Positions 1 to 56,476 of a stretch of 56,476 bases of DNA are shown one piece after another. The translations under genes were made by a program, and so were the position numbers. This DNA comes from a virus (taxonomy: Duplodnaviria > Caudoviricetes). The notes under the pieces are model-generated. The model did no database searches and was not told the DNA's origin. It saw only the letters and a list, made by a program, of their open reading frames with translations. The stretch is taken from positions 1 to 56,476 of IMG/VR virus record IMGVR_UViG_3300037180_000017. One strand, written 5' to 3'. Position 1 is the stretch's first letter; the number at the start of each line of letters is the position of its first letter.

Positions 1-2964
1 AGTCAGTGTGGTCTGATTACACACACCGCCGCCAGCGCCGATACATTCCCAGCGATCTGTAAATGTTCCGCAAACACTAGTACCAGATAATGCAAATGGT
101 CCCGTAAATGCGCTAACCGAGTTATAGGCGGGTGAAATATCGGCATCAGAACTGTTAGCGACGAAATCACCAGTCGCCATCGTATATTTGAGCGTTTGGA
201 TCGCGGCCTGGAGTTCATTGAGCAGATGTTCTCCAAAATAATCTCCAATCACAGCCTTGCCATAACGACGAACATAAGTTGGAAGATTGCCGTTTTGAGC
301 CGCAAGAAAATCCGCCGGCCCTGTCGTTGGCACACCATTGCGGGCAGTATCTGCCCCAGTTGGCTTGACCCAGCTACTTCCACTCCATTTCCAAATCGTT
401 CCAGTGAGCGGATCGCGGACGATATAAGTCCAGGGCAGTTGATTACCATCACTATCCGGGAACCCGCTACCGACCGTAACACCCACGATAGGTGTAAAGA
501 ATATTGTGTCGTCACTATTACCCGTGATTGTTGTGGTGTGCATTGTACCGCTCGGATCAATCAAAGTAAGAGTCCGACCTTTCCATCGGTTTAGCTGATA
601 AGGTTCCTGGATACGATATTGGAGGCCCGCGGCTGAAATAGTGAGCGGCTCGCTCCATGACACCGTGACCGCGGATGAGTTACTCGATGTGATAAGTCGC
701 TTTTCAATGACGGCGTTAGGATCAGTGAAACCGCTTCCAGAGATAAGTATCTCAACTGTGAACCCGACATAGGGGCCGGAGAACCCCACAAAACGTGCCG
801 CTTCCCAATAACAATGTGATTCAACTGTCTCGCTGCCAGGATAAGAGGAATCGACCTTACTAGAATCTGTAAGGCTCGTCGTACTTCCGCTGGTTGACGT
901 GCCGCTTTCAATCCGCATGGCAGCGCCGCCGAACCACTGAAAGTTAAACCAGTTTTGACTGATATCTCGAAGAAAGAAAGTATCCCCGATGGCGGTTGTT
1001 CCTCCACGAGACTTGTTTTTCTTGAATTGGTTTGCTGGAGAAAGCTGACCTGCAAAGAACCGATCCCAATAAGTTGCAACTGGGTCCACGCCGCTGTTCG
1101 TGCTAAGAAAGCTGTTAAGGCCGGCTTGTGTGGATGGATCGTTCCAATCGTCACCAGAATAACGAGCAAGATCGCCTTCCTGGAAAGAGTTCCACGAATT
1201 AGTTGTGTCTTCAACGGCGTAGCCTTGGGGCTGTGAATAGTCTGTTGTGACTTGTCTGCGATCAATGTAAGCCGTGGAAGCTCCCAGCTTGTAGTATTTA
1301 CCGCATCCAAAGCAAGACTTGAGCATCGAATCCCATTCTTCGGGAGCGCCGGGATCAATAGCGGTGGGCGGCGGTCCTGAAGCCACATCTGGGATGAAAA
1401 CGCCATCGTTGGCGAACATCCGCTTAAACTCTCGCGGCATGAAAGCTGACCACCCAAGAGAAATTATGATTGAACGCCCGTTATCAGGAATCGTTACCGA
1501 GCCACCAGACTGAGAAAAGCTACACTGCTCAGTGTAGAACGTATCTGAAATGTTCGTTCCAGTAAGAATGTATTCACCTGAGCTATAGCTCAAAACACCC
1601 CGTCCCGCGTTGCGGCTACCATCGCTGTGAGTAATGGAGAACCACACTTGCTGGGGGAGGACGTATGGGACAGATGAAAGGGAGACGTTGATCTGATTGT
1701 TCGATCCCCCATCTCCCACACCGACTACGCTTCCGGTCATACCTGTAAAGCTGTTGATCCCCGCTGCATTAAACATGATCGCGGGATTCCAAGTGGGAGG
1801 TGTGATGTTCCCACACGATACCGACGCATCACAATAGCTATCGCTTAGTTGCTCGACAGCCAGTTGCAAGCCCCGAATTGTCTTGAAAATATCAGGTGCG
1901 TAATAAGTGTCGTAGGGAGTTCCGCAAGGGTTGGAAATTGGGTCAAGAAGTTCGGCGTTTGTTCCAGTATTATAATCATTGTCCCAGGCAAGTTCCGGCA
2001 GTAGGCCGCAATCACCCTCGTCGTCAATAACATTGGGAACTCCGACTGTCTGACTCCCCCAAGTTACACCATCGGTATCGTCATTGGTTGGACGATGGCT
2101 TGACCACCCATCACCATGATACCCGCGATACCATTGGCGGGCATAGGATGGACCGCGATTAGGCCAACCACGAGCGTTATGAGTTAGAATGATGTAGTTA
2201 CTGCTGACTTCTGGAAGGATGCTTTGTGTAGCATAGGTGGCAGTCGTTTCGTCATTAGCGGTAATTATGAAGCGTTTGAGAAACCCATCTGTTCCGTAAA
2301 CCAAAATATCTCGTCCAACATGCTCGTTGACGACCCATGACTTATTTGGGTCATGGATGGTTGTGGCGTTTGGATAGGTGGTAGTTGTCATCCCCACTGT
2401 GACAGTGCTGGAAGCGATCACACCTCGCGCCCATTCATAGTCATTAGGCCATTCCAGAATACGATCCGCCGTCCACATGGCGTTATTTTCTTGAGAGATA
2501 ACTCCAAAAAAACGGTCTTCTAAACTGGCGACACTGGGGATAACACCAGCGGTTACAAAATCGCGGATATTATTAAAGGTGAAAACCCCCTCATCCGTCC
2601 AACTATCGATCTGGGTCTTGACTTGTTGCTCATAAGTTCCGTTATCAAAGACAAGATAGTAGGTGAATGAACTGCCAAGCCACCCCTCTTCTGGACAGGG
2701 GGTACAGGTCCACGGGGGGCATACGTTACCGCTGGTGTCATCTGAACCCCCACACCAAGGAAGCGAAGGCATTGACGACGCTACGGTCATGGTTGTTTCA
2801 GTAACTGATCCTGCAACACCTTCAACCCAAGCGTGATTAGGAGGGGGCCAAAAACACTGTCCAGCAGCCTTGGCTCGTTCTGCAATAGCATAATCGAATT
2901 GGCGAAGATTCGGCCAGTATTCGACCAAGCTGCCGGGTGATTCTGGAAGAGCTATCCAGCCCAT
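1..2964 (-). CDS. Large Cys-rich tail/receptor-binding protein, 5' part (988 codons; continues across the origin)
   Basis: Hand translation from ATG 2964 (MGWIALPESPGSLVEYWPNLRQFDYAIAERAK...) is open to base 1 (...GGGVCNQTTLT). It is absent from the ORF track because no stop occurs before the edge. It lies at the distal end of the tail module. Confidence 0.85.
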   Translation of the reverse strand, partial: MGWIALPESPGSLVEYWPNLRQFDYAIAERAKAAGQCFWPPPNHAWVEGVAGSVTETTMTVASSMPSLPWCGGSDDTSGNVCPPWTCTPCPEEGWLGSSFTYYLVFDNGTYEQQVKTQIDSWTDEGVFTFNNIRDFVTAGVIPSVASLEDRFFGVISQENNAMWTADRILEWPNDYEWARGVIASSTVTVGMTTTTYPNATTIHDPNKSWVVNEHVGRDILVYGTDGFLKRFIITANDETTATYATQSILPEVSSNYIILTHNARGWPNRGPSYARQWYRGYHGDGWSSHRPTNDDTDGVTWGSQTVGVPNVIDDEGDCGLLPELAWDNDYNTGTNAELLDPISNPCGTPYDTYYAPDIFKTIRGLQLAVEQLSDSYCDASVSCGNITPPTWNPAIMFNAAGINSFTGMTGSVVGVGDGGSNNQINVSLSSVPYVLPQQVWFSITHSDGSRNAGRGVLSYSSGEYILTGTNISDTFYTEQCSFSQSGGSVTIPDNGRSIIISLGWSAFMPREFKRMFANDGVFIPDVASGPPPTAIDPGAPEEWDSMLKSCFGCGKYYKLGASTAYIDRRQVTTDYSQPQGYAVEDTTNSWNSFQEGDLARYSGDDWNDPSTQAGLNSFLSTNSGVDPVATYWDRFFAGQLSPANQFKKNKSRGGTTAIGDTFFLRDISQNWFNFQWFGGAAMRIESGTSTSGSTTSLTDSSKVDSSYPGSETVESHCYWEAARFVGFSGPYVGFTVEILISGSGFTDPNAVIEKRLITSSNSSAVTVSWSEPLTISAAGLQYRIQEPYQLNRWKGRTLTLIDPSGTMHTTTITGNSDDTIFFTPIVGVTVGSGFPDSDGNQLPWTYIVRDPLTGTIWKWSGSSWVKPTGADTARNGVPTTGPADFLAAQNGNLPTYVRRYGKAVIGDYFGEHLLNELQAAIQTLKYTMATGDFVANSSDADISPAYNSVSAFTGPFALSGTSVCGTFTDRWECIGAGGGVCNQTTLT
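2..127. repeat. Terminal direct repeat, left copy (circular assembly overlap)
   Basis: Bases 2-127 are identical to 56351-56476. Base 1 (A) differs from 56350 (C). Confidence 0.95.
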
Positions 2965-2994
2965 TGAGAGAGGTTTCCAAAAATTCTGGAGGGA

Positions 2995-3612
2995 CTAACT
3001 GTTCGAGTTCATCAGAGGTCCGAGCCGAGCATAGTCCCAGCCACGGACATTTTGAGCCACCATTTGTGGGTTCATGTATTGATACTGACCGTAACCCATG
3101 TCAGTGCAATACATGATGAACTGTGGAGCAAGTAGAGAGGGGTCCGATCCAATGCCGCGAATTGGATAAATCAAAACTGGAGTTCCGACACGTAAAATAT
3201 GTGTGCCATCCATCGCAGGACCGCCAGGCTGACGTTCAGACAAGTTAGTGACGGGAAAAATGACAGTCTGTTGGTTGTATGTCGTACTGCTGCTTGGCGC
3301 TTTAGGTAGATTGAGTAAGTCAACAATCTGATCCCACTTACCCCCCACCAGATAATCAAGCTGGACCCAGTACATTTCGTAATTGGAATCGCTTTCTCCG
3401 TTAGGGCCGGCAGATGTGACCTCTCCAGCTAAACCTTCAGAGATTGGAGTAGGTCTAGGGAGCAAAACGGTACTTCCGTTGGGCATCGTACTGATGCCAC
3501 CACCAAGAACCCCTAGATTTCCGGCACGCCCGATCCCAAGTCCTTCATTGAGATGAGACGCCGAAAACGGATCACCCTGTTTCCACGGAACTGGTTGTCG
3601 AGTTTGTGCCAT
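2995..3612 (-). CDS. Putative minor tail protein
   Basis: 205-aa ORF tightly packed in the tail module. Function inferred from position. Confidence 0.6.
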   Translation of the reverse strand: MAQTRQPVPWKQGDPFSASHLNEGLGIGRAGNLGVLGGGISTMPNGSTVLLPRPTPISEGLAGEVTSAGPNGESDSNYEMYWVQLDYLVGGKWDQIVDLLNLPKAPSSSTTYNQQTVIFPVTNLSERQPGGPAMDGTHILRVGTPVLIYPIRGIGSDPSLLAPQFIMYCTDMGYGQYQYMNPQMVAQNVRGWDYARLGPLMNSNS

Positions 3613-3614
3613 GA

Positions 3615-4478
3615 TTAAGGAGTTGTTGGAGTGGGGTAAGCGCTTGTATAAGGAGTGTCTGCGATTCCAAAAACGCTATAAAAATCAACCATTGGAAATC
3701 TCCCCAATCTAACTACACCAGAACAAGTGGTGGTGTCAGGGGTTCCGTAAGTATAAGCATTTGTGATAAGGGTGTTGAACTTCACAGGATCGATATATAC
3801 GGCCTCTCCGCGAAAATCTTCCATGTAATCGAATGATGACCAATCATATATCGTCTGGGTAGAAAACGTAACATTGTAAGTGTTAGTTATCCCATTATCT
3901 TGAGATTGACCATCTATATCGGTTACTAACCAATACCCCGGCGGAAGACCCTGCCAGTTTACTTGATTTACTGACCTTATGGCCGACTCTACTGCCGCAG
4001 ACGCCTCGAAATTAACTGTTCGGGTGAACGTCAAGCTACGAACTGGAAGAAAGTCACGAAAATGACATAGTTTCGGAATGGTTGGAGGTGTGCCTTCTGC
4101 AGCATTTGGGTTTTTCCAGATATTGTAAACCGGCTGCATCGTGGAAGGGTTGAGAAAGCTGTCGATCTGTTGAAGTGTTGTGTGATCTCGAATGCCGATT
4201 GCACCCATCCAACGATAAACGGTAAAAAGACGCCAAGTAAGAGTGTTCACCGGCTTAACAGATCGGCTTAGGCAAATCCAGTCTGGATATGAGCTATTTA
4301 TCGGCTGACCCTCTTGTGGACAACCAGATAAAGCGAATGGGTTCCAGATGATGCTGGTGTCAGCGACTACAGGTAAATCGGCAGAAGTGAGTTTGATTAA
4401 GCCAGTACGGACATAGTATCCCGACATGGTAGATTTATTCAGTTCCGCCCCACTCACTGTATCCATGTCTAATCGCAT
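3615..4478 (-). CDS. Putative distal tail/hub protein
   Basis: 287-aa beta-rich ORF directly after the tape measure gene. Confidence 0.6.
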   Translation of the reverse strand: MRLDMDTVSGAELNKSTMSGYYVRTGLIKLTSADLPVVADTSIIWNPFALSGCPQEGQPINSSYPDWICLSRSVKPVNTLTWRLFTVYRWMGAIGIRDHTTLQQIDSFLNPSTMQPVYNIWKNPNAAEGTPPTIPKLCHFRDFLPVRSLTFTRTVNFEASAAVESAIRSVNQVNWQGLPPGYWLVTDIDGQSQDNGITNTYNVTFSTQTIYDWSSFDYMEDFRGEAVYIDPVKFNTLITNAYTYGTPDTTTCSGVVRLGRFPMVDFYSVFGIADTPYTSAYPTPTTP

Positions 4479-4508
4479 AATGTTCTCACTTCCAAAAGTT
4501 CTGGAAGA

Positions 4509-7028
4509 TTAAGGCTGTGCCCGTAAAGCCCCACCAGTTGTAAGAGCTTCGAGAATCCGGTTTAGAAGCCCTGAAACGTTGTCTCCCATTTTTCCCGTAC
4601 CTTCAGAACTAGTGGAAATATCATATTTACCGATATCACCTTTAAGCTGCTGGATTCCTTCGTCAAAAGCCTTTATTACGTTCTCGGGGCTGGAGCTATC
4701 TTTATTTCCGACAGGAATCTCCCAAGGGCTTGCTGAAACCATGTGTAGCCCACGAATATAGTCTGCTTTTGATGTCCCAAGGTCGTTAATCCCGGTCTGG
4801 CGGGCAGAGTCGGCAAAGTTTTGGCGCGCGCTTTGCGAGATGGAACTATCCCGCAGATATCCTTCCGCTTCTAATTCGCTGCCACCAACGATCTGAGCCA
4901 CATCAGCCTGGCGACTGATCATGTCTGCACCCGGACCAAAGGCTTGTGCACGCATTCCGGAAACACGTTGTCGAAGTGCCAAGCTACCACCCATTGCCTC
5001 CTGGCGATCTGTTTGACGTCTCTCATTTACAGCACGATCTGCATTGGCAGCTGCAGTCGCAGCGTCCCGGTTCTCTGGAGGGAGACGTTGAATATCACGC
5101 AAAGCGGCATTAAACCGTGCGGTACGAACTTCTTCCGGGTCTCGGTCAAGTATCCCCTGATTCGCTTCTGCGGATTCTGTGAAACGACTTTTTTGTTGGG
5201 CTAACGATCCTTCTGTTTCTGTGTTGATGTTGTAAGTTGCGTCATCAATGTCTTTAGTTCGTCGGCTTTGAGCGGAGTTTATTTCTCGTTCCTTAGCGCC
5301 GGCGAGTTCGGGATGATGAACCTGAACGTCCCGTAGTTCTTTCCGCTCTTGGTCCCGGCGGTTCTGCTCATCAAAACGAAGTTGCTGAATGCGGCGGGAA
5401 CTTTGAAACCTGGGATCATAATAATCGCCAGAATCTGCCCGAATTAAAGTGCTGGATTGCTGATCATTCAAAGCAGCGGTGGCATTTGTGAGCATGTTGG
5501 ATTCGTTGGCATCACGATGGGCTTCCCATGTTTGAATGCCCGAACCAGTATTGATCTGATTTACATCCTGGTTATACCTTACCGAGACATCATTGCGAGC
5601 TTTAGTGACTGTTTGATTGATCGCATGATATTGAGCAATCTCATTAGGTCTTGCTTGTGGGTTAAGATTGTTCAAAATGGAGTCGGGAGACACCCCCATT
5701 GACACCATCCACTGATAGCCCATGCCCACAACCAAATCCATCTTCGCTTTATCGGCATCTTTCTGAAGTGCCGTCATATCAGTGGTCATTCTCTTTCGAG
5801 CGTCATCAACATCACTTAGTCGTTTTGTCTCTACTCCAGCCAGATCACGTTCCAGCCCCTGACGGCTAGACAACACTCCCACTTGGCGGCGAATTTGCAG
5901 CCGTGCCTGACTTAATGACTCTCTGGTTGCTCCTTGCTCGTCATCAAATTGGGAAGTGGTGATTGCACCTTGGATCGCGGTGGCGTTCCCGGTCATTAAG
6001 TCAGAGATGCCCAAACCCAAAGACCCAATGCCAAACGGAATGGCGGAAGCATACGCTTGTTGCTCGCCCTGTATCATCTGAAGTAACGATATAGGATTAC
6101 CGTTAGTGGTAATCGCTCTAGCGCCACTTTGGCTTGCGAGGCTTACAGTCTGGGACACTGACCGGATCGCCTCCATTAACAGGAAACGTTTATAAAATAC
6201 TCCAAGACCGCCTTTGCCCCCTTTACCCCCTTTACCCGGAGCATCTTCTTCTTCTCCTTCTCTTCCAGAATCGAAGAAGTTCTGGAAAGAACCCAGTCTG
6301 TCTTCCTTTGCAGTAGTTAGTTCTTCAAGATCTTCGGCGCGCTGTTCGGCTGTCTGGCGATATAAATCGGCATTTGGCCCGTATCCGGGAGCGTAGCCTT
6401 CTTCTCGTTCAATCGTTAAATTTCTGTTCTTTTGGATGCGACGGGCATGGGCGAATTTACCGGGGAGTGATCTATTAGAACTGCTGTCGTAAGGAGCAGC
6501 CACATCATAATCTTCTGGAGAAGTGGAAAAATCAAATGGTACTCCGCCACGCCCTGATTTTGTATCCTCCACGAAACGAGCATGTCGTTCTTCGCCCTGT
6601 GCCCAGGAAGTGACGCTGGATTCCCAGTCCTGCGAATACTCATTACGACGATATCCCCGGCGCACCCGAGCTGTAGAAGTGTTGTGATAGCCTTCAGCGT
6701 CGAACGCACCACCACCAGACGGGCCACGGATATTGCCCCAAGTGCCAACAACAGAAGTTAAAGCCGCTGTGGAGGATGCCCGCTTGCGGCTAGGTATGTT
6801 TAATTCTCCCTCCAGAGAAAATCGTGATGTGTCCCGATCGTAGGCAGATTCTTGATCGCGGGTTCCGCGGCGACGAGAGGCTTCAGAAGCGGATGTGCCG
6901 GGCGTTGTCCCTGCCGTTTGGAATGTAAGGTCTGATACGGCTTGGCGTGTGTTTTCGATCGCCTTTGATGAATCAATCACCAGCTTGGCGTAAAGAACCA
7001 TTTCTTCAGAGCCGCCTGATTCGGCCAT
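4509..7028 (-). CDS. Tape measure protein
   Basis: 839-aa helical A/Q/R-rich ORF right after the frameshifting chaperone. The N-terminus 'LYAKLVIDSSKA' is TMP-like. Confidence 0.75.
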   Translation of the reverse strand: MAESGGSEEMVLYAKLVIDSSKAIENTRQAVSDLTFQTAGTTPGTSASEASRRRGTRDQESAYDRDTSRFSLEGELNIPSRKRASSTAALTSVVGTWGNIRGPSGGGAFDAEGYHNTSTARVRRGYRRNEYSQDWESSVTSWAQGEERHARFVEDTKSGRGGVPFDFSTSPEDYDVAAPYDSSSNRSLPGKFAHARRIQKNRNLTIEREEGYAPGYGPNADLYRQTAEQRAEDLEELTTAKEDRLGSFQNFFDSGREGEEEDAPGKGGKGGKGGLGVFYKRFLLMEAIRSVSQTVSLASQSGARAITTNGNPISLLQMIQGEQQAYASAIPFGIGSLGLGISDLMTGNATAIQGAITTSQFDDEQGATRESLSQARLQIRRQVGVLSSRQGLERDLAGVETKRLSDVDDARKRMTTDMTALQKDADKAKMDLVVGMGYQWMVSMGVSPDSILNNLNPQARPNEIAQYHAINQTVTKARNDVSVRYNQDVNQINTGSGIQTWEAHRDANESNMLTNATAALNDQQSSTLIRADSGDYYDPRFQSSRRIQQLRFDEQNRRDQERKELRDVQVHHPELAGAKEREINSAQSRRTKDIDDATYNINTETEGSLAQQKSRFTESAEANQGILDRDPEEVRTARFNAALRDIQRLPPENRDAATAAANADRAVNERRQTDRQEAMGGSLALRQRVSGMRAQAFGPGADMISRQADVAQIVGGSELEAEGYLRDSSISQSARQNFADSARQTGINDLGTSKADYIRGLHMVSASPWEIPVGNKDSSSPENVIKAFDEGIQQLKGDIGKYDISTSSEGTGKMGDNVSGLLNRILEALTTGGALRAQP

Positions 7029-7031
7029 GAC

Positions 7032-7328
7032 CTACTCCTCGCTGTCTTCGCCGTTGTCATCGGCGAAAGGATTTTTGTAGTAACTGGGAAGCTGGTACTG
7101 CATCATAATCAGTTGGTTCTCGTCCTGGGTCCGGGCATGTAAGCGATCCTGATCTGTCCAACGATCGTCAAGATAAGCTCGTGTAATACCCGCCAAGCTC
7201 AGATATCCTTCAAACACACCGATCGTACATGAAAGAGGATCAAGGCCGGAATATGCCTGCCGGAACTCGGCAAAAACCGCAAGCCAGTTAAAAGCTAGAG
7301 CTTGGGTGCGCCGCCGGCAGTGGAGGAT
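7032..7328 (-). CDS. Tail assembly chaperone -1 frameshift extension (T-like)
   Basis: The -1 frame from the heptamer is open (ILHCRRRTQALAFNWLAVFAEFRQAYSGLDPLSCTIGVFEGYL...) and joins ORF 7032..7217. Confidence 0.7.
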   Translation of the reverse strand: MLHCRRRTQALAFNWLAVFAEFRQAYSGLDPLSCTIGVFEGYLSLAGITRAYLDDRWTDQDRLHARTQDENQLIMMQYQLPSYYKNPFADDNGEDSEE

Positions 7329-7858
7329 AAAGGGTCTTCATCTTCATCCTTGTCGTCGTCGATTGAATTACCGGGCATCGGCGGCGGTGCTACCGCTGAA
7401 GTGTCTTGTAGGTCAGCCAGCTTCCATGCCAGTTCGGTGAGCGTGCCTGACGAGCTTCCCGATAATACTCGTTCCAACAACTTTTCAAGTAGCCCATCTG
7501 AATCGTTTGTAATCTCGTTCCCGCGAGACCACTGACTGCCGATGTAATCCATCTCGAACACCCGTCCTCTGGGAAAGACAGAAGATACCACATCTTTCGC
7601 CCCGTCCAGTGCTGCAATGGATCGCTTCAAATCACCAAGCGTAGGAGAGATGGCAGGGTGCATGGAGCCGTATTCCCTGATTTGCTGTGGTGTCATATCC
7701 TTGGTTTCGCTGGCTCGCCATTTTTCGACCAAGACCGATCCGAAATTGATAGCGTCTTGAAGCGTATATTTTGGAAGAACAACCTCATATTGGGGTTGCC
7801 CTTTCTCATTAGCGACCACGACCGGAAACGGAGCTTGAGCAACCTGAAGCAAAAACAT
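7295..7858 (-). CDS. Tail assembly chaperone (G-like)
   Basis: Lies between tube and TMP, with an acidic C-terminus and slippery heptamer C-CCT-TTA at 7334-7328. Confidence 0.75.
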   Translation of the reverse strand: MFLLQVAQAPFPVVVANEKGQPQYEVVLPKYTLQDAINFGSVLVEKWRASETKDMTPQQIREYGSMHPAISPTLGDLKRSIAALDGAKDVVSSVFPRGRVFEMDYIGSQWSRGNEITNDSDGLLEKLLERVLSGSSSGTLTELAWKLADLQDTSAVAPPPMPGNSIDDDKDEDEDPLSSTAGGAPKL

Positions 7859-7900
7859 GAAGTCTCCTTTGCAGTGAAATTTGCCGGCAAGACAAATGGG

Positions 7901-8335
7901 TCACAGCACCCACGTTAGAAAATATATACCGTTGGATAAGAATCGTCCACCGATACGGCAATTCTGGTTCACGAGTCGGTCACAGCTTGCCTCTGTGAAA
8001 TTGGCCGTTAATGAGAGAACACAGCCCGTGCTGAAAGTAGCTACGACCGAAACATCTTGAGGTGCTGGAATAAGCGGCCCAGACGCCGGACCACCTTTCT
8101 TACCGACGCCTAAGATTTCACCCACGATCTGCGATCGTCCCGGTTCCTGAGCCGCCACACCCTCGATACTGAAAGTATCGGCCGTTGTCATCTCATTGAC
8201 TTCACGGACACGGATCATGTCCAGCACAACACGATAGTCAATGGTGTTCATGCCGTTATCGATCGTGAAGCTGGCACTTCCATCCCTGCCGTTGATGGTT
8301 TTGGAAGTCGTATCCAATAATACAGGACTAGCCAT
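7901..8335 (-). CDS. Putative major tail tube protein
   Basis: 144-aa beta-rich ORF immediately before the chaperone. Confidence 0.6.
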   Translation of the reverse strand: MASPVLLDTTSKTINGRDGSASFTIDNGMNTIDYRVVLDMIRVREVNEMTTADTFSIEGVAAQEPGRSQIVGEILGVGKKGGPASGPLIPAPQDVSVVATFSTGCVLSLTANFTEASCDRLVNQNCRIGGRFLSNGIYFLTWVL

Positions 8336-8344
8336 GATGATCTC

Positions 8345-8785
8345 CTAAAGCGAAACCGGATGGCCGGCTTCAAAAGTTTCTGCGAATAAATCTCTCAAAT
8401 CGCCGCCGTGCTCCACCAGCTCGTCAAAGGACGCTCCCCAATAAGGTCGAGGTTCAAGGTTGATCTTTTCAAATCCCTTTTCCAAAGCCCTCGCATATTC
8501 CGCGTCAGTAAAAACAGTCACGGATGCCACACCATCTTCGTAGGTCACTTCCGTAGCTCTGATTGATCTTTGCAAACCCTCCACACCACGACGGGCAGCT
8601 ATCCTATCGTCTTTACAAGGCGGTTCTCCTGGAGAAGATCGAATGATCCCGTGATCCGTGTATTCGACGGAAACGTCAATTAGCTCCTGAATCCGATCCA
8701 CATGCTGCTGAGCAAATTCAGTCAAAGCATGTATTGCTGACTGCCGTAAACGAGATTCCAATGCAGCTATAAACTGCTCATTCAT
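8345..8785 (-). CDS. HK97 gp10-like neck/tail-completion protein
   Basis: Motifs 'SSPGEPP..GLQRSI', 'TDAEYARALEKG', 'EPRPYW'. Confidence 0.75.
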   Translation of the reverse strand: MNEQFIAALESRLRQSAIHALTEFAQQHVDRIQELIDVSVEYTDHGIIRSSPGEPPCKDDRIAARRGVEGLQRSIRATEVTYEDGVASVTVFTDAEYARALEKGFEKINLEPRPYWGASFDELVEHGGDLRDLFAETFEAGHPVSL

Positions 8786-9273
8786 AGTTTTGAGGTGTTT
8801 GTGGTAGCGGGATCCGGATTCGCTGCATTGACCACCGGAGTTGTTGACGGGATCGAAGTGACGGTTAGCGGCGGCGACAGCAATGCAGGCGGCTTGTTAG
8901 CTGGATTCACATCAACTTGAACATCCTGATCATCATCTGTGACCGCAGCTTGTTCAGTGAACTTCTTGGCTTCGTCCGATTTCAAATCCGGGAATGGGTT
9001 GTTGGCATCACCGTGGATTTCGATCATCTCGCGGGTAAGCGGTGGTAGATTTTCCTTTTTCAGTTGTGTGACCCCAGACGCCGCAACCTTGGCGATCTCG
9101 CTGCGATGAAGAATCTTCACTTTTTTGGCTTTGCCGCGGAAGTGATTATGCTTCACCAGATGATCGGCAAGCATTTCCGCAGTCACATCCGGTACTCCGC
9201 CAACTCCGCACCCATGCAGGCGCTTGTTGCCTTTGTGATCCGTGACCTCAAGAATAAAAGTGTTGAGCGCCAT
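8782..9273 (-). CDS. Hypothetical protein (head-tail region)
   Basis: 163-aa ORF coupled to its neighbours. Confidence 0.55.
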   Translation of the reverse strand: MALNTFILEVTDHKGNKRLHGCGVGGVPDVTAEMLADHLVKHNHFRGKAKKVKILHRSEIAKVAASGVTQLKKENLPPLTREMIEIHGDANNPFPDLKSDEAKKFTEQAAVTDDDQDVQVDVNPANKPPALLSPPLTVTSIPSTTPVVNAANPDPATTNTSKL

Positions 9274-9275
9274 GA

Positions 9276-9824
9276 TTAGTCTTCACTTTCTGGGGGAGTA
9301 GTGCCCCCGGTTAGTTGAGAGCCGTCAATCTGATAGCTGACGGTGATCTTGATTTTTACTGTGATTTGTCTCGACCCCGTTTCACTGTCACGATTCTCAG
9401 TCTGTTTGAATGAGGCTGTCGCTTTGGTTACATACGGCAGACCGAGCTTAGCTCCCAATCTCCGAACCGCGTTAATCGACTCCATTGCCAGCGGACTATA
9501 AACGTCCAGCCCAAGCTGATCGCTCAGAACTGTAAGTTCATATTCTTCTGTTGACGTTTCCAGCCAATCTGGAGGGGGATCGTCGGAGTAAGTAGCGAAC
9601 GTTACATCCCCGGATTGCAGATCGGTGTTTCCAGATAGTGGCCCTTCCAAGATCGCTTGCGGATAATCTCCAGCATCCGTTTCAAGCTCTTCAGGATCTT
9701 GATCTCCCTCAACCACATCATAATGCTTGAAGTTCCGTGCCAACACCGGCCAATCAGGATCGCCTAGCAGCCCCTGTACTAGAGCGACGTATATTTCCTT
9801 GGAGATGTTTCGTGCGGCCGGCAT
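9276..9824 (-). CDS. Putative tail terminator/completion protein
   Basis: Acidic 182-aa ORF with 'GDYPQAILE' and a terminal beta-strand. Call rests largely on position. Confidence 0.55.
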   Translation of the reverse strand: MPAARNISKEIYVALVQGLLGDPDWPVLARNFKHYDVVEGDQDPEELETDAGDYPQAILEGPLSGNTDLQSGDVTFATYSDDPPPDWLETSTEEYELTVLSDQLGLDVYSPLAMESINAVRRLGAKLGLPYVTKATASFKQTENRDSETGSRQITVKIKITVSYQIDGSQLTGGTTPPESED

Positions 9825-9832
9825 TGAAAATT

Positions 9833-9874
9833 ACTCGGAGAGCGGAACGCTGCTGTGACTTCCGCTCTCCGAGT
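9833..9874 (-). terminator. Strong hairpin, likely intrinsic terminator after the capsid genes
   Basis: 15-bp perfect stem ACTCGGAGAGCGGAA / TTCCGCTCTCCGAGT with a 12-nt loop, followed on the minus strand by AATTTT. Confidence 0.65.
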
Positions 9875-9891
9875 GCAAAGAAGAACTCCAG

Positions 9892-10401
9892 TTAGTTCCC
9901 GTTCTTCCCACCACGCTTGCCCGATTTATTTTGCGTAGAGTCGGGCGCTGCTGGCGTGGGATCGGGTGTAGGGACCTCATCTTCCGGCGTTGGAATCTCC
10001 GGCTGAGCCATAGGGTTCTGCGGATTGTCTACGGTCTTTGTCGCCGTTTGAGACGGTTGATTCGACGGCACTTGAGAAGTTCCGGTAGGCGGTGGGGTCG
10101 GTGGTATAAACGGATTAGGCGGGATCAGATCGTCTTGCCCATCCGCAAAAGTTTCCGGGTCGATGCCGTCTGAAAATTCAACGGGTTGTGGAGGGTTGAT
10201 CGGAACGTAATCGGGCGGCGTTGTCGTGACTGGCTCGTTAACTTCCTGAATCGCTCCGTGTTTGATTAACCGCTGAACATTGATAGGTGCTTTACGGCCG
10301 AGAGAATCTTTTGCATTCACCATCTCGTCGTGAGACACCACATGGTCTTTTTTCCAAGGTCCGACACGGGTATGAAGTATTTTATAGTTCTTGCTTACCA
10401 T
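9892..10401 (-). CDS. Pro-rich protein downstream of capsid
   Basis: Likely start ATG 10401 (MVSKNYK) with AGGAG SD. Basic N-domain plus Pro-rich tail. Confidence 0.6.
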   Translation of the reverse strand: MVSKNYKILHTRVGPWKKDHVVSHDEMVNAKDSLGRKAPINVQRLIKHGAIQEVNEPVTTTPPDYVPINPPQPVEFSDGIDPETFADGQDDLIPPNPFIPPTPPPTGTSQVPSNQPSQTATKTVDNPQNPMAQPEIPTPEDEVPTPDPTPAAPDSTQNKSGKRGGKNGN

Positions 10402-10456
10402 TGCTGACTCCTGAAAGAGTTGAAGGTTATGTTCTTCCCAGAATTTCTGGAAAGGA

Positions 10457-11521
10457 TTATCCAACGTTCATCACAACCACGGCAGACGGGTAGTAAATCG
10501 CAGGACCGCCGTTGTGGCCACGGTGAATTTCAATGTTGGGCGGAATCCGCATCTCACCGTTGACACCGTTCACACGGTCAACCACGCGGCGATAACTTCC
10601 GGGCTTACCGCCAGAACCGTTGACGAGATTGCGAGTGAGAACGTAGTTACCGATCGGAACACCGCCGGGTCGTTGACCGACCACAACCACCGTTCCATTA
10701 GGAAGGAATTTGCTGAACACGCCGCCCTGAGTCTGCGGCTTATTCCAGAAACCTCCATCATATACGACGATGCCGGGAAGATTCTGAGCTTTCCAATAAT
10801 TATCCAGCGCACCGAGATTATTAAGCGTAGCGCCGTACTGATTGCGACGACCACCAAAGTCAGCAGCATTGCTGTTGTTGAGAATCTGGTTAGCTGTGTA
10901 CTGATTCATATACGCCGTGGCCGCAGCGCCCAAATCGACCGAGATACCCGTCGCGTAACCAAGCTGTTGGACGTTCTGGAAATCCTGAATCGGCGTTGCA
11001 GACCCTGCAACAGACCATTGATAGGTCGAAGTATAGCTCTGGAAGGTATATTGGTCGTTATAACCAATCTGAGTACCGTTAGGACCATCCAGAATGATTT
11101 GCAGTGTGCCAGTCGTCAACAGTGCCCACACGGATGATTCCATGCGGTCAAACTCACGACCAATCAAGAGACGGTCAGCCGCTCCCACCAAATCACCGAT
11201 TTCGATTGGCGTGGTCAAGATATCGAAATTGGCAGCGCGCTTGGTGAGTTCGGTTTCAGTGATCGTCTCGTATTCACCGAATACACCCGGCTCATACTCG
11301 TAAATCTTTTCACCGACACGCTGAACGCGCGTAGGACGACCATCAAGCCCGCGAAGAGCTTGTAATCCGCCGTAATTATCTTCCTGGTTCCAGCGGACGA
11401 CGCCGGCATTCTGGGGAAGAGGGGGCATGATATCAAGGCCGATTCGGCCTTCACGATTGCGTGCGATCCACTGTTGTTGCAGTGCCCGCATGGTGAAATT
11501 CGTGGGATAAACGTACGGCAT
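10457..11521 (-). CDS. Major capsid protein (lambda gpE-like)
   Basis: 354 aa after protease and decoration genes. Motifs 'RMESSVWALLTTG', 'WSVAGSATPIQDF', 'IVVYDG', 'FLPNGTVVVV', 'PAIYYPSAVVV'. Confidence 0.85.
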   Translation of the reverse strand: MPYVYPTNFTMRALQQQWIARNREGRIGLDIMPPLPQNAGVVRWNQEDNYGGLQALRGLDGRPTRVQRVGEKIYEYEPGVFGEYETITETELTKRAANFDILTTPIEIGDLVGAADRLLIGREFDRMESSVWALLTTGTLQIILDGPNGTQIGYNDQYTFQSYTSTYQWSVAGSATPIQDFQNVQQLGYATGISVDLGAAATAYMNQYTANQILNNSNAADFGGRRNQYGATLNNLGALDNYWKAQNLPGIVVYDGGFWNKPQTQGGVFSKFLPNGTVVVVGQRPGGVPIGNYVLTRNLVNGSGGKPGSYRRVVDRVNGVNGEMRIPPNIEIHRGHNGGPAIYYPSAVVVMNVG

Positions 11522-11596
11522 GTGCCGTCTCCTTATAAAAAGAAATTTGCCCGGAGTTAAAACGGGATTTCCATCGGGAAACCCACACCGTACAGA

Positions 11597-12673
11597 TCAG
11601 ACGAACCAGAATCCGTTGTGAAGAACGTAAGCACCCGGACGGCCTACCTGAATATCGGCAATGGAACGACCCACTGCCGCAACCGAAGCGGTCTTTGTCA
11701 ACGTGCCTGTACCTGTCACAGAGCTTGTCAGATTGAGCGGGTTGCCAGCATTCACAGGAACGACCATGAGATAGTTCCCACCATTGGCAGCGTAGCCCAA
11801 TGCTGCCAGAGTCGGATTGGCGTTCCACGCAGCAATAAGTCCGGCGATGACCGCAGCGACTGTCTGAGTCGCCCCAACCGTAAACGTGATTGTTTGCGGA
11901 GCGCCAGGAGTACCGCTATAAGTGATCGTGTTCACATCTGCCGTTGTCGGGCTGGCAGGTGTAAATATGTCCACTTCACCATAAGGCATTCCGGGCGGCG
12001 TGGTGAGTGCCTTGGTCAGCGTTCCAGTTCCGACCACGCTGGATACCAGATTCAAAGGAACGCCCGCATTTGCGGCTGTGATAATGAGCGTGCCGGTCCC
12101 GCTGGTAGTTCCCAGTGCGGTGAGCGTGGCATTGGCATTCCACGCCGCTGCAAGACCTGTGACTGCGGCGGCAGCAGTCTGTGTTCCACCGATTGTGAAG
12201 CTGACAGTGGTTGCGACACCTGCCGGGCTAATGTAGCTGATCGTGTTCACGTCGCCGGTCGTCACCGTGGCCGGGGTGAACGTATCCACTTCGGCAACTG
12301 AAGTGCCGCGGGTGTACACATCCTGTGAATCGAAGATACCAGTCACCCAGATCGGCGTGGTTGTCTGGGGGGAAAGTCGAAAATTAGCTGCTGCCGAGAA
12401 CGGTGCAGCCGTGGTATTGAACCCCAGATAAACAAGACTGTTTGCATCCGTAGCGAACGAGTATTTCGCAAAACCGACAAAGTTCTGCGTGCCGTCGTTT
12501 GCGCCGGGAACCATCGCATAGCCCAGCCGATTCGATGTTTTTACACCAACGGCCGTACCTTTCTTGATGGTAATGTTCGGGGCAAAACGGATGGCGTCCG
12601 TCCGAGCAAGGTCGGGGGATTGAGCAGGTTGTAGTTCCTGATTCAAATCCCAAGTTTCAATCAAAGTAACCAT
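11597..12673 (-). CDS. Head decoration protein (gpD-like) with two ~105-aa tandem accessory domains
   Basis: 'IKKGTAVG...ANDGTQNFVGFA' N-domain; duplicated 'EVDxFTPA..TT.DVNTI.Y...AAWNAN..L.ALG' units. Confidence 0.75.
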   Translation of the reverse strand: MVTLIETWDLNQELQPAQSPDLARTDAIRFAPNITIKKGTAVGVKTSNRLGYAMVPGANDGTQNFVGFAKYSFATDANSLVYLGFNTTAAPFSAAANFRLSPQTTTPIWVTGIFDSQDVYTRGTSVAEVDTFTPATVTTGDVNTISYISPAGVATTVSFTIGGTQTAAAAVTGLAAAWNANATLTALGTTSGTGTLIITAANAGVPLNLVSSVVGTGTLTKALTTPPGMPYGEVDIFTPASPTTADVNTITYSGTPGAPQTITFTVGATQTVAAVIAGLIAAWNANPTLAALGYAANGGNYLMVVPVNAGNPLNLTSSVTGTGTLTKTASVAAVGRSIADIQVGRPGAYVLHNGFWFV

Positions 12674-12740
12674 GTGAAGCTCCTAATAAAAAATCATGTT
12701 ACCGTGTTCGCCCAGATTGTCCAGAATTTTTGGAAGGGAA

Positions 12741-14333
12741 TTATGAATTCCCTGACGATTCCGGGTAAAAAGCGTCAAACTCGCCACGACTGATGGTCTT
12801 ACAGTTCTGATCCATCAGCATTTGGTTGCAATCTTTCAAACCCCATTTCTTGTGCTCATCAGTGATTCCCTTGGCATCGGCGCTGCTTCCAGGCTCGGTG
12901 CGGGGTGATGGCTGGTGGCTGGATACATCCTGCAAAATCCCATTGGGCTTGTTGTCGTTGAAGGTTGAAAAAACACCTTCATAAAGATGCTTGCCTGAAG
13001 CGTCCGCTTGGAACATTGCAGCTACCGGGACCGCATCGGTGCTCAATTCACCATTCTCAAATTTGCCTTGGGAAAGCAGGACTTTCTCCATCTTGGCAAA
13101 CTGAACGCTGGTGATCTTGCCGGCGGTGAGCGACATTTGAAGCTCCTTAAAAGCAAGCTTGCACATACCGCGGACCACACGCTGATCTTCCATGACTGGT
13201 GCAGCCGCCTTGGCCGATGTCAGTTCCCCAGTAAGCCGACTGACTTCTCCAGTGAGCCGGGCGTTGTTTTGGGAAAGGGTGTCATTTAGCTGCTTGTAAT
13301 GCGCCGCAGCATGAAACGCATGAATGTCGGCAGTTTCTTCCGTCACACCGGCAGCGCCGTGGAACGTCTTCAAGACCGACAACTCAGAAGGTTGAAGAGG
13401 CATATGATTGCTCCTAAGCGCGGTCGATGTTTTGTTCTCTGGGCCGGGACCGCGACGATCCGACTTAGAGTTGTTAAGATTCTGCTTGGCGCATTCAAAC
13501 GCCTCATCCGTTGAACAAACGGCGTCAATCAAACCCACTCTCATAGCGTCAGCGCCCACAAATACACGGGCGGTAATGGCTTCTTCCATTTGAGAGGGAT
13601 TCATTTTGCGGGACTTCTGAACATCTGCCACAAATACTTTATTCACATTGTCCGCATACCGCTGAAGTTCTTTGTGCTGGTCAGTCGTGATCGGTCGTCC
13701 CGGGGCTCCAATGCTCTTAAACGTACCAGTGTCCTTCACAACTGGCTTTACAGGACGGTCTTCTCCGAGCTTGGATTCGTCCAGCAACGTTACTCGTGTT
13801 CCCAGTGATCCTACGCGGGCCGCAGGACCAGCCGTGAACCGCGTCCCCTGAGTGGCAATCCACAACGCGGCACTGCAAGCCGTGTCCGGTGCGTGCATGT
13901 AGATGGGCATCTTTTCCGCTGTTTTACGAACCGCGCTTGCCAGTTCCGCAGTTCCTTCCAGAGAACCGCCCGGTGAATCTACTTCCATGAAGACGCCTTT
14001 GACTTCCCCGGTATCAAACCTGGACCGGATATCCCTCAGCGAATCCCGCACCCTCATAGTGCTTGTGCCCCCGAAAAGTGACGACATGGAAGTATCGAAT
14101 TTTGTGAGAGGGCCGGAAAGATTTAGCCGGGCAATTCCATCTTGAACAGTGTACGGGCGATCATCCGCAGCTTCGTGCATCTCTTGAGAACGGGACTGAG
14201 TTTCCTTTAACTCTCCCTTTTCAACGATCATCCATGCAGTGTTTTTATATTCTTCCAGACGATCGCGATCAATCAACCATTCACCAAAGATGGTATCAAG
14301 CCGGCAACCAGTGATGGGATGTTTTTGAGGCAT
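12741..14333 (-). CDS. S49 (SppA/lambda C-like) prohead protease with C-terminal scaffold
   Basis: 'EVDSPGG', 'ACSAALWIA', 'VGSLG', 'GLIDAV'; coiled-coil C-terminal half. Confidence 0.9.
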   Translation of the reverse strand: MPQKHPITGCRLDTIFGEWLIDRDRLEEYKNTAWMIVEKGELKETQSRSQEMHEAADDRPYTVQDGIARLNLSGPLTKFDTSMSSLFGGTSTMRVRDSLRDIRSRFDTGEVKGVFMEVDSPGGSLEGTAELASAVRKTAEKMPIYMHAPDTACSAALWIATQGTRFTAGPAARVGSLGTRVTLLDESKLGEDRPVKPVVKDTGTFKSIGAPGRPITTDQHKELQRYADNVNKVFVADVQKSRKMNPSQMEEAITARVFVGADAMRVGLIDAVCSTDEAFECAKQNLNNSKSDRRGPGPENKTSTALRSNHMPLQPSELSVLKTFHGAAGVTEETADIHAFHAAAHYKQLNDTLSQNNARLTGEVSRLTGELTSAKAAAPVMEDQRVVRGMCKLAFKELQMSLTAGKITSVQFAKMEKVLLSQGKFENGELSTDAVPVAAMFQADASGKHLYEGVFSTFNDNKPNGILQDVSSHQPSPRTEPGSSADAKGITDEHKKWGLKDCNQMLMDQNCKTISRGEFDAFYPESSGNS

Positions 14334-14353
14334 TGTACAACTTTCTGGAAGGG

Positions 14354-16018
14354 TTAAGCTGCCTGTGGCGTCCTAGACCTGCGTTGTTGGGCTTTGCCGG
14401 GTCGAGTTTTAGGATTTCCGTTGCCGTTCGTTGGTCTGCCTCCTTGCGGGTCCGGTTGCTTGTTCGTGTTCAGTTGCTGTTTTTCATCGGCTTTTTCGAC
14501 ACGCTCCGGATCGTACTCGCCGGTGGTCTGAATGTCCATGTTGTTCAGTTCCACTTTCATGTTGATGATCCTGAGCATTTCACGAGCGATAATCGGATCG
14601 TTCATGGCCGCGAGGATCATCGCCTTCATGTAGCCACGTTTATTATCGACGATTGACGGCGGCTGAATGCGAATCTTTCCACGGGCTTCTTCGCCAAAAT
14701 TGAGAACCAGGATCGCATCGACCAATGGTTGGCATTGCCGGGCAAACCCCTGATCTTCAAGTTGTGCAATAGACGCACCGACTTCATTGAGCTCTTCAGT
14801 ATCGGATTTGCCGCCTTGACCACGACCTCCACTTCTGGGAGAACGCAAACTACCTTCAAACATCAAATCTTCCGCGTGCATCATTCTTTTCAGGATGCCT
14901 TCAATAGCCGGTGTTGTGCTGCCGTGGTTGAGCAACGTGGGGGTTACAGCCGCTTTGGTCGCTAATTCCGCAATGATTTTTGCGGTGTTGATGTTACCTT
15001 TGGGATCCGTGGGGATATTCAAACTGGGAAGCCACGCCCCTGGCGACCCATTGGCAAGCGCCCGAATCAAATGTTCACAGACTTTGCGGTACTCCAAAAA
15101 CTCGGGCTTACCATTGCTATCCACTTTCCCGGTCGGGAACGTTCCGCTGGGACTGGTCAAAATCAACTGAATGCCTGTGATCTTGGCCCCTAGTCGCTCA
15201 AGTTGCTGATCGCAGCTAAGCCAATCCCGCCACACTGTCATGCGAAGATTTTCAAGCCAAGAGCGACCATACAAATACCCTGCTTCGGCGTCGTAGGTGT
15301 ACTTCCACGCCCTATATGGCGCTGCTAAGCGAACCACATGCTTATCTGGGTTGAGAATAGCATCCGGAACAAAGTTGATAACACCGCTGAAATTCCCCTT
15401 CTCGTCACGGAGACATTCGGTGATATCCACCAAGAGTGGTTTCATACGGGTAAGCCACGTCATGCTATCTCGAATCTCCCAGATTATTTCTCCAGACTGC
15501 CAGCCAAAATCACGCCCCCTCACAAAGAAGTCATGGAGCAAATCAAAACGAAGAGGGTCCATTTGATCCTGAACTGCGGTTGCCCATTCGTCACTGATTC
15601 CTTTGCCGACCTTTACATATTCCCATCGGTTACAAAGAATATCCGCACAAGAAATAGCACGCACAAGTCGGATGGTTGGATGCTGAAGCATCCAGCGATA
15701 AGTGCGATACGTTCCGGTGTACAAAGCATTGTAACCGGGAAATGCCATCGGGTTGTCCATCGAACCGCCGTTCGAGAACAAAAACGGCATGAATGGGGAC
15801 GAAAGGCCCGGATGAAACATCCCATGTCCGGGGTTTTGTTCACCAGTTGCCTCATCGTGAAGACCCGCATCAGTAGGCTGTCTGGCAAAACGACCTTTAT
15901 CATCCCGATAGGGTGTAGGATAATTGGGAGAATCTTCGCTGCCGCCAATGAAACCCGACATCGGATTGGATACGGCTGCGACCTCAGTTTCCAAAAATTC
16001 TGGAGAACGAGCAATCAT
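14354..16018 (-). CDS. Portal protein (Mu gp29/DUF935-like)
   Basis: Lies between TerL and protease with a TAATG overlap at the TerL stop. Motifs 'GRDFGWQSGEIIW', 'LYGRSWLE', 'PLVDAILVLNFG'. Confidence 0.8.
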   Translation of the reverse strand: MIARSPEFLETEVAAVSNPMSGFIGGSEDSPNYPTPYRDDKGRFARQPTDAGLHDEATGEQNPGHGMFHPGLSSPFMPFLFSNGGSMDNPMAFPGYNALYTGTYRTYRWMLQHPTIRLVRAISCADILCNRWEYVKVGKGISDEWATAVQDQMDPLRFDLLHDFFVRGRDFGWQSGEIIWEIRDSMTWLTRMKPLLVDITECLRDEKGNFSGVINFVPDAILNPDKHVVRLAAPYRAWKYTYDAEAGYLYGRSWLENLRMTVWRDWLSCDQQLERLGAKITGIQLILTSPSGTFPTGKVDSNGKPEFLEYRKVCEHLIRALANGSPGAWLPSLNIPTDPKGNINTAKIIAELATKAAVTPTLLNHGSTTPAIEGILKRMMHAEDLMFEGSLRSPRSGGRGQGGKSDTEELNEVGASIAQLEDQGFARQCQPLVDAILVLNFGEEARGKIRIQPPSIVDNKRGYMKAMILAAMNDPIIAREMLRIINMKVELNNMDIQTTGEYDPERVEKADEKQQLNTNKQPDPQGGRPTNGNGNPKTRPGKAQQRRSRTPQAA

Positions 16019-18435
16019 TACCAAGTTCCTTCAACGGCTGTCGGTGCTTCCGCGGTAAGAGAAATCTGCTGTCCGGCAAGATCGTCAATGTAAGCGATTA
16101 AGTACCGTATGCAATCTGCGCCGTGGTCATTTTTATCTTCTGGTTCTTCCTTGGGGGCTTTACGATCCCCGGTCGCACTCGACTCTTTTACTTTTTTCCA
16201 GATATATCCTTCAAACTCATCCACGGTGCAATACGGCAATCCATTTTCTACTAGTTCGTCATCTCTCTGGACAAGGGCATCTCGCAAAAAGAAAAGTCGT
16301 GGTCGAACCGACCCATCTCCGTGAAGAACCGGACGCAATCGCTCTTTTACAGCTTCGATGCCTTGAAGTTTGTCCTCCTTGTAAGCTGGGAGAGCGATAA
16401 TTCCCTCAGCGTCTAACGTGGCCCGGCCCTCAGCATCGTGGTCAGCAACAAAAGTCTCGATGTCTTCCCCTTCCGATAATTGCTTGATGCCGGGTTCAAC
16501 TAACAGTCTTACTTTGGTATCAGGATCGGTATCCCACACTCCTGACGCATGTTCCGATACGATGCGGTGGCTTTTGTAAATCTCACGGTAGATATAAACC
16601 GTGTTATCATCGCTCTTGTCAATCGCGGCCCAGAGACATACAAAGGGGTTTTGAAACCCGAAGTCGATCCCACCAACTTTGCGCCACTTTTCCCAACCCG
16701 GCGGCATCTTATCTACGATATGCTTTGATCGATCGAAATCGTAAACCGCGCCCTCGGTCGCTGCCCACTTCCCGTCCAGGAGTCTTGCCCGACGAACTCC
16801 TGTAAGAGTATAACTCAGCTTCTTGAGATACTTTTCCCCGGCATCGGTAAACTCATTCAGCCTCATGTCAAATAGCATTGGATTATGCCGATGACGACTG
16901 AGCAGTCTAGTCAATCTGCCTTTGGAGGCAAGAACATTAAGCCAGTGGTTCGGCGATCCCGGATTGCAGTCCATGATAATCTGCTGGAAAGGAATCACAT
17001 TATTGCGCAGCCGAGTCACCAGTAATTCAAAATCGTTGGTGGTGATCTCAGTGGCTTCAAACACACCAATCACATCAAACTCGGTGGACATGATCCGGGC
17101 CGGTTCGTCTAGCCCGCTTATCACAATTTCCGATCCTTTAGGAAGGGTGTAACTGCCTCGTATGCGCCGTGTCGGGCCGTCTCGTACCGGGCTTTTAGTC
17201 GGCAGCACTTTACTCTCAAAAGTCACCAAGACCGATTCTGTCATGGATACCCGCGTTTTGCGGCATAGCAACGCTCTTGCACCATGATAGGTATTCATTA
17301 GATGAAAAATGCGCTCCAGCACGCCCCTGGTTTTCCCGGTGTTGTGGTTCCAAAACCCCTCTGCCAAGTAATGCCCAGCACCTGGAACATGCAGATCGAA
17401 ATAAAAATCTCGCCGAACAAATTCAATCCTTGACACCGTTCCCCACCGGACCTTAGAATGAGTGAATGAAAACTCAACGTGATCTTGTCTTTGACGCTTA
17501 CCGTCAGTGTCTTCATCCGAACTTAGTGGCTGAACGATTGAGTCTGTCATTATACGTTGTAAATCGCTGCCTCCGCGCTCTTGGGATTCCGGCCAATCAT
17601 GGTCGGGTTGGAGTCTGCCACCTTCATTTTCAAAAACTTCGACAGCTAGTTGTTGAAGAACGGTCACTTTCTGATATCGCTCATCAACTTGGAACGAATA
17701 CAAAAACTGTGAAACGCTTCCTTCATACCGCTCAGATTCCGTTTCATCGTTTTGTTCAATCGGGTCAAAATAATCCGTCTTGGAAAGGCGGTCGAATGAT
17801 TGATAAAAACGGTTATGTTCTGATCTGGATTCCGCAACACCCTTTTGCAAATCGACACGGCTACATTCGAGAACATCGGCTAGTAATGGAAAAACACCTT
17901 GGTCGATATCTCGGTCGCCATGAAGTTGTGCATCATAAGAACGGCAAAAAGCAAGATAATCGGCTAAGGAACCTTGAACTTTTCGGATCGAACGCAAATC
18001 ATCTTGCTGCAACTTTGAAGGGCAAAGTCCCAAACTGGACACCGGACGGCAAGCGTCGAATCTTAGCAAGTCATCTCCAACACAAATTGCGTCAAGCCGA
18101 CACCATCCGTTCCGCGTAAGAAACTTATGATGATCTGTGACCGTGATCTCACGGCCATCATCCAGAACCACACGAAATAAATCGGCAACTCCTTTTAAGA
18201 ACGGAACTGTGGCTTGTCGTGGACCATAGAGTGTCATTACCACGGGGGCAAAACCGCACTTCCATAAAGTCTCGATCTGGGTATGACATCCCTTATTGGC
18301 AAGATAAATTCGTGTCTCACCAGCCACACATCCTGCCGGCCCTTCTACAAGCACAGCATCGTCGTGACACTTAAAAAGGTCATAGATCGCACCATAAGGC
18401 TTATAGGGCCGCTGGCCCTCACTAGGTAAGCTCAC
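16018..18435 (-). CDS. terL: Terminase large subunit containing a 330-aa intein (spliced product ~475 aa)
   Basis: Walker A GPAG|TGKT split by the intein; Walker B 'VIGVFEATE', 'MDCNP', nuclease 'GGIDFGF' and 'DHGADCIRY'. Confidence 0.95.
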   Translation of the reverse strand: MSLPSEGQRPYKPYGAIYDLFKCHDDAVLVEGPAGCVAGETRIYLANKGCHTQIETLWKCGFAPVVMTLYGPRQATVPFLKGVADLFRVVLDDGREITVTDHHKFLTRNGWCRLDAICVGDDLLRFDACRPVSSLGLCPSKLQQDDLRSIRKVQGSLADYLAFCRSYDAQLHGDRDIDQGVFPLLADVLECSRVDLQKGVAESRSEHNRFYQSFDRLSKTDYFDPIEQNDETESERYEGSVSQFLYSFQVDERYQKVTVLQQLAVEVFENEGGRLQPDHDWPESQERGGSDLQRIMTDSIVQPLSSDEDTDGKRQRQDHVEFSFTHSKVRWGTVSRIEFVRRDFYFDLHVPGAGHYLAEGFWNHNTGKTRGVLERIFHLMNTYHGARALLCRKTRVSMTESVLVTFESKVLPTKSPVRDGPTRRIRGSYTLPKGSEIVISGLDEPARIMSTEFDVIGVFEATEITTNDFELLVTRLRNNVIPFQQIIMDCNPGSPNHWLNVLASKGRLTRLLSRHRHNPMLFDMRLNEFTDAGEKYLKKLSYTLTGVRRARLLDGKWAATEGAVYDFDRSKHIVDKMPPGWEKWRKVGGIDFGFQNPFVCLWAAIDKSDDNTVYIYREIYKSHRIVSEHASGVWDTDPDTKVRLLVEPGIKQLSEGEDIETFVADHDAEGRATLDAEGIIALPAYKEDKLQGIEAVKERLRPVLHGDGSVRPRLFFLRDALVQRDDELVENGLPYCTVDEFEGYIWKKVKESSATGDRKAPKEEPEDKNDHGADCIRYLIAYIDDLAGQQISLTAEAPTAVEGTW
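17430..17459 (+). promoter_or_regulatory. sigma70-type promoter for the antisense HNH (leaderless)
   Basis: TTGACA (17430-35), N18, TAGAAT (17454-59), then 6 nt to ATG 17466. Confidence 0.7.
17466..18119 (+). CDS. HNH homing endonuclease nested antisense within the intein
   Basis: Two N-terminal HTH-like segments, 'GQNNPSWKGG', and HNH core 'GYIREHRLVMEKHLGRYL...VVHHKNGKKQDNRLRNLEL'. Confidence 0.9.
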   Translation: MKTQRDLVFDAYRQCLHPNLVAERLSLSLYVVNRCLRALGIPANHGRVGVCHLHFQKLRQLVVEERSLSDIAHQLGTNTKTVKRFLHTAQIPFHRFVQSGQNNPSWKGGRMIDKNGYVLIWIPQHPFANRHGYIREHRLVMEKHLGRYLGRHEVVHHKNGKKQDNRLRNLELFGSNANHLAATLKGKVPNWTPDGKRRILASHLQHKLRQADTIRSA

Positions 18436-18895
18436 GGCTCTTCACCTTTTTGGATTCGATGAGTGGCTCTTCTGGAAGATCAATATAGACTTTAATGGCG
18501 TCTTCGCTCATTATCACACGATCTGGAGTCTTACCTTCCTCACGCTCAATAAACTCCCTTGTATGCTGGAAGTTAGCACCTTCCATTTGCTGCACGAACG
18601 CCTCAGCAACGTCATCAAACCTGGTATTCTGGGTGAGTGTGCCGCTCTCAGGGTCAACTTTCAAACTCCGTTGTCGAAGAATCTCCCGGATTCTTGACAT
18701 TAAAGTTTTACCCTTCTGAGCGTTATCCGATCCCCGTACTTCACCCGGCTTAATCATGTTCTTCCGCATCGCTTCGGGAAGATTCGGAAACACGATCTCG
18801 GCAGAAACTTTGGGCCGCTTGAGTTTAGGGACCATGCGGCGCTGCTCGGTTCGCCGTTTAATCGCTGTGTTGATGATTGCGGTCTTGACGGTCAT
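18422..18895 (-). CDS. Terminase small subunit (putative)
   Basis: Directly upstream of TerL. 'IKPGEVRG..KGK' and 'EFIEREEGK' resemble DUF5681-type TerS. Likely start ATG 18895. Confidence 0.65.
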   Translation of the reverse strand: MTVKTAIINTAIKRRTEQRRMVPKLKRPKVSAEIVFPNLPEAMRKNMIKPGEVRGSDNAQKGKTLMSRIREILRQRSLKVDPESGTLTQNTRFDDVAEAFVQQMEGANFQHTREFIEREEGKTPDRVIMSEDAIKVYIDLPEEPLIESKKVKSRELT

Positions 18896-18918
18896 ACTGC
18901 TTCCAGAATTTTTGGAAA

Positions 18919-19542
18919 TCAATACAGCGGAAGATCCCAGAAGTCAAACATCTCACCTGGACAAAAAGTGAACTGACCATCCAAATACCGCACCGCAGCA
19001 CCGACTTGTTGAATGGTCCACCACGGCACAGCTTTAAGTTCTGAGCCGTGCGCATGGGTCGCTTCAGGCATTTGCCGCCATATTCCATCCCGGTACATGG
19101 CGATTTCGTCAAGCACTTCAGCGAGCTTACTTGCGAAGCTCGGACCCGCATAAGACTTTCCCAGAGCACCGCGAACTACCGCTGGAGGACGATCCGGCTG
19201 TTTCATGTCCAGCAGATCGCAGAAAGCAATAATCATTGCCCAGCGTCCCACTCTGGAAGGAACTACACCCCCGTTAGGGGTGAAATTCAGCGGGATTTGA
19301 AGAACGCCGCCTTGAAGAATGCTTTGGATTTTGTCCGTGGCATAATTAAACGCATCTTGGATCGCGTACCAGTTGGGCTGGCCGCTGGGAATAGCTTGAA
19401 CGTTGCTGCCCGTGTTCTGGGTGGAATCCTTGTTGCTGACCTTGATAATATTCGCCAGACCAAATCGATTACTGAATTGTGCCCAAGTGAAGAAGGTCGA
19501 GATCGGCACGTCGGATACTTGATTTTCAAGATTGAAGGGCAT
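18919..19542 (-). CDS. Head-tail adaptor, Mu gp36/DUF1320-like
   Basis: 'FSNRFG...IQDAFNYATDKIQSIL...IPL...VP..V.RWAMIIA..DL' pattern. Confidence 0.65.
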   Translation of the reverse strand: MPFNLENQVSDVPISTFFTWAQFSNRFGLANIIKVSNKDSTQNTGSNVQAIPSGQPNWYAIQDAFNYATDKIQSILQGGVLQIPLNFTPNGGVVPSRVGRWAMIIAFCDLLDMKQPDRPPAVVRGALGKSYAGPSFASKLAEVLDEIAMYRDGIWRQMPEATHAHGSELKAVPWWTIQQVGAAVRYLDGQFTFCPGEMFDFWDLPLY

Positions 19543-19544
19543 CG

Positions 19545-20210
19545 TTAAACCGTGAAAGTAATCTGCTGTGCCGGCGTTCCGTCATTGGGATCAGCGATCA
19601 GAATATAGGTCAAGCCGCTATCGAGCCGCATTCCTGTCCATTGTCCCGCGGCGTTTGACACGGCATATCCTCTTGGCGGTGCAGTATTGGGGTTTGCTGT
19701 CCAGTCTGTCAACAGGTAAGCAAAGACCTGCACGCCTTTAACCCCGATATTGTCCCGGAGAACTGTAAAACTATTCCCGTTGTAGTTCCAGTCAACTTCA
19801 GTATTGCCTACGTTGATTGCCGACCCTCCGCCACTGACTTGCAATAGCTCCATCAACCACTCTCCATCAAGAAGATATCCGTAGTCGCCGCAGCTTAGAA
19901 CCACCTGCGCGCCGTTGGAACCGCTGTCATCGAATGCTACAGTTGTCTGGGCAGAGACAGCACGAACTTCAACTTTGTAAGGTAGTAGGGCAGAGTCGGC
20001 GGCTCCTATAATCACAGGAGCGGCATTAAAATCACTAAACCCGCTGTTATTAGCCAGCGGATATTCGGTCATGGCGATTTCAGCTACATTACTTCCCTTA
20101 TAGTGGTTCTCGGATGCCTGTGAATCCTGGTTGGTAAATCGACAACGAAGCAACGATCCGGCAACGGCCTGAACACCGTTCAAAAAGAAAGTGGTATTGT
20201 TGACTGCCAT
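19545..20210 (-). CDS. Putative virion accessory protein
   Basis: 221-aa beta-rich ORF with a transthyretin/carboxypeptidase-regulatory-like C-terminus. Confidence 0.5.
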   Translation of the reverse strand: MAVNNTTFFLNGVQAVAGSLLRCRFTNQDSQASENHYKGSNVAEIAMTEYPLANNSGFSDFNAAPVIIGAADSALLPYKVEVRAVSAQTTVAFDDSGSNGAQVVLSCGDYGYLLDGEWLMELLQVSGGGSAINVGNTEVDWNYNGNSFTVLRDNIGVKGVQVFAYLLTDWTANPNTAPPRGYAVSNAAGQWTGMRLDSGLTYILIADPNDGTPAQQITFTV

Positions 20211-20217
20211 TAGTTAT

Positions 20218-20550
20218 TCAGGAAGTTGGAGGAACAACAGTCACTGTACCGTCCGAATTTGGGGTTACATCCCACCCTTCAGGCATAGGGCTTATAGGAG
20301 GGCTCGCAGTAGCCGCTGCTACAAACGCCACATATGCTGACGCCAGCACACATAGCCCTGCCGCATTAGTTCCGAAGAGATTAAACTGTGCTTGGGCATT
20401 TGCCGGATTGCTCCAAATGAACTTGGATAATTCAACAGCGAGTGCCTGATTGTCTTGGAACTGCCTGTATGCTTTTCCATGAAGTTGCCCGGCCAATTGC
20501 GTCGGGGTGATAGAAAACGGGGGTGGAGGGTTTGTAACTAGACTACTCAT
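20218..20550 (-). CDS. Hypothetical protein
   Basis: 110-aa ORF following the tail fibre gene. Confidence 0.55.
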   Translation of the reverse strand: MSSLVTNPPPPFSITPTQLAGQLHGKAYRQFQDNQALAVELSKFIWSNPANAQAQFNLFGTNAAGLCVLASAYVAFVAAATASPPISPMPEGWDVTPNSDGTVTVVPPTS

Positions 20551-20559
20551 CAGTATATC

Positions 20560-22596
20560 CTATCCAATAACAATATAATTCCATATATACTGCGTTGCGG
20601 CAGTCAAGCCACCTGTTCCGACACTCACCACAAATGTAGTGGTTGTTTCATTCACATAGACGTTAGCGGCGGTGGCCCCCAACGCCCCTGTTCCTCCACC
20701 AGCCAGTGTAAGTATTACATAGGGCGCGGCGCTGAACGCGGTGTGGAATGTGACGGTGCATACCGTTGCGGAAACAGTGGGGAGTGTTCCCGTAGTGAGT
20801 GTGATTCTTCCAGCAAGATCCGTACCCGCTATAACGATCGTCGGACTGGTTCCTGCCCCAGCACCTGCTGCAATTGTCGGAGCCGAAGTAGAACCGACAA
20901 TGTGTGTGCTGGTGACTTTGCTGACAGCTATGCTCTGTCCGGAAAGTAAAACAGTATTGACAATGGTTCCCGTATCGTAGAGTAAACTTCCTAAATTCCC
21001 CGCAAACAGTCTACCCATCGTTCCAGCAGTTATAGTGGTTGGATCAATAGGGTTTAATTGTGTGGTTCCATCCGGGCCAAGACGAATTGAATATGGTCCT
21101 CCTCCATCGCTCGCACCTAGACATAGCCCCACTTGATTCCCTAAGCCATACGCTTTAATTATACCATCGCCAGCAAATGATCCAGTCAGTCCCTGATCGC
21201 TTTCAGTACCTATGCCTGTACCGTAGGGATCGCCAACCACACCCACAACTATCGATGGTCCTAGAGTTGTATTGGCTATTTCGGTGTATACGTCGGCAGT
21301 CGAGTCTTGCTCATTGACTTGGACACCTATTCCTAAGTCGGTTCCTGTAACTGTTACATCATTCGCCGTAAGACCGGCCGTTAATGTCAACCCCGCAAAC
21401 GTAGGCTCGTCACCAATGTTCAAAGACTGATCGAAAATATTGGGAATCTGTGCGGTGTCAAATACCCCGTTATTTATAACCGACGCATCTAAAACTCCGG
21501 GCAGATCGCCCTGGTTCATACCGCGCCAAGATGGTGTTACTCCTGTTCCATTATATGGCGTTGCATATATCAGTGATCTTACTGTACTGGTAAACGACGG
21601 TAGATATGCTGATGATGCATTTGTAGCTGAGCTGCCGAGTCCGCCGATGTCGGTAGTTGTCAACATGACGTTGCCGGATCGCCCGGAGACGGTTTGCACC
21701 GGCGCATATGATGCAGCGGCAGATGCAAAACCTGTGATCTGTCCGTATGTATAATCTCCGGTTTGAGCGATCACTGTTCCGTATCGACCAAACACAGTAA
21801 CCACTTCATTGGCGATCCCGTCAAGTTTATCCCATGTCGCCCCGTTGTACACAATCGAGTCACCGATATTCCATTGATTGATCCCATTAACGGTTGACGA
21901 CCCAGCTATGGCAACTTTATAAAACTGGCCCTGTGTTCCTGTCCCGTTTCCTAATGACGGCAAGTTCGCTAACGCATTCCACGTCCCTTGGTACTGCATA
22001 TCCCCAACAACCGAAGAGGGTAGGTTGGCCACGGGTATCTTATTCCCGCCGTCGGCAATCAAGGGACCGTTGGCAACGCCAGCAGTCATTGTTGCAACAG
22101 ATCCCAGCCCACTAACATCCGCGACAGTTATGCCACGAAATACTTTTGCCCCATCCCAGAATGTGTTTGTTCCCGACGTACCGATCGCCGGTTCGTAGTC
22201 CGTTGAAGCGTGTGTAGCAATCGTCCCAAGGCCGCTAATATCCGCAGTGGTGATGACACGGAACGCTTTAGCTCCGTCCCAAAACTGATTTGTTCCACCG
22301 GAAGAAATCGCAGGCTCGAATACAGCATTAGTGACGTTGCTCAGTCCTACCGCCGCGGGGTTAAGTGCCTGCCAAGTCTCATCTCCACGCCAATATTGGT
22401 CTGTAGTTCCCGGAATAATGACATTTTGCTTAGAACTGGCAAGGCCACTAACAGCATTATTCGCTGACGTGATCTGACCCTGCAATGAAACAATGGATGT
22501 CGTTATCGAAGCATTGGTTATCGCAACATTCGTCCCACCTACAAGCATACCTGCTTGAGCGGCATATCTGACAAGTTGTGCGGTAGGTGGGGGCAT
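20560..22596 (-). CDS. Tail fibre-like protein
   Basis: G/T/A-rich, with fibre motifs 'GTTDQYWRGD..W..L..AAVGLSNV', a duplicated 'EPAI..GTN.FWDGAK.FR', 'YQGTWNA', 'VQTVSGRSGNV.L'. Confidence 0.75.
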   Translation of the reverse strand: MPPPTAQLVRYAAQAGMLVGGTNVAITNASITTSIVSLQGQITSANNAVSGLASSKQNVIIPGTTDQYWRGDETWQALNPAAVGLSNVTNAVFEPAISSGGTNQFWDGAKAFRVITTADISGLGTIATHASTDYEPAIGTSGTNTFWDGAKVFRGITVADVSGLGSVATMTAGVANGPLIADGGNKIPVANLPSSVVGDMQYQGTWNALANLPSLGNGTGTQGQFYKVAIAGSSTVNGINQWNIGDSIVYNGATWDKLDGIANEVVTVFGRYGTVIAQTGDYTYGQITGFASAAASYAPVQTVSGRSGNVMLTTTDIGGLGSSATNASSAYLPSFTSTVRSLIYATPYNGTGVTPSWRGMNQGDLPGVLDASVINNGVFDTAQIPNIFDQSLNIGDEPTFAGLTLTAGLTANDVTVTGTDLGIGVQVNEQDSTADVYTEIANTTLGPSIVVGVVGDPYGTGIGTESDQGLTGSFAGDGIIKAYGLGNQVGLCLGASDGGGPYSIRLGPDGTTQLNPIDPTTITAGTMGRLFAGNLGSLLYDTGTIVNTVLLSGQSIAVSKVTSTHIVGSTSAPTIAAGAGAGTSPTIVIAGTDLAGRITLTTGTLPTVSATVCTVTFHTAFSAAPYVILTLAGGGTGALGATAANVYVNETTTTFVVSVGTGGLTAATQYIWNYIVIG

Positions 22597-22617
22597 GTTT
22601 TCTGAAAATTCTGGGAG

Positions 22618-23472
22618 TTACGGTCTTACAGCGCCGGTAATTCTCGGCATTGCAAATGCGATATCGGGCGGTGTCCCATCAAATCCGATCCACCCTGTCC
22701 CGATCACATCGGGGAAATACACCGTGCCATCCGCCCATTTCAATGCAGTGATTTCCTCTTCGCCGAACTCGCCGGTAGTAGGACATCGCATTCGTGGCCC
22801 GGGAGGCGTTCCGCTGGAGTCAGGATTCTGGGTCCACCCCTGCATGTTCAGTTTTTGAAAAGAAGTTTCAACGAACACAAGAACCTGATCGTTAGGATTC
22901 CAGTTCTGAAGCCGCCTTATCTGGGGAAGAACATAAGTCCGCCACGCTGCAATCCCTGTGACCTCACCGCGGTTAATAACATAATAATCAATCATCCAAA
23001 CCGTTGGACGACCTTTAGCGGCGACCTTGACAGCATTTACATAGGGCTGTAGCTGGGTGTCGGTCTGATACCGCATCTTCCAGCCATCAAAATTCACAAA
23101 AAAAGCCTTGGCCCCCTGTGAATATGCGGTAGTGGCTTCAGTTCCGAGTTGTGTGGCGGTGATATTGTCGTTGGACTCGTCCGTGACCGCCACGCCAAGA
23201 CAATTTCCATCCCCATAATGTGCTTTCGCACTTCCGTCGTCCTGTGGAATCACATAGAGGCCCGCGGTATTCGCGGCAGCAAAATAAGCATCCACAGTGA
23301 TGGTGTTACCTTGAGTCTCCCAGCGAAATAACGTGTTCACACCACGCTGCTGCCACGTTGAGAAACTGGAGATCGGCTGAGAATAAACGCCGATAATCCG
23401 ATTCGGTTGTGTGGTCTGCGCCTGTGACCAGATGGGTAGTAAAGCAACGATCCAAAACCAAATGCTTTTCAT
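22618..23472 (-). CDS. Signal-peptide-bearing glycoside-hydrolase-like (TIM-barrel) protein
   Basis: AAAGGAG SD before ATG 23472; signal MKSIWFWIVALLPIWSQA; 'IIGVYSQP...WQQRGVNT', 'TDESN', 'MIDYY', 'VFVETS'. Confidence 0.55.
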   Translation of the reverse strand: MKSIWFWIVALLPIWSQAQTTQPNRIIGVYSQPISSFSTWQQRGVNTLFRWETQGNTITVDAYFAAANTAGLYVIPQDDGSAKAHYGDGNCLGVAVTDESNDNITATQLGTEATTAYSQGAKAFFVNFDGWKMRYQTDTQLQPYVNAVKVAAKGRPTVWMIDYYVINRGEVTGIAAWRTYVLPQIRRLQNWNPNDQVLVFVETSFQKLNMQGWTQNPDSSGTPPGPRMRCPTTGEFGEEEITALKWADGTVYFPDVIGTGWIGFDGTPPDIAFAMPRITGAVRP

Positions 23473-23891
23473 GGATTCTCCTTTGCGGTTTTCTGGGGAA
23501 GGACCAGCACATTTCCGGTCCGAAATTTTCGGTAAGTTGTCATTGTTTTCCAGGCGGCATGAGCCACCAAGATTGACATTGTGGTTCGTAAGGTTCCCAT
23601 CACGATATAGTGAACAGGCATTCTTGGATTCAAACCCCAATACAGCAGCCAGTAGCGATCAAGGCCCATCCACAAACTACAAACCTGGACCATAAGGAAA
23701 CGGCTCTTATTGCGGAAATTATTTTGGATCCAAATTTTCACGCCCTCATCATTTGGCCTATCTGAGCTTAAAAAACGATTTTCACGAACGGCATCAATGA
23801 AAGTGATTAGGTTCACCACCAAACAGAGGAGGCATATCAGGTTCTCCGATAGCTCCAGTACGTTTAATGCCAACAGCGTTTTCGAGGTCAT
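23469..23891 (-). CDS. Membrane protein (holin-like candidate)
   Basis: GGAG SD before ATG 23891; about three hydrophobic segments. Confidence 0.5.
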   Translation of the reverse strand: MTSKTLLALNVLELSENLICLLCLVVNLITFIDAVRENRFLSSDRPNDEGVKIWIQNNFRNKSRFLMVQVCSLWMGLDRYWLLYWGLNPRMPVHYIVMGTLRTTMSILVAHAAWKTMTTYRKFRTGNVLVLPQKTAKENP

Positions 23892-24024
23892 TGAGTCTCC
23901 TGTTCTGATGCACATCCATCATTCTCAATTCCCGAAGTTGACGCTCTACTTCTTCGAGCCGTTCCTTGTCTTCGCGCTTACGAGCCGCTTCAGCCATTTG
24001 CTTATCCACGTCGTATTCAAACAT
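23794..24024 (-). CDS. Small coiled-coil protein
   Basis: Overlaps the upstream gene's stop; charged helical sequence. Confidence 0.5.
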   Translation of the reverse strand: MFEYDVDKQMAEAARKREDKERLEEVERQLRELRMMDVHQNRRLNDLENAVGIKRTGAIGEPDMPPLFGGEPNHFH

Positions 24025-24319
24025 CGGGAGTTCCTTTTGTTACTGCTTTTTCAGCAACCCCAATGCCACGATCTGCATTGTCCGCGAATTTTCTTGTCGC
24101 ACTCATCAATTCAAACACGTTGGACTGCCACTTGAGAACGCTTTCTTTCAGTTCCTTATTCTCGTCACATGCCCTGTCAAACTCTCGTTTGGTAATGAGT
24201 TTCCCAGTGAGAAGTAGGTACACGATAACAATCATGCACCCAAGTGATCCGCCTTTGGTGACAAAATCGAGAATGCTGCCCGTGCCACCATCGTTTCCAA
24301 GCTGGGCGATAAAGTGCAT
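24017..24319 (-). CDS. Holin-like membrane protein
   Basis: Single N-terminal TM 'GGSLGCMIVIVYLLLTG' followed by coiled coil. Confidence 0.55.
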   Translation of the reverse strand: MHFIAQLGNDGGTGSILDFVTKGGSLGCMIVIVYLLLTGKLITKREFDRACDENKELKESVLKWQSNVFELMSATRKFADNADRGIGVAEKAVTKGTPDV

Positions 24320-24367
24320 GATTATTCCAAAAATTCCGGAAATTAAACCGGGATTGCTCCCGGTTTA

Positions 24368-24973
24368 TTAGCCGCCCGTTGTTGCCGCGCCGGATGCCGG
24401 CGTTGCATCCGTCGCCGTGCTTGGTGATCCTGTGGTATCTTCAGATGTGTTGAGAGTTGGTGTTGAGGCGGATGCGGCCGGAGCCGTGCCGACTGTGCTC
24501 GATCCTGCAATCGGCGTGGAAGCTGTGTTGCTTGGTGCGGGCGTAGAACCATCCGGGTTTAGGCCGTGAGCTTCAAATACCTGCGAGATGGCGGTGTTGT
24601 TAGCAGCATCATCCTGCTGCATTTGCTGAATCTGTGCCTGAAGAGAAGCGATCTGTTGATTCAGTGCCGTCACATCGCCGCCATTGGCCTGAGCCTGCTG
24701 AAGCTGTTGTTGTGCAGCTTGAAGCTGCTGCTGATAGTTATTGGCGGCGGTTTGAGCGGCCTGAATGTCACCATTAAGTAAACCGATCGCCTGTGCCGCA
24801 CTAAAAATCTTGCTCATATATTTCTCCTGGGCCATCATGTAGCCCATCACATAGTTAAGCTCCGCTGCCACTCGGTACGCTTCACGGTTGTCGTTCCGTT
24901 TGAACCCTTCGATTAGATTACGAAGGATCGCAACGGGATGAGGGAGCGGACGCATGGGTTGTTGCTGACTCAT
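24368..24973 (-). CDS. Gln-rich coiled-coil protein with S/T/P/A tail
   Basis: 201-aa ORF; composition. Confidence 0.6.
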   Translation of the reverse strand: MSQQQPMRPLPHPVAILRNLIEGFKRNDNREAYRVAAELNYVMGYMMAQEKYMSKIFSAAQAIGLLNGDIQAAQTAANNYQQQLQAAQQQLQQAQANGGDVTALNQQIASLQAQIQQMQQDDAANNTAISQVFEAHGLNPDGSTPAPSNTASTPIAGSSTVGTAPAASASTPTLNTSEDTTGSPSTATDATPASGAATTGG

Positions 24974-24991
24974 ATTTGTCTTCCCGATAGA

Positions 24992-25306
24992 TCAATGTGC
25001 GGGGGCAATCCCCTGCTGTGAAAACCAGAAATGACCGATCAATGCACCAATAGCTATGGCGAGGCCCGGATAACCACTGACAATATCCCACATAATCCGT
25101 GAGATCGTCGCTGTACTTCCGGCGAGTCGGTACACCACCACATCCCAGATAATGCAGAAAAACAGGGTATTGATATACTTGGCACAGCAACTCCCGTCAA
25201 GCCGTGAAGATGGATAATCCGATCCCGTTTTACCGCTTGCGCTTTTTGGGGTTTCTCGCCGGCAGTTCCGACTTGGGAACTTTGACCAGCTTGCGGCATA
25301 GATCAT
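24992..25306 (-). CDS. Small membrane protein
   Basis: 'IIWDVVVY...ATISRIMW...YPGLAIAIGALIGHFWF', two TM segments. Start uncertain. Confidence 0.5.
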   Translation of the reverse strand: MIYAASWSKFPSRNCRRETPKSASGKTGSDYPSSRLDGSCCAKYINTLFFCIIWDVVVYRLAGSTATISRIMWDIVSGYPGLAIAIGALIGHFWFSQQGIAPAH

Positions 25307-25349
25307 CGAACGCCTTGTAGCCTTTGGGCTTTTTCATTGATCGGATCCT

Positions 25350-25595
25350 TTATTTTCCGGGTGACCGCTTGTCGAATCCCTTTTCCTTCAGAAGTGCGGC
25401 CAGGTCGTCCAAGTGAAGGCAATCACAAATGCACGCGCCAGCAACCGCCGTGCTAATCGGCGCAATGCTGCCATTGCAATAGTCGTTTCCCGGTGTTGCA
25501 TTGTGCAGGACGCCCAGCTTCACGATCTTGCCTTCGCTGCCAATTTCGACAATCGTATCTCCATTTTTCGCTTCACGTCCATTTCGGTAGTGCAT
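25350..25595 (-). CDS. Conserved hypothetical protein
   Basis: GAGG SD before ATG 25595 (MHYRNGREAKNGD...CICDCLHLDD). ORF is open upstream to 25715. Confidence 0.6.
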   Translation of the reverse strand: MHYRNGREAKNGDTIVEIGSEGKIVKLGVLHNATPGNDYCNGSIAPISTAVAGACICDCLHLDDLAALLKEKGFDKRSPGK

Positions 25596-25718
25596 GATTT
25601 CCTCTTTGGTAAGTGATTTTATTAAATAATCGATTGACTCTTCGTGACTCCATTCAAGTTCTTCCATTCGTTCGCCGCCAGGCCCGAGCCGTATTTCACC
25701 AGATTTCGTCTCCATGAT

Positions 25719-26192
25719 TTATATCCCGTCAGCAACGTTTTTTAGGGCATCGACGAGGCCAGCACGATCGCCTCGGCGGGCAAGGTCGGCGTACCATTGA
25801 GGCGTCATTTCATCGCCGACAACGATACCATTCCAGTCACGCACCTCATCTAAGTGCAATGCCCTTCGAGGGTTGTCTCCTGGTGGTTCATCAGCTAGAA
25901 ACTTGGACGTATATTCTTCGGTTTCTGGGGTTTCGATATAAAAAAAACGGTCTTTGAGGAAAAATTCGTAGTATTTCTCAATATCTTCCTCTTTTACATA
26001 AAAAGCTGGATCATCATCATCGCAAAAGGGTCCGAGAACATCGTCAATCGCCCGCAACCTTGCCAGATTGCGGAGAAGATTGCGCAGAGAACAGGTCTCA
26101 CGCACTTCCACGATATGTGGAAATATTCCTCGGAATTTTACAAATCGCCTTCTCATTGCAACCCCATGAATCCGCAGCCATCCATGCCACAA
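25719..26192 (-). CDS. Hypothetical protein
   Basis: 157-aa ORF in the operon. Start uncertain. Confidence 0.45.
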   Translation of the reverse strand: MWHGWLRIHGVAMRRRFVKFRGIFPHIVEVRETCSLRNLLRNLARLRAIDDVLGPFCDDDDPAFYVKEEDIEKYYEFFLKDRFFYIETPETEEYTSKFLADEPPGDNPRRALHLDEVRDWNGIVVGDEMTPQWYADLARRGDRAGLVDALKNVADGI

Positions 26193-26246
26193 AGTTGACG
26201 GTGCGTAAGCCGACGGCCAGCACGGAGTTCCAGGAAGAACACGCCG

Positions 26247-26525
26247 TCACGGAATTACTGCGACGATCTTTGCTATGCCGATTAAGGCCGATGCGATCCC
26301 TGCCGCAGTCACCGTTGTATTATCGTCAAACCCGGAAATTTTTACAAAAGTTGGACCGTTCGGAAAATGCAGCACAGTGATACACCCCACCTTTGGGTCT
26401 TTCAGCACCGTGTCGATCTGGGCGTGCCAATTCCCGTCATCGAAGCGGGCATAACCACATCCGCTCAATAGCAAAATGCACGAAGTTAAAATAAGACACA
26501 GAATAAAGCCGATAGCAAACTTCAT
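26247..26525 (-). CDS. Predicted lipoprotein
   Basis: Hydrophobic N-terminus with lipobox LSGC; hydrophobic C-terminus. Confidence 0.6.
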   Translation of the reverse strand: MKFAIGFILCLILTSCILLLSGCGYARFDDGNWHAQIDTVLKDPKVGCITVLHFPNGPTFVKISGFDDNTTVTAAGIASALIGIAKIVAVIP

Positions 26526-26878
26526 GGCGATCCCGTAGATGGTTGAGTTGCCGCCGCGGCTACGACTGCTTGCTTCGCCTCAACCAGTGTAGCGACTTGA
26601 GCCGTGGTAGGCGGTACTGCCTGCTGAACCACGGCAATGGCGCTTTTAAGTGCGTTGACCTTAGTAGTATCTTTGGTGTCAAACGCCTCATAAGCCGTCA
26701 ATGCAAGCTGTGCATCAGCCAGTGCCTGTGGCACAGTAAGCACGGGCGGTGTGACCGTGACAGTCTGTGATCCATCCGGGTTGGTGGTTGTACTGGTCGT
26801 TGCCTGACAGCCAGCTAATCCGATAACCACCGAACACAACACAGCAGCCAAAAACCACATAAACTTTGAACATCGCAT
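26522..26878 (-). CDS. Predicted lipoprotein
   Basis: AGGAG SD; lipobox LAGC. Confidence 0.65.
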   Translation of the reverse strand: MRCSKFMWFLAAVLCSVVIGLAGCQATTSTTTNPDGSQTVTVTPPVLTVPQALADAQLALTAYEAFDTKDTTKVNALKSAIAVVQQAVPPTTAQVATLVEAKQAVVAAAATQPSTGSP

Positions 26879-26911
26879 AGCGATCTCCTTTGTAGAGCTT
26901 CCCGATTTTGT

Positions 26912-27220
26912 TTACGGCCCTTGTTTCTGGGAAGGAGTAACAGAGGCCGGTTTACCGTAATTCAAAGGCGGAAGTGGCAACGGATAAACTGTTTGGGTAT
27001 CCGTGCCATTCCCTCCACTCGTCAACTGGTTGAGTGTTTTTTCGTGTTGATCGATCCTCGCCTTATTCTGCTTCAACTGGCCGTGAAGATACCCGGCCAA
27101 TAGCGTAAGGACTGGAACGAAGCAAACCTGAGTGGTCGTGCCGAGAAATGGACCGAATCCCTGAAAGAAAGTCGTCCACTGTTCCGGTGTCCAAGCTCCC
27201 AGAATTTTCGGAAAAAACAC
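26912..27220 (-). CDS. Membrane protein (holin-like candidate)
   Basis: GAGGAAGG SD; hydrophobic segment followed by short coiled coil. Confidence 0.5.
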   Translation of the reverse strand: MFFPKILGAWTPEQWTTFFQGFGPFLGTTTQVCFVPVLTLLAGYLHGQLKQNKARIDQHEKTLNQLTSGGNGTDTQTVYPLPLPPLNYGKPASVTPSQKQGP

Positions 27221-27241
27221 GGCGTCCTTCCTCTGGAAAGG

Positions 27242-27742
27242 TTATGATCCCTGACCAACGGCCGTGATACGGATGTTGGGAGTTCCGGCGCTGGCGGCGA
27301 ATCCGAGAATTTTGCTGGTCGATCCGATTGTCACACCGTTGATGGGTTCGACAATAAGGCACGTTCCCATCGGACCAATGACTCTTGTGCCGGTAAGAAC
27401 GTTGGTTGCTCCGCCGGAGTTTGTCCCGGTCATGGTGACGCTGTTGGCAGGATCGAGGTTTTGGATAGCCAGCTTACGAAGACAGGTGAAATTGATGTCG
27501 ACGCTGTTGATACCACCGGCAAATGCCGTGAAATCAACGTTGGCGTTATTCGTCGTTGTCCCTAACAGAAGATCGCCAACTTTATGGGCCGTATTAGACC
27601 CTGAATTTCCGGCGGTGTTGCCGTCCGTCATAGTTAAAGAAGTGTTGAACTGAGCGCCGTGGCTGTCAGGATTGCCCGCCGCGTTAGTGATGGCTTCATT
27701 GTCGTTAGAAAAGATTTGGAGTTGTGAGCCTACAAGAGCCAT
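27242..27742 (-). CDS. Putative virion structural protein
   Basis: GAGG SD; G/T/N-rich beta-sandwich-like sequence. Confidence 0.55.
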   Translation of the reverse strand: MALVGSQLQIFSNDNEAITNAAGNPDSHGAQFNTSLTMTDGNTAGNSGSNTAHKVGDLLLGTTTNNANVDFTAFAGGINSVDINFTCLRKLAIQNLDPANSVTMTGTNSGGATNVLTGTRVIGPMGTCLIVEPINGVTIGSTSKILGFAASAGTPNIRITAVGQGS

Positions 27743-27774
27743 GATGTCCTCTTTTCAAAAAGCCCATAGGGCGG

Positions 27775-28401
27775 TTAATTAGCGATTTTTACCAGACGAT
27801 CGGTATCAATCTCGACAGATACATACCGTTGAAGCACCCCCAGAACCACAAAAAGCCTAGTCTTGGAAGCATTGCGGACTTCTTGGATATATCCCTCATA
27901 TCCTCGCAGCGACCCTGTGATGACGCGGACTGGAGTGTCCGGCAGAGCATCTTCCGGGGAAAGGGTGCGATTATCGCGGTTTTCGCTGACCAGAAAAGCT
28001 AAATCACGTTTGAAACGGCTTTGAGCGCCGGTCTTCAGGATGCGGAAAACATGCCGATGGCTCTTGACTTCACCTTCGGTTTCGGTCGGTGTCGTGACGT
28101 AGCTGGAGGATGGTGGAAGAACATGAGCCTGGAAAAACACAATACCGGGAAATACGGTCAAGTAGGTCGGTTTGTCCGCACTGGACGGCGTTTGCGATCG
28201 CCGCAGCGGCAGGAAATAATAAATACCCCGCTCCTGCATCCACCGAGCAACAGTCTTTTCCTTCTGATAGCTGGTACATGCAACCGCCCACGGAGATGTT
28301 CCAAAAATTCTGGGATCGACAGCCTTATCAGGCGTGCATTCGGCTGGTTCTTGCTCTCCCAGAAAGAGTTCCGGCGGATTTTCGTCAACCGCAAGCGCCA
28401 T
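27775..28401 (-). CDS. NusG-family (UpxY/RfaH/LoaP-like) transcription antiterminator
   Basis: NGN domain 'WAVACTSYQKEKTVA...YFLPL...VFPGIVF' and KOW 'VRVITGSLRGYEGYI...VSVEID'. Confidence 0.85.
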   Translation of the reverse strand: MALAVDENPPELFLGEQEPAECTPDKAVDPRIFGTSPWAVACTSYQKEKTVARWMQERGIYYFLPLRRSQTPSSADKPTYLTVFPGIVFFQAHVLPPSSSYVTTPTETEGEVKSHRHVFRILKTGAQSRFKRDLAFLVSENRDNRTLSPEDALPDTPVRVITGSLRGYEGYIQEVRNASKTRLFVVLGVLQRYVSVEIDTDRLVKIAN

Positions 28402-28521
28402 TGACTTGTCTTCCTAGGTAAGACAGTGGTTTTATCGTGTTCTTGCCCCGACTAAAAGACGCCGGGGGATTCATGGGGCCGTTGATGGCTCCCAAATCGG
28501 ATTTTTACCGCGTTATTAGGA

Positions 28522-28549
28522 ACTGTAGCGGGTTTTTCCGGGTCGTCAA
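28522..28549 (-). promoter_or_regulatory. Candidate late-operon promoter
   Basis: TTGACG-N16-TACAGT on the minus strand; a 15-bp motif copy at 28571-85 lies just upstream. Confidence 0.5.
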
Positions 28550-28639
28550 GGGGGTTTTGAAAAGAATTTTTCCAAAAATTCTGGAGTGTTAAGATATGAG
28601 GACGTGAAAATAGCGTTTTTATTATGGTTTTTAGATGTT

Positions 28640-28933
28640 TTACCCGATCATACGGGCAGTGATCTTCTCTTGAATAGATCGGATGAGTTCTTTGCGTGAA
28701 TGTTCGTCAAGATACTTGGCGATTTCACCCAGTTTCATAGGAATTGTTTTGTTATCCTTGATGAGAAAGATGTGTCCGCAGTTGTTGCAGATGCGAAGCT
28801 GGTTGGAGCTCGCTCTGTTTTGCTCTAGTCTGAAATCCACGGACATCTGCGGAACGGCACAACAAGCCGGACACGGAAACGCATCCTTAGGAGCGAGGAG
28901 ATGCCAAGTTGCAAAGTCCATATCAGTCTGCAC
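28640..28933 (-). CDS. Zn-ribbon protein
   Basis: CPAC...CNNC. Confidence 0.55.
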   Translation of the reverse strand: MQTDMDFATWHLLAPKDAFPCPACCAVPQMSVDFRLEQNRASSNQLRICNNCGHIFLIKDNKTIPMKLGEIAKYLDEHSRKELIRSIQEKITARMIG

Positions 28934-28987
28934 CGTGTATTTGGTAACTATATACTAACCCCTTCCAAAGCTCCGGCCTTGCGTGCG

Positions 28988-29557
28988 TCAGCGATCTCGG
29001 CGTTGATGCAGGTGGTGGAGTTCCTCAATAGTGAGGCATTCGTACCGTGAAGCTTCTGCAATCTCCATCCCCACATTACGCACCAGCTCTCCCTCCGGCC
29101 CCGGCGAAGGCGAGGCTTGCTCTATCGGAAAATTGGTGGCAGCATTAGCTGTTAACACAAATAGTTTTCCATTAACTACAATTTCAGTCAGATCACCATT
29201 ACCATCATATTCATGTTCCTCTATTATCATCTTTAGTGGATGCTTCTTTGCGGAAAGGCTGGCGGCGTCGGCAATAATACTAGCTAATGAGCTAAAGAAA
29301 TCCGAGCCCACCTCTCCTTCCCAAGTCCTTTTGATTCTCTGTTCCAATTCCTCCCGCGTCATCTGCGGCCGCGACTCCCCAATCATCCGCCGGCACGTCG
29401 CCTCGGTGAAGTCGGCGATGGCATCAGCGTTTTCCTCCAGATAAGACGTACCAAAACATCCACCAGTGTTGTAATTTTTAACCATCCGCTCTTTCAGTTC
29501 CTGCCGTGCCTTGTCTTGATTTGTCTGCTGCATGGTATACTCCTTGCTTTGAAACAA
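28988..29557 (-). CDS. Hypothetical protein
   Basis: 189-aa ORF. Confidence 0.5.
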   Translation of the reverse strand: MFQSKEYTMQQTNQDKARQELKERMVKNYNTGGCFGTSYLEENADAIADFTEATCRRMIGESRPQMTREELEQRIKRTWEGEVGSDFFSSLASIIADAASLSAKKHPLKMIIEEHEYDGNGDLTEIVVNGKLFVLTANAATNFPIEQASPSPGPEGELVRNVGMEIAEASRYECLTIEELHHLHQRRDR

Positions 29558-29586
29558 TGCTGGTTACATGGTCGTCGTTACTCCAC

Positions 29587-29952
29587 CTAGTGTATCCGGC
29601 GGCGTCGAGCGTGGTCAGGTGTCGGGACGTAGTGATCTCGGAACCATTGCTCGTTCATCGCTTCAAAAGTTTCGTTGGACAACCCGCGCGTGGGAGAACG
29701 GCGGACTACCCACTCTCCAGGGATCAGGTCGGTACGAAAATATGGGGATAGGTTTCGGATTTGGAGAATGGGCAGGTCCGTTACGGTAAACTTGTCCTGA
29801 AGATCGTCGGGAACCTTATCGGACACCGCCCATAGGGAGAGTGCAGTAAACCAAACATGGAAATCCGCTTGGTTGCTCCCGGTCCATTGCAGGGCTTGGA
29901 CGGTCCTGGGTTTTTCCTGGAATGTTTGAGGCGGTGGTGTAGTTGGGTTCAT
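29587..29952 (-). CDS. Conserved phage protein ('KP..V.A.QWTG.N ... PG.W.V' family)
   Basis: 'KPRTVQALQWTGSN', 'LIPGEWVV', 'WFRDHY'. Confidence 0.6.
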   Translation of the reverse strand: MNPTTPPPQTFQEKPRTVQALQWTGSNQADFHVWFTALSLWAVSDKVPDDLQDKFTVTDLPILQIRNLSPYFRTDLIPGEWVVRRSPTRGLSNETFEAMNEQWFRDHYVPTPDHARRRRIH

Positions 29953-29966
29953 GTGGTGAGGTTGGG

Positions 29967-30515
29967 TTAGGTTTGTGGGGGTAGAGCTATAAGCATGATC
30001 TCGCCATAGATACGGCATTGATGCCGGTCTTCCCAGACGACGGCGTGATAAATCTGGACAAGGCGTGGCGCTGCGGTAGTTGCGGGTGCGGCGACGGCAA
30101 ACTGTTCCAGTTTATGCACCATGCGGGTAATCAGGGTTCCCTTACCATCAGAAAGGTGGGCTAGACCGGAATGGGGAAGGAACTGGATATATTCCTGATC
30201 CTGAAAGGTGGGGAGGCCGGAATGGGATATTTCTGGGGGAGTATTGGCGGCGGGGTTGGGGGTTGGGTCGGAGGTTGGGTTAATGCGGGGTTTGGGAGCG
30301 GCGGGATTGCGTTCCATATACACCTGTAAAACGTCGGCTGCAGCGCTGTAAGGATAGTGGAGCGTGGGAAAGGGAGCATAGGGCGGTTGAACCTGAATAG
30401 CTGTAAGCATGACAGTTCCTTTGGGGTTGTGAAGGTTGTGACGCTGGGGACCGGGATGCAGGGACTTTTGAACATCTGCGGGGGTAATGGTCTGATGTGA
30501 GGGTTTTTGCTTCAT
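29967..30515 (-). CDS. Hypothetical protein
   Basis: 182-aa ORF with overlap/start uncertainty. Confidence 0.4.
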   Translation of the reverse strand: MKQKPSHQTITPADVQKSLHPGPQRHNLHNPKGTVMLTAIQVQPPYAPFPTLHYPYSAAADVLQVYMERNPAAPKPRINPTSDPTPNPAANTPPEISHSGLPTFQDQEYIQFLPHSGLAHLSDGKGTLITRMVHKLEQFAVAAPATTAAPRLVQIYHAVVWEDRHQCRIYGEIMLIALPPQT

Positions 30516-30539
30516 GGCTTAGGTTGCCCTTCGTGCCGC

Positions 30540-30914
30540 TCAGGCTTTGTATGCTTTACCTGTCGTGGGTGAGTCCGCCGCATCACCAATGTTATAAACA
30601 TCTCGAATTTCTTCGTCAGATACGACTGACAACCTATTTCCGTTAACTACCACGATCCACGATCCGGGGGAAACGACCTTTTGGATTTCTGAGTAAGCCG
30701 GTGTGATGCGGAGCTCGATAGTGGTGATTAACTCCGTTGTCGGGGTTTGTCCCGAAGACGATGTTTTTGTTAAGACCGGCGATATTATTATTGTGATTTT
30801 TGGAATTTGATGAACGGATGTAATTTCCGTCAAAACGAATTTCACGATCTCGGCATGGTTTATTCCGTTGAACCGGATGATCTTATGCGTATACGACTTT
30901 GTACTGGCTAACAT
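30540..30914 (-). CDS. Conserved phage protein, paralogue of 29587..29952
   Basis: 'IRFNGINHAEI', 'VSPGSWIV', 'EIRDVY'. Confidence 0.6.
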   Translation of the reverse strand: MLASTKSYTHKIIRFNGINHAEIVKFVLTEITSVHQIPKITIIISPVLTKTSSSGQTPTTELITTIELRITPAYSEIQKVVSPGSWIVVVNGNRLSVVSDEEIRDVYNIGDAADSPTTGKAYKA

Positions 30915-30922
30915 ATGACTCC

Positions 30923-30970
30923 AGTATAATCTAAGTGGGTGGACGTGTCAATGGGCTAGGTAGGAAATTT
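30923..30970 (-). promoter_or_regulatory. Leftward sigma70-type promoter
   Basis: AAATTT-N13-TTGACA-N17-TATACT, 8 nt before ATG 30914. Confidence 0.8.
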
Positions 30971-31065
30971 GAGAAGAATTGGTTTTTAACTTTCTGTATG
31001 TGGTGAGGGGTTCCGCCCTGGCGTTAGGTTTCCGTTAGCGCCGTAAACCGGGGGGGCTTACCTCT

Positions 31066-31149
31066 CATGCTCCATGCGCCATGCGCCATGCTCCATGCTC
31101 CATGCTCCATGCTCCATGCGCCATGCTCCATGCTCCATGCACCATGCTC
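31066..31149. repeat. 12 x 7-bp tandem repeat CATGC(T/G/A)C
   Basis: Read directly; lies between the divergent promoters. Confidence 0.95.
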
Positions 31150-31181
31150 CAGAATTTTTGGAAGATTATAAAAATCTTCTC

Positions 31182-31229
31182 AAATTTCAGAAGATTTGAC
31201 TTGACAACGCCGATATCAATCTTTAAGCT
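31182..31229 (+). promoter_or_regulatory. Rightward early promoter
   Basis: AAATTT-N13-TTGACA(31201)-N17-TAAGCT. Confidence 0.7.
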
Positions 31230-31281
31230 TAATCCATCGCAGCGGCGGACCGCTGTAAAACATTTATTTAGAGGTATCATC

Positions 31282-31740
31282 ATGGCAGAGCGAATCACAA
31301 AATTGCAACTGATCGATCATGGCATCGAACATGAGCAGTATTTTCAGGGATGTGGCGTTTCATTCACAAGCTACTCGTATTGCGTCACTGGCATCGGTGA
31401 TGATATCCGCGAGGCCATCGAAGATTGCCTGGACCAAATCGCAATGCAACATACTGGTGTTGATAATTGGCCGTTCGTTGAACGTCTCATTTGCGAACAG
31501 CAATTAGGTGCATACGAAATGAATGATATCCGCTCGGAATCTGTATCCGATCATATCGCAGCGGAGCGCGGCGCAATGGCCGACAACCATGAGGATACAG
31601 ACGATTTAGGTTGTGAACACCATTATTATGTATCCATCCGCTACAATCTTATCGACAACGATCCTATCGCACAGCGCAATGCAGAAGACACAGCGGGTGA
31701 GCAATTGGACAGCGAACGGTTCGACACTTCAGCGGAGTAA
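31282..31740 (+). CDS. Early hypothetical protein (acidic)
   Basis: GAGGT SD before ATG 31282 (MAERITKL). Confidence 0.7.
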   Translation: MAERITKLQLIDHGIEHEQYFQGCGVSFTSYSYCVTGIGDDIREAIEDCLDQIAMQHTGVDNWPFVERLICEQQLGAYEMNDIRSESVSDHIAAERGAMADNHEDTDDLGCEHHYYVSIRYNLIDNDPIAQRNAEDTAGEQLDSERFDTSAE

Positions 31741-31745
31741 TTACC

Positions 31746-32027
31746 ATGAATCTACGTGAGACATTAGATACACTACAAGCAATGAAAGATGAACTGAAGA
31801 GGTGCTGTATGATCTATCAGTATGATCTTAAACGCGGCGCAGCAGAAGCGATGAATGCTCCACTAAGCACCGTTGATATCCCCTACGATCAATGGAAAAT
31901 AATCCGCACCAAATTTCTAGCGGCGCAAAATAAGACATTCGACACTATAGGTAAGGCAGGATGGAAGGGACGATTCTGTGATTATCCCGACTATCTCAAA
32001 TTACTTCGTCAGTTCATGGCTAACTAA
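31746..32027 (+). CDS. Early hypothetical protein
   Basis: GGAG SD; 93 aa. Confidence 0.6.
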   Translation: MNLRETLDTLQAMKDELKRCCMIYQYDLKRGAAEAMNAPLSTVDIPYDQWKIIRTKFLAAQNKTFDTIGKAGWKGRFCDYPDYLKLLRQFMAN

Positions 32028-32094
32028 CCGCTGCATTGTGCAGCGCATCCGCCTCAGTAAACCATTTTGCGCCATTGGCGCAGGAGTCTCTATC

Positions 32095-33171
32095 GTGGCA
32101 GAGCGTATCCGAGAAGTGTATCCGATCGGCGAGATTGCCCACCTATGGGCACATCAAACGCAACAATTCGCCCGTTGTCCTGGTGGCAATTTTAGTTTTG
32201 CAGCCACTGAATTGCGGTCATACGACACAGTGATTGCCGAGCGCATCACGCATAAGGGTAACGTGGTCTTCCTTCACTTGGATAAACATTGGTCCCGTAC
32301 AACCAACAAACACCAGTCTTTTGCTCGACGTGCAAGCTACGGCGAGTACATTTTCCACGTCAAGGATTTACCCTACGATTTGCACAGAGCGTCTTATTAT
32401 GTCGGCAATGAACCGAAGCGAGAACGCAAGGTAATCGCCAGTGTCCATCGCCGTAACGTGGAACATTTCATTAGCCAAGCAGAGAATGCCGCGCTAAAAT
32501 GCAGTCGCGCTCATGTCTATGCGGAATGGTTGGCGCAAGAATCGGCCGCATACTTGATGCAGGCCGCAAAGTACGCTGCGCTGTTCGGCGTTCGCATCAG
32601 AATTCCCACTATTGATATCCCGGCGTTGATTGCCGCTGCAAAACTCAAAGTGCAGAAGGCAACCGCGGCGCAGTATAAAGCATATGCCAAGGCGCAAGAG
32701 GCGAGGCAGCAGCGCCGGGATAAAGCGCGGGCAATCATGCCGGAAGTAATCACCTACTGGCGAAGAAATGGACGATGGCCAGACGGAGAAGTTAACGTGT
32801 ATATCCATCTGTCCGATGTCCAAGAGTTTGCTGAAACTAACTTGATGCGCCTTGACGGCGCAGACGTGGTGACCGATTTGGGCGCAAGAGTACCAGCAAA
32901 CATTGTGCGGCGTATGTGCCCGATTGTCTTGACGGCAATGGATACAATCCACAATGCAGGCAGTTCCACAGCGGCGGGAGTTGTCACTATTGATATCAAT
33001 CAAAAGTTTATCGGCCGGCATGTCAGCCATTACACGATTGACGCTATCACAGCGGACCAATTGACCATTGGTTGTCACAAGTTTTCCCGGCAAGAGATTA
33101 CTATGATTTTAGATACTCTGCTGCAAGCGGAAATTGTCCCGGCCGATGATGCGGCAATTGCGGCCGGATAA
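32095..33171 (+). CDS. Conserved early phage protein of unknown function
   Basis: AGGAG SD before GTG 32095. Motifs 'AHLWAHQ', 'SYDTVIA', 'WSRTTNKHQS', 'VVTDLGARVP', 'LTIGCHKF'. Confidence 0.7.
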   Translation: MAERIREVYPIGEIAHLWAHQTQQFARCPGGNFSFAATELRSYDTVIAERITHKGNVVFLHLDKHWSRTTNKHQSFARRASYGEYIFHVKDLPYDLHRASYYVGNEPKRERKVIASVHRRNVEHFISQAENAALKCSRAHVYAEWLAQESAAYLMQAAKYAALFGVRIRIPTIDIPALIAAAKLKVQKATAAQYKAYAKAQEARQQRRDKARAIMPEVITYWRRNGRWPDGEVNVYIHLSDVQEFAETNLMRLDGADVVTDLGARVPANIVRRMCPIVLTAMDTIHNAGSSTAAGVVTIDINQKFIGRHVSHYTIDAITADQLTIGCHKFSRQEITMILDTLLQAEIVPADDAAIAAG

Positions 33172-33352
33172 CGGATCTACGCAAACGTTTGCAAAGGTTC
33201 GTGCAACCGTTTGCAAATCGACGATAAGGCTGGAAAGGTAGTCTAGTAGCCTTTCCACCATTACGAGCCGTAAATCGTGATTTTGATTTTAACATGATTG
33301 GCAGCGTTGCCAGTTCCAAAAATTCTGGAAAGCATTTTTCTGGGAGAAGCCA

Positions 33353-33592
33353 ATGACATATAGCGAAGCAAGGGAATTGATATTTGCGTCGGGAACTGTG
33401 ATGGATGGTTATTTTGGCGCGATTGCCGATTGTAGTTTTGCCTACGATCCGCAGTCGCAAAAGATATTGGTGATTCTGCAATATGGATTTGTCACCAGTT
33501 TGTTGCCACTCGCAACCGATTTGCCAGAAGCAAAATGGTTGCTGGCAAATCATCCAATAGCTAAAAAATATTACACTGTAGACGCGGCCTAG
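33353..33592 (+). CDS. Hypothetical protein
   Basis: GGGAG SD; 79 aa. Confidence 0.55.
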   Translation: MTYSEARELIFASGTVMDGYFGAIADCSFAYDPQSQKILVILQYGFVTSLLPLATDLPEAKWLLANHPIAKKYYTVDAA

Positions 33593-33775
33593 TTCCGCTT
33601 ACCATTCCCCTATATCTTGGGGAATGGTTGGCGCAATTACACGCAAGCGGAAAGGTAATATATCTATGCTCAACATTAACCGAATTCTCCGCAAACCACG
33701 CTAAATGAAGATGCAACATTTATTTGATTTCCTTTCACTTTTTACCTTTTACCGCCCTATGGGCAGGAGTTTCCA

Positions 33776-33967
33776 TTGATTACCGATCAAGCTATCGTCC
33801 GATCCTATGCCGAGCAAATTCGCCATGATTCTTTTACCCACTTGGCAAGCCGCAATCGCATTGCCGCCATGCTGCGCACCTTACGCCGTACCCAGGGGCC
33901 GCAAGCCGCTAAACTCTACGCCCTTTATCTAAGCCACCAATTTTTCAACCGAGCCTTGCCCGACTAA
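33776..33967 (+). CDS. Hypothetical protein
   Basis: AGGAG SD before TTG. Confidence 0.5.
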   Translation: MITDQAIVRSYAEQIRHDSFTHLASRNRIAAMLRTLRRTQGPQAAKLYALYLSHQFFNRALPD

Positions 33968-34032
33968 TTCAACCTGCCTCTAACTATGCCGCTCTAGCGT
34001 TACTGTCCGGTTCGCGCCCGGACCAGCGGTTT

Positions 34033-34338
34033 ATGCAATATCGACCACGACGAAACATCCATCCATCCGCCTACCCGAACCGCTATTTCGTCAATAGCGA
34101 CGGCAAGCTGGACGCGGCCACCAGTCCATTGGAACCATTCATTACACCCCTGCCCAGCGCCCCCGTTATCGCCGGCCACAATCTTGGCCAATTGCCCCCC
34201 GCATGGTCCGACGCGCTCCATGCCGCCATCCAGCTTGGCATGAGCCGCAAGACCGCTACTCATCGCGCCGCCCTAGGCGCTATGCGAACCCCTCGCGCCA
34301 AGCCAGATGCTGCATTGCGAGCTATTTTGCAAGGGTAG
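34033..34338 (+). CDS. Hypothetical protein, possible RuvA-C-like helical C-terminus
   Basis: 'SDALHAAIQLGMSRKTA...ALRAILQG'. Confidence 0.4.
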   Translation: MQYRPRRNIHPSAYPNRYFVNSDGKLDAATSPLEPFITPLPSAPVIAGHNLGQLPPAWSDALHAAIQLGMSRKTATHRAALGAMRTPRAKPDAALRAILQG

Positions 34339-35209
34339 TCCGGCAGTAACTCAAACAAACCCCACAAACAAACCGCCCCTAAACCGCAAAACACAAACAA
34401 CCGAAAACACACACAAATACCGAGCCTTGCAACTTCCAGAATTTTTGGGAGCACGCCCTTTCCATTCTACCTCTCCCATCGCTCTATTTTTCGTCCGTTG
34501 ATTTGACTGAAAGCGCAGCTAAGGTATATATACCCTTAAAACGCCCAACAAAGCCCTAACACTCCCATTTCCCTTGCAATTTACCTTGCACCATCCCCCT
34601 TGCAATTCCCCTTCACTCCAACCATCAAAATAAAAAGACCATGAGAACCACCCTAACATAAGTTAGGTAAATGTTAGATTTAATAAATATTAAGGCACGT
34701 CCATATACACCTTAGCTGTGCAATCAGTCAATTCCACAGACCGATAAAAACATTCACTTTTTGCGCAAGAAACGCAGCTTTTGCCTCCGTCGCTGGATTT
34801 GACTGACCACCTAAAACGACCATCAAAACCGCCATATTGCTTGCACCTTGCAACTAATTCTCCACATTTTGACAAATCTTTGCATCACCTCGAAAAATTC
34901 TACCACGCGTTTTTAAGCTAAAAACAGCGATATCCAGAATTTTTGGACGTGATGTTAGGGTCCATAATCCGCGCAACTGCCCGCTGCAAACGCACCACTC
35001 CATTGCGCATCTGCGACCAATACAAGCAGTTCGATCCCTTACATTTTTCCCAGAAAACGACCTCTTCTGGGTCGGCTTTTGTTAGGTCTCATCTTATCCC
35101 ACCTTAACATTTTTCCCAAACTTTACCCTAACTTCCACATTAGAGTCAAATCCAACTAAATCTTCTGAACCCATTGCAGCCAGTCAGCCAATCTGATATA
35201 AAGCCATTT

Positions 35210-35587
35210 ATGCCAGAACCAGAATATACCATCCAGCCCGCCCGCTACGCAAAGAACATGATGGCGATTCACTGCAAGCCGAATAGGTCGGGCTGGATGA
35301 CGACAGCGGAACGCATTGCATGTGTGTTGTCATCTCATCGTTACTCGCACAGAGAACGCGCTTATCTGATGAGCAAGCACCGAGCCACTGCCTTTCAGAC
35401 ATTACTGAATGCGGGATGGGGGGCAAATCCGATAACAGCCATGTTAATTGGACCTCGTGGAAGCGAGTGGTCATCAAGTCAAATTAGTAAAGCCCTTGCT
35501 ACTGTCAATTCTCCAGAAAAAACATCGCTAAAAATTCTTTTGAATCTTCATACCTTTCCCTTGACACCTCCCCCGAATATGGTTTAA
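35210..35587 (+). CDS. Hypothetical protein
   Basis: 'YTIQPARYAKNMMAIHC...RYSHRERAYLMS'. Confidence 0.55.
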   Translation: MPEPEYTIQPARYAKNMMAIHCKPNRSGWMTTAERIACVLSSHRYSHRERAYLMSKHRATAFQTLLNAGWGANPITAMLIGPRGSEWSSSQISKALATVNSPEKTSLKILLNLHTFPLTPPPNMV

Positions 35588-35588
35588 T
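35561..35588 (+). promoter_or_regulatory. Leaderless promoter
   Basis: TTGACA-N16-(TGn)TTTAAT, 6 nt before ATG 35595. Confidence 0.55.
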
Positions 35589-35594
35589 GCCGCC

Positions 35595-35783
35595 ATGCCG
35601 AAAATCGCCTATACCACCATCAACATACAATCCTGGAAGCTGGCCATCATTCAGCAGGTCAATACGATCGTGGCCGAATACAAGGCTCATGGTTTCAATT
35701 TAACCCTGCCGCCCCTGGAAACGGGAACTCCTGTCAGCGCTGTTGTGGGCCTTCCTGAGTCAGCTATGGAGAGTCGGCTATGA
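35595..35783 (+). CDS. Short protein, possibly a truncated remnant
   Basis: The N-terminus resembles phage TopoVI-A/Toprim-like proteins but stops short at 'GFNLTL'. Confidence 0.45.
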   Translation: MPKIAYTTINIQSWKLAIIQQVNTIVAEYKAHGFNLTLPPLETGTPVSAVVGLPESAMESRL

Positions 35784-36061
35784 TACCGTCTATTGACCAA
35801 AGCGGCAACCTTGTCTGGGAACCGGAAGACAGCGAACTGACCACGACTGGCGAACCAGATATTATTCTCCCAGAATCGCGACCAGCGACCGACGCAGAAA
35901 AGGAATTTTTTATTGTCATGCAGGCTTACCGAAAAGCCTATGATACTGCCATGCTCGCGATGGTGGCAGTGCAGGCAGAGGCCGGCTTGCAAGGGATCGA
36001 TACTCGTAGAATCGACAGAGCCAGGAGGGTTGCCAAAGATGTGCTTCGCGCTATAGAGTAG
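35780..36061 (+). CDS. Hypothetical protein
   Basis: GGAG SD; ATGA overlap. Confidence 0.6.
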   Translation: MIPSIDQSGNLVWEPEDSELTTTGEPDIILPESRPATDAEKEFFIVMQAYRKAYDTAMLAMVAVQAEAGLQGIDTRRIDRARRVAKDVLRAIE

Positions 36062-36244
36062 TTTTCAGTCTCCAAAAATTCTGGAGAAGAAAGGACTGCT
36101 TATGGTGTGATATCTGCAAACTTTGCGGAAGTCCGAATGTTTGACAGCTTCCTGAACCGTGCTGGCAAAGTGCGGTTCAGGTTTGGGAAATGCAAGTAGT
36201 GGTTTACAAAAATTCTGGGAGCCAATTTTTACAGGAGATCAGAT

Positions 36245-37201
36245 ATGGACATTGAAGATGAAATTTTGCGAGATGCAAACGGGAACGTGGCCACAGTTAC
36301 TTATTGGGGAAATAAAGAAAAAGCGCAGAAATCGCTTGATTCTCTGAGGGACTGTTCGGGCTGTTTGGACTGTTCGGACTGTTCGCGCTGTTCGGACTGT
36401 TCGGGCTGTTTGGACTGTTCGGACTGTTCGGGCTGTTCGGACTGTTCGGACTGTTCGGGCTGTTTGGACTGTTCGGACTGTTCGAGCTGTTCGAGCTGTT
36501 CGCGCTGTTCGCGCTGTTTGGACTGTTCGGACTGTTCGCGCTGTTCGCGCTGTTCGGGCTGTTCGGGCTGTTCGGACTGTTCGGGCTGTTCGCGTTGTTC
36601 GGACTGTTCGGGCTGTTTGGACTGTTCGGGCTGTTCGCGCTGTTCGCGCTGTTCGGGCTGTTCGGGCTGTTCGGACTGTTCGGGCTGTTCGCGTTGTTCG
36701 GACTGTTCGGGCTGTTTGGACTGTTCGGACTGTTCGCGCTGTTCGGGCTGTTTGGACTGTTCGGACTGTTCGCGCTGTTCGCGCTGTTCGGGCTGTTCGC
36801 GCTGTTCGGGCTGTTCGGGCTGTTCGCGCTGTTCGGGCTGTTCGCGTTGTGACTGTTCGCGCTGTTCGGATTTAATCAAACCGAAACCGCCCCTGGTCCC
36901 TGTTGTCGAAAATCTTCACCAGAAATTGCTCGCGGCGGTCAAGGTGGAAGGCGCTCTGGACATGAGTGATTGGCACGCCTGCGAGACTACACATTGCCGC
37001 GCCGGATGGGTTATCACGCTGGCAGGGGGAGCGGGTAAAGAACTAGAGAAGTGGTTTGACACGGTACTCGCTGCCATGATGATCTATGATAAAAGCTGTC
37101 CCGGCTTCAAGATCAATCCATGCAGATTCTTTGATGGCGACGAAGAGGCCATGCGAGACATCGAGAAGTGCGCCACAAACGCAGAAAAGGCAGCCACATG
37201 A
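36245..37201 (+). CDS. Cxx-repeat protein with conserved 'DMxxWHxCETTHCRAGW' C-terminal domain
   Basis: AGGAG SD; 58 Cys in the repeat region; globular C-domain. Confidence 0.85.
   Translation: MDIEDEILRDANGNVATVTYWGNKEKAQKSLDSLRDCSGCLDCSDCSRCSDCSGCLDCSDCSGCSDCSDCSGCLDCSDCSSCSSCSRCSRCLDCSDCSRCSRCSGCSGCSDCSGCSRCSDCSGCLDCSGCSRCSRCSGCSGCSDCSGCSRCSDCSGCLDCSDCSRCSGCLDCSDCSRCSRCSGCSRCSGCSGCSRCSGCSRCDCSRCSDLIKPKPPLVPVVENLHQKLLAAVKVEGALDMSDWHACETTHCRAGWVITLAGGAGKELEKWFDTVLAAMMIYDKSCPGFKINPCRFFDGDEEAMRDIEKCATNAEKAAT
36353..36871 (+). repeat. Coding 9-bp tandem repeat (TGTTYGVRC, 57 units plus one 6-bp unit)
   Basis: Encodes CSG/CSD/CSR/CLD/CSS. Confidence 0.95.
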
Positions 37202-37458
37202 ACACCCGTGCCGAGCTCCAAGAATATCGAGAGAAGACACGTCGCAGTGTCGTGCAGATAGCACTAAACGTGCATATCCATAACAACCAAACATATGTGC
37301 GTGATGTAAATGTGCAGAGTGATGACATCAGACATCTACAGCGGAGCCTGGAGCATTGGCAAGGAAGTGTTCGTCCGGCTTACGAACAGTTCGACAACGC
37401 TGTATATCAGCTTATCGTTACCGCGCTGCGGGAAAGTGAGGCGGTCAATGGCCGATAA
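37198..37458 (+). CDS. Hypothetical protein
   Basis: ATGA overlap with the upstream gene. Confidence 0.6.
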   Translation: MNTRAELQEYREKTRRSVVQIALNVHIHNNQTYVRDVNVQSDDIRHLQRSLEHWQGSVRPAYEQFDNAVYQLIVTALRESEAVNGR

Positions 37459-38008
37459 CTCAGTGGAGATCGAAGTGCCGATGATTCAGCGCGATACTCT
37501 TTTATTGGAGGGAGAATCGCCCGATGCTCACCGCTATACTTGGTTCTATGATCCAAAACTCTACCCCGGTTTGCAAGTGAGCGACCAGGTAAACTTCATA
37601 TGCTGTGAGACGTTGCTTATGGAAGCGATCATCACCGGGTTCACAGACTGGGACGCGGCCTTTAATTTCTGCACCGCGATTAACAAAAACGGCTTCCGCT
37701 GGATCCCTAAAGACGTGGCCGGGATCACCCAATATATTCCGCAATTACAATCTCTTATCGGAGAACACATGGCGATCATTACCCGCGAGTGCGCAGAATT
37801 TTTCGAGGAAAGGATTAGAGAGGGGAGTAAATCGCTACCCCAAGCGTTGCGTAAATTATCCCCTGATGAAAAAGAGGCTTATGTACACGCACTTGTGAAT
37901 AAAGCTCTTTCCTATAGCACTTCAGACGATGATTTGATGATGCTATTTTCGTTTGCCGCGATGGGGGCCGCTGTGGCATTTAAGGCCGAATACGATGCCC
38001 AATCTTGA
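37448..38008 (+). CDS. Hypothetical protein
   Basis: GAGG SD before ATG 37448. Confidence 0.6.
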   Translation: MADNSVEIEVPMIQRDTLLLEGESPDAHRYTWFYDPKLYPGLQVSDQVNFICCETLLMEAIITGFTDWDAAFNFCTAINKNGFRWIPKDVAGITQYIPQLQSLIGEHMAIITRECAEFFEERIREGSKSLPQALRKLSPDEKEAYVHALVNKALSYSTSDDDLMMLFSFAAMGAAVAFKAEYDAQS

Positions 38009-38807
38009 ACCTATCAAGCTTTCATCTGGAGGCACATTTGTCCCGTTGAACAGCGAGCCGTTCCAGAACCAAGCGTATCGTGTGGACCCATCCACCCTGC
38101 CCGATCTTCCTGCGGGGATTACGTTGGAAGTGTTGCATGAGGAATTAAACCGCTTTAACTGTAACAACGAGCCAACGGACACTCAAATAATCCTTCTGCA
38201 TGAGATTGCTATTAGACAGTGGGGCTATCTTCCTGTTTGGGGGCCGGACGGCTATGACCAATTCGGCTATAACCGTGATGGACTGGATGAAAACGAGCTA
38301 GACCGCAATGGATTACCGTCAAATCTCACAGACGACCCGATGCTCGACGATGAACGCGCTGCGGAGAAATATGCCCGAACCACAGGAGCGATCGATACTC
38401 GCACACACAACACGGGGAAGAGATTTAACCGCGGAAACGAGAAAGGTCAGACCGTTATTACCCAAGATGGGACACAGCGATCTCTGGGAGAATGCTGGTA
38501 TGATATGTTTGTCGCCAACGAAGTAATCCCCGTCCAGGAAAGACTCGCTGATGAAGAGATCATTGACAGGTTGGCTACGCTATTTCCCAATCGTCAATTC
38601 AGCATGAAGGATGTTCGCTATGCCCGATGGCGATTCAATCAGTGTGAGCTTGCTCCCCAAGCCACACGACCCACACCAGTTCCCAGCTATCGCTACGTTA
38701 AAAATGGTGGATGGCTGCATCAGACCACGCCGCGTTGCCGCGTTTTGAAAAAGTGGAATCTGACTGATGTACTGGCGGCATCTGGGCAGTTAAAGAAGCG
38801 AGCATGA
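37995..38807 (+). CDS. Hypothetical protein with GYD/GYN repeats and a C-terminal putative DNA-binding domain
   Basis: 'DGYDQFGYNRDGLDENELDRNG'; C-domain paralogous to 40369..40836. Confidence 0.65.
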   Translation: MPNLEPIKLSSGGTFVPLNSEPFQNQAYRVDPSTLPDLPAGITLEVLHEELNRFNCNNEPTDTQIILLHEIAIRQWGYLPVWGPDGYDQFGYNRDGLDENELDRNGLPSNLTDDPMLDDERAAEKYARTTGAIDTRTHNTGKRFNRGNEKGQTVITQDGTQRSLGECWYDMFVANEVIPVQERLADEEIIDRLATLFPNRQFSMKDVRYARWRFNQCELAPQATRPTPVPSYRYVKNGGWLHQTTPRCRVLKKWNLTDVLAASGQLKKRA

Positions 38808-39079
38808 ACTTTACAAATAATAGAGCGAAGGTCGGGCACTGCCACAACAGGATTCCTGGATTGGTGAAGCGCCGACGCTCGATCAAGTCCAAGACAATCA
38901 TCAGTTTCTTTCGCACCGATCAGGACACTTCTAGTGGTCAGACAGTTACGGGGTTGCCGCGGTACTTGAAATGTGAAGATCACAACTATATCTTCGGGAT
39001 TGAGAACGTTCATAGCGCGAATATGGACCTTTGCGGCTGGTGTCCGCAATGCTCCAAAAATTCTGGAGAACCGCAATGA
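38804..39079 (+). CDS. Small Zn-binding protein
   Basis: CEDH...WCPQC. Confidence 0.55.
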   Translation: MNFTNNRAKVGHCHNRIPGLVKRRRSIKSKTIISFFRTDQDTSSGQTVTGLPRYLKCEDHNYIFGIENVHSANMDLCGWCPQCSKNSGEPQ

Positions 39080-39390
39080 CTGACGATGCTGATGACGATT
39101 ATGTGATGAAAGACCTTCGCATTACCTTGCGGGCAATATGGGGGCGTGTGTATGGGTCACGCCACAGCACGGGGCCGCTCTCACACATGCGGATGAACTC
39201 ATGGAGTGCTAATCAGATCATCACTGGATCGTGGGGGGGGCTGGGTCGTCAGTTCCGCGATCTACAGCACTTTAACAACTGGTGTTGCGAGAATCGTAAA
39301 CCAAGAATCCGTATCGAAGACGGTTTGAAAGACCGCCAGATTAGATTCTACGAGTGGTGTCAGATCAGTGAACCTTTGGAAGGAGATTAA
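39076..39390 (+). CDS. Hypothetical protein
   Basis: The GGAG SD is supplied by a 15-bp motif copy; ATGA overlap. Confidence 0.55.
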   Translation: MTDDADDDYVMKDLRITLRAIWGRVYGSRHSTGPLSHMRMNSWSANQIITGSWGGLGRQFRDLQHFNNWCCENRKPRIRIEDGLKDRQIRFYEWCQISEPLEGD

Positions 39391-39393
39391 ACA

Positions 39394-39828
39394 ATGAACG
39401 CGCATTATCCTGGTAGTGTGAAGATGACGTTCGGAAAATATCTGGGGCTATCTCTGGAAGAAATTCTGGAGCGCGATCCCCGATATCTCGATTGGCTGAC
39501 AACGATCGACATTACTGTGCCGGTCCTGCGAGACGCGGTTATTAAGATGGCCGAGCTTCACAGCGTTGCCATCCAGGCGGCGGTAGATAGTGGTGGGAGA
39601 AGCGGCGTCGTCGCTGATGCCGTTATCCGTAAAAAGACATACAAGCTGATCTGTTGCGCTGATGGCAAAGGCTTGGGTACCTTTAGTGGTGGATTTCTAA
39701 TCGAAAAAGAACACCATAAGCAATTCAAAGTTCCATGTACTTCTCCAGAAGACGCGGTGGAGTATGCCCAATCCGTGGCCGAATCTGAATTTGCCGTTTT
39801 GGAGATTGGTCCGGGGGTTCTGGCCTGA
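39394..39828 (+). CDS. DUF3820/ExoX-C-terminal-like protein
   Basis: 'MTFGKYLGLSLEEI...DPRYLDWL'. Confidence 0.7.
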   Translation: MNAHYPGSVKMTFGKYLGLSLEEILERDPRYLDWLTTIDITVPVLRDAVIKMAELHSVAIQAAVDSGGRSGVVADAVIRKKTYKLICCADGKGLGTFSGGFLIEKEHHKQFKVPCTSPEDAVEYAQSVAESEFAVLEIGPGVLA

Positions 39829-39976
39829 TGCGAATGGAAGTGCTGGATATTTTGATCGCTTGTGAGCGGGGGGGGCGACTTCGTGATGAGTTTATTAAAT
39901 GAGGTCACAGGGCCTTGGGGTGGCTCGCGCCACGGCTGCGCAGTGGGGTTAATCCAGAATTTTTGGAAAAAGTGTG

Positions 39977-40025
39977 AAATTTCACACTTTTCCTATTGAC
40001 GCTGCTGTGTCTTGTCGATTATACT
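39977..40025 (+). promoter_or_regulatory. Promoter with upstream palindrome (leaderless)
   Basis: AAATTT-N13-TTGACG-N18-TATACT, 6 nt before GTG 40032. Confidence 0.65.
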
Positions 40026-40031
40026 ACCAGC

Positions 40032-40664
40032 GTGCAATTCGAGAAGGTTAGCAACAAGGCTTGGATCGCTTATGATAAGGCCGACACTTACGAAATTATT
40101 CGTGGTAAACGCCGAGATGGGCATGTCTTCGCCGCCTTCAAGAACGTGCATATCATCATCGGTATTGAAAAGAGCTTTGAAGCCGCTGAACAAGTGTGCC
40201 ATGCTGAGTGCGGCGTACAATGCTGGGCCAGCAACAATTCGGAGAATGAAGAGAAAAACATGCGGGCCAAGGCGGAGCGCCAAGCAAAATCGTTCTTACC
40301 AGCCATGCGGATAATAACGCCGGGTCGTCCCAAACTGTATCGTGGTAAAAAAGACCGGAGCAAAGAAGATGATCGAAGTCAGATCAACAGCCAAGAAACT
40401 AACAGGCCCAGCGCATACAGCGAGTCACGAAGAGATTCAAGCGGCAATGCTGGGCAAGCTGCAAGCACGGAACATTCGGGGCAATCGTCAGCAGACCAAG
40501 TTAGTACAGAAAGGCCGCAGCGGAGTGCCGGCAGGTCGGCCCTTGGGAACTTCAACAGGTCTTCCGGTATATCTGGCGATCGTGTTCACGCTTCAGCAAA
40601 ACGAGAAAGCTCCGAAGAACCGGAAACTGACCGACCAGAAATTAGCGGAGTGGATGCGGTCTGA
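40032..40664 (+). CDS. Hypothetical protein (3' half overlaps next gene)
   Basis: Leaderless GTG; the first ~100 aa look protein-like. Confidence 0.45.
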   Translation: MQFEKVSNKAWIAYDKADTYEIIRGKRRDGHVFAAFKNVHIIIGIEKSFEAAEQVCHAECGVQCWASNNSENEEKNMRAKAERQAKSFLPAMRIITPGRPKLYRGKKDRSKEDDRSQINSQETNRPSAYSESRRDSSGNAGQAASTEHSGQSSADQVSTERPQRSAGRSALGNFNRSSGISGDRVHASAKRESSEEPETDRPEISGVDAV

Positions 40665-40836
40665 GTTTCCTGGAAGAGACACAAAGTTCTGGGACGGAAT
40701 CCAGAATATGCGAACGAATTACAACATCGGGAAATACACCAAAGGAATGATCCCGAAGTTACAAAGCCATCGGTACGATAGTGGCGGCGAGTGCATCGAT
40801 CCAAAGTATAAACGCCGCAAGACAAGCAAGCATTAG
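40369..40836 (+). CDS. Basic putative DNA-binding protein
   Basis: K/R-rich; 'LTDQKLAEWMRSEFPGR...R.NYN...SHRY'. Confidence 0.7.
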   Translation: MIEVRSTAKKLTGPAHTASHEEIQAAMLGKLQARNIRGNRQQTKLVQKGRSGVPAGRPLGTSTGLPVYLAIVFTLQQNEKAPKNRKLTDQKLAEWMRSEFPGRDTKFWDGIQNMRTNYNIGKYTKGMIPKLQSHRYDSGGECIDPKYKRRKTSKH

Positions 40837-40955
40837 AGTGTAGCTCAGGTGGCTAGAGCGTTCCGAACCCGGCAAGTTGCGAATCACCACGATACTCTCG
40901 TGCTGGCAAACTATCCGGGTAGGGAAGGTCAGAGGTTCAAGTCCTCTCACCCTAT
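40834..40955 (+). ncRNA. tRNA-like RNA (tRNA-Pro-like scaffold) with a 48-nt hairpin insert in the anticodon arm
   Basis: Acceptor TAGAGTG/CACCCTA (one mismatch), D-arm GCTC-AGGTGGCTA-GAGC, variable AGGTC, T-arm AGAGG-TTCAAGT-CCTCT. No encoded CCA. Confidence 0.75.
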
Positions 40956-41017
40956 TTCACGTCTTACAATGTGTGAGACGAATTTAGCGGCTAAGCCGCA
41001 CTGCAAAGGAGAATCAA

Positions 41018-42064
41018 ATGTCTGCTGCTACAAAGATTGCTGTGGCGGTCGCCGCCTACAAGCATGTCGGGGAGTTCGACCCCAAGGATGTTATCGCCGA
41101 CGCCAAGGAAAACACCCGCAAGGTGTCCCAAGCCGACGTGGCTTCGATGATGGCAAGCATCGAGAAGCATGGTCAGCTTCAGCCCGTCAAGGTGTTCATC
41201 ACCGACAAAGGGAAGCCCAAGTTGGTGTACGGGTTTACGCGGCTCTTTGCCATCGCAAAACACAACGAGAAGAATCCGGATCACCAACTGAAGGTGCGTG
41301 CGGAGATTGTGTCAGCGCAGGAAGCCAAGGCCGCATACCAGATGTCGGTGGTCGAGAACTACCAACGGAAGAACCCAGACCCGATTGAACTGGCCGAAAA
41401 CCAGCGGGCTATGCTGGAAGACTTCGGTATGAGCGAAGAGGAAGTTGCCGGCGTCTTCGGGTGGAACGGAACCGATGGTGTTGAGCGGCTTCGTACTTCT
41501 CAAAAGCTGCTCAAGCTCCCAGCCGCCACGCGCAAATTGGTTTCGACACGGGAACTTCCGACCGTGGCCGCTTTGGAACTGATCGGTTTGTCTGAAAAGG
41601 AGCAAGTCAGCATTATTAAGAATGCGGATCGGTTGGGCACGGGTCGGATCAAAGGCGAAAGTGTCCGCAAGGCATCACGCGCCAAAAAAACCCAAAAGGG
41701 CGGTGATCCCGATAAGGCGATCCCCGTAACCCGCAGCACGATCGTCGATCTCTTTGTCAGTTTGACTGGCCCTGGCGAAGATGCTCCGGTTCGCACGCTG
41801 TTCTCGAAGCTCGAAGCATTCGCCCAAGGCAAGGTGACTCATGCCACGATGGAAAAGATGGCTCGTTCAATGGGCGGCCTGATTAAAGACCCTAAAGCCG
41901 CTCCGAAACCCGAAACGCCTGCCATCAGCGGCGATACCGGGAAAAAGAAGGTCAAGGTCGTGAAGAAAGCAGTGGCGACAAAGACGGCAGCGCCCACAGC
42001 AGCGCCGACACCCGCACCTATTGCTGATCCCGCGGAACCAGAACCCGAATTGGTGACAGCTTAA
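41018..42064 (+). CDS. parB: ParB/Spo0J-family protein
   Basis: 'SIEKHGQLQPV', 'LVYGFTRLFA' (GxxR), 'ENYQRKNPDPIELA', HTH 'FGMSEEEVAGVFG'; AAGGAG SD. Confidence 0.88.
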   Translation: MSAATKIAVAVAAYKHVGEFDPKDVIADAKENTRKVSQADVASMMASIEKHGQLQPVKVFITDKGKPKLVYGFTRLFAIAKHNEKNPDHQLKVRAEIVSAQEAKAAYQMSVVENYQRKNPDPIELAENQRAMLEDFGMSEEEVAGVFGWNGTDGVERLRTSQKLLKLPAATRKLVSTRELPTVAALELIGLSEKEQVSIIKNADRLGTGRIKGESVRKASRAKKTQKGGDPDKAIPVTRSTIVDLFVSLTGPGEDAPVRTLFSKLEAFAQGKVTHATMEKMARSMGGLIKDPKAAPKPETPAISGDTGKKKVKVVKKAVATKTAAPTAAPTPAPIADPAEPEPELVTA

Positions 42065-42084
42065 CGGTTCTCAACTCCCCTCCA

Positions 42085-42125
42085 GAGGGGCCGGTATTGT
42101 TCCACGCCGGTCCCTCATTTTTTTT
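42085..42125 (+). terminator. Intrinsic terminator after parB
   Basis: GAGGGGCCGG...CCGGTCCCTC followed by a T8 run. Confidence 0.85.
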
Positions 42126-42149
42126 GTTTAACTTTTTTCTGGAAGAGCT

Positions 42150-42503
42150 ATGATACAGACACAACCATTTGCAAGCATTGTTTCAACAGTGGTAAGTCGC
42201 AGCCGCAAGACAATCACGGTCCCGATCGCGAGAATTCTTGCGGCAATTCCTGATGATATAATTGGGAAAGGGCCATATCAGATCAGCCTACAGGTTGATC
42301 CTGAAGCCGCTGCGATTAAAATCATCCTTACCTTTCCAGAAGACCCGGGGACGGTGGCTAACATAGAAATGATAAGCCGAGGCACATGGACAGCGTCGCT
42401 CACAACTGATGCGCCGTCCGAAGGTGTTGACCGTGTAACCGGGGAACAAGTTCCGGCAGACAATCCCAACAGTGACGCCAAATACGACATCGACCATCAG
42501 TAA
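42150..42503 (+). CDS. Hypothetical protein
   Basis: 117-aa ORF. Confidence 0.55.
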   Translation: MIQTQPFASIVSTVVSRSRKTITVPIARILAAIPDDIIGKGPYQISLQVDPEAAAIKIILTFPEDPGTVANIEMISRGTWTASLTTDAPSEGVDRVTGEQVPADNPNSDAKYDIDHQ

Positions 42504-42518
42504 CGGTTACAATCTGTG

Positions 42519-42547
42519 TTGACATGGATCGGTGTGTCGGCTATGGT
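42519..42547 (+). promoter_or_regulatory. Candidate promoter
   Basis: TTGACA-N17-TATGGT. Confidence 0.5.
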
Positions 42548-42627
42548 GTGCTTTCTTAAACGGCACGCCGACGCCGTGGATTTCTTCACCCGCTCCCTGT
42601 CATCCGCCAATGACAGGGAGTTCTTTT

Positions 42628-43089
42628 ATGCCGGAACGTTTTACTTGTGAGGTTGTTGGGATTGTGGGTGGAGATGGGATCGACAACTATCAAGTGAAGG
42701 AACTACATCGGATTTTGGACAGGCTGACACCCAAACGAATAACGATATTTGGATTTAACTTGTCCAACGATCGATTAGTTATCATAGCTAAATCAAAGGA
42801 TGCGAAAGTGAATGTGGATACGGCTATTGAAGAGCGGCACATCCACGATAAAAGCCGAGTAACGATCTGTGTCCCTGCACACCATCCCAACACTTACTTG
42901 AATAGAAATGACAAGGATCGGAACGAAGAAGTGGCGTGGAGAGTGTGGGATGAAGGATGGAGAGAGGGACAGTTTACCGTGTTGATTTCTCCCGTCGATT
43001 ATGTTCGCACCACGTTCGATGTGTACGGTCGGAAATACAGTCGGTGGTGGTTCGACGAAAGTCTTCCGCTGCATAAGAGAACTAAGTGA
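42628..43089 (+). CDS. Hypothetical protein
   Basis: GGGAG SD before ATG 42628. Confidence 0.55.
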   Translation: MPERFTCEVVGIVGGDGIDNYQVKELHRILDRLTPKRITIFGFNLSNDRLVIIAKSKDAKVNVDTAIEERHIHDKSRVTICVPAHHPNTYLNRNDKDRNEEVAWRVWDEGWREGQFTVLISPVDYVRTTFDVYGRKYSRWWFDESLPLHKRTK

Positions 43090-44495
43090 GACAGCCTAAA
43101 CCATATCAACTTCCAGCCCTAAAATATCTGCGAACGCATCGCTTAGCGTTCTTAGGAATGGAGAAACGACTTGGCAAGACCTTTTGTGCGTGTCAATGGG
43201 CCAAGTTCCATAGCGCTGCCCGCGTATTAGTGGTTGCTCCATTATCAGCTATCCCTGGATGGCTAGATGAGATCGAGGCCGACAAGGAAGACATCGCTTG
43301 GGACTTAACCAACCACACCAACCTGAAACAGTGGGTCGAAGCTGAAGGCGACTTGCCCGGGCGGTTCTTCATTACCAACCCTCAAGCGTTGTTTAGACCC
43401 TCCCGTGGAAACGATCTTGGACCTTCCCCCAGAGAGACAGCCCTGTATCCGTGGAGCGCCGTGATCTGGGATGAACTGACCACTATCTATAACGCGCAAA
43501 GTCAGATCAATAAGGTTGCCCGTTTGTGTCTGGGGGATATTCCGCTGCGGCTGGGACTTTCCGGGGAATATGCCCCTGAAACTCCGCTTAACATCTTTGA
43601 ACAAATGCGGTGGGTGTTCGGATCGTTCATGGGCTTCCAGAATTTTTGGAAGTGGCGTAACGCTAACTTTCAAGAGCTTTATTACGATTGGATTCCAAAG
43701 CCGGGCCGCAAGATCGAGATTCGCCGCGTGATTGAAGAGCGGTGTTTTATCCTTTCCAGAAAATCAGCCGGCGTCGTTAATGAGATAGCGTTTGAAAAAC
43801 GTTGCTGTAAGCTGCCGACTGAGATCCAGAGGGTGTACGATCATGCTGAGGTGTATTTTGAGATTCCACCCAACCGCAGACACGGTCTTGCTCGCACAAC
43901 TTTCACAGCTTATGTTCCAGTGCTGCGGAACTGGCTTGTTCAGATTGCTGGCGGCTACCCTAAGTGTTTTGAGCATTTATACAGCGATCACAAGCTGAAG
44001 CTGCTCTGGGAAATCATTCAAGAACATCACACCGAGCAACTTGTGGTGTCTTTCCGTCACAATCTGGAGATAGCACACGCTGCTGAGTTCTTGAAGAAAA
44101 AGCGGATTACAGCGACGATCATTCAAGGAGGGATAGATGTACCTGAAAGACGTAAACGCTGCTCAGCGTTCGCGGCAGGGCGGTTCCAGGTCATTCTAAA
44201 GCAGGCTAAGGTGCATTTTGGGATGAATCTGGCTGCTGCCGACACAATGATTCGGTACAGCATTTCCGATGAGTATAAGGATGTGTCACAAGATATGGAT
44301 AGGATTATCCACCCAGAGAAAAAGCGACCGCTGTTATACATCGATCTGGTGACGGTCAATACGGTAGATGAAGACCTCCATGCTGCCGCCACCATCGACA
44401 AACCGCTGCAAGCAAGATACTGGATGCAGAAGATTCAAACATTGGGGTTGTTGCGAGCTAAGTGCAAATTGCTAAAGGAGCAACAATGTATTTAG
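43086..44495 (+). CDS. SNF2-like (SF2) helicase
   Basis: Q-motif 'PYQ', 'RLGKT', 'LVVAP', 'IWDELT', 'LSGE', 'GMNL', 'QDMDRI' (motifs II and VI diverged). Confidence 0.85.
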   Translation: MRQPKPYQLPALKYLRTHRLAFLGMEKRLGKTFCACQWAKFHSAARVLVVAPLSAIPGWLDEIEADKEDIAWDLTNHTNLKQWVEAEGDLPGRFFITNPQALFRPSRGNDLGPSPRETALYPWSAVIWDELTTIYNAQSQINKVARLCLGDIPLRLGLSGEYAPETPLNIFEQMRWVFGSFMGFQNFWKWRNANFQELYYDWIPKPGRKIEIRRVIEERCFILSRKSAGVVNEIAFEKRCCKLPTEIQRVYDHAEVYFEIPPNRRHGLARTTFTAYVPVLRNWLVQIAGGYPKCFEHLYSDHKLKLLWEIIQEHHTEQLVVSFRHNLEIAHAAEFLKKKRITATIIQGGIDVPERRKRCSAFAAGRFQVILKQAKVHFGMNLAAADTMIRYSISDEYKDVSQDMDRIIHPEKKRPLLYIDLVTVNTVDEDLHAAATIDKPLQARYWMQKIQTLGLLRAKCKLLKEQQCI

Positions 44496-44842
44496 AAGAC
44501 TCCGTGGTTAATTTCATCGTCCGCGGATCAGGATTAGGTATTCTGGTTGTGGTGGTTTGGTTGATCTTTAAGGGAATGCTTGTTATACGTCCACGCTCTA
44601 GATATTCTCGATCGACGTATTCTCGTGAACGAATCATCGATCTTCGTAAAGACCCAAGAACAGTTTATGACGCTGAGCGCAAACAAAGGGCGATTGAAAT
44701 AGTGGCACAGCTTGCTAGGGGTGATCCGGCGGCGTGGATACCTGGAGTTGAACAACACCGGCATCTGTGTGAAATATGCGGCTCAGATCGTGTCGGCAAA
44801 TACTGTGCGAAGTGTGGGACGCCCCATAAGGAGCTTCGATGA
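44486..44842 (+). CDS. Membrane-anchored Zn-ribbon protein
   Basis: N-terminal TM; CEIC...CAKC. Confidence 0.6.
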   Translation: MYLEDSVVNFIVRGSGLGILVVVVWLIFKGMLVIRPRSRYSRSTYSRERIIDLRKDPRTVYDAERKQRAIEIVAQLARGDPAAWIPGVEQHRHLCEICGSDRVGKYCAKCGTPHKELR

Positions 44843-45324
44843 TGTGGCCCAACACTACTGTACTTACGGTTGATCCCGGCATTCCTTTTGGATGGGCGCT
44901 CTGGTCCGAAGCCGGCAGTCTTGTAAGGTGGGGCGTCGAAAACGTTGCTGCCAATGCGAGGGACATGCCCTGGCAATACAAAAGCGAACGAATGGCTTAT
45001 GCTCTTCACATACTCCTGACAGTAAATAAAGTTCACGGCGTTTACTGTGAACTGCCGACATATATGAGCGGCCATGCGGCAGCATCAGGCGGTTCTTTGG
45101 TGAAGTTATGCTTCACGGTGGGCCGGTTCATGCAGGTTTGTAGCGATCTAGCCGTGCCGTTTCGCGGCATCGAAGTGCGCGATTGGTTGGGACAGTTGAC
45201 CGACAAGGCAATTCGCCACAGGGTTGAAACCGTCCTTCCAGAATATGCACCGGGCACGTTTAAGCCCCATTGTATTGATGCGGTGGGGATGGGGTTGCAT
45301 GTGCTGGGAAAGTGGCCTAAGTAA
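44839..45324 (+). CDS. RuvC-like Holliday junction resolvase
   Basis: 'VLTVDPG..FGWA', 'VYCELP', 'W...DK', 'HCIDAVGMG'. Confidence 0.8.
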   Translation: MMWPNTTVLTVDPGIPFGWALWSEAGSLVRWGVENVAANARDMPWQYKSERMAYALHILLTVNKVHGVYCELPTYMSGHAAASGGSLVKLCFTVGRFMQVCSDLAVPFRGIEVRDWLGQLTDKAIRHRVETVLPEYAPGTFKPHCIDAVGMGLHVLGKWPK

Positions 45325-45354
45325 CAACGGGCTCCAAAAATTCTAGAGAACATA

Positions 45355-46005
45355 GTGTCAAACCAACTTCTCGTGTTATCTGATGTTTCCCGTTCTTGGA
45401 CAGTGCATGTCCGGGAGTGGAAGTTTTGTCAGAAATGTAAGATCGGCGAATATGCAGATCATCATGTCTTTGCTCGCGGCACATTACCATGCGATGTACT
45501 TTTTCTGGGGGAAGCTCCGGGGCTATCTGAGGATTTACTGGGTTATCCATTCACCGGATTAGCCGGTAAGGTACTGGATGGGTTTATCATCCAGTTAAAA
45601 CTACGCATGCTGGCGAGGAGCCTGGAATATAGCCGATTCCTGGCTGCGGAGAATATATTCAGGTGGGCAATCACCAACACAGTGCTTTGTCAGCCCGTGG
45701 ATGAGAAAGGCGGTCATTTCCGCGAACCCACTGGGCAAGAAAAGGTGCGTTGCCGCCCCCGGCTTGCACATTTCATTGAGGAAGTCGCTCAGCCTAAATT
45801 GGTAGTTTGTATGGGTAGACACGCGGAAACAGAGGCTCTTCTGAATAAGGACGGATGGGCGGGTAAGATTCCATTGGTGAATATCAGACATCCCAGTTAT
45901 ATCACCCGAAACGGATGGCCGACTTCGGGTCGGTCCAAGGAACTGCTATACGCCGATTTAATTAAAGTATCGGATGCTTTGAAACCGATATTGTACAAGG
46001 TGTGA
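45355..46005 (+). CDS. Family-4 uracil-DNA glycosylase-like protein
   Basis: CQKC, 'LFLGEAPG..ED..G.PF.G.AG', 'ITNTVLCQP', 'IRHPS'. Confidence 0.9.
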   Translation: MSNQLLVLSDVSRSWTVHVREWKFCQKCKIGEYADHHVFARGTLPCDVLFLGEAPGLSEDLLGYPFTGLAGKVLDGFIIQLKLRMLARSLEYSRFLAAENIFRWAITNTVLCQPVDEKGGHFREPTGQEKVRCRPRLAHFIEEVAQPKLVVCMGRHAETEALLNKDGWAGKIPLVNIRHPSYITRNGWPTSGRSKELLYADLIKVSDALKPILYKV

Positions 46006-46052
46006 AATTTAAGACCTTCACCCTTGACAGAGCTTCTGGGCTGTGATATATT
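46005..46052 (+). promoter_or_regulatory. Promoter of recombination operon
   Basis: AAATTT-N13-TTGACA(46024)-N17-TATATT. Confidence 0.7.
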
Positions 46053-46085
46053 GCGACTTTGGACAACTGAAACCCGGAGAAGAAC

Positions 46086-47225
46086 ATGGCCATTGACCTT
46101 CAAAAAGCACTTCGTCTTGACATCCCTCGTAAACGTTTCACGGAGAAAACCGGATATCCCAAGTTCCGTGATTCTGGAAAAGTAGGGGTGTGGAATTTAT
46201 TCCGCGACGGAGTAACTTCCAGCTTTCTTGACCTGTGGATGACGTGCGAAGAGCAGGCTCGACTCGCCTATGTGGAGGGCTGGACCGGGCGGCTGACTCC
46301 GATGGGGATTGCATTTGGATCATGCGTGCATGATTGTCTTTATCGAGGTTATAGCCGCATCATCAAAACGCCGTCGCTCTTGGCCACGTTCCAAACTAAC
46401 TGCGCCGGGCTGGTTAAAGAATGTGAAGTGGCTTGGAAAGCCGAAAGCCCTGACGCCCCTACCGAACAAGTTCAAATCCAAGAACTGGTGTATGGTTATG
46501 CGGAGTGTGTATTGCCGGCTTATTTTCGGCGCTGGGACGGTGATTTCACCGGCAAGTATAGCTTCATGGAGAATCCGTCAATTCATCCCAAGTCGTTTGT
46601 GTCTCTAGAAGAACAATTTAGCGTTCCTTACGTTTATCCGGACGGCGTCATAGTCCCTCTTTGTGGTCAGCGGGATATGGTGTTTACGACCAAGACCGAT
46701 AAAGAGATGATCCAAGACACCAAATGTCTCAGCATCATCAACGATAAAGAGATCATGGACCTCTTCCCGACTGATCTTCAGCAGAACATTTACATGCTGG
46801 CACGAGCTATTGAGACGGGGAAAATGCCCGAGGGATCAGTGAAGAACATTTTGCGTCGTCCAGGCCATCGGCGCAGCAAGAAAGGCGGCATCGAGGAGCC
46901 ACTGCCTCAGTTCTTTGCCCGCATCAAGCAGAGTGTGGACGATGTGAACCAGTGGGATATGAAGGGTGAGGAAACGACTGGATGGTTCGTGCGGTTTAAC
47001 ATGCTGGTGACACCAGACGAAGTGCTGCATTGGAAAGCTACTCGGCTCGATCCGATCATGGACGACCTGCGGATGTGGGCCACCGGCAAGCGGCCACACT
47101 ATCCCAGAGATCGCCATGCGGTGACAAAATACGGTCGGTGCGGCATGTACGGCCCGCTGATTAAGAATGATTTCACGCATGTATATCAACGGTCTAGTCC
47201 GTTCCCGGAACTGGAAGTAGTTTAA
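46086..47225 (+). CDS. PD-(D/E)XK (RecB-like) exonuclease
   Basis: 'FGSCVHDCL', 'LEEQF', 'GQRDMV', 'IQDTK', 'QQNIY'. Confidence 0.85.
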   Translation: MAIDLQKALRLDIPRKRFTEKTGYPKFRDSGKVGVWNLFRDGVTSSFLDLWMTCEEQARLAYVEGWTGRLTPMGIAFGSCVHDCLYRGYSRIIKTPSLLATFQTNCAGLVKECEVAWKAESPDAPTEQVQIQELVYGYAECVLPAYFRRWDGDFTGKYSFMENPSIHPKSFVSLEEQFSVPYVYPDGVIVPLCGQRDMVFTTKTDKEMIQDTKCLSIINDKEIMDLFPTDLQQNIYMLARAIETGKMPEGSVKNILRRPGHRRSKKGGIEEPLPQFFARIKQSVDDVNQWDMKGEETTGWFVRFNMLVTPDEVLHWKATRLDPIMDDLRMWATGKRPHYPRDRHAVTKYGRCGMYGPLIKNDFTHVYQRSSPFPELEVV

Positions 47226-47236
47226 CAAGGAGCACC

Positions 47237-47524
47237 ATGTTCATTTGTGTGAAGCACATCGACGTTCGCAAAGAAGACCTTCCCCAGTCAGACGCCTATA
47301 TTCGCGCCGACGAGATCGCCATCATCAACCACGGGACGATCTTGTTGAACGCTCAAGAACGGGAAGGAATGGGAAGACATTTCATTCCGCGGGAAAAGAT
47401 AATCACCAACATTCTGATGAAGAACGGGGCGACAATTCCGGTCGCTGATCCCATCGACCATGTGATGGTGCGGGTTGATAACGTTCTGAAAGCTGCGGGG
47501 ATGTCCGTTGAAAAGAGAGACTAA
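47237..47524 (+). CDS. Hypothetical protein
   Basis: AAGGAG SD. Confidence 0.65.
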   Translation: MFICVKHIDVRKEDLPQSDAYIRADEIAIINHGTILLNAQEREGMGRHFIPREKIITNILMKNGATIPVADPIDHVMVRVDNVLKAAGMSVEKRD

Positions 47525-48459
47525 TGCCACAAGTAACTCGTTCCACCGTCAAGCCGGTTGGGAAATCTGAAGCTCAGATTGTCGTCGCCGATCCTATCAA
47601 GGTCGATTTACTTTCTGGTCCCGAGGAGCGTGCTTGGGGCTTCAACGACATTCATTGCCTGATCGTAGGAGAGCCAGGGAGCGGTAAGACCACTCTCGGC
47701 GCTCAGGAAGAGGGCGTTTTGAGCTTGTCATTCGACCCGGTGAATCCATCATACGATTCATTCTTGGCCCAGCGATACATTCCCAACTGGGATACTCTCG
47801 TGGCCTATCTCACGGGCTTTGAGAAGATCGTTAAAAGCGGTAAGGAATTTCCATGGACCAGGATTCAGATCGACGGATGCGGTGCAATGGCAATGGAATG
47901 TCAGCGATCCGTGCAGAAGAAATACGGAGTCACGCATGTGCGTCATGTGGGCTATGCGGAAGGTTTTGATGTCATGCACTTTGGATTTGCCGATGTAGTT
48001 AATCGCTTCATGGCACTTCCATGCGGGATGTGGTTCATCGCCCATGTGAAGGACAAGGAAATTCAAACCCGCGATGGGCGTAAGCTCGAAAGGGCTTCTC
48101 CAGAAATCAAGGGCAAGATGGAAGGGATATTGGTTTCTCGCTGTCACTTGGTTGTGAACATCGAATATCTGCCGGGCGGCAGTAAGTCCCGAATTGCCAC
48201 GATTCGCGGGGATGAATCTACGGTTGCCAAATGCAACATGGACAGCCGCTTCCTCACGTCCGCATCTCCATACCCGCAATTATCTGGCGGCCGACAGGTC
48301 CAGGAAATCGTGCTTGGCAGCAGCGGACCGAAGGACGCTTGGTTGAAATTTCAACGCGCATTTAACAACCAGCAACAATGGGCGAATTATGATGAGATGA
48401 AGAAAATCGTTGAAATTCAAAAGCAGCGAAAGGAGGCCAAGGCACAACAGCAAACTTAA
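47524..48459 (+). CDS. AAA_24/Sak4-like recombination ATPase
   Basis: 'GEPGSGKTT', 'IQIDG', 'FIAH'; sits between exonuclease and SSB. Confidence 0.85.
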   Translation: MPQVTRSTVKPVGKSEAQIVVADPIKVDLLSGPEERAWGFNDIHCLIVGEPGSGKTTLGAQEEGVLSLSFDPVNPSYDSFLAQRYIPNWDTLVAYLTGFEKIVKSGKEFPWTRIQIDGCGAMAMECQRSVQKKYGVTHVRHVGYAEGFDVMHFGFADVVNRFMALPCGMWFIAHVKDKEIQTRDGRKLERASPEIKGKMEGILVSRCHLVVNIEYLPGGSKSRIATIRGDESTVAKCNMDSRFLTSASPYPQLSGGRQVQEIVLGSSGPKDAWLKFQRAFNNQQQWANYDEMKKIVEIQKQRKEAKAQQQT

Positions 48460-48599
48460 GAATGATGGTTTTATCTCCAAAAATTCTGGAGAGGCATTCA
48501 CGTCTCTGGAAGAACGCTAAATTTAAGCGGCTACGTTGCAGCTTGGCGGCTCTGTGGACTAGATGCCAGATGGGATTGTTTTTTCAAGGAACATTGGAC

Positions 48600-49526
48600 A
48601 TGGCAAAACAACAAACGCCAAAATCGGTGTTCGCCAAGCAGTTGGCGGGCATGAAAGAAACATGGAACAAAACCCGTGGTGAGGCGGCCAAGGGCCGTGT
48701 GGAAGTGCCACTGGGCCGAGGATACATCTGCCGCGTGAAAACGGCTCGGCTTGCGGAATATGATCTCAAGGACGAAGACAATAAGTCAACGGGCGAAAAA
48801 TGCCTTGGCGCATTTTTACAGTTCATCGTTCTCAATGATGATTACGCCGGCGAGTCGATCCCTTCATGGCCCAAGTTCGTGTCGGAAGATCGTGTGGAAG
48901 CGTTTCAGCGCGATCTGGTCGCTTTGGGCGTGGCGATCGAAGATGTTGATATGGATAATCTGGAGACGGTCTTGGCCGAACTCCAGCGCACAAAGCCCGG
49001 TTGCAAAATCGACATTGTTTCCGGTAAATGGGAAAATTCTCGCTTCGTCAACATCAAAACCGGGCTGACCGAAGATCAACTTACGGCGATGGGTCTGAAT
49101 GGTGCATCGGAAAGCGAACCCGAAAGGGAACCGACCGCCCCCGAGCCGGAAACGGTGGAAGCGCCGTCCCCAGCGCCGGCGCGTCGTCGTGCCGCCGCTG
49201 CGCCCACGTCCGCACCCGCACCCGCTACTCAAGTCAGCGGCAAGCCTCCCGGTCGTAGTAAGCCCCCCAATAAACCCGCTCCTGCTCCAGACCCCGACGA
49301 ACCGGAAGAAGTGATTGAAGAAACTGTCGAGGAAGAGCCGGAAACGGTCCAAGAGGAAGCCGAGATCGTTGTCGGTAGCCAAGTACAGTGGCAGTCCAAG
49401 GGCAAGGTCAAGACCGGCGTAGTGGTCAAGATCGACGATGCCAAGGGCTACGTCGTGCGCGAAGACGGCGCAACGACCCAGTATATTATCAAGTTCGACT
49501 GGCCAAGCCTTGCAATCATCAGCTAA
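48600..49526 (+). CDS. Putative ssDNA-binding protein (DUF669-like) with Pro/Glu linker and SH3-like tail
   Basis: 'VPLGRGYICRV', 'LQFIVL..DYAG'; follows the Sak4-like gene; AAGGA SD. Confidence 0.65.
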   Translation: MAKQQTPKSVFAKQLAGMKETWNKTRGEAAKGRVEVPLGRGYICRVKTARLAEYDLKDEDNKSTGEKCLGAFLQFIVLNDDYAGESIPSWPKFVSEDRVEAFQRDLVALGVAIEDVDMDNLETVLAELQRTKPGCKIDIVSGKWENSRFVNIKTGLTEDQLTAMGLNGASESEPEREPTAPEPETVEAPSPAPARRRAAAAPTSAPAPATQVSGKPPGRSKPPNKPAPAPDPDEPEEVIEETVEEEPETVQEEAEIVVGSQVQWQSKGKVKTGVVVKIDDAKGYVVREDGATTQYIIKFDWPSLAIIS

Positions 49527-49540
49527 TTGTAACGCTGCTT

Positions 49541-49579
49541 GGGGCTTCCGGGCTGAATAAGTCCGGGAGCCTCTTTTCT
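49541..49579 (+). terminator. Intrinsic terminator
   Basis: GGGGCTTCCGGGCT-GAATA-AGTCCGGGAGCCTC followed by TTTTCT. Confidence 0.8.
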
Positions 49580-49593
49580 GGAAGGATTATATA

Positions 49594-49860
49594 ATGATGA
49601 CAACACTTGAAGCGGTAAGTCATTTCACAGGTGAAGCGAGCAAGATACGAAAGATATTTGCATTAGTGAGATGTGACTGCGGAAAGGAGTTTCATTATCC
49701 GTGGTACACTTCGGTAGTCGTATGTCCTCGTTGTCGTCAGCAAGTCACAAGCTTAACGATGTCAAAACTATTCACTGTGGATGGTGAAAAAGTACCCGAA
49801 TCTACGGGGATGCCTGTGATACCGGCTTTGGAAAACACGCATTTGACATCGACTACATAA
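49594..49860 (+). CDS. Zn-ribbon protein
   Basis: CDCG...CPRC. Confidence 0.6.
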   Translation: MMTTLEAVSHFTGEASKIRKIFALVRCDCGKEFHYPWYTSVVVCPRCRQQVTSLTMSKLFTVDGEKVPESTGMPVIPALENTHLTSTT

Positions 49861-49871
49861 GTAGTTACATT
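49843..49871 (+). promoter_or_regulatory. Promoter of polA operon
   Basis: TTGACA-N17-TACATT. Confidence 0.6.
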
Positions 49872-49994
49872 GATGTGTCGCACGGAAGGAATCCGAACGT
49901 CGGCAAAACGCTCTGAGCATTTCCGATCACCCGTGCAGGACAATTAAGACGGCGTTAGGGCAATTACGCCCCCGGCCTTACACGGGATGACGCA

Positions 49995-52184
49995 ATGGCG
50001 ATTTTGATTCCAAAGCATCGACACTTCATTGACGGCGCTCGGATATTTTATGACACAGAAACCACAGGAAAGTATGCGTGGAAGGGTGATCGACCTTTTG
50101 CGTTCTCTTTCTATAACGAAGCTGGCGACAGTAAAACATTTGAGTTTGAAGTTGATCCCCTCACACGCAAACCAACAATAGTTCCAAAAATTCTGGAATC
50201 CGTCAAACGTCTCATGGAAGACGATACGGTTGCTAAAGCCGGATTTAACGAACCGTTTGACGCTGCAATGTTGTCGATCCCTCATGGAATCACGGTACGC
50301 GGACGCCGCGACGACGTGATGTGGATGTCTCAGATCTGCAACTCTGCCGAGCATAAACACGCTCTGAAACCCCTTGCCGATAAATACACCAAGAACTTAA
50401 CGGGTGAGCTTCGCCTGGATACTGACGATGAAGAAGAGCTTGGCATCGCGGTTAAGGCTTGCCGATTACAAGTCCGTAAGCTCGGATGGAAGATCGCCAA
50501 GGAAGAAACCGGGGAAGGTAAGGACGACAAGGTTTACAAAGCCGATTACTGGCTTCCTGCCGCCGTATCTCGATTAGCCCCTCCAGAAGTACGTAGACCG
50601 CTTCTGGCACGGTTCCCCAGATTATCCACGCTCGCTAATGTCTATGCAACAAAAGATTCTTTGCGAACAATGCTTCTGTTTTTCATGTTTTGCAATGTCA
50701 TGGATGAGGAAAATTTGTGGGAAGTATATGAGCGGGAAATACGCATGGCCCCGGTAACACAGCGGTCGGAGCGGGTGGGCATGAGAATCTTTCCAGAACG
50801 GTGCGATCTTCTGGGAAGAGAATGTCAGACTCGAATGCGTGATCTTCGCATTGAACTCTCCAGAATTTTTGGAGATTTCAATGCTGAGGTTCCTGGAAGT
50901 CGTATTGCTAAATTCATGCACAGTCCCAAGCCGGATGGTCTTGGTTTGCCGGTTCTATCTCGAACGGAAAAGACCCATGATCCGTCCACAAATAAGCAAA
51001 CTCTTGAGTGGATGATACCGCTCGTGGATGCTGTAACTGGGGAAGATAAAAATCCGCTTCGTAAAAATCTTGAGTTTGATCGTCACAATAAGGTGTGGAA
51101 TCACTACATCCGGAAGTTTCAGTCTCATGCTGTTGCTGACGGGTCGGGACAGTTAATTATTCATACTAACTTTCGACAGATTGGAGCAACTACCGGGCGC
51201 ATGAGCATCAGCGGTATTCCACTTCATCAGATACCTAAACGGGCTAAAGAAGGCGACATAATGAAGCGGGCGAGATATCCGCTTGGACCGCGTAAGGGAT
51301 GTGTGTGGATTCACAACGACTTCAAAAGCATTGAACCGCGTATATTGGCTGAAGAGGCGGACGAGAAAGATATCCTTCGGGTATTTAATGATGGCGAAAT
51401 CTGTAACTCTGTTGAAGGTGGATGGACGCACGACCCGTATGAGATTCTTGTGGATCGTGTAGCCTTTGCGACTAAAAAAACGCGGGAATATCTGGACGGG
51501 TTGTTTGAGGCTCGCGGTGGCGCTCGTCAAGTCTGCAAGATCAACTTCCTTGGATGGACCTATGGAGAGGGGATACGAGCATTGGCTGGTCAGATGGGCT
51601 GCTCTTACGACGAAGCCGCTCAGATTATCCACGCACTTCAAACAGCATTTGGCGGTGTTGGACCGTTCATGCAGCAAATGCAGCGCATCGCAGAACGAGA
51701 TGGATTTATTCGCAACCGCTACGGGCGTAAGTGCATGATTCCGCGACCGGCCCGTATCTGGGATGGTGAGTCGGAGGCGTGGGTCTGGGTCAAGTTCTGG
51801 TACAAAGCAACCAATTATTTAATCCAGGGAACTGCCGCCGATATGTTAAAAGAAGCGGCTATTCGTCTGGGTGGGGAAGCTCGTTATTACGACCGTGGTG
51901 GGACACGGCACGAATGCTCCGGGGGCTATCTCAAAGGCTCTGGTGCTGAAATACTTTTGTATATTCACGATGAGGTCATTACGGAAGTCCCTATCAAGCT
52001 GGCGGTCGGCAATGAGAAATTCGTGCGCGGCATCGGAGACTGTATGGCTGACAACCAAGGACGATTCACCAAGGTTGCAACTCCAGTGGATACTAAGGTG
52101 ACTTGGAACTCGTGGAGCGATCCTGAGCCAGTTGAAACATTATGGGGAGCGTCCAAAGAACAACCTCAGTTAGTGGAGGCGTAA
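49995..52184 (+). CDS. polA: DNA polymerase family A with 3'-5' exonuclease
   Basis: Exo 'YDTETTG', 'FNEPFD', 'YATKD'; 'TTGRMS'; motif A 'DFKSIEPR', B 'RQVCKINFLGWTYG', C 'IHDEV'; 'NYLIQGTAAD'. Confidence 0.95.
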   Translation: MAILIPKHRHFIDGARIFYDTETTGKYAWKGDRPFAFSFYNEAGDSKTFEFEVDPLTRKPTIVPKILESVKRLMEDDTVAKAGFNEPFDAAMLSIPHGITVRGRRDDVMWMSQICNSAEHKHALKPLADKYTKNLTGELRLDTDDEEELGIAVKACRLQVRKLGWKIAKEETGEGKDDKVYKADYWLPAAVSRLAPPEVRRPLLARFPRLSTLANVYATKDSLRTMLLFFMFCNVMDEENLWEVYEREIRMAPVTQRSERVGMRIFPERCDLLGRECQTRMRDLRIELSRIFGDFNAEVPGSRIAKFMHSPKPDGLGLPVLSRTEKTHDPSTNKQTLEWMIPLVDAVTGEDKNPLRKNLEFDRHNKVWNHYIRKFQSHAVADGSGQLIIHTNFRQIGATTGRMSISGIPLHQIPKRAKEGDIMKRARYPLGPRKGCVWIHNDFKSIEPRILAEEADEKDILRVFNDGEICNSVEGGWTHDPYEILVDRVAFATKKTREYLDGLFEARGGARQVCKINFLGWTYGEGIRALAGQMGCSYDEAAQIIHALQTAFGGVGPFMQQMQRIAERDGFIRNRYGRKCMIPRPARIWDGESEAWVWVKFWYKATNYLIQGTAADMLKEAAIRLGGEARYYDRGGTRHECSGGYLKGSGAEILLYIHDEVITEVPIKLAVGNEKFVRGIGDCMADNQGRFTKVATPVDTKVTWNSWSDPEPVETLWGASKEQPQLVEA

Positions 52185-52477
52185 TGAGTAAAAACTGCAT
52201 ATCATGTCAGATTAAAAAGCGCCATATTCCGGATCAGTATTGTAAAGAATGTCGTCTATGCCGCGATCTAATGCGTGAACTGGGGTTGTGGCGTATTACA
52301 CCGGATAATTCGATACCGCCCGGCTTTATATCCACCAAATTAGGCATCAAGCTCGATGAAGCTCAATTCATAACGCTTGCGACCGCATTTCGTATTGACT
52401 GCAAACAGCTTTACGTTTTTGTTCCTTTTTCTATGCGATATAGTGGATTCATGGAAAGGACGACCAGTGTTTCTTAA
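52184..52477 (+). CDS. Small Cys-containing protein
   Basis: GGAGG SD; TAATG overlap; CISC...CKEC. Confidence 0.55.
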   Translation: MSKNCISCQIKKRHIPDQYCKECRLCRDLMRELGLWRITPDNSIPPGFISTKLGIKLDEAQFITLATAFRIDCKQLYVFVPFSMRYSGFMERTTSVS

Positions 52478-52612
52478 TGCCGGAAAGCCGATCGATTTCA
52501 TTCCTTCCCCAGAGGTTATGGTGAAGTGAACACATATCGGTTTGATGAAAAGCTTAAAGAGTATCGTTACCACGGGAAGCGTCGTATCAAAGAAAGGTAA
52601 TGCGGAGATGTT

Positions 52613-54694
52613 ATGCCGACGACGGAGCGCAGAATGGAAGCAGTTAAAGATTTCCGGGCCACGTTTGAGTGCATGGGTGTTGATCTTGGAGAAGTGATAA
52701 ATGACAATTCCAGATGCGACTGTCCGTTTTGCGGAAAGACGCATCATTTTTATGTAAATGTGGTGACTGGGCAGTATGATTGCAAAGTGTGTTTCCGGGA
52801 AGGGAACGCGTTTACTTTTCTTCGAGAGCTTACCGAGCATTTTGCCGAACTGACTACGCCGGCTAAATATAGAGAGCTTGCTGATGATCGCGGCATTCCC
52901 CCAGAAGCGTTTCCAGAATGGAAAGTTGCATGGAATCCGCTCACTAAAGAGTGGTTGATTCCCGTTTATAACGAGAAGGAAACTGTCCGGGATGTTCAGC
53001 GGTGGTCTGGAAAAAACACCATTGCAACAGACGGATGCACATTACAACTTGGGGGTTTGTGGTCGCTCACTCACGCAAAAGATGTTCGCAAGCGACGGAC
53101 CTTCCTTTGCGAAGGCGCGTGGGATGGGATTGCTCTAAAGTGGTTGCTGAAAGAGTGCGGATCATCCGATGTGGTTGTGTGGTGCCCGGGGGCTGGATCG
53201 TTGAAAAAAGAATGGGTAGGCTGGTTTCGTGATCTGGACGTGGTGTGGATGTTCGACAACGATCAAGCGGGCGATACAGGATCATTGAAAGGGTCGGAGA
53301 AGCTAAATGGTGTCGCTCGCCGACAAAGTTTTCTGTCTTGGCCTGAAACGAAGCCTAAAGGTTGGGATATTCGGGATCATATCAAGGATGGGTTGGAAAA
53401 GCGGTTTGACCCAAGGATGATCTTGACTGATCTTGAAGCATTGATTGGCCCGCAGCATCGCCGAGCTTTGTCTGAAGGTAATCCTCGAACTGTGGCGACG
53501 GCTTCTCGATTGGATTCAGAGATTGGATCGCCATGTACATTCAGCGAAGTGCTGTCTGTATTCAAAAAATGGGTATACCCCATGAGTCGGGATTTCATGG
53601 ACTGTCTGGCAACGGCCTTGGCCGTATCTTTGGGGGGGAATTTACCGGGCGTTCCGCTCTGGTTTTATATGATCGCCCCAGCAAGCAGCGGCAAGTCAAA
53701 GATTCTCTGCTCCATGATCAAATCCCCTAAATGTTCGTTTCACTCCACGTTCAAAGCTACGTCTCTAGTGTCTGGATTCGTGCGTGATCCTGATCCTTCT
53801 TTACTTCCCCGGCTCAATGGATTGACCGCGATTCTGAAAGATGGCACGGAGATTTTGGGGTTGAAGCCAGATGAGCGCAAAGAGCTTTATGCTACGCTTC
53901 GTGGTGCTTTTGACGGGCGCGTGGATCGTCCTTATGGGAACGCCATCACAAGAACATATGATAATTTGAAATTCAACATGCTTATTGGGACCACTCCTGC
54001 TGTGCGAGCGGACAGCGAAGCGAGCCGGGGAGAGCGGTTCTTGAACATCGAACTTCGGGAGACAGTCGATAATATTAAAGAGACGACATACAAGGTACTC
54101 CAAAACCAAGCATACACCCTTCAGATGGAACAAGAACTGACAGACGTGGTTGCTCGATTTCTAAATCGAGATGTTTCCCAGGAACTTCTTCCGAAAGTGC
54201 CCGATAATTATGTTCACCGTATTGTGGCCATGTCTCAACTAATCGCGCTGATGAGAGCGCAAGTGGAACGTAATCCGCGGAACAACGTCATTCTCTATCG
54301 CGCCGGCGCTGAACTACCGTATCGAGTCGCCAGTCAGCTTCAAATCTACGCTCAGCTACTTGCGATCGTGTATGCGAAAGTAGTCGTCGGCGACGATATC
54401 ATGCGGTTGCTCCGCAAGGTCATGGCCGATACTTGTGTGGGGTTCCATGTAGATATTCTCAAGAGTCTGATCCGTAACAAGAATGAGATGATGACGCCGG
54501 CCGATCTTTGTAAGACCAGTCGCATGACCTATGAGACTCTAAACATGCGTCTCGCGGACATGGCCGAGCTAGGCATTGTGAGTAAAATTATCGTGCCTTC
54601 ATCTTCTGGAAAGGGATGGGGATCGGAAAGATATCTTCTGACCGACCATGTGATGAATCTCTGGAAGCAGGCCGAAGATGGAATCCCACGCTGA
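52613..54694 (+). CDS. Primase-helicase (Zn finger + TOPRIM + AAA-type helicase)
   Basis: CPFC..H..CKVC, 'LCEGAWDG', 'FDNDQAG', Walker A 'APASSGKS'. Confidence 0.9.
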   Translation: MPTTERRMEAVKDFRATFECMGVDLGEVINDNSRCDCPFCGKTHHFYVNVVTGQYDCKVCFREGNAFTFLRELTEHFAELTTPAKYRELADDRGIPPEAFPEWKVAWNPLTKEWLIPVYNEKETVRDVQRWSGKNTIATDGCTLQLGGLWSLTHAKDVRKRRTFLCEGAWDGIALKWLLKECGSSDVVVWCPGAGSLKKEWVGWFRDLDVVWMFDNDQAGDTGSLKGSEKLNGVARRQSFLSWPETKPKGWDIRDHIKDGLEKRFDPRMILTDLEALIGPQHRRALSEGNPRTVATASRLDSEIGSPCTFSEVLSVFKKWVYPMSRDFMDCLATALAVSLGGNLPGVPLWFYMIAPASSGKSKILCSMIKSPKCSFHSTFKATSLVSGFVRDPDPSLLPRLNGLTAILKDGTEILGLKPDERKELYATLRGAFDGRVDRPYGNAITRTYDNLKFNMLIGTTPAVRADSEASRGERFLNIELRETVDNIKETTYKVLQNQAYTLQMEQELTDVVARFLNRDVSQELLPKVPDNYVHRIVAMSQLIALMRAQVERNPRNNVILYRAGAELPYRVASQLQIYAQLLAIVYAKVVVGDDIMRLLRKVMADTCVGFHVDILKSLIRNKNEMMTPADLCKTSRMTYETLNMRLADMAELGIVSKIIVPSSSGKGWGSERYLLTDHVMNLWKQAEDGIPR

Positions 54695-55010
54695 ATGCAA
54701 CCCATTCAACTTGCCGCCATATCTTGCTGCCGTCGAGGCCATATCCGCCGTTCGAGATATGGTTGTAAGCCGTCCTGATATCCATACCGCTTTGGAAGGG
54801 GTGGGTTTTCTGTTCAGATTTTTATGTGCGTGTCCGGAGGCTTACGCCACGATCGTAGATACGATGCCGGAAGGGAGTGTGAAGGGAAAGCTCTATACCA
54901 TCAGTCATGAAATGGCGATGCGAGCCGTTAAACATACCCGGTCGTGTTTATGGTATGCGGTGTTCTTAGGAGCGGATCCGGCCAAGATCGAAAAGGCATG
55001 GCTGAACTGA
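54678..55010 (+). CDS. Hypothetical protein
   Basis: Overlaps the primase stop; last plus-strand gene. Confidence 0.55.
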   Translation: MESHAECNPFNLPPYLAAVEAISAVRDMVVSRPDIHTALEGVGFLFRFLCACPEAYATIVDTMPEGSVKGKLYTISHEMAMRAVKHTRSCLWYAVFLGADPAKIEKAWLN

Positions 55011-55073
55011 TATGTGAAACAGAGGGGTGAGGTTAGTTTACGCAAACGTTTGCAATCCATGCGGCTAGTGATT

Positions 55074-55814
55074 TTAAGGCTTCTGACTGGTTGGGAGTAT
55101 GCCAGAACCCTTCTTAACGGGCTGTGTGGCTGAGATCATGAAATTAGCAGAGGTGATAGTTTGGGAAGTGTTAGGTGAACTCCCAGAATTTTTGGAAGTG
55201 ACCAACGCCAGATAGCTCTGGACCTGTGGGAGTGCGAACAGCTTGATTTGATTCCACCCATGATCTGTGATTGCACTGAGCAGTGCATATTCTGGCTGAC
55301 CAATTAAATCATGTACATGGTTGTGCCACTTAAAAGACCAGAACTGATAAGCCTCTAAGCTGGAGCAATCAGGCGGGTTCTCATCCACATACGCCTGGGC
55401 TTCCGAAAGACATGGATTGCAGCCCATCAGCTTTAGAATCTCCTTTACTCCTTCCAGAGAAGGCGGCATGAGATTGTGGATAGCTTTCCAGATCGCTTGA
55501 CCTTGAAAGCCTGTGATCCGTGAATTGCCGGCCATTTTAGGATGCTGGACAGTAGGATTGATTTGAGTGGGTTTAACGGAAGCTGTTGGCTTGGAAACAG
55601 GTTTGACTGGAATAGCAACAGAGGCTGCTTGACTGCCTGAAAAAACACAACTGGCTATGTTGGTCTGGTTTTGCTGGAAGAAAGCGGTCGTCACGTTGTA
55701 GTAACAAAGTGATTTGTCCGCAGAATGGTCAGCGGCGTTCATGGCATAGAACGATCCTTGCTTGGGAATTGCCTTGATACAACTGGTGAGGTAGGGTTGA
55801 CTGAGATCAGGCAT
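55074..55814 (-). CDS. Erv1/Alr-like (FAD-dependent sulfhydryl oxidase) domain protein
   Basis: 'GQAIWKAIH', 'MGCNPC', 'NPPD', 'FWSFKWHNHVHDLIGQP'; overlaps the stop of the Cys-rich tail gene. Confidence 0.75.
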   Translation of the reverse strand: MPDLSQPYLTSCIKAIPKQGSFYAMNAADHSADKSLCYYNVTTAFFQQNQTNIASCVFSGSQAASVAIPVKPVSKPTASVKPTQINPTVQHPKMAGNSRITGFQGQAIWKAIHNLMPPSLEGVKEILKLMGCNPCLSEAQAYVDENPPDCSSLEAYQFWSFKWHNHVHDLIGQPEYALLSAITDHGWNQIKLFALPQVQSYLALVTSKNSGSSPNTSQTITSANFMISATQPVKKGSGILPTSQKP

Positions 55815-56476
55815 AAGTAAACTCCCATGTCAAGATCGCTACAGCGTTCAAAATACAATAGCCCGATATTCCGAGGTAGGTGTACTGGCAACAAGTAGCG
55901 CAGTCGGAACCTTCAAAGGTAATATCGGGGCATGGAGTTAATGCTGGATCAGCGGGAATGGTTACACTGCCCAACAATGGACTATATTCGTCGCCACCGC
56001 TCCCGCCAGAACTACCCCACTGGACCCATTCGTGATACGCCGCATCGACTCCGCTTGGAACAGAGAACGTGTAATCGTTCACTGTAGAACAATTAGCAGT
56101 TGTTGGCGGAGTATCACTGGAATCAATCCCTGCGTAGTTCCAATAAGTTGTTGTGTGGGTTAGAGGGTTAACGGGACATGCAGAGACAGTAATCTCGTAA
56201 TAACAAGCTAATGCGCTCGCATTACCTGTCGGACCAGAGCCGTCAGGTTGGTTTCCTTGAAACACGGAAATACTATTAGGATATCCGGCACTTACTGATT
56301 GATTCCCGGATAATGCCCACTGTTCTTCAAGATAAGTTTTAACGCTTGGCGTCAGTGTGGTCTGATTACACACACCGCCGCCAGCGCCGATACATTCCCA
56401 GCGATCTGTAAATGTTCCGCAAACACTAGTACCAGATAATGCAAATGGTCCCGTAAATGCGCTAACCGAGTTATAG
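55807..56476 (-). CDS. Large Cys-rich tail protein, 3' part (total ~1168 aa)
   Basis: In frame with 1..2964 through the terminal repeat. Ends ...GSDCATCCQYTYLGISGYCILNAVAILTWEFTYA*. Confidence 0.85.
   Translation of the reverse strand, partial: YNSVSAFTGPFALSGTSVCGTFTDRWECIGAGGGVCNQTTLTPSVKTYLEEQWALSGNQSVSAGYPNSISVFQGNQPDGSGPTGNASALACYYEITVSACPVNPLTHTTTYWNYAGIDSSDTPPTTANCSTVNDYTFSVPSGVDAAYHEWVQWGSSGGSGGDEYSPLLGSVTIPADPALTPCPDITFEGSDCATCCQYTYLGISGYCILNAVAILTWEFTYA
56351..56476. repeat. Terminal direct repeat, right copy
   Basis: Identical to 2-127. The reading frame is continuous across the junction. Confidence 0.95.

Follow-up and report, generated by a model that had tools for sequence, protein, structure and literature searches.

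A 15-base near-palindrome recurs across the phage genome

The window, by which we mean the whole 56,476-nt stretch of phage DNA (Caudoviricetes) analysed here, carries a dispersed array of one short word, together with a sigma-70-like promoter sequence, a gene for a very basic protein and an orphan gene of the ParB/Noc/KorB type. The word, TCCAGAATTTTTGGA, is a 15-base near-palindrome with 15 exact copies (7 on the plus and 8 on the minus strand), where 100 dinucleotide shuffles gave an expectation of 0.00. A search at up to 3 mismatches returned 46 rows against 2.44 expected; since exact sites are also picked up on the opposite strand, these rows correspond to 29 separate positions. We fixed the site set with a weight matrix built from the sites themselves: 25 sites score 19.0-27.9 bits, with a clean break below them, and the next four places (37792, 15093, 18261 and 8313; 10.9-15.0 bits) may be chance matches. 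The first-pass annotation, which had counted 15 exact and about 10 near copies and proposed a comparison with shuffled sequence, was thus right on the number.

Each site is dyad-symmetric with an odd 7-1-7 layout. The same asymmetry, G at position 5 and T at position 11, recurs in 24/25 copies, and position 1 is C in 6/25 copies while position 15 is A in 24/25. A symmetric homodimer does not explain this fixed asymmetry. Its left half, yyTCCAGAA, is also the core of another motif (YYCCAGAR), which is found clade-wide, so a second factor may be involved. Sequence flanking the sites is not conserved beyond about 2 nt, for which reason we dropped a mobile-element reading.

Sites favour gene junctions and lie in both orientations

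The sites are described here from left to right, with their positional counterparts in two relatives, a 62-kb genome (G001) and an 11-kb fragment (L125). Two of the first lie in 30-nt gaps, one between two tail-region genes (2976..2990, minus, exact) and one farther on (4491..4505, minus, 1 mismatch; G001 15657). The sole fully symmetric copy (CCAGAA/CCAGAA) falls directly past the major capsid gene (10437..10451, plus, 2 mismatches; G001 22674 and L125), and exact copies mark the protease/scaffold junction (12720..12734, plus; G001 24786 and L125) and the terminase/portal junction (15990..16004, minus; G001 28273 and L125). The latter occupies codon 7 of the longest portal ORF, whose homologues align only from about residue 31-38. 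ATG codons begin 6 nt downstream of both 18902..18916 (plus, exact; G001 30543 and L125) and the intergenic copy at 24326..24340 (minus, 1 mismatch); between them, a 21-nt intergenic gap holds the lowest-scoring site (22601..22615, minus, 3 mismatches, 19.0 bits; probable G001 counterpart 35869). One copy sits at the 5' end of ORF 26912-27220 (27198..27212, plus, 2 mismatches), one within a NusG-like antiterminator gene (28300..28314, minus, 1 mismatch; PRIFG, codon 30), and one ahead of a minus-strand promoter-like sequence, TTGACG-16-TACAGT, at a distance of 21 nt (28571..28585, minus, exact).

In a divergent control region, the exact copy at 31148..31162 (plus) adjoins 12 heptamer repeats. 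Intergenic copies follow at 33315..33329 (minus, exact; ATG 23 nt downstream), 34933..34947 (plus, exact; directly downstream of a promoter-like TTGACA-18-AAAAAT at 34869-34898), 36071..36085 (minus, exact; stop codon 9 nt before) and 36205..36219 (minus, 2 mismatches; 25 nt upstream of a Cys-repeat gene), and another lies among doubtful small ORFs (34435..34449, plus, 1 mismatch). The copy at 39053..39067 (minus, exact) covers the final codons of ORF 38804-39079, 8 nt ahead of the next ATG, and that at 39953..39967 (plus, exact; G001 53353) lies upstream of the promoter-like sequence preceding the basic-protein and ParB-type genes. Beyond these, sites fall within a helicase gene (43636..43650, plus, exact; FQNFW, codon 184), in a 30-nt gap upstream of a UDG-family gene (45333..45347, minus, 1 mismatch; G001 59069) and in codons 5-9 of ORF 48462-49526 (48476..48490, minus, exact; G001 868, at the same gene start). 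The polymerase gene polA holds two exact copies, one at 50183..50197 (minus; PKILE, codon 63; no counterpart in G001) and one at 50859..50873 (plus; SRIFG, codon 289; the orthologous G001 site reads TKIFG). The last site lies within an Erv1/Alr-family gene (55182..55196, plus, 1 mismatch; SKNSG).

Fully non-coding positions account for 12/25 sites, against 6.2% of 15-nt windows (P=8e-9), and 18/25 are at junctions or non-coding, against 18.6% of windows (P=9e-9). The array is therefore real and non-random, with a preference for gene junctions. The first-pass annotation had placed eight copies in tiny intergenic gaps; by longest-ORF calls, six of them (2976, 4491, 12720, 22601, 24326 and 45333) are fully intergenic, and 10437 and 18902 both lie upstream of better-placed ATGs. 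Its peptide readings of the in-gene copies (portal SPEFLET, NusG-like PRIFG, helicase FQNFW, PolA PKILE and SRIFG, Erv1 SKNSG) all agree with ours. Among these six copies, five deep in genes plus the one at portal codon 7, one orientation is read in three frames and the other in two. Together with the intergenic enrichment, the three frames and both orientations support the earlier proposal of selection on the DNA itself, and we conclude that the 25 copies are double-stranded DNA sites kept by such selection.

Relative to local transcription, 13 sites have the same and 12 the opposite orientation, a mixture that the first reading had described and that is not that of a stoperator array. Mean spacing is 2175 bp and more even than random, both in the window (CV 0.64, P=0.014; P=0.035 under a junction-constrained null) and in G001 (CV 0.53, P=0.0006). 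Three copies had been said to lie just upstream of promoter -35 boxes. Promoter-like matches do follow 39953 (TTGACG-18-TATACT, 10/12 matches) and 28571 (9/12 matches), but a scan downstream of 31148 found no promoter-like site, and beyond the first two no further promoter link was established. The region 28000-41000 holds 21 promoter-like matches against 14.2 (sd 3.5) in shuffles, which is not clearly above. We rejected an intrinsic-terminator reading, since 0/13 terminator-like matches in the same region coincide with the 10 sites there.

Distant relatives carry equivalent arrays with a changed word

G001 has its own palindrome, ACCGAAAATTTCGGT, with 25 sites within 2 mismatches, 14 of them exact, and L125 carries 6 intermediate copies that mix CCGAAA and CCAAAA. 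A family pattern, CC[AG][AG]A[AT][AT][AT]T[CT][CT]GG, occurs 22 times in the window, 21 in G001, 6 in L125 and 1 in the 7-kb L150 (shuffle means at most 0.5), with 0 matches in the other 15 related records. Positional counterparts in G001 exist for 10/25 window sites. The first-pass annotation had made its proposal depend on relatives carrying an equivalent array; G001 and L125 do so, the positions being kept and the word altered. The word is TCCAGAA-T-TTTTGGA in the window and ACCGAAA-A-TTTCGGT in G001, and within each lineage it has changed in concert across all sites. At the orthologous PolA site, CTC TCC AGA ATT TTT GGA (LSRIFG) in the window stands against CTG ACC AAA ATT TTC GGT (LTKIFG) in G001, in a poorly conserved stretch of the protein. 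The array is ancient, since it has positions in common with relatives whose proteins are only about 45% identical.

Each word is private to its own phage in IMG/VR. For the window's word, each of the 80 of 115 matching stretches listed holds a single copy; for the G001 word, in a complete scan (75 stretches), G001 alone is multi-copy. We accordingly set aside an uptake sequence or shared multi-copy repeat, as neither word is multi-copy in other IMG/VR contigs (for the window's word, among the matches listed). Other repeats in related records were set aside as local arrays and not dispersed ones: the clustered CCAGGCCTG repeats of L157 and L158, a 10-mer tandem repeat in G003 and terminal repeats in G004.

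Among cultured phages, the terminase comes closest to those of Thermobifida and Streptomyces phages, with 32-41% identity across half of its length; megablast and tblastn found no close relatives in cultured phages, nor did a single-protein portal search of IMG/VR, and a portal scan of metagenomes found only G001 and one distant 12-kb contig. GC content is 50% in the window and 60% in G001, so the two phages probably infect different hosts, and the regulators there could differ.

A ParB-type gene occurs with the array

We identified a candidate binder in the orphan ParB/Noc/KorB-type gene at 41018..42064 (plus), whose product has an N-terminal ParB domain, a helix-turn-helix (HTH) and a disordered Lys/Ala/Pro-rich tail. 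It matches HTH_ParB (PF17762, E=1.9e-6), weakly PF02195, and a ParB-like PHROG (E=2.4e-15); among PDB sequences it is most similar to the H. pylori Spo0J-parS complex (4UMK, E=5e-10). A structure model has pLDDT of at least 84 over about residues 41-220, and its top Foldseek matches are ParB, Noc-DNA (7OL9 and 7NFU among them) and KorB-KorA-DNA (8QA9) structures, with E from 2e-9 to 2e-7. The ENxQR box is present as ENYQR. In place of GERR, the arginine patch has GFTR (GYTR in relatives), with one Arg kept, and this degeneracy makes CTP-dependent clamping uncertain. The closest relatives, P0002-P0004 (44-58% identity), come from Logan contigs of up to 60 kb; scans with the ParB alignment found only G001 in IMG/VR, nothing in JGI metagenomes and one weak match, a Clostridia MAG, among species genomes.

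This gene, the first binder proposed earlier, occurs only in array-bearing genomes: the window and G001 both have it (44% identity), and none of the array-free genomes G003, G004, G005 and G007, each 95-100% complete, does. The co-occurrence, 2/2 array-bearing complete genomes against 0/4 array-free near-complete ones, comes from one clade and is effectively one evolutionary event, and eleven other ORFs are likewise limited to the window and G001. Between these two genomes the recognition-helix region varies (DGVERLRTSQKLL against DGVDWVNQIQKLL), with flanks otherwise conserved. Each genome also has a site upstream of the ParB operon, and the sites by the operon are 39953 in the window and 53353 and 54218 in G001.

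Directly upstream of the ParB-type gene, 40342..40836 (plus) encodes a very basic 164-aa protein (34 K+R, 12 D+E), and both genes follow the sigma-70-like promoter sequence at 39996..40025 (plus). The centre of site 39953 is about 72 nt upstream of the start predicted for this promoter. The basic protein, proposed earlier as a second candidate binder (40369-40836), does not track the array: it is found in all relatives carrying the second motif, array-free ones included, and so fits the second motif better. Its predicted fold matched nothing in Foldseek at E≤0.001, and VIA-align gave no score above Z 3.7, with numerous unrelated domains, small helical and winged-helix ones, on a par.

Neither partition nor lysogeny genes were detected. 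AAA_31 had no match in the window, and CbiA had none in either the window or G001 (each with control matches in 14/14 genomes); Phage_integrase (tyrosine integrases) had none in the window, and Resolvase (serine recombinases) none in either genome. The window, whose record is 91% complete so that a gene could be missing, also yielded no repressor module and no tRNAs. A ParABS partition system was rejected for want of a ParA-type Walker ATPase partner by these two profiles, and with neither ParA nor integrase found, plasmid-type segregation and lysogenic silencing are both unlikely.

A ParB-like protein may act genome-wide from the sites

We propose, as a reading that could prove right or wrong with about equal ease, that the sites may be binding or loading sites for the phage's ParB-like protein, acting genome-wide during lytic growth. 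The protein would be expressed early, under the sigma-70-type promoter at 39996, and its dimer would bind the 7-1-7 sites through the HTH. Starting from these sites, which occur about once per 2.2 kb, it might spread, slide or bridge, helped by the Lys/Ala/Pro-rich tail, so that the whole phage chromosome would be acted on at once in lytic growth. The outcome could be a KorB-like damping of promoters, or an organisation or marking of replicating DNA.

The sites could instead be bound by another sequence-specific protein, with the ParB-like protein a bystander, which we regard as rather unlikely. Such a binder might be a host regulator or a phage product (ORFs 27242-27742, 34033-34338, 48462-49526 or the zinc-ribbon-like 52142-52477, for example). 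All ParB-family sites that we know of are even in length. An odd-length, asymmetric site is atypical for the family (PMC11790492), and the degenerate GERR patch, the eleven ORFs that share the ParB gene's distribution and the probably different hosts of the two genomes, whose regulators could differ, also speak for another binder. Against it, the ParB-type protein has the sole significant DNA-binding domain match among the 12 ORFs so distributed, counting the proteins scanned (5/12 in one library only; 7032-7217 and 8782-9273 in none), and sites flank the ParB operon in both genomes. A common host-factor site is further disfavoured by the lack of other multi-copy IMG/VR contigs for either word among the matches listed.

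Quite improbable, in our judgement, is a role as a single-strand hairpin, either an mRNA stem-loop (processing, stability or RBS control) or a single-stranded DNA element for replication priming. Most copies do fall between a stop codon and the next start, and the 3' TGGA(A/G) could act as a Shine-Dalgarno sequence at 18902, 24326 and 39053. Okazaki fragments are of the same order of size as the array's spacing of about 2 kb. In RNA folding of 12 sites, 5 gave hairpins with z of -2 or below, and site 50859 lies inside an inverted repeat that extends over 35 nt (-15.9 kcal/mol, z=-5.06); the other 7/12, however, were no better than shuffles. Loop and stem are alike invariant within a genome, and variant copies break pairs without compensation, as the C at position 1 (6/25) against the A at position 15 (24/25) illustrates. 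The G-U orientation on the transcript is no commoner than the A-C mismatch one (13 vs 12), the next start codon is a variable 4 to 46 nt away, and some copies lie upstream of promoters or deep in genes.

[quoted passage not shown]

Discussion

The closest precedent for such an array is found in the Cluster O mycobacteriophages (Corndog and relatives), which are reported to carry more than 30 copies per genome of a 17-bp dyad repeat (PMC4351075). As in the window, with its more than 20 dyad copies, the word is spread over a phage genome of similar scale, has an A/T-rich centre and shows no meaningful orientation bias; its 34 sites (14 in short intergenic gaps, 10 at gene 5' ends, 10 in gene interiors) are similarly mixed between genic and intergenic positions, with most away from promoters (PMC4351075). 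These phages are also not obviously temperate and have a ParB-like gp90 without a parAB system, as here (PMC4351075). According to that report, the word is absent from the host; its authors judged a role for gp90 in genome stability to be unlikely and did not settle the function (PMC4351075). However, the Cluster O word is 7-3-7 (TGTTCGGNNNCCGAACA) and differs from the 7-1-7 word here, the phage lineages are unrelated, and the five Cluster O phages are near-identical, so that a change of word between relatives is not visible among them (PMC4351075). We found no kinship with Cluster O phages, and the window's array is an analogue of their repeats, not a member.

The array also resembles the KorB-OB system of the IncP-1 plasmid RK2, whose replicon of about 60 kb carries dispersed copies of a palindromic operator, next to or far from promoters; KorB, a ParB-family HTH protein, binds them and exerts its effect from a distance, sliding up to 1.5 kb (PMC11790492). 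KorB has a small DNA-binding partner, KorA, and here a small basic protein is encoded beside ParB; unlike the 7-1-7 site, OB is symmetric and 16 bp long (PMC11790492). Canonical ParBs have an intact GERR patch, whereas this one reads GFTR. KorB also serves partition with a ParA-type partner, and no ParA was found in the window; RK2 has 12 OB sites, fewer than here. Noc of Bacillus subtilis, a cellular protein that anchors DNA at the membrane, is likewise an orphan ParB paralogue without ParA, with many dispersed palindromic sites (NBS) and chromosome-wide action, but the NBS sequence is unrelated to the window's site, and the ParB here is phage-encoded. The stoperators of Cluster A phages are asymmetric, oriented with transcription and bound by a temperate phage's immunity repressor. 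As with them, a short word is present here in two to three dozen copies, many in short intergenic gaps (PMC4351075), but the 13 vs 12 orientation, with no integrase or repressor module found in the window, led us to reject that reading. In the main texts of the literature, supplements aside, we found no described phage ParB with genome-wide sites.

A broader and more tentative version of the ParB proposal, which we consider possible but doubtful, is that a lytic phage marks its whole chromosome: an orphan ParB would load at about 25 roughly even sites and coat or organise the genome, with site and recognition helix co-evolving into a private 'self' word for each lineage. An older layer of YYCCAGAR and the basic protein may cooperate with it, as KorA locks KorB, and the two words may have merged into a composite 15-mer, which would explain the fixed asymmetry. 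With Cluster O, such phages would form a widespread, undescribed class of genome-wide ParB systems.

Lytic phages commonly carry orphan ParB-like genes, to which, to our knowledge, no function has been assigned. Dispersed dyad repeats in phages have been documented since 2015, when the Cluster O paper appeared (PMC4351075), with, as far as we know, no explanation. Beyond the near-identical Cluster O genomes, the lineage described here offers relatives distant enough to show that the array is ancient, conserved positions at which the word changes in concert, and a ParB-type gene whose presence tracks the array. If the proposed role is true, the reach of ParB-family proteins would grow beyond segregation and plasmid silencing to include control of whole genomes in lytic viruses.

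The 15-bp sites form a genome-wide array enriched at gene boundaries

Our data show 15 exact copies of TCCAGAATTTTTGGA in the window, as counted in the first-pass annotation, and none in 100 shuffled sequences. Allowing up to three mismatches returned 46 matches at 29 places, against 2.44 matches expected. A weight matrix split off 25 sites (19.0-27.9 bits) from a tail beginning at 15.0 bits, in agreement with the earlier estimate of about 25 copies. The peptides previously named for in-gene copies were all correct, and orientation relative to transcription is mixed, as had been proposed (13 versus 12). The observation of the array is confirmed and strengthened.

Using deliberately generous longest-ORF gene calls, we found that 12 of the 25 sites are fully non-coding, compared with 6.2% of 15-nt windows (P=8e-9), and that 18 are non-coding or lie at a junction, compared with 18.6% (P=9e-9). 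Several “genic” copies are probably intergenic as well, because the alignment of portal homologues begins at about residue 31-38, past the site at the start of the portal ORF; an ATG begins 6 nt downstream of site 18902; and the real gene beside site 31148 most likely starts at ATG 31283, which would place that site within a divergent control region. Five copies lie deep within genes: one each in the NusG-like gene, the helicase gene and the Erv1 gene, and two in PolA. Sites fall every 1.2 kb in the early region (28-40 kb) and about every 3 kb in the rest of the window. They are spaced more evenly than random placement would give (CV 0.64, P=0.014), including under a null model that samples real junctions (P=0.035), and the largest inter-site gap is not unusual (P=0.20).

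Several other sequence elements accompany the array. The top-scoring place below the 25 sites (15.0 bits), CGCAGAATTTTTCGA at 37792-37806, departs from the consensus at three positions: 2 and 14, which form a symmetric pair, and 1. Twelve tandem heptamers (CATGCTC/CATGCGC/CATGCAC; 31066-31149) run straight into site 31148, within a 368-bp divergent control region that also contains two short dyads and the strongest promoter-like match (30951-30923, - strand, 11/12). A perfect 24-bp palindrome, AAAAGTGTGAAATTTCACACTTTT (39968-39991), which may be a separate operator, occupies the stretch that separates site 39953 from the -35 box of the promoter at 39996.

Related phages carry different words at shared positions

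Portal homologues are present in public data. We recovered related IMG/VR records by aligning the portal and capsid proteins, then counted k-mers in the fetched records. The window word was not found within two mismatches in these records, save for two single chance-level matches. G001, a related 62,217-bp genome with direct terminal repeats (100% complete; portal 48% and capsid 61% identical to the window), carries a different 15-bp palindrome, ACCGAAAATTTCGGT, with 14 exact copies and 25 in total when up to two mismatches are allowed. Six copies that combine CCGAAA and CCAAAA halves occur in L125, an 11-kb fragment (portal 54%, capsid 63%). One family pattern fits the window, G001 and L125, with 22, 21 and 6 matches respectively; it matches once in a 7-kb record (L150) and nowhere in 15 other related records, with shuffles giving at most 0.5 matches. 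A complete IMG/VR scan found the G001 word in multiple copies only in G001, and the window word occurs in IMG/VR as single copies only, among the matches listed (80 of 115 stretches). Two local repeats in related records were rejected as dispersed arrays: 38-bp repeats at both ends of G004 (1-100 and 55777-55864), consistent with its terminal repeats, and a 10-bp tandem array in G003 (15470-15545).

At four junctions the window, G001 and L125 each have a copy of their local word: g18919 to g18422, terminase/portal, protease/scaffold, and capsid/next gene. Further window/G001 pairs are 4491/15657, 22601/35869, 39953/53353, 45333/59069, 48476/868 and a site in PolA, so that 10 of the 25 window sites have a G001 positional counterpart. 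The PolA pair is the most telling case of a shared position with a changed word: the window encodes LSRIFG (CTC TCC AGA ATT TTT GGA) and G001 encodes LTKIFG (CTG ACC AAA ATT TTC GGT), in a stretch where the two are only 34% identical and to which no alignment of the more distant relatives extends. The array therefore antedates the divergence of these phages, whose proteins are ~45% identical today, and each lineage has replaced the word throughout, as would be expected if many sites tracked a single trans-acting reader. The window also contains, at a probable gene junction, a single occurrence of the palindrome as spelled in the relatives (TCCGAAATTTTCGGT, 23519-23533), perhaps left over from the ancestral word.

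An orphan ParB-like protein is a candidate reader

The window is a linear IMG/VR virus record of 56,476 bp (50% G+C, estimated 91% complete) with no tRNA genes and no close relative among cultured phages. Genes for tail proteins, an S49 protease, portal, terminase and a NusG-like antiterminator (PHROG 6386) run leftward from ~30,900 to 1; those running rightward from ~31,280 to 55,010 include genes for a ParB-like protein, helicase, UDG family protein, AAA_24, PolA and primase. At the right end are two further leftward genes, one of the Erv1/Alr family. Because searches returned no match to a ParA-type ATPase, tyrosine integrase or serine recombinase, the phage looks lytic and its ParB an orphan.

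Three other genes were also noted. The 805-aa terminase ORF (16018-18435, - strand) matches large terminases only in its C-terminal ~440 residues (coverage 53-56% for cultured phages and relatives), and its N-terminal 365 residues lie outside the matching part. The Erv1/Alr-family sulfhydryl oxidase domain (55074-55814, - strand; PF04777, E=2.4e-6) is encoded in a tailed phage, and none of the related records has a homologue. A 318-aa protein (36245-37201, + strand) has N- and C-terminal parts matching PHROGs of unknown function, and its middle ~170 residues form a Cys-Ser-X tripeptide run (CSDCSGCSRCLD...) encoded by ~50 tandem 9-bp units, with repeats at about 36352-36862.

We profiled 76 window ORFs by tblastn against the related records. 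The ParB-like gene (41018-42064, + strand) had a counterpart in G001 alone (44% identity); G003, G004 and G005 (95-100% complete), G007 (100%) and the partial records G002, G006, G008, G009 and G010 all lack it. Eleven other ORFs share this distribution, and among those scanned only ParB has a significant DNA-binding domain match. The protein matches HTH_ParB and the H. pylori Spo0J-parS complex, and its predicted model (mean pLDDT 72; at least 84 over about residues 41-220) resembles structures of ParB, Noc-DNA and KorB-KorA-DNA; a Lys/Ala/Pro-rich stretch at residues 288-348 is disordered. The ENxQR box is kept, and GERR is replaced by GFTR. Between the window and G001 proteins, the stretch aligned with the recognition helix (DGVERLRTSQKLL in the window) differs sharply and its flanks are conserved. 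Relatives from public contigs, P0002, P0003 and P0004, are 58, 54 and 44% identical, and P0002 and P0003 share E-[KR]-L-R with the window protein. A site precedes the promoter of the ParB-containing operon (TTGACG-18-TATACT, 39996-40025), and G001 sites 53353 and 54218 flank the same genes.

Site asymmetry and a second motif

Each site has a 7-1-7 layout with halves TCCAGAA and TCCAAAA, and G at position 5 opposes T at position 11 in 24 of 25 copies, the sole symmetric copy being 10437. Most L125 copies have mixed halves, like those of the window, and most G001 copies are symmetric. We considered whether the sites might act as RNA hairpins. Folding gave hairpin z scores of -2 or below at 5 of 12 sites, but the other seven do not reach this value; variant copies lack compensatory changes and both orientations are equally common on the transcript, two points that make an RNA-level role less likely.

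The left half with its pyrimidine flank matches a second motif, YYCCAGAR, so the window 15-mer may be a composite of two elements. YYCCAGAR is enriched 2.1-5.6 fold in the window, G001, L125, G003, G004 and G005, and is not enriched in the more distant G006-G009 (0.8-1.4 fold). Often it lies 10-20 nt ahead of start codons, at times as inverted pairs; window examples are 14343, 9288, 23491, 27231, 6264/6280, 35049/35065 and 50792/50809. The G001 form, CCTTCCCCAGAAA, often lies 12-16 nt before start codons, with some inverted pairs, and adjoins the palindrome at ~4 places; the G003 form is TTTTTCTCCAGAAGATGC. A very basic protein (40342-40836), whose gene lies immediately upstream of ParB, has the same distribution as YYCCAGAR; fold searches found no recognizable fold for it.

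Comparison with known systems

The closest published case is that of Cluster O mycobacteriophages. According to that report (PMC4351075), these phages carry 34 copies of TGTTCGGNNNCCGAACA with an A/T center, no orientation bias and a split of positions similar to that of the window array; they encode an orphan ParB-like gp90, with no parAB and no lysogens described there, and the authors suggested a dimeric binding protein without assigning the repeats a function. Our literature searches turned up no report that connects a ParB of a lytic phage with sites arrayed across its genome. ParB-like proteins of phages that activate thymine dioxygenases are described as lacking a DNA-binding domain (PMC13229309). 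A Pfam scan of 40 window proteins gave no dioxygenase match, and a Tet_JBP search of the window was also negative, a weak result since the control genomes gave no match either. The best-understood working model is KorB-OB (PMC11790492), in which the ParB-family CTPase clamp KorB is loaded at operators that may be close to a promoter or distant from one, can slide as far as 1.5 kb, and is locked by KorA, a small protein.

These data provide good support for the array as a set of DNA sites for a dimeric protein. ParB is the leading candidate for that protein, with an even or slightly better chance of being the one. For the phage, such binding could serve to damp promoters, or to organize or mark its DNA.

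Follow-up and report, generated by a model that had tools for sequence, protein, structure and literature searches.

How does a phage terminase gene come to be interrupted in its Walker A P-loop by an insert whose opposite strand carries a complete reading frame of its own, and which of the two strands is doing the work? We examined this question in a 56,476-nucleotide stretch of DNA (hereafter the window; Caudoviricetes record IMGVR_UViG_3300037180_000017), in which the large terminase subunit gene (terL) lies on the minus strand and is organized as follows (slashes mark junctions).

16018-18435, minus strand: TerL precursor open reading frame (ORF), 805 aa with a GTG start, divided into N-extein (35 aa), intein (330 aa) and C-extein (440 aa), followed by a stop.
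18331-18435, minus strand: N-extein of TerL, whose last residues, GPAG, are the first half of Walker A.
17341-18330, minus strand: class-1 intein, TerL residues 36-365, 330 aa, with junctions GPAG/C and HN/TGKT.
18055-18330, minus strand: N-terminal HINT lobe of the intein, residues 1-92, with predicted beta strands and with selection on the TerL frame.
17473-18054, minus strand: central sense-frame linker, residues 93-286, the translated antisense of the HNH gene.
17341-17472, minus strand: C-terminal HINT lobe of the intein, residues 287-330, the last two being HN.
16018-17340, minus strand: C-extein of TerL, starting with TGKT (the second half of Walker A) and continuing into the terminase ATPase and nuclease domains.

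The 805-aa ORF matched Terminase_3 in a Pfam scan (38.2 bits against a cut-off of 23.2), as did the C-extein on its own (39.2 bits), and the precursor matched the TerL family phrog_2 in PHROGs (1.2e-27). A head maturation protease is encoded among the minus-strand genes adjoining terL. Because three TerL relatives without an intein (L001-L003; 47-49% identical) have an unbroken GPAGTGKT, the insertion site is fixed, and GPAG joined to TGKT across the splice junction rebuilds the contiguous motif of these relatives. A preliminary description of this DNA had proposed that a 330-aa intein at 17341-18330 splits the TerL Walker A; the ORF boundaries and the flanks (GPAG and C at one end, HN and TGKT at the other) bear this out.

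The window intein has Cys1 (TerL C36), a block B T-D-H-H with His68, a penultimate His329, Asn330 and a +1 Thr. C1, H68, Y321 and N330 were invariant in the aligned inteins of the wider family (86/86) and H329 was present in at least 90%; among 108 elements the +1 residue was S (72), T (30) or C (6). We infer that the TerL precursor probably splices, because the insert sits inside the essential Walker A and its catalytic residues are conserved. Profile scans of both strands, as proposed in the preliminary description, placed intein models on the minus strand and HNH_3 on the plus strand: the NCBIfam model intein_Nterm scored above its cut-off at TerL residues 36-107 (29.2 versus 24.5), and Intein_splicing alone fell below its Pfam cut-off (31.8 versus 35.8 bits). 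A profile of the intein family matched 51 solved intein chains (best match, DnaB mini-intein 4o1r, E 1.1e-25), and its C-terminal stretch was also matched by solved inteins; profile positions ~102-266 were without any solved-intein match. No endonuclease family was found by Pfam scan in the intein sense frame, and the window intein protein had zero matches among 50,697 phage records. In an AlphaFold2 (AF2) model, the two lobes (residues 1-92 and 287-330) were beta-rich with pLDDT of 92-99, the splicing blocks within residues 1-90 formed beta strands at pLDDT 96-98, and the center (about residues 93-286) had a pLDDT of 35-54 with secondary structure absent. The model thus suggests a HINT fold for the intein, and the center, previously called featureless, is so by both measures, having neither a family match nor predicted structure.

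The strand opposite intein residues 71-289 encodes a protein with a different predicted fold.

17466-18119, plus strand: HNH homing-endonuclease-like gene, 217 aa with an ATG start; a pair of HTH units at its N terminus leads into an HNH_3 core and then a C-terminal helix.
17775-18059, plus strand: conserved catalytic core of the HNH as delimited by alignments (residues ~104-198), extending through the LKGKVPNWT motif.

The tail of this gene overlaps the N lobe of the window intein by about 20 codons. The plus-strand ORF matched HNH_3 (PF13392; 34.7 bits against a cut-off of 24.8, residues 137-178) and had weak HTH matches in Pfam, and in PHROGs it matched phrog_10730, ‘HNH endonuclease’ (2.7e-30). 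Together with the ORF list, these matches uphold the preliminary reading of a 217-aa HTH and HNH ORF within the intein. Relatives at E <=1e-10 comprised 3150 protein clusters, the closest being 62% identical to the window’s copy. Eleven residues (W106, Y117, R147, L149, E153, V154, V155, H157, N165, N169 and H179) were invariant in the aligned HNH sequences (86/86) and all are kept in the window; by analogy, H157, N165, N169 and H179 are putative catalytic residues. The AF2 model was confident throughout (mean pLDDT 94.7; no segment <50), with strands at 154-157 and 170-173 followed by a helix at 176-184 (pLDDT about 98). Among solved structures, I-HmuI (1u3e, an entry titled ‘HNH homing endonuclease I-HmuI’) came closest to the HNH core, at a profile E of only 1.6e-3; a Foldseek search with the model gave zero matches at E <=0.001 and ranked 1u3e_M third (probability 0.97; E 0.094; TM 0.27-0.33; 27% identity over 92 columns). 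I-HmuI is the homing enzyme, likewise an HNH, of a Bacillus phage SPO1 group I intron; it is carried by an intron, whereas the HNH described here is carried by an intein. The tandem N-terminal HTH units and the LKGKVPNWT helix were without counterpart in the structural and profile matches found.

Could two such frames lie opposite each other by accident? Permuting synonymous codons within the window’s HNH gene left the TerL frame with 7.2 stops on average (stop-free, 0/200), and resampling with extein codon usage left it with 5.4 (stop-free, 3/200). Synonymous-codon resampling therefore puts the chance at one locus at roughly 1e-3 to 1e-2, and the earlier estimate of (61/64)^218 proved too crude. 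We then collected further loci by HNH similarity (80 per collection, out of 476, 253 and 501 relatives), a sampling in which intact HNH frames are over-represented for that very reason. The arrangement was present in 8/8 viral loci of a first HNH search and, in an HNH profile search, in 46/80 metagenome, 16/80 genome and 79/80 viral loci. Overall, the search for further antisense HNH ORFs in inteins, suggested at the outset, found the HNH gene antisense inside an intein and in the same relative frame in 150/249 loci; an in-frame HNH form of the intein was found in none of these 249. Clean intein ends (C1...HN followed by S, T or C) were present in 118 loci, yielding at least 108 distinct intein DNAs, and the carriers include cultured Pectobacterium and Pseudoalteromonas phages. 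As judged from C-extein families (Pfam, n = 78; Terminase_6N 30, Terminase_3 19, Helicase_C 2, SNF2 2, AAA 1, AAA_34 1, ResIII 1), the elements are mostly in TerL P-loops and a few are in other ATPases.

Intein length across the elements was 269-382 aa and the intein frame was open in every one, whereas synonymous permutation predicts a TerL frame interrupted by about 6.7 stops per element. Free-standing HNH relatives (n = 98) had 4.65 stops per 100 codons in the TerL-equivalent frame (stop-free, 2/98), and mini-inteins had 3-8 stops in the compared frame (15/15). One HNH (L051) contained a stop codon, and one locus (L198), interrupted by a contig end, is possibly a case of a split intein. The antisense arrangement is not due to chance, and what settles this is its recurrence in one relative frame.

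The two strands differ in how they have changed. In 79 close pairs, dN/dS was 0.163 in the HNH frame versus 1.31 in the intein frame of the same bases, with 357/291/1207 differences at the first, second and third HNH codon positions; because neither the close pairs nor the 108 elements nor the tree labels are independent of phylogeny, p-values from them are optimistic. Variability at HNH codon positions 1/2/3 was 0.464/0.397/0.663 (161 alignment columns, 108 sequences), and over 144 adjacent columns the HNH frame had an amino-acid identity of 42.8%, against 19.8% for the intein frame. The third codon position of the TerL frame was the most variable in intein residues 1-90, and the second position of the intein frame was the most variable over the center; the constraint changes strand at intein residue ~91, the end of the predicted N lobe. 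As judged from these substitution patterns, selection in the center acts on the HNH frame and not on the overlapping intein frame, and the central linker is kept stop-free and appears otherwise unconstrained. The preliminary description would have been undone by HNH homologs with stops or free of purifying selection, or by a sense-frame insert that was a conserved folded domain. Instead, comparison of dN/dS in both frames, which it had advised, showed purifying selection in the open HNH frames of homologs (0.16) and not in the intein frame (1.3), and the sense-frame insert combines an identity of 19.8% with a pLDDT of 35-54. The mechanism put forward in that description is supported.

Presence/absence polymorphism exists in relatives. 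We surveyed 80 viral loci chosen for a C-extein 93-100% identical to the one in L211, an HNH-intein carrier. Of these, 47/80 were intein-less, 15 had a mini-intein of 132 aa, 8 had an HNH-intein of 314 aa and 4 had one of 293 aa (of the remaining 6/80 loci, 3 were partial, 2 were without the search motif and 1 was ended by the contig). In this extein-selected set, the HNH frame was open over 229-240 codons in 12/12 complete HNH-inteins. The two HNH-intein types are ~44% identical in the HNH and 35% in the lobes, and their exteins are at least 94% identical. For the window’s own TerL, the nearest intein-less alleles found were only 47-49% identical. The elements occupy two insertion sites three residues apart, GxxG/SGKT and GxxxxGK/T, the latter in 20/108 elements; the window site is GxxG/TGKT, three residues upstream of GxxxxGK/T. 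On the HNH tree the insertion site switches 2 times (minimum with shuffled labels, 15). Free-standing HNH relatives exist, and mini-inteins related to one HNH-bearing intein occupy the same site of the same gene. Both fit the earlier proposal that a free-standing HNH gene invaded a mini-intein; the order of events in that proposal does not follow from them, since later deletion of the HNH would leave the same picture and fits equally.

Upstream of the HNH gene we identified a candidate for its expression.

17430-17459, plus strand: sigma-70-type promoter-like site, TTGACA-18-TAGAAT, 11/12 consensus positions, within the codons of the intein C lobe.

In the window, the end of the -10 hexamer lies 6 nt from the HNH ATG. 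By a scan that measures consensus match only, the whole 56-kb genome contains just 3 sites of >=11/12 on both strands (shuffles, mean 0.47), the other two also being upstream of gene starts. Across the family, sites of >=10/12 were enriched upstream of the HNH start, being present in 21/108 elements versus 72/6812 control windows, and absent from that position in 87/108 elements. In phage PHS3 an 11/12 site lies some 30 nt upstream of the HNH ATG, and in the cultured phage Ymer a promoter-like site is absent on the HNH strand.

We consider it probable that the locus is a composite mobile element using both strands, in which a spliced TerL intein houses an antisense HNH homing gene. The steps that we infer for this copy run as follows. 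On the minus strand, terL would be translated through the 330-aa intein in the Walker A P-loop; the HINT lobes (1-92, 287-330) would fold together and leave the 190-aa stretch between them as an unstructured loop. Protein splicing would excise the insert and rebuild GPAG-TGKT, and the terminase would therefore work. On the plus strand, the DNA of the loop would serve as a real gene for an I-HmuI-like HNH_3 endonuclease of 217 aa with two HTH units, most likely with a sigma-70-type promoter of its own, inside the C-lobe codons, to transcribe it, and would then be translated. The HNH most likely nicks or cuts the intein-less terL of co-infecting relatives near the P-loop codons, and repair from the occupied allele would copy the intein and the HNH gene jointly (homing).

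Several other readings share part of this evidence. The HNH could be functional in a role other than homing, as a packaging cofactor of the terminase (the role of terminase-adjoining HNH proteins in HK97-like phages) or as a nuclease against competing phages or host DNA, with the intein as a safe harbor. HNH genes do often adjoin terminase genes (PMC3592412); a terminase N-terminal family is present in 49/78 exteins, and purifying selection proves function rather than its kind. However, the element is dispensable for packaging, because it is missing from 47/80 TerL alleles that are otherwise near-identical (C-extein 93-100% identical to that of L211). It also occurs in SNF2/helicase and AAA exteins, its HNH_3 and HTH family is nearest to the intron homing enzyme I-HmuI, its HNH lineages follow the exact insertion site, and empty, mini and full alleles occur together, as they do in a homing cycle, all of which makes such a role unlikely. 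We give slightly less weight still to the idea that the window’s HNH is a silent or inactive relic, in an element that is fixed, vertically inherited and yet to decay. Neither a close intein-less TerL allele nor a close copy of the element was found for the window, its intein lacks a match in the 50,697 phage records, and decay is known in the HNH-intein family (the internal stop of L051; the mini-inteins). Yet the window’s HNH retains the 11 invariant residues and a full open frame of 217 codons, is confidently modeled over its whole length, and has a near-consensus promoter-like site directly upstream of its ATG.

The remaining two readings concern the sense frame and the antisense frame in themselves. 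If the central sense-frame peptide were functional, as a flexible tether or a splicing regulator, both strands would be selected; the sense frame is indeed open in every element, intein lengths stay within 269-382 aa, and the HNH tail and N lobe overlap by about 20 codons. We regard this as very improbable, given that the center in the intein frame shows 19.8% identity, a dN/dS of 1.3 and its greatest variability at the second codon position, is without predicted structure or family match, and is dispensed with by mini-inteins that persist in the same gene; selection against stops sufficiently explains an open sense frame. Long antisense ORFs do occur by chance, and 3/200 resamples were stop-free under extein codon usage, but a chance origin of the plus-strand ORF has a negligible probability: it is refuted by the HNH_3 and phrog_10730 matches, the purifying selection and the high-confidence fold, and the ORF has 3150 protein-cluster relatives (E <=1e-10).

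The arrangement offers a natural case of constraint strictly partitioned by strand over an antisense overlap of about 200 codons, from which both studies of overlapping genes and gene callers can profit. More tentatively, and at somewhat less than even weight, we propose that this is the commonest association of HNH and intein in phages, a large P-loop family of single origin with an opposite-strand nuclease and a promoter in the C-lobe codons, in which the reversed orientation is adaptive. If so, the HNH would be freed from late terL timing, so that cutting and homing could take place during phage genome replication; antisense transcription across terL may modulate terminase expression; and the element would amount to a two-strand selfish operon, each base bound by one strand, with the switch at intein residue ~91. 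The four allele states at one site in a near-identical population (empty, mini-intein and two HNH-intein types) are unusually clean support for intein evolution by ‘splicing first, nuclease later’. A HINT domain may, by the AF2 model, accommodate an unstructured loop of 190 aa, a point relevant to intein engineering. Because cultured phages carry the element, splicing, expression timing and homing are directly testable. Public annotation misses the antisense HNH-intein arrangement in Ymer and PHS3: the Ymer TerL is annotated as ‘hypothetical protein’ and its HNH gene is unannotated, and the PHS3 TerL annotation is shortened to accommodate the HNH gene.

We compared the element with known systems. 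Mycobacteriophages also have inteins in the Walker A motif of TerL (Kelley et al. 2016, PMC5050341); the ‘classic’ site there, with the invariant Lys on one side and the nucleophilic Thr on the other, equals the GxxxxGK/T site here, whereas the window uses GxxG/TGKT; an opposite-strand nuclease is not described in the accessible part of that paper. In-frame HNH inteins (1997 work, as cited in later sources) likewise tie an HNH-type nuclease to an intein, but their nuclease belongs to the intein polypeptide and is produced only along with the host protein, whereas here it is a separate protein from the opposite strand. Fractured genes, in which split inteins have a free-standing endonuclease gene between their halves (Dassa et al. 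2009, PMC2677866), share a free-standing endonuclease gene within intein-coding DNA and the same model of nuclease acquisition; they differ in having two ORFs, trans-splicing and GIY-YIG or Vsr-like enzymes, whereas the intein ORF here is continuous. In another case, an HNH gene overlaps a host ORF that is kept open and whose sense product is a predicted loop (2025, PMC11855218), but the two are on the same strand in different frames and, splicing domains being undetected there, the insert would remain in the host protein.

Closer still is the cyanobacterial DnaX intein, which carries a LAGLIDADG endonuclease outside the intein frame (Gorbalenya 1998, as cited in later sources; Phillips, DeSimone, Gogarten, bioRxiv 10.64898/2026.09.14.751524). 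As here, the endonuclease frame has a low dN/dS and the intein frame that overlaps it an elevated one, empty alleles exist side by side with mini-inteins, and secondary invasion of a mini-intein is proposed; it differs in its cellular host gene, dnaX, and in its LAGLIDADG nuclease. This dnaX endonuclease is a ‘+2 ORF’ in Phillips et al. and antisense in Gosselin et al. (bioRxiv 10.1101/2025.01.02.630785). The latter preprint is also the nearest precedent: it reports inteins of actinophages, many of which lie in the terminase large subunit, whose LAGLIDADG or VSR-like endonucleases are antisense, proposes, as was proposed for the element here, that a free-standing endonuclease gene entered an intein, supports joint movement of intein and endonuclease, and cites earlier antisense LAGLIDADG cases (Gorbalenya 1998; Gogarten 2002). 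The preliminary view that this architecture is not a described class is therefore not supported. An antisense HNH intein endonuclease was not found in our literature searches and is absent from the four non-canonical types of Gosselin et al., whose supplementary tables may list more.

Common to both sets are a contiguous, presumably splicing intein, often in TerL, a nuclease ORF that runs on the opposite strand within the stretch flanked by the splicing blocks, and purifying selection in the endonuclease frame versus relaxed constraint in the overlapping intein frame. The nuclease here is of neither the LAGLIDADG nor the VSR type: in that preprint HNH is reported in frame only, and here it is an antisense, I-HmuI-like HNH_3 with HTH. 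The hosts are actinophages there and uncultured phages of many environments, together with Pectobacterium and Pseudoalteromonas phages, here; the present scale is at least 108 distinct elements, and insertion targets the P-loop, using two sites separated by three residues. The arrangement is thus abundant, extending beyond a few actinophages or one cyanobacterial gene, and HNH_3 becomes the fourth nuclease family among inteins with an off-frame or antisense homing enzyme. Antisense intein nucleases have already been described and the HNH_3 version, by our searches, appears to be new; the window element is set apart from the reported antisense sets because its nuclease is an HNH_3.

The window, an entire phage contig of 56,476 bp, is laid out as a minus-strand structural block (1–30.5 kb), which includes the terminase large subunit (TerL) locus, and a plus-strand replication block (31–55 kb).

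Features of the TerL locus (coordinates, strand, description)
16018–18435, minus: TerL precursor ORF, 805 aa (Terminase_3, 38.2 bits, cut-off 23.2; phrog_2, 1.2e-27)
17341–18330, minus: intein, TerL residues 36–365, starting with Cys and ending with His-Asn before Thr
17466–18119, plus: HNH ORF, 217 aa (HNH_3, 34.7 bits against a cut-off of 24.8; phrog_10730 'HNH endonuclease', 2.7e-30)
17430–17459, plus: sigma-70-type promoter-like site, TTGACA-18-TAGAAT, 11/12 consensus match

The intein interrupts the Walker A motif of the window TerL between GPAG and TGKT, and an unbroken GPAGTGKT was found in three intein-less TerL relatives (L001–L003; 47–49% identical). NCBIfam intein_Nterm passed its cut-off on the insert (29.2 vs 24.5), and Pfam Intein_splicing fell slightly under its own (31.8 vs 35.8). 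When compared with solved structures, a profile of the intein family (86 members) matched 51 intein chains (best, DnaB mini-intein 4o1r; E 1.1e-25), and these matches were confined to the two ends of the profile, ~100 positions at the start and ~40 at the finish. By several sequence-level measures, then, the TerL insert is recognizable as an intein. Scanning 16800–18800 with Rfam for a group I intron or any further structured RNA gave no match, even at E values as high as 1, and an endonuclease encoded in frame within the intein was ruled out, the sense frame holding neither a family match nor predicted structure. Since the terminase, intein and HNH matches fell where the preliminary description had placed them, checks of ORFs, families and motifs found it right in every coordinate of the intein and antisense HNH, and the HNH_3 domain it expected on the plus strand was recovered by HMM. 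The GC content of the intein (46.2%) and HNH ORF (45.6%) was lower than in the exteins of TerL (49.8%) or the genome overall (50.2%), consistent with a foreign origin.

The HNH ORF lies opposite intein residues 71–289. An AlphaFold2 model of the protein (86-sequence alignment; mean pLDDT 94.7) placed two helical HTH units at the N-terminus, then a beta-beta-alpha core, and ended in a long helix; HTH models gave weak matches to the ORF, and H157, N165, N169, H179 and seven more residues were invariant (86/86 sequences). The closest solved nuclease was I-HmuI (1u3e; profile E 1.6e-3), to which Foldseek aligned the model with a probability of 0.97, although the E of 0.094 is weak, and nothing in the PDB matched the multi-domain model at E ≤0.001. 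The window protein has an extra N-terminal HTH-like unit (residues 1–55; 17466–17630) that the other six members of HNH alignment A1 lack and that looks like a duplication of the HTH after it. A large protein collection contained 3150 cluster relatives at E ≤1e-10. Their annotations read 'hypothetical', 'HNH endonuclease', 'CsgD family regulator' or 'IS30 transposase'; none pointed to an intein association.

We then weighed the possibility that two frames lie open on opposite strands by chance. Synonymous codons of the window HNH were resampled and stops were counted in the TerL frame: within-gene permutation gave a mean of 7.2 stops (0/200 resamples stop-free), and extein codon usage gave 5.4 on average (3/200 stop-free). 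For the window alone this is suggestive, not overwhelming; what is decisive against chance is recurrence across loci. A search with the window HNH protein recovered 8 viral-contig loci, all of which had the HNH antisense in a long ORF with a P-loop intein (8/8), the relative frame matching that of the window (8/8). With HNH profile A1, 80 loci were taken from each of three collections, out of 476, 253 and 501 confirmed relatives, and a locus was called embedded when the HNH was spanned, in the window's relative frame, by an antisense ORF that had 250 aa or more and was free of stops; this applied to 46/80 metagenome, 16/80 genome and 79/80 viral loci. The zero stops of the embedded set follow by construction, and the informative quantities are the embedded fraction and the controls, namely free-standing HNH relatives (n = 98), with 4.65 stops per 100 codons in the TerL-equivalent frame and 2/98 stop-free, and mini-inteins, with 3–8 stops in the same antisense frame over 132 codons (15/15). 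Both intein ends were cleanly recognizable in 118 loci, representing 108 distinct intein DNAs, so that the antisense HNH ORFs sought in phage inteins proved recurrent and in one relative frame. Together, the HNH_3 and phrog matches, resampling, the high-confidence fold and purifying selection (below) rule out a chance ORF. The HNH_3-intein family is a large one that apparently arose once.

No in-frame or same-strand form of the HNH was found among the profile-gathered relatives; three loci whose HNH open frame reaches 350 aa or more (L094, L153, L171) and one with a same-strand long ORF (L128) were weak or GC-rich. A split-intein form was likewise sought among 99 loci without an antisense ORF, of which two had any intein-lobe match. 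At one (L198), an intein N-lobe ORF (480–2876, minus) stops where the 3′ end of the HNH (2–490, plus) begins and the contig end cuts the locus, which could be a split intein ('fractured gene') with an opposite-strand HNH or just a stop mutation. At the other (L149), a 552-aa antisense ORF (1730–3385, minus) covers a distantly related HNH in another relative frame and gives a weak C-lobe match (E 4.4e-4); it may be an antisense arrangement that arose independently, or an artefact of high GC content. A further locus (L020) carries an intact family HNH (2402–2998, plus) under a stop-free 246-aa antisense ORF (2328–3068, minus) that shares the window's relative frame. This ORF had no detectable intein lobes, and its start (…RYKPLRVSEFVGLEKPKK…) resembles the N-terminus of clamp-loader or AAA+ proteins; the locus may be a remnant of the element in another ATPase.

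The same bases were then compared in both frames, in which HNH position 3 is opposite intein position 2 and HNH position 2 opposite intein position 3. Variability at HNH positions 1/2/3 was 0.464/0.397/0.663 (161 well-filled columns; 108 sequences), the pattern usual for coding DNA when read as HNH and the reverse of it when read as intein. Over 144 adjacent columns, amino-acid identity was 42.8% for the HNH translation, against 19.8% for the intein translation. Across 79 close pairs (75–99.5% nucleotide identity; not independent), differences at HNH codon positions 1/2/3 numbered 357/291/1207, and the dN/dS comparison proposed in the preliminary description indicated purifying selection in the HNH frame (0.163) and not in the intein frame (1.31). 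The most variable TerL-frame position was the third for intein residues 1–90 and the second from residue 91 on, so the constraint passes abruptly from one strand to the other; over the ~20 codons shared by the HNH tail and the intein N lobe, the intein frame prevails. The intein model agreed in showing confident HINT lobes (residues 1–92 and 287–330; pLDDT 92–99) and a centre (residues ~95–286) of pLDDT 35–54 with zero secondary structure, and the possibility that the sense-frame centre is a conserved folded domain, which the preliminary description had named as a refutation, was not borne out. Constraint in HNH-inteins is thus cleanly partitioned by strand. In one relative (L051, ~190–642, plus) a stop interrupts the HNH frame (GGRILR-stop-GKD) and the antisense TerL/intein frame is open; the nuclease is likely decaying inside an intein that could still splice, or the stop is a sequencing error.

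Most elements (83/108) were inserted at the window's site, between GxxG and [S/T/C]GK[S/T], with 20/108 between GxxxxGK and [S/T/C], the 'classic' P-loop site of Kelley et al. 2016 (PMC5050341), and 5/108 elsewhere. Pfam assigned C-exteins (78 searched) to Terminase_6N (30), Terminase_3 (19), Helicase_C (2), SNF2 (2), AAA (1), AAA_34 (1) and ResIII (1), and P-loops of several ATPase families appear to be targets. Non-terminase P-loop hosts (L101, L104, L092, L223 and others) had ORFs of up to 1550 aa. Antisense HNH-inteins between GxxxxGK and [S/T] were also present on contigs (L096, L099, L100) binned as Methanobacteriota, Altiarchaeales and Nanoarchaeota MAGs, which suggests that the element circulates in archaeal viruses too, binning of short contigs being uncertain. 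In a FastTree phylogeny built from the 108 HNH proteins, the insertion-site label switched 2 times (shuffled labels: minimum 15, mean 18.6), and co-inheritance contributes to this match.

The strongest evidence of mobility comes from alleles chosen by extein and not by HNH: 80 viral loci (L252–L331) whose C-extein is 93–100% identical to that of an HNH-intein carrier (L211).

Alleles at the GGNR/SGKT site in the extein-chosen set
Intein-less allele: 47/80 loci
132-aa mini-intein: 15/80 loci
314-aa HNH-intein: 8/80 loci
293-aa HNH-intein: 4/80 loci
Partial: 3/80 loci
Without the search motif: 2/80 loci
Locus cut by contig end: 1/80 loci

All complete large inteins (12/12) had an open HNH frame of 229–240 codons. 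The exteins around the 293-aa and 314-aa types are at least 94% identical, but the two types themselves are only ~44% identical in the HNH and 35% in the lobes, and are therefore independent arrivals. The mini-intein has none of the centre, and its N and C lobes are respectively 50.5% and 65.6% identical to those of the 293-aa type. The +1 Ser codon was TCA in HNH-inteins (12/12), AGT (26), TCT (8), TCA (7), TCC (5) or TCG (1) in the 47 empty alleles, and TCA (7), AGC (6) or AGT (2) in mini-intein alleles; this TCA bias could reflect a co-conversion tract, or target-site preference or immunity of the nuclease. Searches for TerL and HNH relatives found no close empty allele or sister element of the window copy, so we infer its current mobility from the family. 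Overall, the mechanism put forward in the preliminary description, a two-strand selfish element in which splicing would rescue TerL and a separately expressed nuclease would drive homing, appears well supported by comparative evidence.

Two cultured-phage records showed the same arrangement and relative frame; both were found via the HNH protein, the intein protein giving no match to cultured-phage records at 1e-5. In Pectobacterium phage Ymer (OP748252.2), the ORF spanning TerL and intein is entered as a 754-aa 'hypothetical protein', with no annotation of the HNH; seven related records gave equivalent matches in the HNH-protein search, and the word 'intein' is absent from the Ymer genus paper. 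In Pseudoalteromonas phage PHS3 (KX912252.1), the GenBank TerL is the C-extein only (locus 1242–2417), the HNH is annotated on the opposite strand, and the continuous 708-aa TerL-with-intein ORF (locus 1245–3368, minus) is unannotated. A relative in Halobacterium phage phiH is free-standing.

Since the neighbouring genes are all on the minus strand, the HNH needs its own promoter. The −10 hexamer of the promoter-like site at 17430–17459 ends 6 nt upstream of the ATG, so a leaderless or very short-leader HNH mRNA is predicted. Sites of at least 11/12 numbered 3 in the whole genome on both strands (shuffle mean 0.47); the two others, at 30951 (minus), heading the structural block, and at 46024 (plus), 62 nt before an ORF at 46086–47225, are plausible host-RNAP promoters of the phage. 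Across the family, with consensus matches scored relative to candidate HNH ATGs, sites of at least 10/12 lay upstream of the HNH start in 21/108 elements vs 72/6812 equal-sized control windows (binomial p 1.6e-20; elements not independent). Phage PHS3 has an 11/12 site ~30 nt upstream of the HNH ATG, and phage Ymer has no such site on the HNH strand. A query of sequencing runs for RNA covering 17000–18600 listed none, a result that speaks neither for nor against HNH expression. These putative promoters inside intein C-lobe codons are an added finding.

The preprint of Gosselin et al. (bioRxiv 10.1101/2025.01.02.630785) reports 63/784 actinophage inteins with non-canonical nucleases, many in TerL, comprising in-frame HNH, antisense LAGLIDADG, antisense VSR-like and frame-3 endonuclease VII-like types, proposes that free-standing endonuclease genes invade inteins, and cites earlier antisense LAGLIDADG cases (Gorbalenya 1998; Gogarten 2002). 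The suggestion that the architecture is an undescribed class thus has to be withdrawn, as antisense LAGLIDADG and VSR-like intein nucleases are already described there. Our literature search, which covered passages of main text, returned no report of an HNH antisense in an intein. Related cases are a dnaX intein whose dN/dS depends on frame (Phillips et al.; bioRxiv 10.64898/2026.09.14.751524), the split-intein counterpart (Dassa et al. 2009; PMC2677866) and out-of-frame HNH without splicing domains (Arsenault et al. 2025; PMC11855218). Our few non-terminase elements resemble the extein switching via nucleotide-binding sites proposed by Gosselin et al. The HNH here is antisense; the HNH they report is in frame, and their antisense nucleases are LAGLIDADG and VSR-like. 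Inteins with an antisense nuclease are therefore a described class, to which the HNH_3 version is added here.

Follow-up and report, generated by a model that had tools for sequence, protein, structure and literature searches.

A tRNA-shaped gene with a 48-nt insert in its anticodon arm in the genome of a peat-soil phage

The tRNA genes of phages are normally read as a codon supply or as replacements for tRNAs which are cut by host defences. The tRNA cluster of phage T4 also yields the species 1 and 2 RNAs, which are stable and of obscure function, and the engineered "tRNA scaffold" RNAs, an artificial design, carry a foreign hairpin in place of the anticodon arm. Both share with the locus described here a tRNA frame, a foreign hairpin and, presumably, tRNA-like processing or protection, the T4 RNAs being compared by description. 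According to Chen et al. (2014, PMC4201824) some YrlA RNAs are cut by RNase P and receive CCA. Devoto et al. (2019, PMC6784885) report short "enigmatic" introns in the tRNA genes of the Lak megaphages; besides this paper we found no literature about phage tRNA genes with short hairpin inserts or about phage tRNA mimics whose anticodon is masked.

The locus which we set beside these systems is a phage tRNA-type gene with a short, folded, non-group I insert in its anticodon region. It occurs in the peat-soil phage record IMGVR_UViG_3300037180_000017, which has 56,476 bp, a G+C content of 50.2% and a completeness of 91% as estimated by CheckV. The whole of this stretch was analysed and is referred to as the window.

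The phage and the anatomy of its tRNA-shaped gene

The window represents a tailed phage. It encodes a large terminase subunit (PHROG/Pfam scans) and carries a direct terminal repeat of 126 nt (2–127 = 56351–56476). Its replication module specifies ParB, a SNF2-type helicase, an exonuclease, a Sak4-like annealing protein, a family A DNA polymerase, a primase and a UDG-family protein. Near-identical DNA is found in peat and permafrost metagenomes from three studies. None of the runs listed as holding window DNA is an RNA run, and the one RNA run which was examined had no contig covering the stretch. A search for the host through the DNA polymerase atlas returned viral clusters only.

The element at 40834–40955 is the only tRNA-type gene of the genome, as judged by ARAGORN run over the whole window with introns allowed. 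The earlier note on this DNA had proposed ARAGORN as a check, and this worked in part: by default the program misses the element and reports no other tRNA gene in the window, and with introns allowed it calls the element as a forced Thr(CGT) model. We reject that model (31-nt intron plus 24-nt variable arm), which has a U.C mismatch in its stem, leaves the variable arm unstructured and disregards the homology to tRNA-Pro. The features of the locus are as follows.

40342–40836, + strand: upstream ORF of 164 aa from GTG (ATG at 40369), with coding signal over ~40340–40770
40834–40955, + strand: whole tRNA-shaped gene, 122 nt, with discriminator U at 40955 (Rfam RF00005 and sequence)
40834–40840, + strand: acceptor 5' strand TAGAGTG, its first three bases being the TAG stop of the upstream ORF
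40843–40859, + strand: D arm, stem GCTC/GAGC, loop AGGTGGCTA with G18 G19 (sequence, fold, Rfam)
40861–40865, + strand: 5' strand of the anticodon stem, TTCCG, positions 27–31 (sequence)
40866–40913, + strand: 48-nt insert between tRNA positions 31 and 32 (alignment with tRNA-Pro genes)
40867–40872, + strand: ACCCGG, insert positions 2–7, antisense to loop positions 33–38 (MFE fold)
40875–40912, + strand: inner, self-contained insert hairpin AGUUGC...GCAAACU with a 4-nt bulge GAAU and tip CACGA-UACUC-UCGUG (MFE fold)
40914–40920, + strand: former anticodon loop TCCGGGT, with U32, C33 (not U), CGG at 40916–40918, G37 (40919) and U38
40921–40925, + strand: 3' strand of the anticodon stem, AGGGA, positions 39–43 (sequence)
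40926–40947, + strand: variable loop AGGTC (40926–40930) and T arm AGAGG-TTCAAGT-CCTCT (sequence, Rfam)
40948–40954, + strand: acceptor 3' strand CACCCTA (sequence)
40960–40999, + strand: two small hairpins, 40960–40980 and 40987–40999, between the element and parB (sequence)
41018–42064, + strand: ParB-like gene (PHROG 1033, E 2.4e-15; Pfam HTH_ParB)

The body of the element is a genuine tRNA-shaped gene. In a local permissive search it matched Rfam RF00005 with 35.7 bits against a gathering score of 29 (E 5.6e-6, 401 nt searched), whereas the whole-window Rfam scan at gathering thresholds missed it. The alignment spans the full model (1–71), with 58 nt where the model has nine positions, and the match is on the + strand only, which is also the strand of all neighbouring genes. 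Nucleotides 93–118 of the element make a 26-nt exact match to cellular tRNAs. Read from the sequence, all of the universal and tertiary positions outside the anticodon loop are canonical: U8, A14, G15-C48, G18 G19, A21, G26, G53-C61 and U54 U55 C56 A58, together with the contacts of G10-C25 with G45, C13-G22 with G46 and U12-A23 with A9. Six of the seven acceptor pairs (40834–40840/40948–40954) are formed, the exception being an A4.C69 mismatch; the acceptor end consists of U1-A72 and U73, and no CCA is encoded. The minimum free energy (MFE) of the 122-nt element is -43.3 kcal/mol (z -2.37), a value equalled by 6 of 200 shuffles.

The anticodon-stem halves are separated by 55 nt, of which the final seven (TCCGGGT) constitute the heptamer that would be the anticodon loop. 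The 48 nt ahead of it consist, in order, of an unpaired A, ACCCGG, CA, the 38-nt hairpin and a final A. In the MFE fold ACCCGG (40867–40872) forms six Watson-Crick pairs with 40915–40920, so that the insert and arm together are predicted to make an irregular rod of ~66 nt and 23 bp which replaces the anticodon arm. TTCCG and AGGGA paired in the standard register give G31.A39 and U28.G42; the MFE fold instead pairs UUCC with GGAA, shifted by one base. The mismatches of the rod fall into two regular 2x2 blocks rather than being scattered, and in one of these internal loops G31 and the first base of the insert face A39 and G40. Homology places the junctions at 40865|40866 and 40913|40914, each of them mid-strand in one 2x2 loop, upon opposite strands and one base 5' of the central 6-bp helix, giving a two-fold symmetric layout. 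As DNA the arm is a 66-bp imperfect palindrome with block-wise symmetry. Folded alone, the arm (40861–40926) reaches -26.2 kcal/mol (z -3.77), a value matched by 0 of 200 shuffles.

A decoding tRNA presents an open 7-nt loop with U33 and a purine at position 37 on a 5-bp stem; here the heptamer has C33 and is fully paired in the fold. Single excision was modelled at 18 cut points, none of which gives U33 and a purine at 37 with a 5-nt or a 4-nt variable loop, and with a 6-nt variable region the only models having both retain at most one Watson-Crick stem pair. Exact excision of the 48 nt would leave a Pro(CGG) arm with C33, G31.A39 and U28.G42.

These results agree in most respects with the earlier note, which had been made from the letters alone. 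The parts which it described (the 6/7 acceptor stem, D arm, T arm, AGGTC, the two stem halves and the 55 nt between them) are present in the sequence where it placed them, and its three insert stems, ACCCGG/CCGGGU, AGUU(GC)/(GC)AACU and CACGA/UCGUG, all appear in the MFE fold. Its view of the element as a tRNA-shaped gene is borne out by the RF00005 score, and that of a 48-nt insert burying the anticodon by a 48-column alignment gap and the fully paired loop. It was also correct as to the lack of CCA, the overlap of the 5' end with the upstream TAG, and the parB gene which follows (sequence, PHROG, Pfam).

Several known classes were considered for the insert or the whole element. The note had argued against a group I intron and a tmRNA, and rightly so: the insert has 48 nt as against ~200 nt or more with a P3–P8 core, the Rfam hits at E up to 10 (tRNA and one chance snoRNA hit) include neither a ribozyme nor a group I model, position 3-70 is G3-C70 and not G3.U70, a 4-bp D stem is present, and ARAGORN finds no tmRNA. 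The bulge-helix-bulge motif has two 3-nt bulges on opposite strands which hold the splice sites, each 3' of a 4-bp central helix. The element has 2x2 loops, a 6-bp helix and junctions 5' of this helix, and none of the registers tried by hand produced the motif. RNase III leaves a 2-nt 3' stagger; that of the junctions is 5' and 7 nt, which does not fit. A YrlA or other Y RNA was rejected, the GNCGAAN0-1G motif being absent and no Ro60 family found in the ORFs scanned. A MITE or REP-type element was rejected as well: there is no other copy in the window, the syntenic phage described below (G001) or 95 other phage loci, and the outer 6 bp are formed with the loop of the tRNA instead of within the insert. 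Inspection of the element by eye revealed no K-turn, hammerhead or YrlA motif. Among the ~50 ORFs scanned against PHROGs and/or Pfam, none encodes an RNA ligase, RtcB, kinase-phosphatase, RNase III or Ro60/TROVE protein.

Kinship with tRNA-Pro(CGG)

When the element was compared by BLAST with sampled genomes of four phyla, the matches were mostly short ones to the T arm. Nucleotides 83–119, which span anticodon loop to acceptor stem, matched 7 of 401 genomes at 86% in the phylum sample around G002, a MAG titled Candidatus Aminicenantes (placed by GTDB in the Acidobacteriota), and 2 of 401 genomes at 84% in the phylum of G004, a Rhodospirillales MAG. All five of the loci examined are tRNA-Pro(CGG), four of them (L247–L250, from genomes G339, G064, G364 and G103) belonging to the phylum of G002. 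These four read cggggtg-ta-gcgc-[D loop]-gcgc-g-TTCCG-TTCGGGT-CGGAA-aggcc-ggagg-ttcaaat-cctct-caccccg-a, where the phage element has G-TTCCG, 48 nt and TCCGGGT-AGGGA-AGGTC.

Alignment of the element with the five tRNA-Pro genes requires one gap of exactly 48 columns. With 40866–40913 removed, the body is identical to tRNA-Pro(CGG) at 60 of 73 positions; for six other tRNAs the figure is 55–57 of 67–73 aligned positions (76–85% of those aligned). The 5' stem strand TTCCG is identical in L247–L250 and in the tRNA-Pro of phage ESh21. The loop TCCGGGT, with CGG at 40916–40918 followed by G37, shares six of its seven bases with the TTCGGGT of the closest tRNA-Pro(CGG) and differs at position 33 only, while the 3' stem strand is AGGGA as against CGGAA. 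This upholds the suggestion of the earlier note that the heptamer is a Pro(CGG) loop which possesses G37 and lacks U33.

An assignment of isotype from the body arms failed, as 119 of the 121 matches to this pair of D and T arms were in tRNA-Ile(GAT). Because the body alone is generic, the proline assignment rests on the anticodon arm and the acceptor core. On this basis the element very probably derives from tRNA-Pro(CGG). The C1-G72/A73 acceptor end is an identity mark for ProRS; C1-G72 and A73 are found in all seven cellular tRNA-Pro genes examined, and the element has neither.

Relative to the closest tRNA-Pro there are eight stem substitutions outside the anticodon arm. Six of these fall in three pairs changed on both sides, C1-G72 to U-A, G2-C71 to A-U and G12-C23 to U-A; the seventh, G49 to A, turns G49.U65 into A-U; and the remaining one, G4 to A, converts G4-C69 to A.C, the only body pair which is broken. 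The anticodon arm exhibits U33 to C, C39 to A and A42 to G. The first of these replaces a G.U with the insert by G-C, making the helix fully Watson-Crick, and the other two shift the register of the stem and give rise to a 2x2 loop which mirrors the second 2x2 loop. The earlier note had argued against simple decay on the grounds of the extensive pairing, and a substitution pattern which keeps the body paired points in the same direction.

Neighbouring genes, relatives and similar phage genes

One syntenic phage was retrieved, G001 (62,217 bp, 60.4% G+C, with terminal repeats), whose helicase is 50% identical to that of the window. It was found only through alignments of the helicase (A2) and the upstream ORF (A5), both of which led to the same phage. 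The ORF at 40342–40836 is 45% identical to its homolog at L237:4173–4661, and the window ParB 44% identical to L237:4743–5933. Both flanking genes are thus kept in G001, where an 81-nt spacer with two hairpins lies between the upstream ORF and parB, and no tRNA or tRNA-like gene was found anywhere in that genome. The second hairpin of the window, GCGGC-loop-GCCGC, recurs ahead of parB in G001 (L237:4707–4721). The upstream ORF of G001 ends ...YRREK-stop, and that of the window is four codons longer (TSKH), stopping at the TAG of the element. Set against each other, the two sequences imply that ~135 nt were either gained by the window lineage or lost from that of G001, precisely where the gene ends. 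The + strand offers no promoter-like or terminator-like site belonging to the element, and the promoter-like sequence closest to it lies at 39996–40025.

Searches for homologs of the element itself returned none. Blastn of 401 nt against GenBank phages gave no match, and at E up to 10 gave 145 records, all of them short half-tRNA matches with none covering 80% or more of the query. An exact 35-nt pattern had no occurrence in IMG/VR, an arm-specific pattern with a long gap had none in IMG/VR or the JGI metagenomes, and a covariance model of the arm (R1), run over 943,717 bases, recovered nothing but the arm itself. ParB as a single protein (and alignment A1) found no relative in IMG/VR and the metagenomes, and one 33% match by tblastn against phages; the upstream ORF by tblastn and the helicase as a single protein found none. 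Closer relatives are represented by proteins alone, namely P0002 and P0007 (both encoded on one 60-kb contig), P0003, P0006 and P0013.

Two further studies hold contigs which reach into the element. One (X2, 40671–40901) crosses the left junction and the other (X3, 40868–41112) runs from inside the insert across the right end into parB; neither differs from the window within the element, and X3 has four differences in the flanking genes. These DNA contigs thus show no variant inside the element, but the identity across samples says little because fewer than one change would be expected in 122 nt at that divergence.

A pattern consisting of one common D arm and T arm with 45–75 nt in between occurred in at least 115 IMG/VR contigs. 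The matches listed among these include 88 distinct genes, 78 of which have at least 6/7 acceptor pairs and a full T stem, so that there are at least 78 further well-formed phage tRNA-type genes in IMG/VR with other inserts. Among the 78 in the matches listed, one excision restores a canonical anticodon arm in 50; in 28 no single excision does so, a 5-nt variable loop being assumed. No shared rule for the cut sites could be drawn from 14 further phage tRNA genes with hairpins, because their junctions are ambiguous without insert-free partners.

Possible readings and comparison with known systems

Our preferred reading, which we hold tentatively, is that the element may be a non-decoding tRNA-shaped RNA, an accessory gene derived from tRNA-Pro(CGG) and found only in this phage lineage. 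It would be transcribed within the early/replication operon and cut out by host tRNA enzymes (RNase P, 3' trimming, CCA addition), after which it might last as a stable look-alike which reads no codon and is probably not chargeable with proline. As to its role one might guess that it keeps occupied a host protein which holds tRNAs by their body and acceptor end, but cannot be used by it as a substrate; a nuclease or modifier of a defence system is a candidate. The earlier note had proposed a decoy for anticodon nucleases. A cleavable decoy is unlikely, the loop being fully paired, and what is left of the proposal is a possible non-cleavable competitor.

What we favour, as judged from the substitutions, is that the body stayed under structural constraint and that the changes in the anticodon arm serve the rod and not decoding. 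The body scores 35.7 bits with each universal and tertiary position outside the anticodon loop canonical, its substitutions keep pairing with only 4-69 breaking, and U33C, C39A and A42G favour the rod over decoding; both proline marks of the acceptor end are gone. The 6-nt antisense finds its partner in the loop of the tRNA itself rather than at the far end of the insert, for which we estimate a chance of ~1 in 4096 per register, and a self-contained palindromic mobile element would not bring ACCCGG with it. The arm is more stable than 200 of 200 shuffles and is made canonical by no single excision, the element is unchanged in the X2 and X3 contigs, and the kind recurs, 28 of the 78 genes among the matches listed (at least 115 contigs) being likewise beyond restoration by one excision. 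Against this, there is no RNA run among the listed holders, no homolog of the insert was found, and the only retrievable relative lacks the element, which is therefore dispensable for the gene pair around it. An RNase P cut at the 5' end would deprive the upstream mRNA of its stop codon, and the acceptor pair A4.C69 is broken. The compensatory body changes may moreover date from a period as a working tRNA, and U33C and the antisense could have arisen by template switching in a quasi-palindrome, without selection. A rival reading is a dead gene, a phage-borne tRNA-Pro(CGG) without function which was inactivated by insertion or fold-back duplication in the anticodon loop and is not yet deleted; this we regard as somewhat unlikely. 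It would account for C33 in place of the near-universal U33, the G31.A39 and A4.C69 mismatches and the altered positions 72 and 73, as well as for the absence of the element from the syntenic phage and of any relative from the collections searched; the first bases of the element, moreover, are the stop codon of an ORF four codons longer than in G001, a junction which looks accidental. It accords poorly with a body in which all tertiary positions are intact and 6 of 8 stem substitutions form doubly changed pairs, with a seventh taking G.U to A-U, or with a rod whose mismatches make two regular 2x2 blocks and whose antisense targets its own loop. Phage genomes also delete useless DNA quickly.

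We consider it unlikely that the element is an unconventional pre-tRNA, from which a nuclease and ligase of a sort not yet described for bacteria would remove the insert at 31|32 and join the two halves into a tRNA-Pro(CGG) reading CCG. In spliced pre-tRNAs the anticodon is typically paired with the insert, CCG is the most used proline codon of the phage (18.0 per 1000 codons), and the junctions sit in the middle of the 2x2 loops, on opposite strands and 1 nt 5' of the 6-bp helix. Among the matches listed, 50 of 78 insert-bearing phage genes could be restored by one excision, and short unexplained introns are reported for Lak phage tRNAs (PMC6784885). Yet exact excision would leave C33, G31.A39 and U28.G42 and no other excision is better; the geometry is that of neither bulge-helix-bulge nor RNase III; ribozyme and group I matches (E up to 10) are lacking, as are an RNA ligase, RtcB, a kinase-phosphatase and RNase III in the ~50 ORFs scanned; and the acceptor end is U1-A72, U73 instead of the C1-G72, A73 of tRNA-Pro genes. 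We judge it improbable that the element is a genuine bacterial-virus pre-tRNA which is cut and rejoined symmetrically along a route not yet described; its layout would mirror that of the archaeal bulge-helix-bulge, and a new kind of dimeric endonuclease would be required besides a host ligase. Lastly, the element could act in cis, as a tRNA-shaped RNase P/Z site which splits or stabilises the operon mRNA or as a DNA palindrome bound by a protein such as ParB. Its position between two co-oriented genes, where no promoter-like or terminator-like sequence on the + strand belongs to it, and the 66-bp imperfect palindrome of the arm invite this idea, which we nonetheless hold to be very improbable. 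G001 manages the same gene pair without the element, a 5' cut removes the upstream stop codon, a palindrome needs no perfect tRNA elbow, and no second copy of the arm occurs in the genome. For the same reason the processing signal for the parB mRNA put forward in the earlier note is unlikely to be needed, as both genes persist in G001 without a tRNA-like element.

Returning to the non-decoding look-alike, this locus is of interest in that we can name its ancestry (tRNA-Pro(CGG)), the point of insertion (31|32) and every substitution which followed, and all of these lead away from decoding but leave the tRNA shape intact. Seen alongside the many insert-bearing genes in IMG/VR, the locus suggests that phages frequently put the tRNA frame to another use, or else splice tRNAs by a route unknown in bacteria. 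Either, if true, would be new biology.

Among known systems the tRNA-Pro(CGG) genes L247–L250 resemble the element in T arm, variable loop and acceptor core. The element departs from them in its 48-nt insert at 31/32, C33, A39 and G42, and in an acceptor stem with U1-A72, A2-U71 and U73 in place of C1-G72, G2-C71 and A73 and with the A4.C69 mismatch. The YrlA-type Y RNAs (PMC4201824) are non-decoding, as the element would be, and have a tRNA-like D/T elbow and a long helix. They are encoded beside Ro60 (rsr), carry the GNCGAAN0-1G motif and end in a Ro-binding stem; the element ends in a normal acceptor stem and has UGCGAAUC at 40878–40885, where the motif is absent. The Lak inserts (PMC6784885) are reported as identical across cohorts, and genes with and without them have been aligned; they are compared here by description only. 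The element differs from them in having no second copy here and in that its excision restores no canonical loop. Like the element, the Lak inserts have no known removal route in that account, and they share with it a short, non-group I insert placed in the anticodon region.

Repeated elements and genome ends

The 15-bp motif TCCARAAWTTYTGGA is found 22 times in the window, in both orientations, against 0.01 copies expected. By eye the copies, examples of which lie at 2976–2990, 12720–12734, 31148–31162, 39953–39967, 43636–43650 and 50859–50873, are mostly intergenic, and the motif is probably an operator or promoter element of the phage itself. A similar palindrome, ACCGAAAATTTTGGT, occurs in G001, the sole syntenic relative retrieved, at the position which corresponds to that of the tRNA-like gene in the window.

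ORF 36245–37201, which matches two PHROGs of unknown function, carries at 36250–36950 a 9-nt unit that recurs approximately 50 times in tandem and specifies a three-residue protein repeat. A run of 7-nt repeats (CATGCTC/CATGCGC; 31052–31170) sits in the divergent region separating the early from the structural gene block. At its termini the sequence possesses an exact direct repeat of 126 nt (2–127 = 56351–56476), despite which the record is classed in IMG/VR as linear and without end repeats. The genome is probably complete.

Genes and sites flanking the tRNA-like gene

The features involved, together with two ORFs located elsewhere in the window, are:

39996–40664, extended reading frame
40342–40836, ORF immediately upstream of the tRNA-like gene
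40984–40994, palindrome TTAGCGGCTAA, 24 nt upstream of the parB start
41018–42064, + strand, parB-like gene
27775–28401, − strand, ORF with a NusG N-terminal domain (E 1.1e-5)
55074–55814, − strand, ORF with an Erv1/Alr sulfhydryl-oxidase domain (E 2.4e-6)

Near 40330–40345 the coding signal moves from frame 0, that of 39996–40664, to frame 1, that of 40342–40836. The G001 homolog of the first of these genes is a protein of 92 aa with the C-terminal end PKLWRGR; the frame in the window continues for some 100 low-complexity codons beyond this point, overlapping the next gene. Loss of the stop codon, an overlap or an indel arising in the assembly may account for this extension.

The palindrome preceding parB resembles the operator of KorB, a member of the ParB family. 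The window contains a single exact copy, no more than expected by chance, and the palindrome is not conserved in G001. Both the Erv1/Alr and the NusG N-terminal domains are uncommon for a phage of this size (56,476 nt).

Inserts in other phage tRNA genes

Many IMG/VR phage tRNA genes (at loci L008, L011, L005, L045, L048, L014, L047, L112 and others), with isotypes including Asn[GTT] and Pro[TGG/GGG], harbor an insert of 41–55 nt that follows position 28 or 29 and interrupts the 5′ strand of the anticodon stem. Among the IMG/VR matches listed, this location accounts for 20 of the 50 genes in which a single excision restores a canonical anticodon arm. The 41–55-nt insert consists of a hairpin followed by a common ACAGCAA motif, and the anticodon hairpin of these genes is intact.
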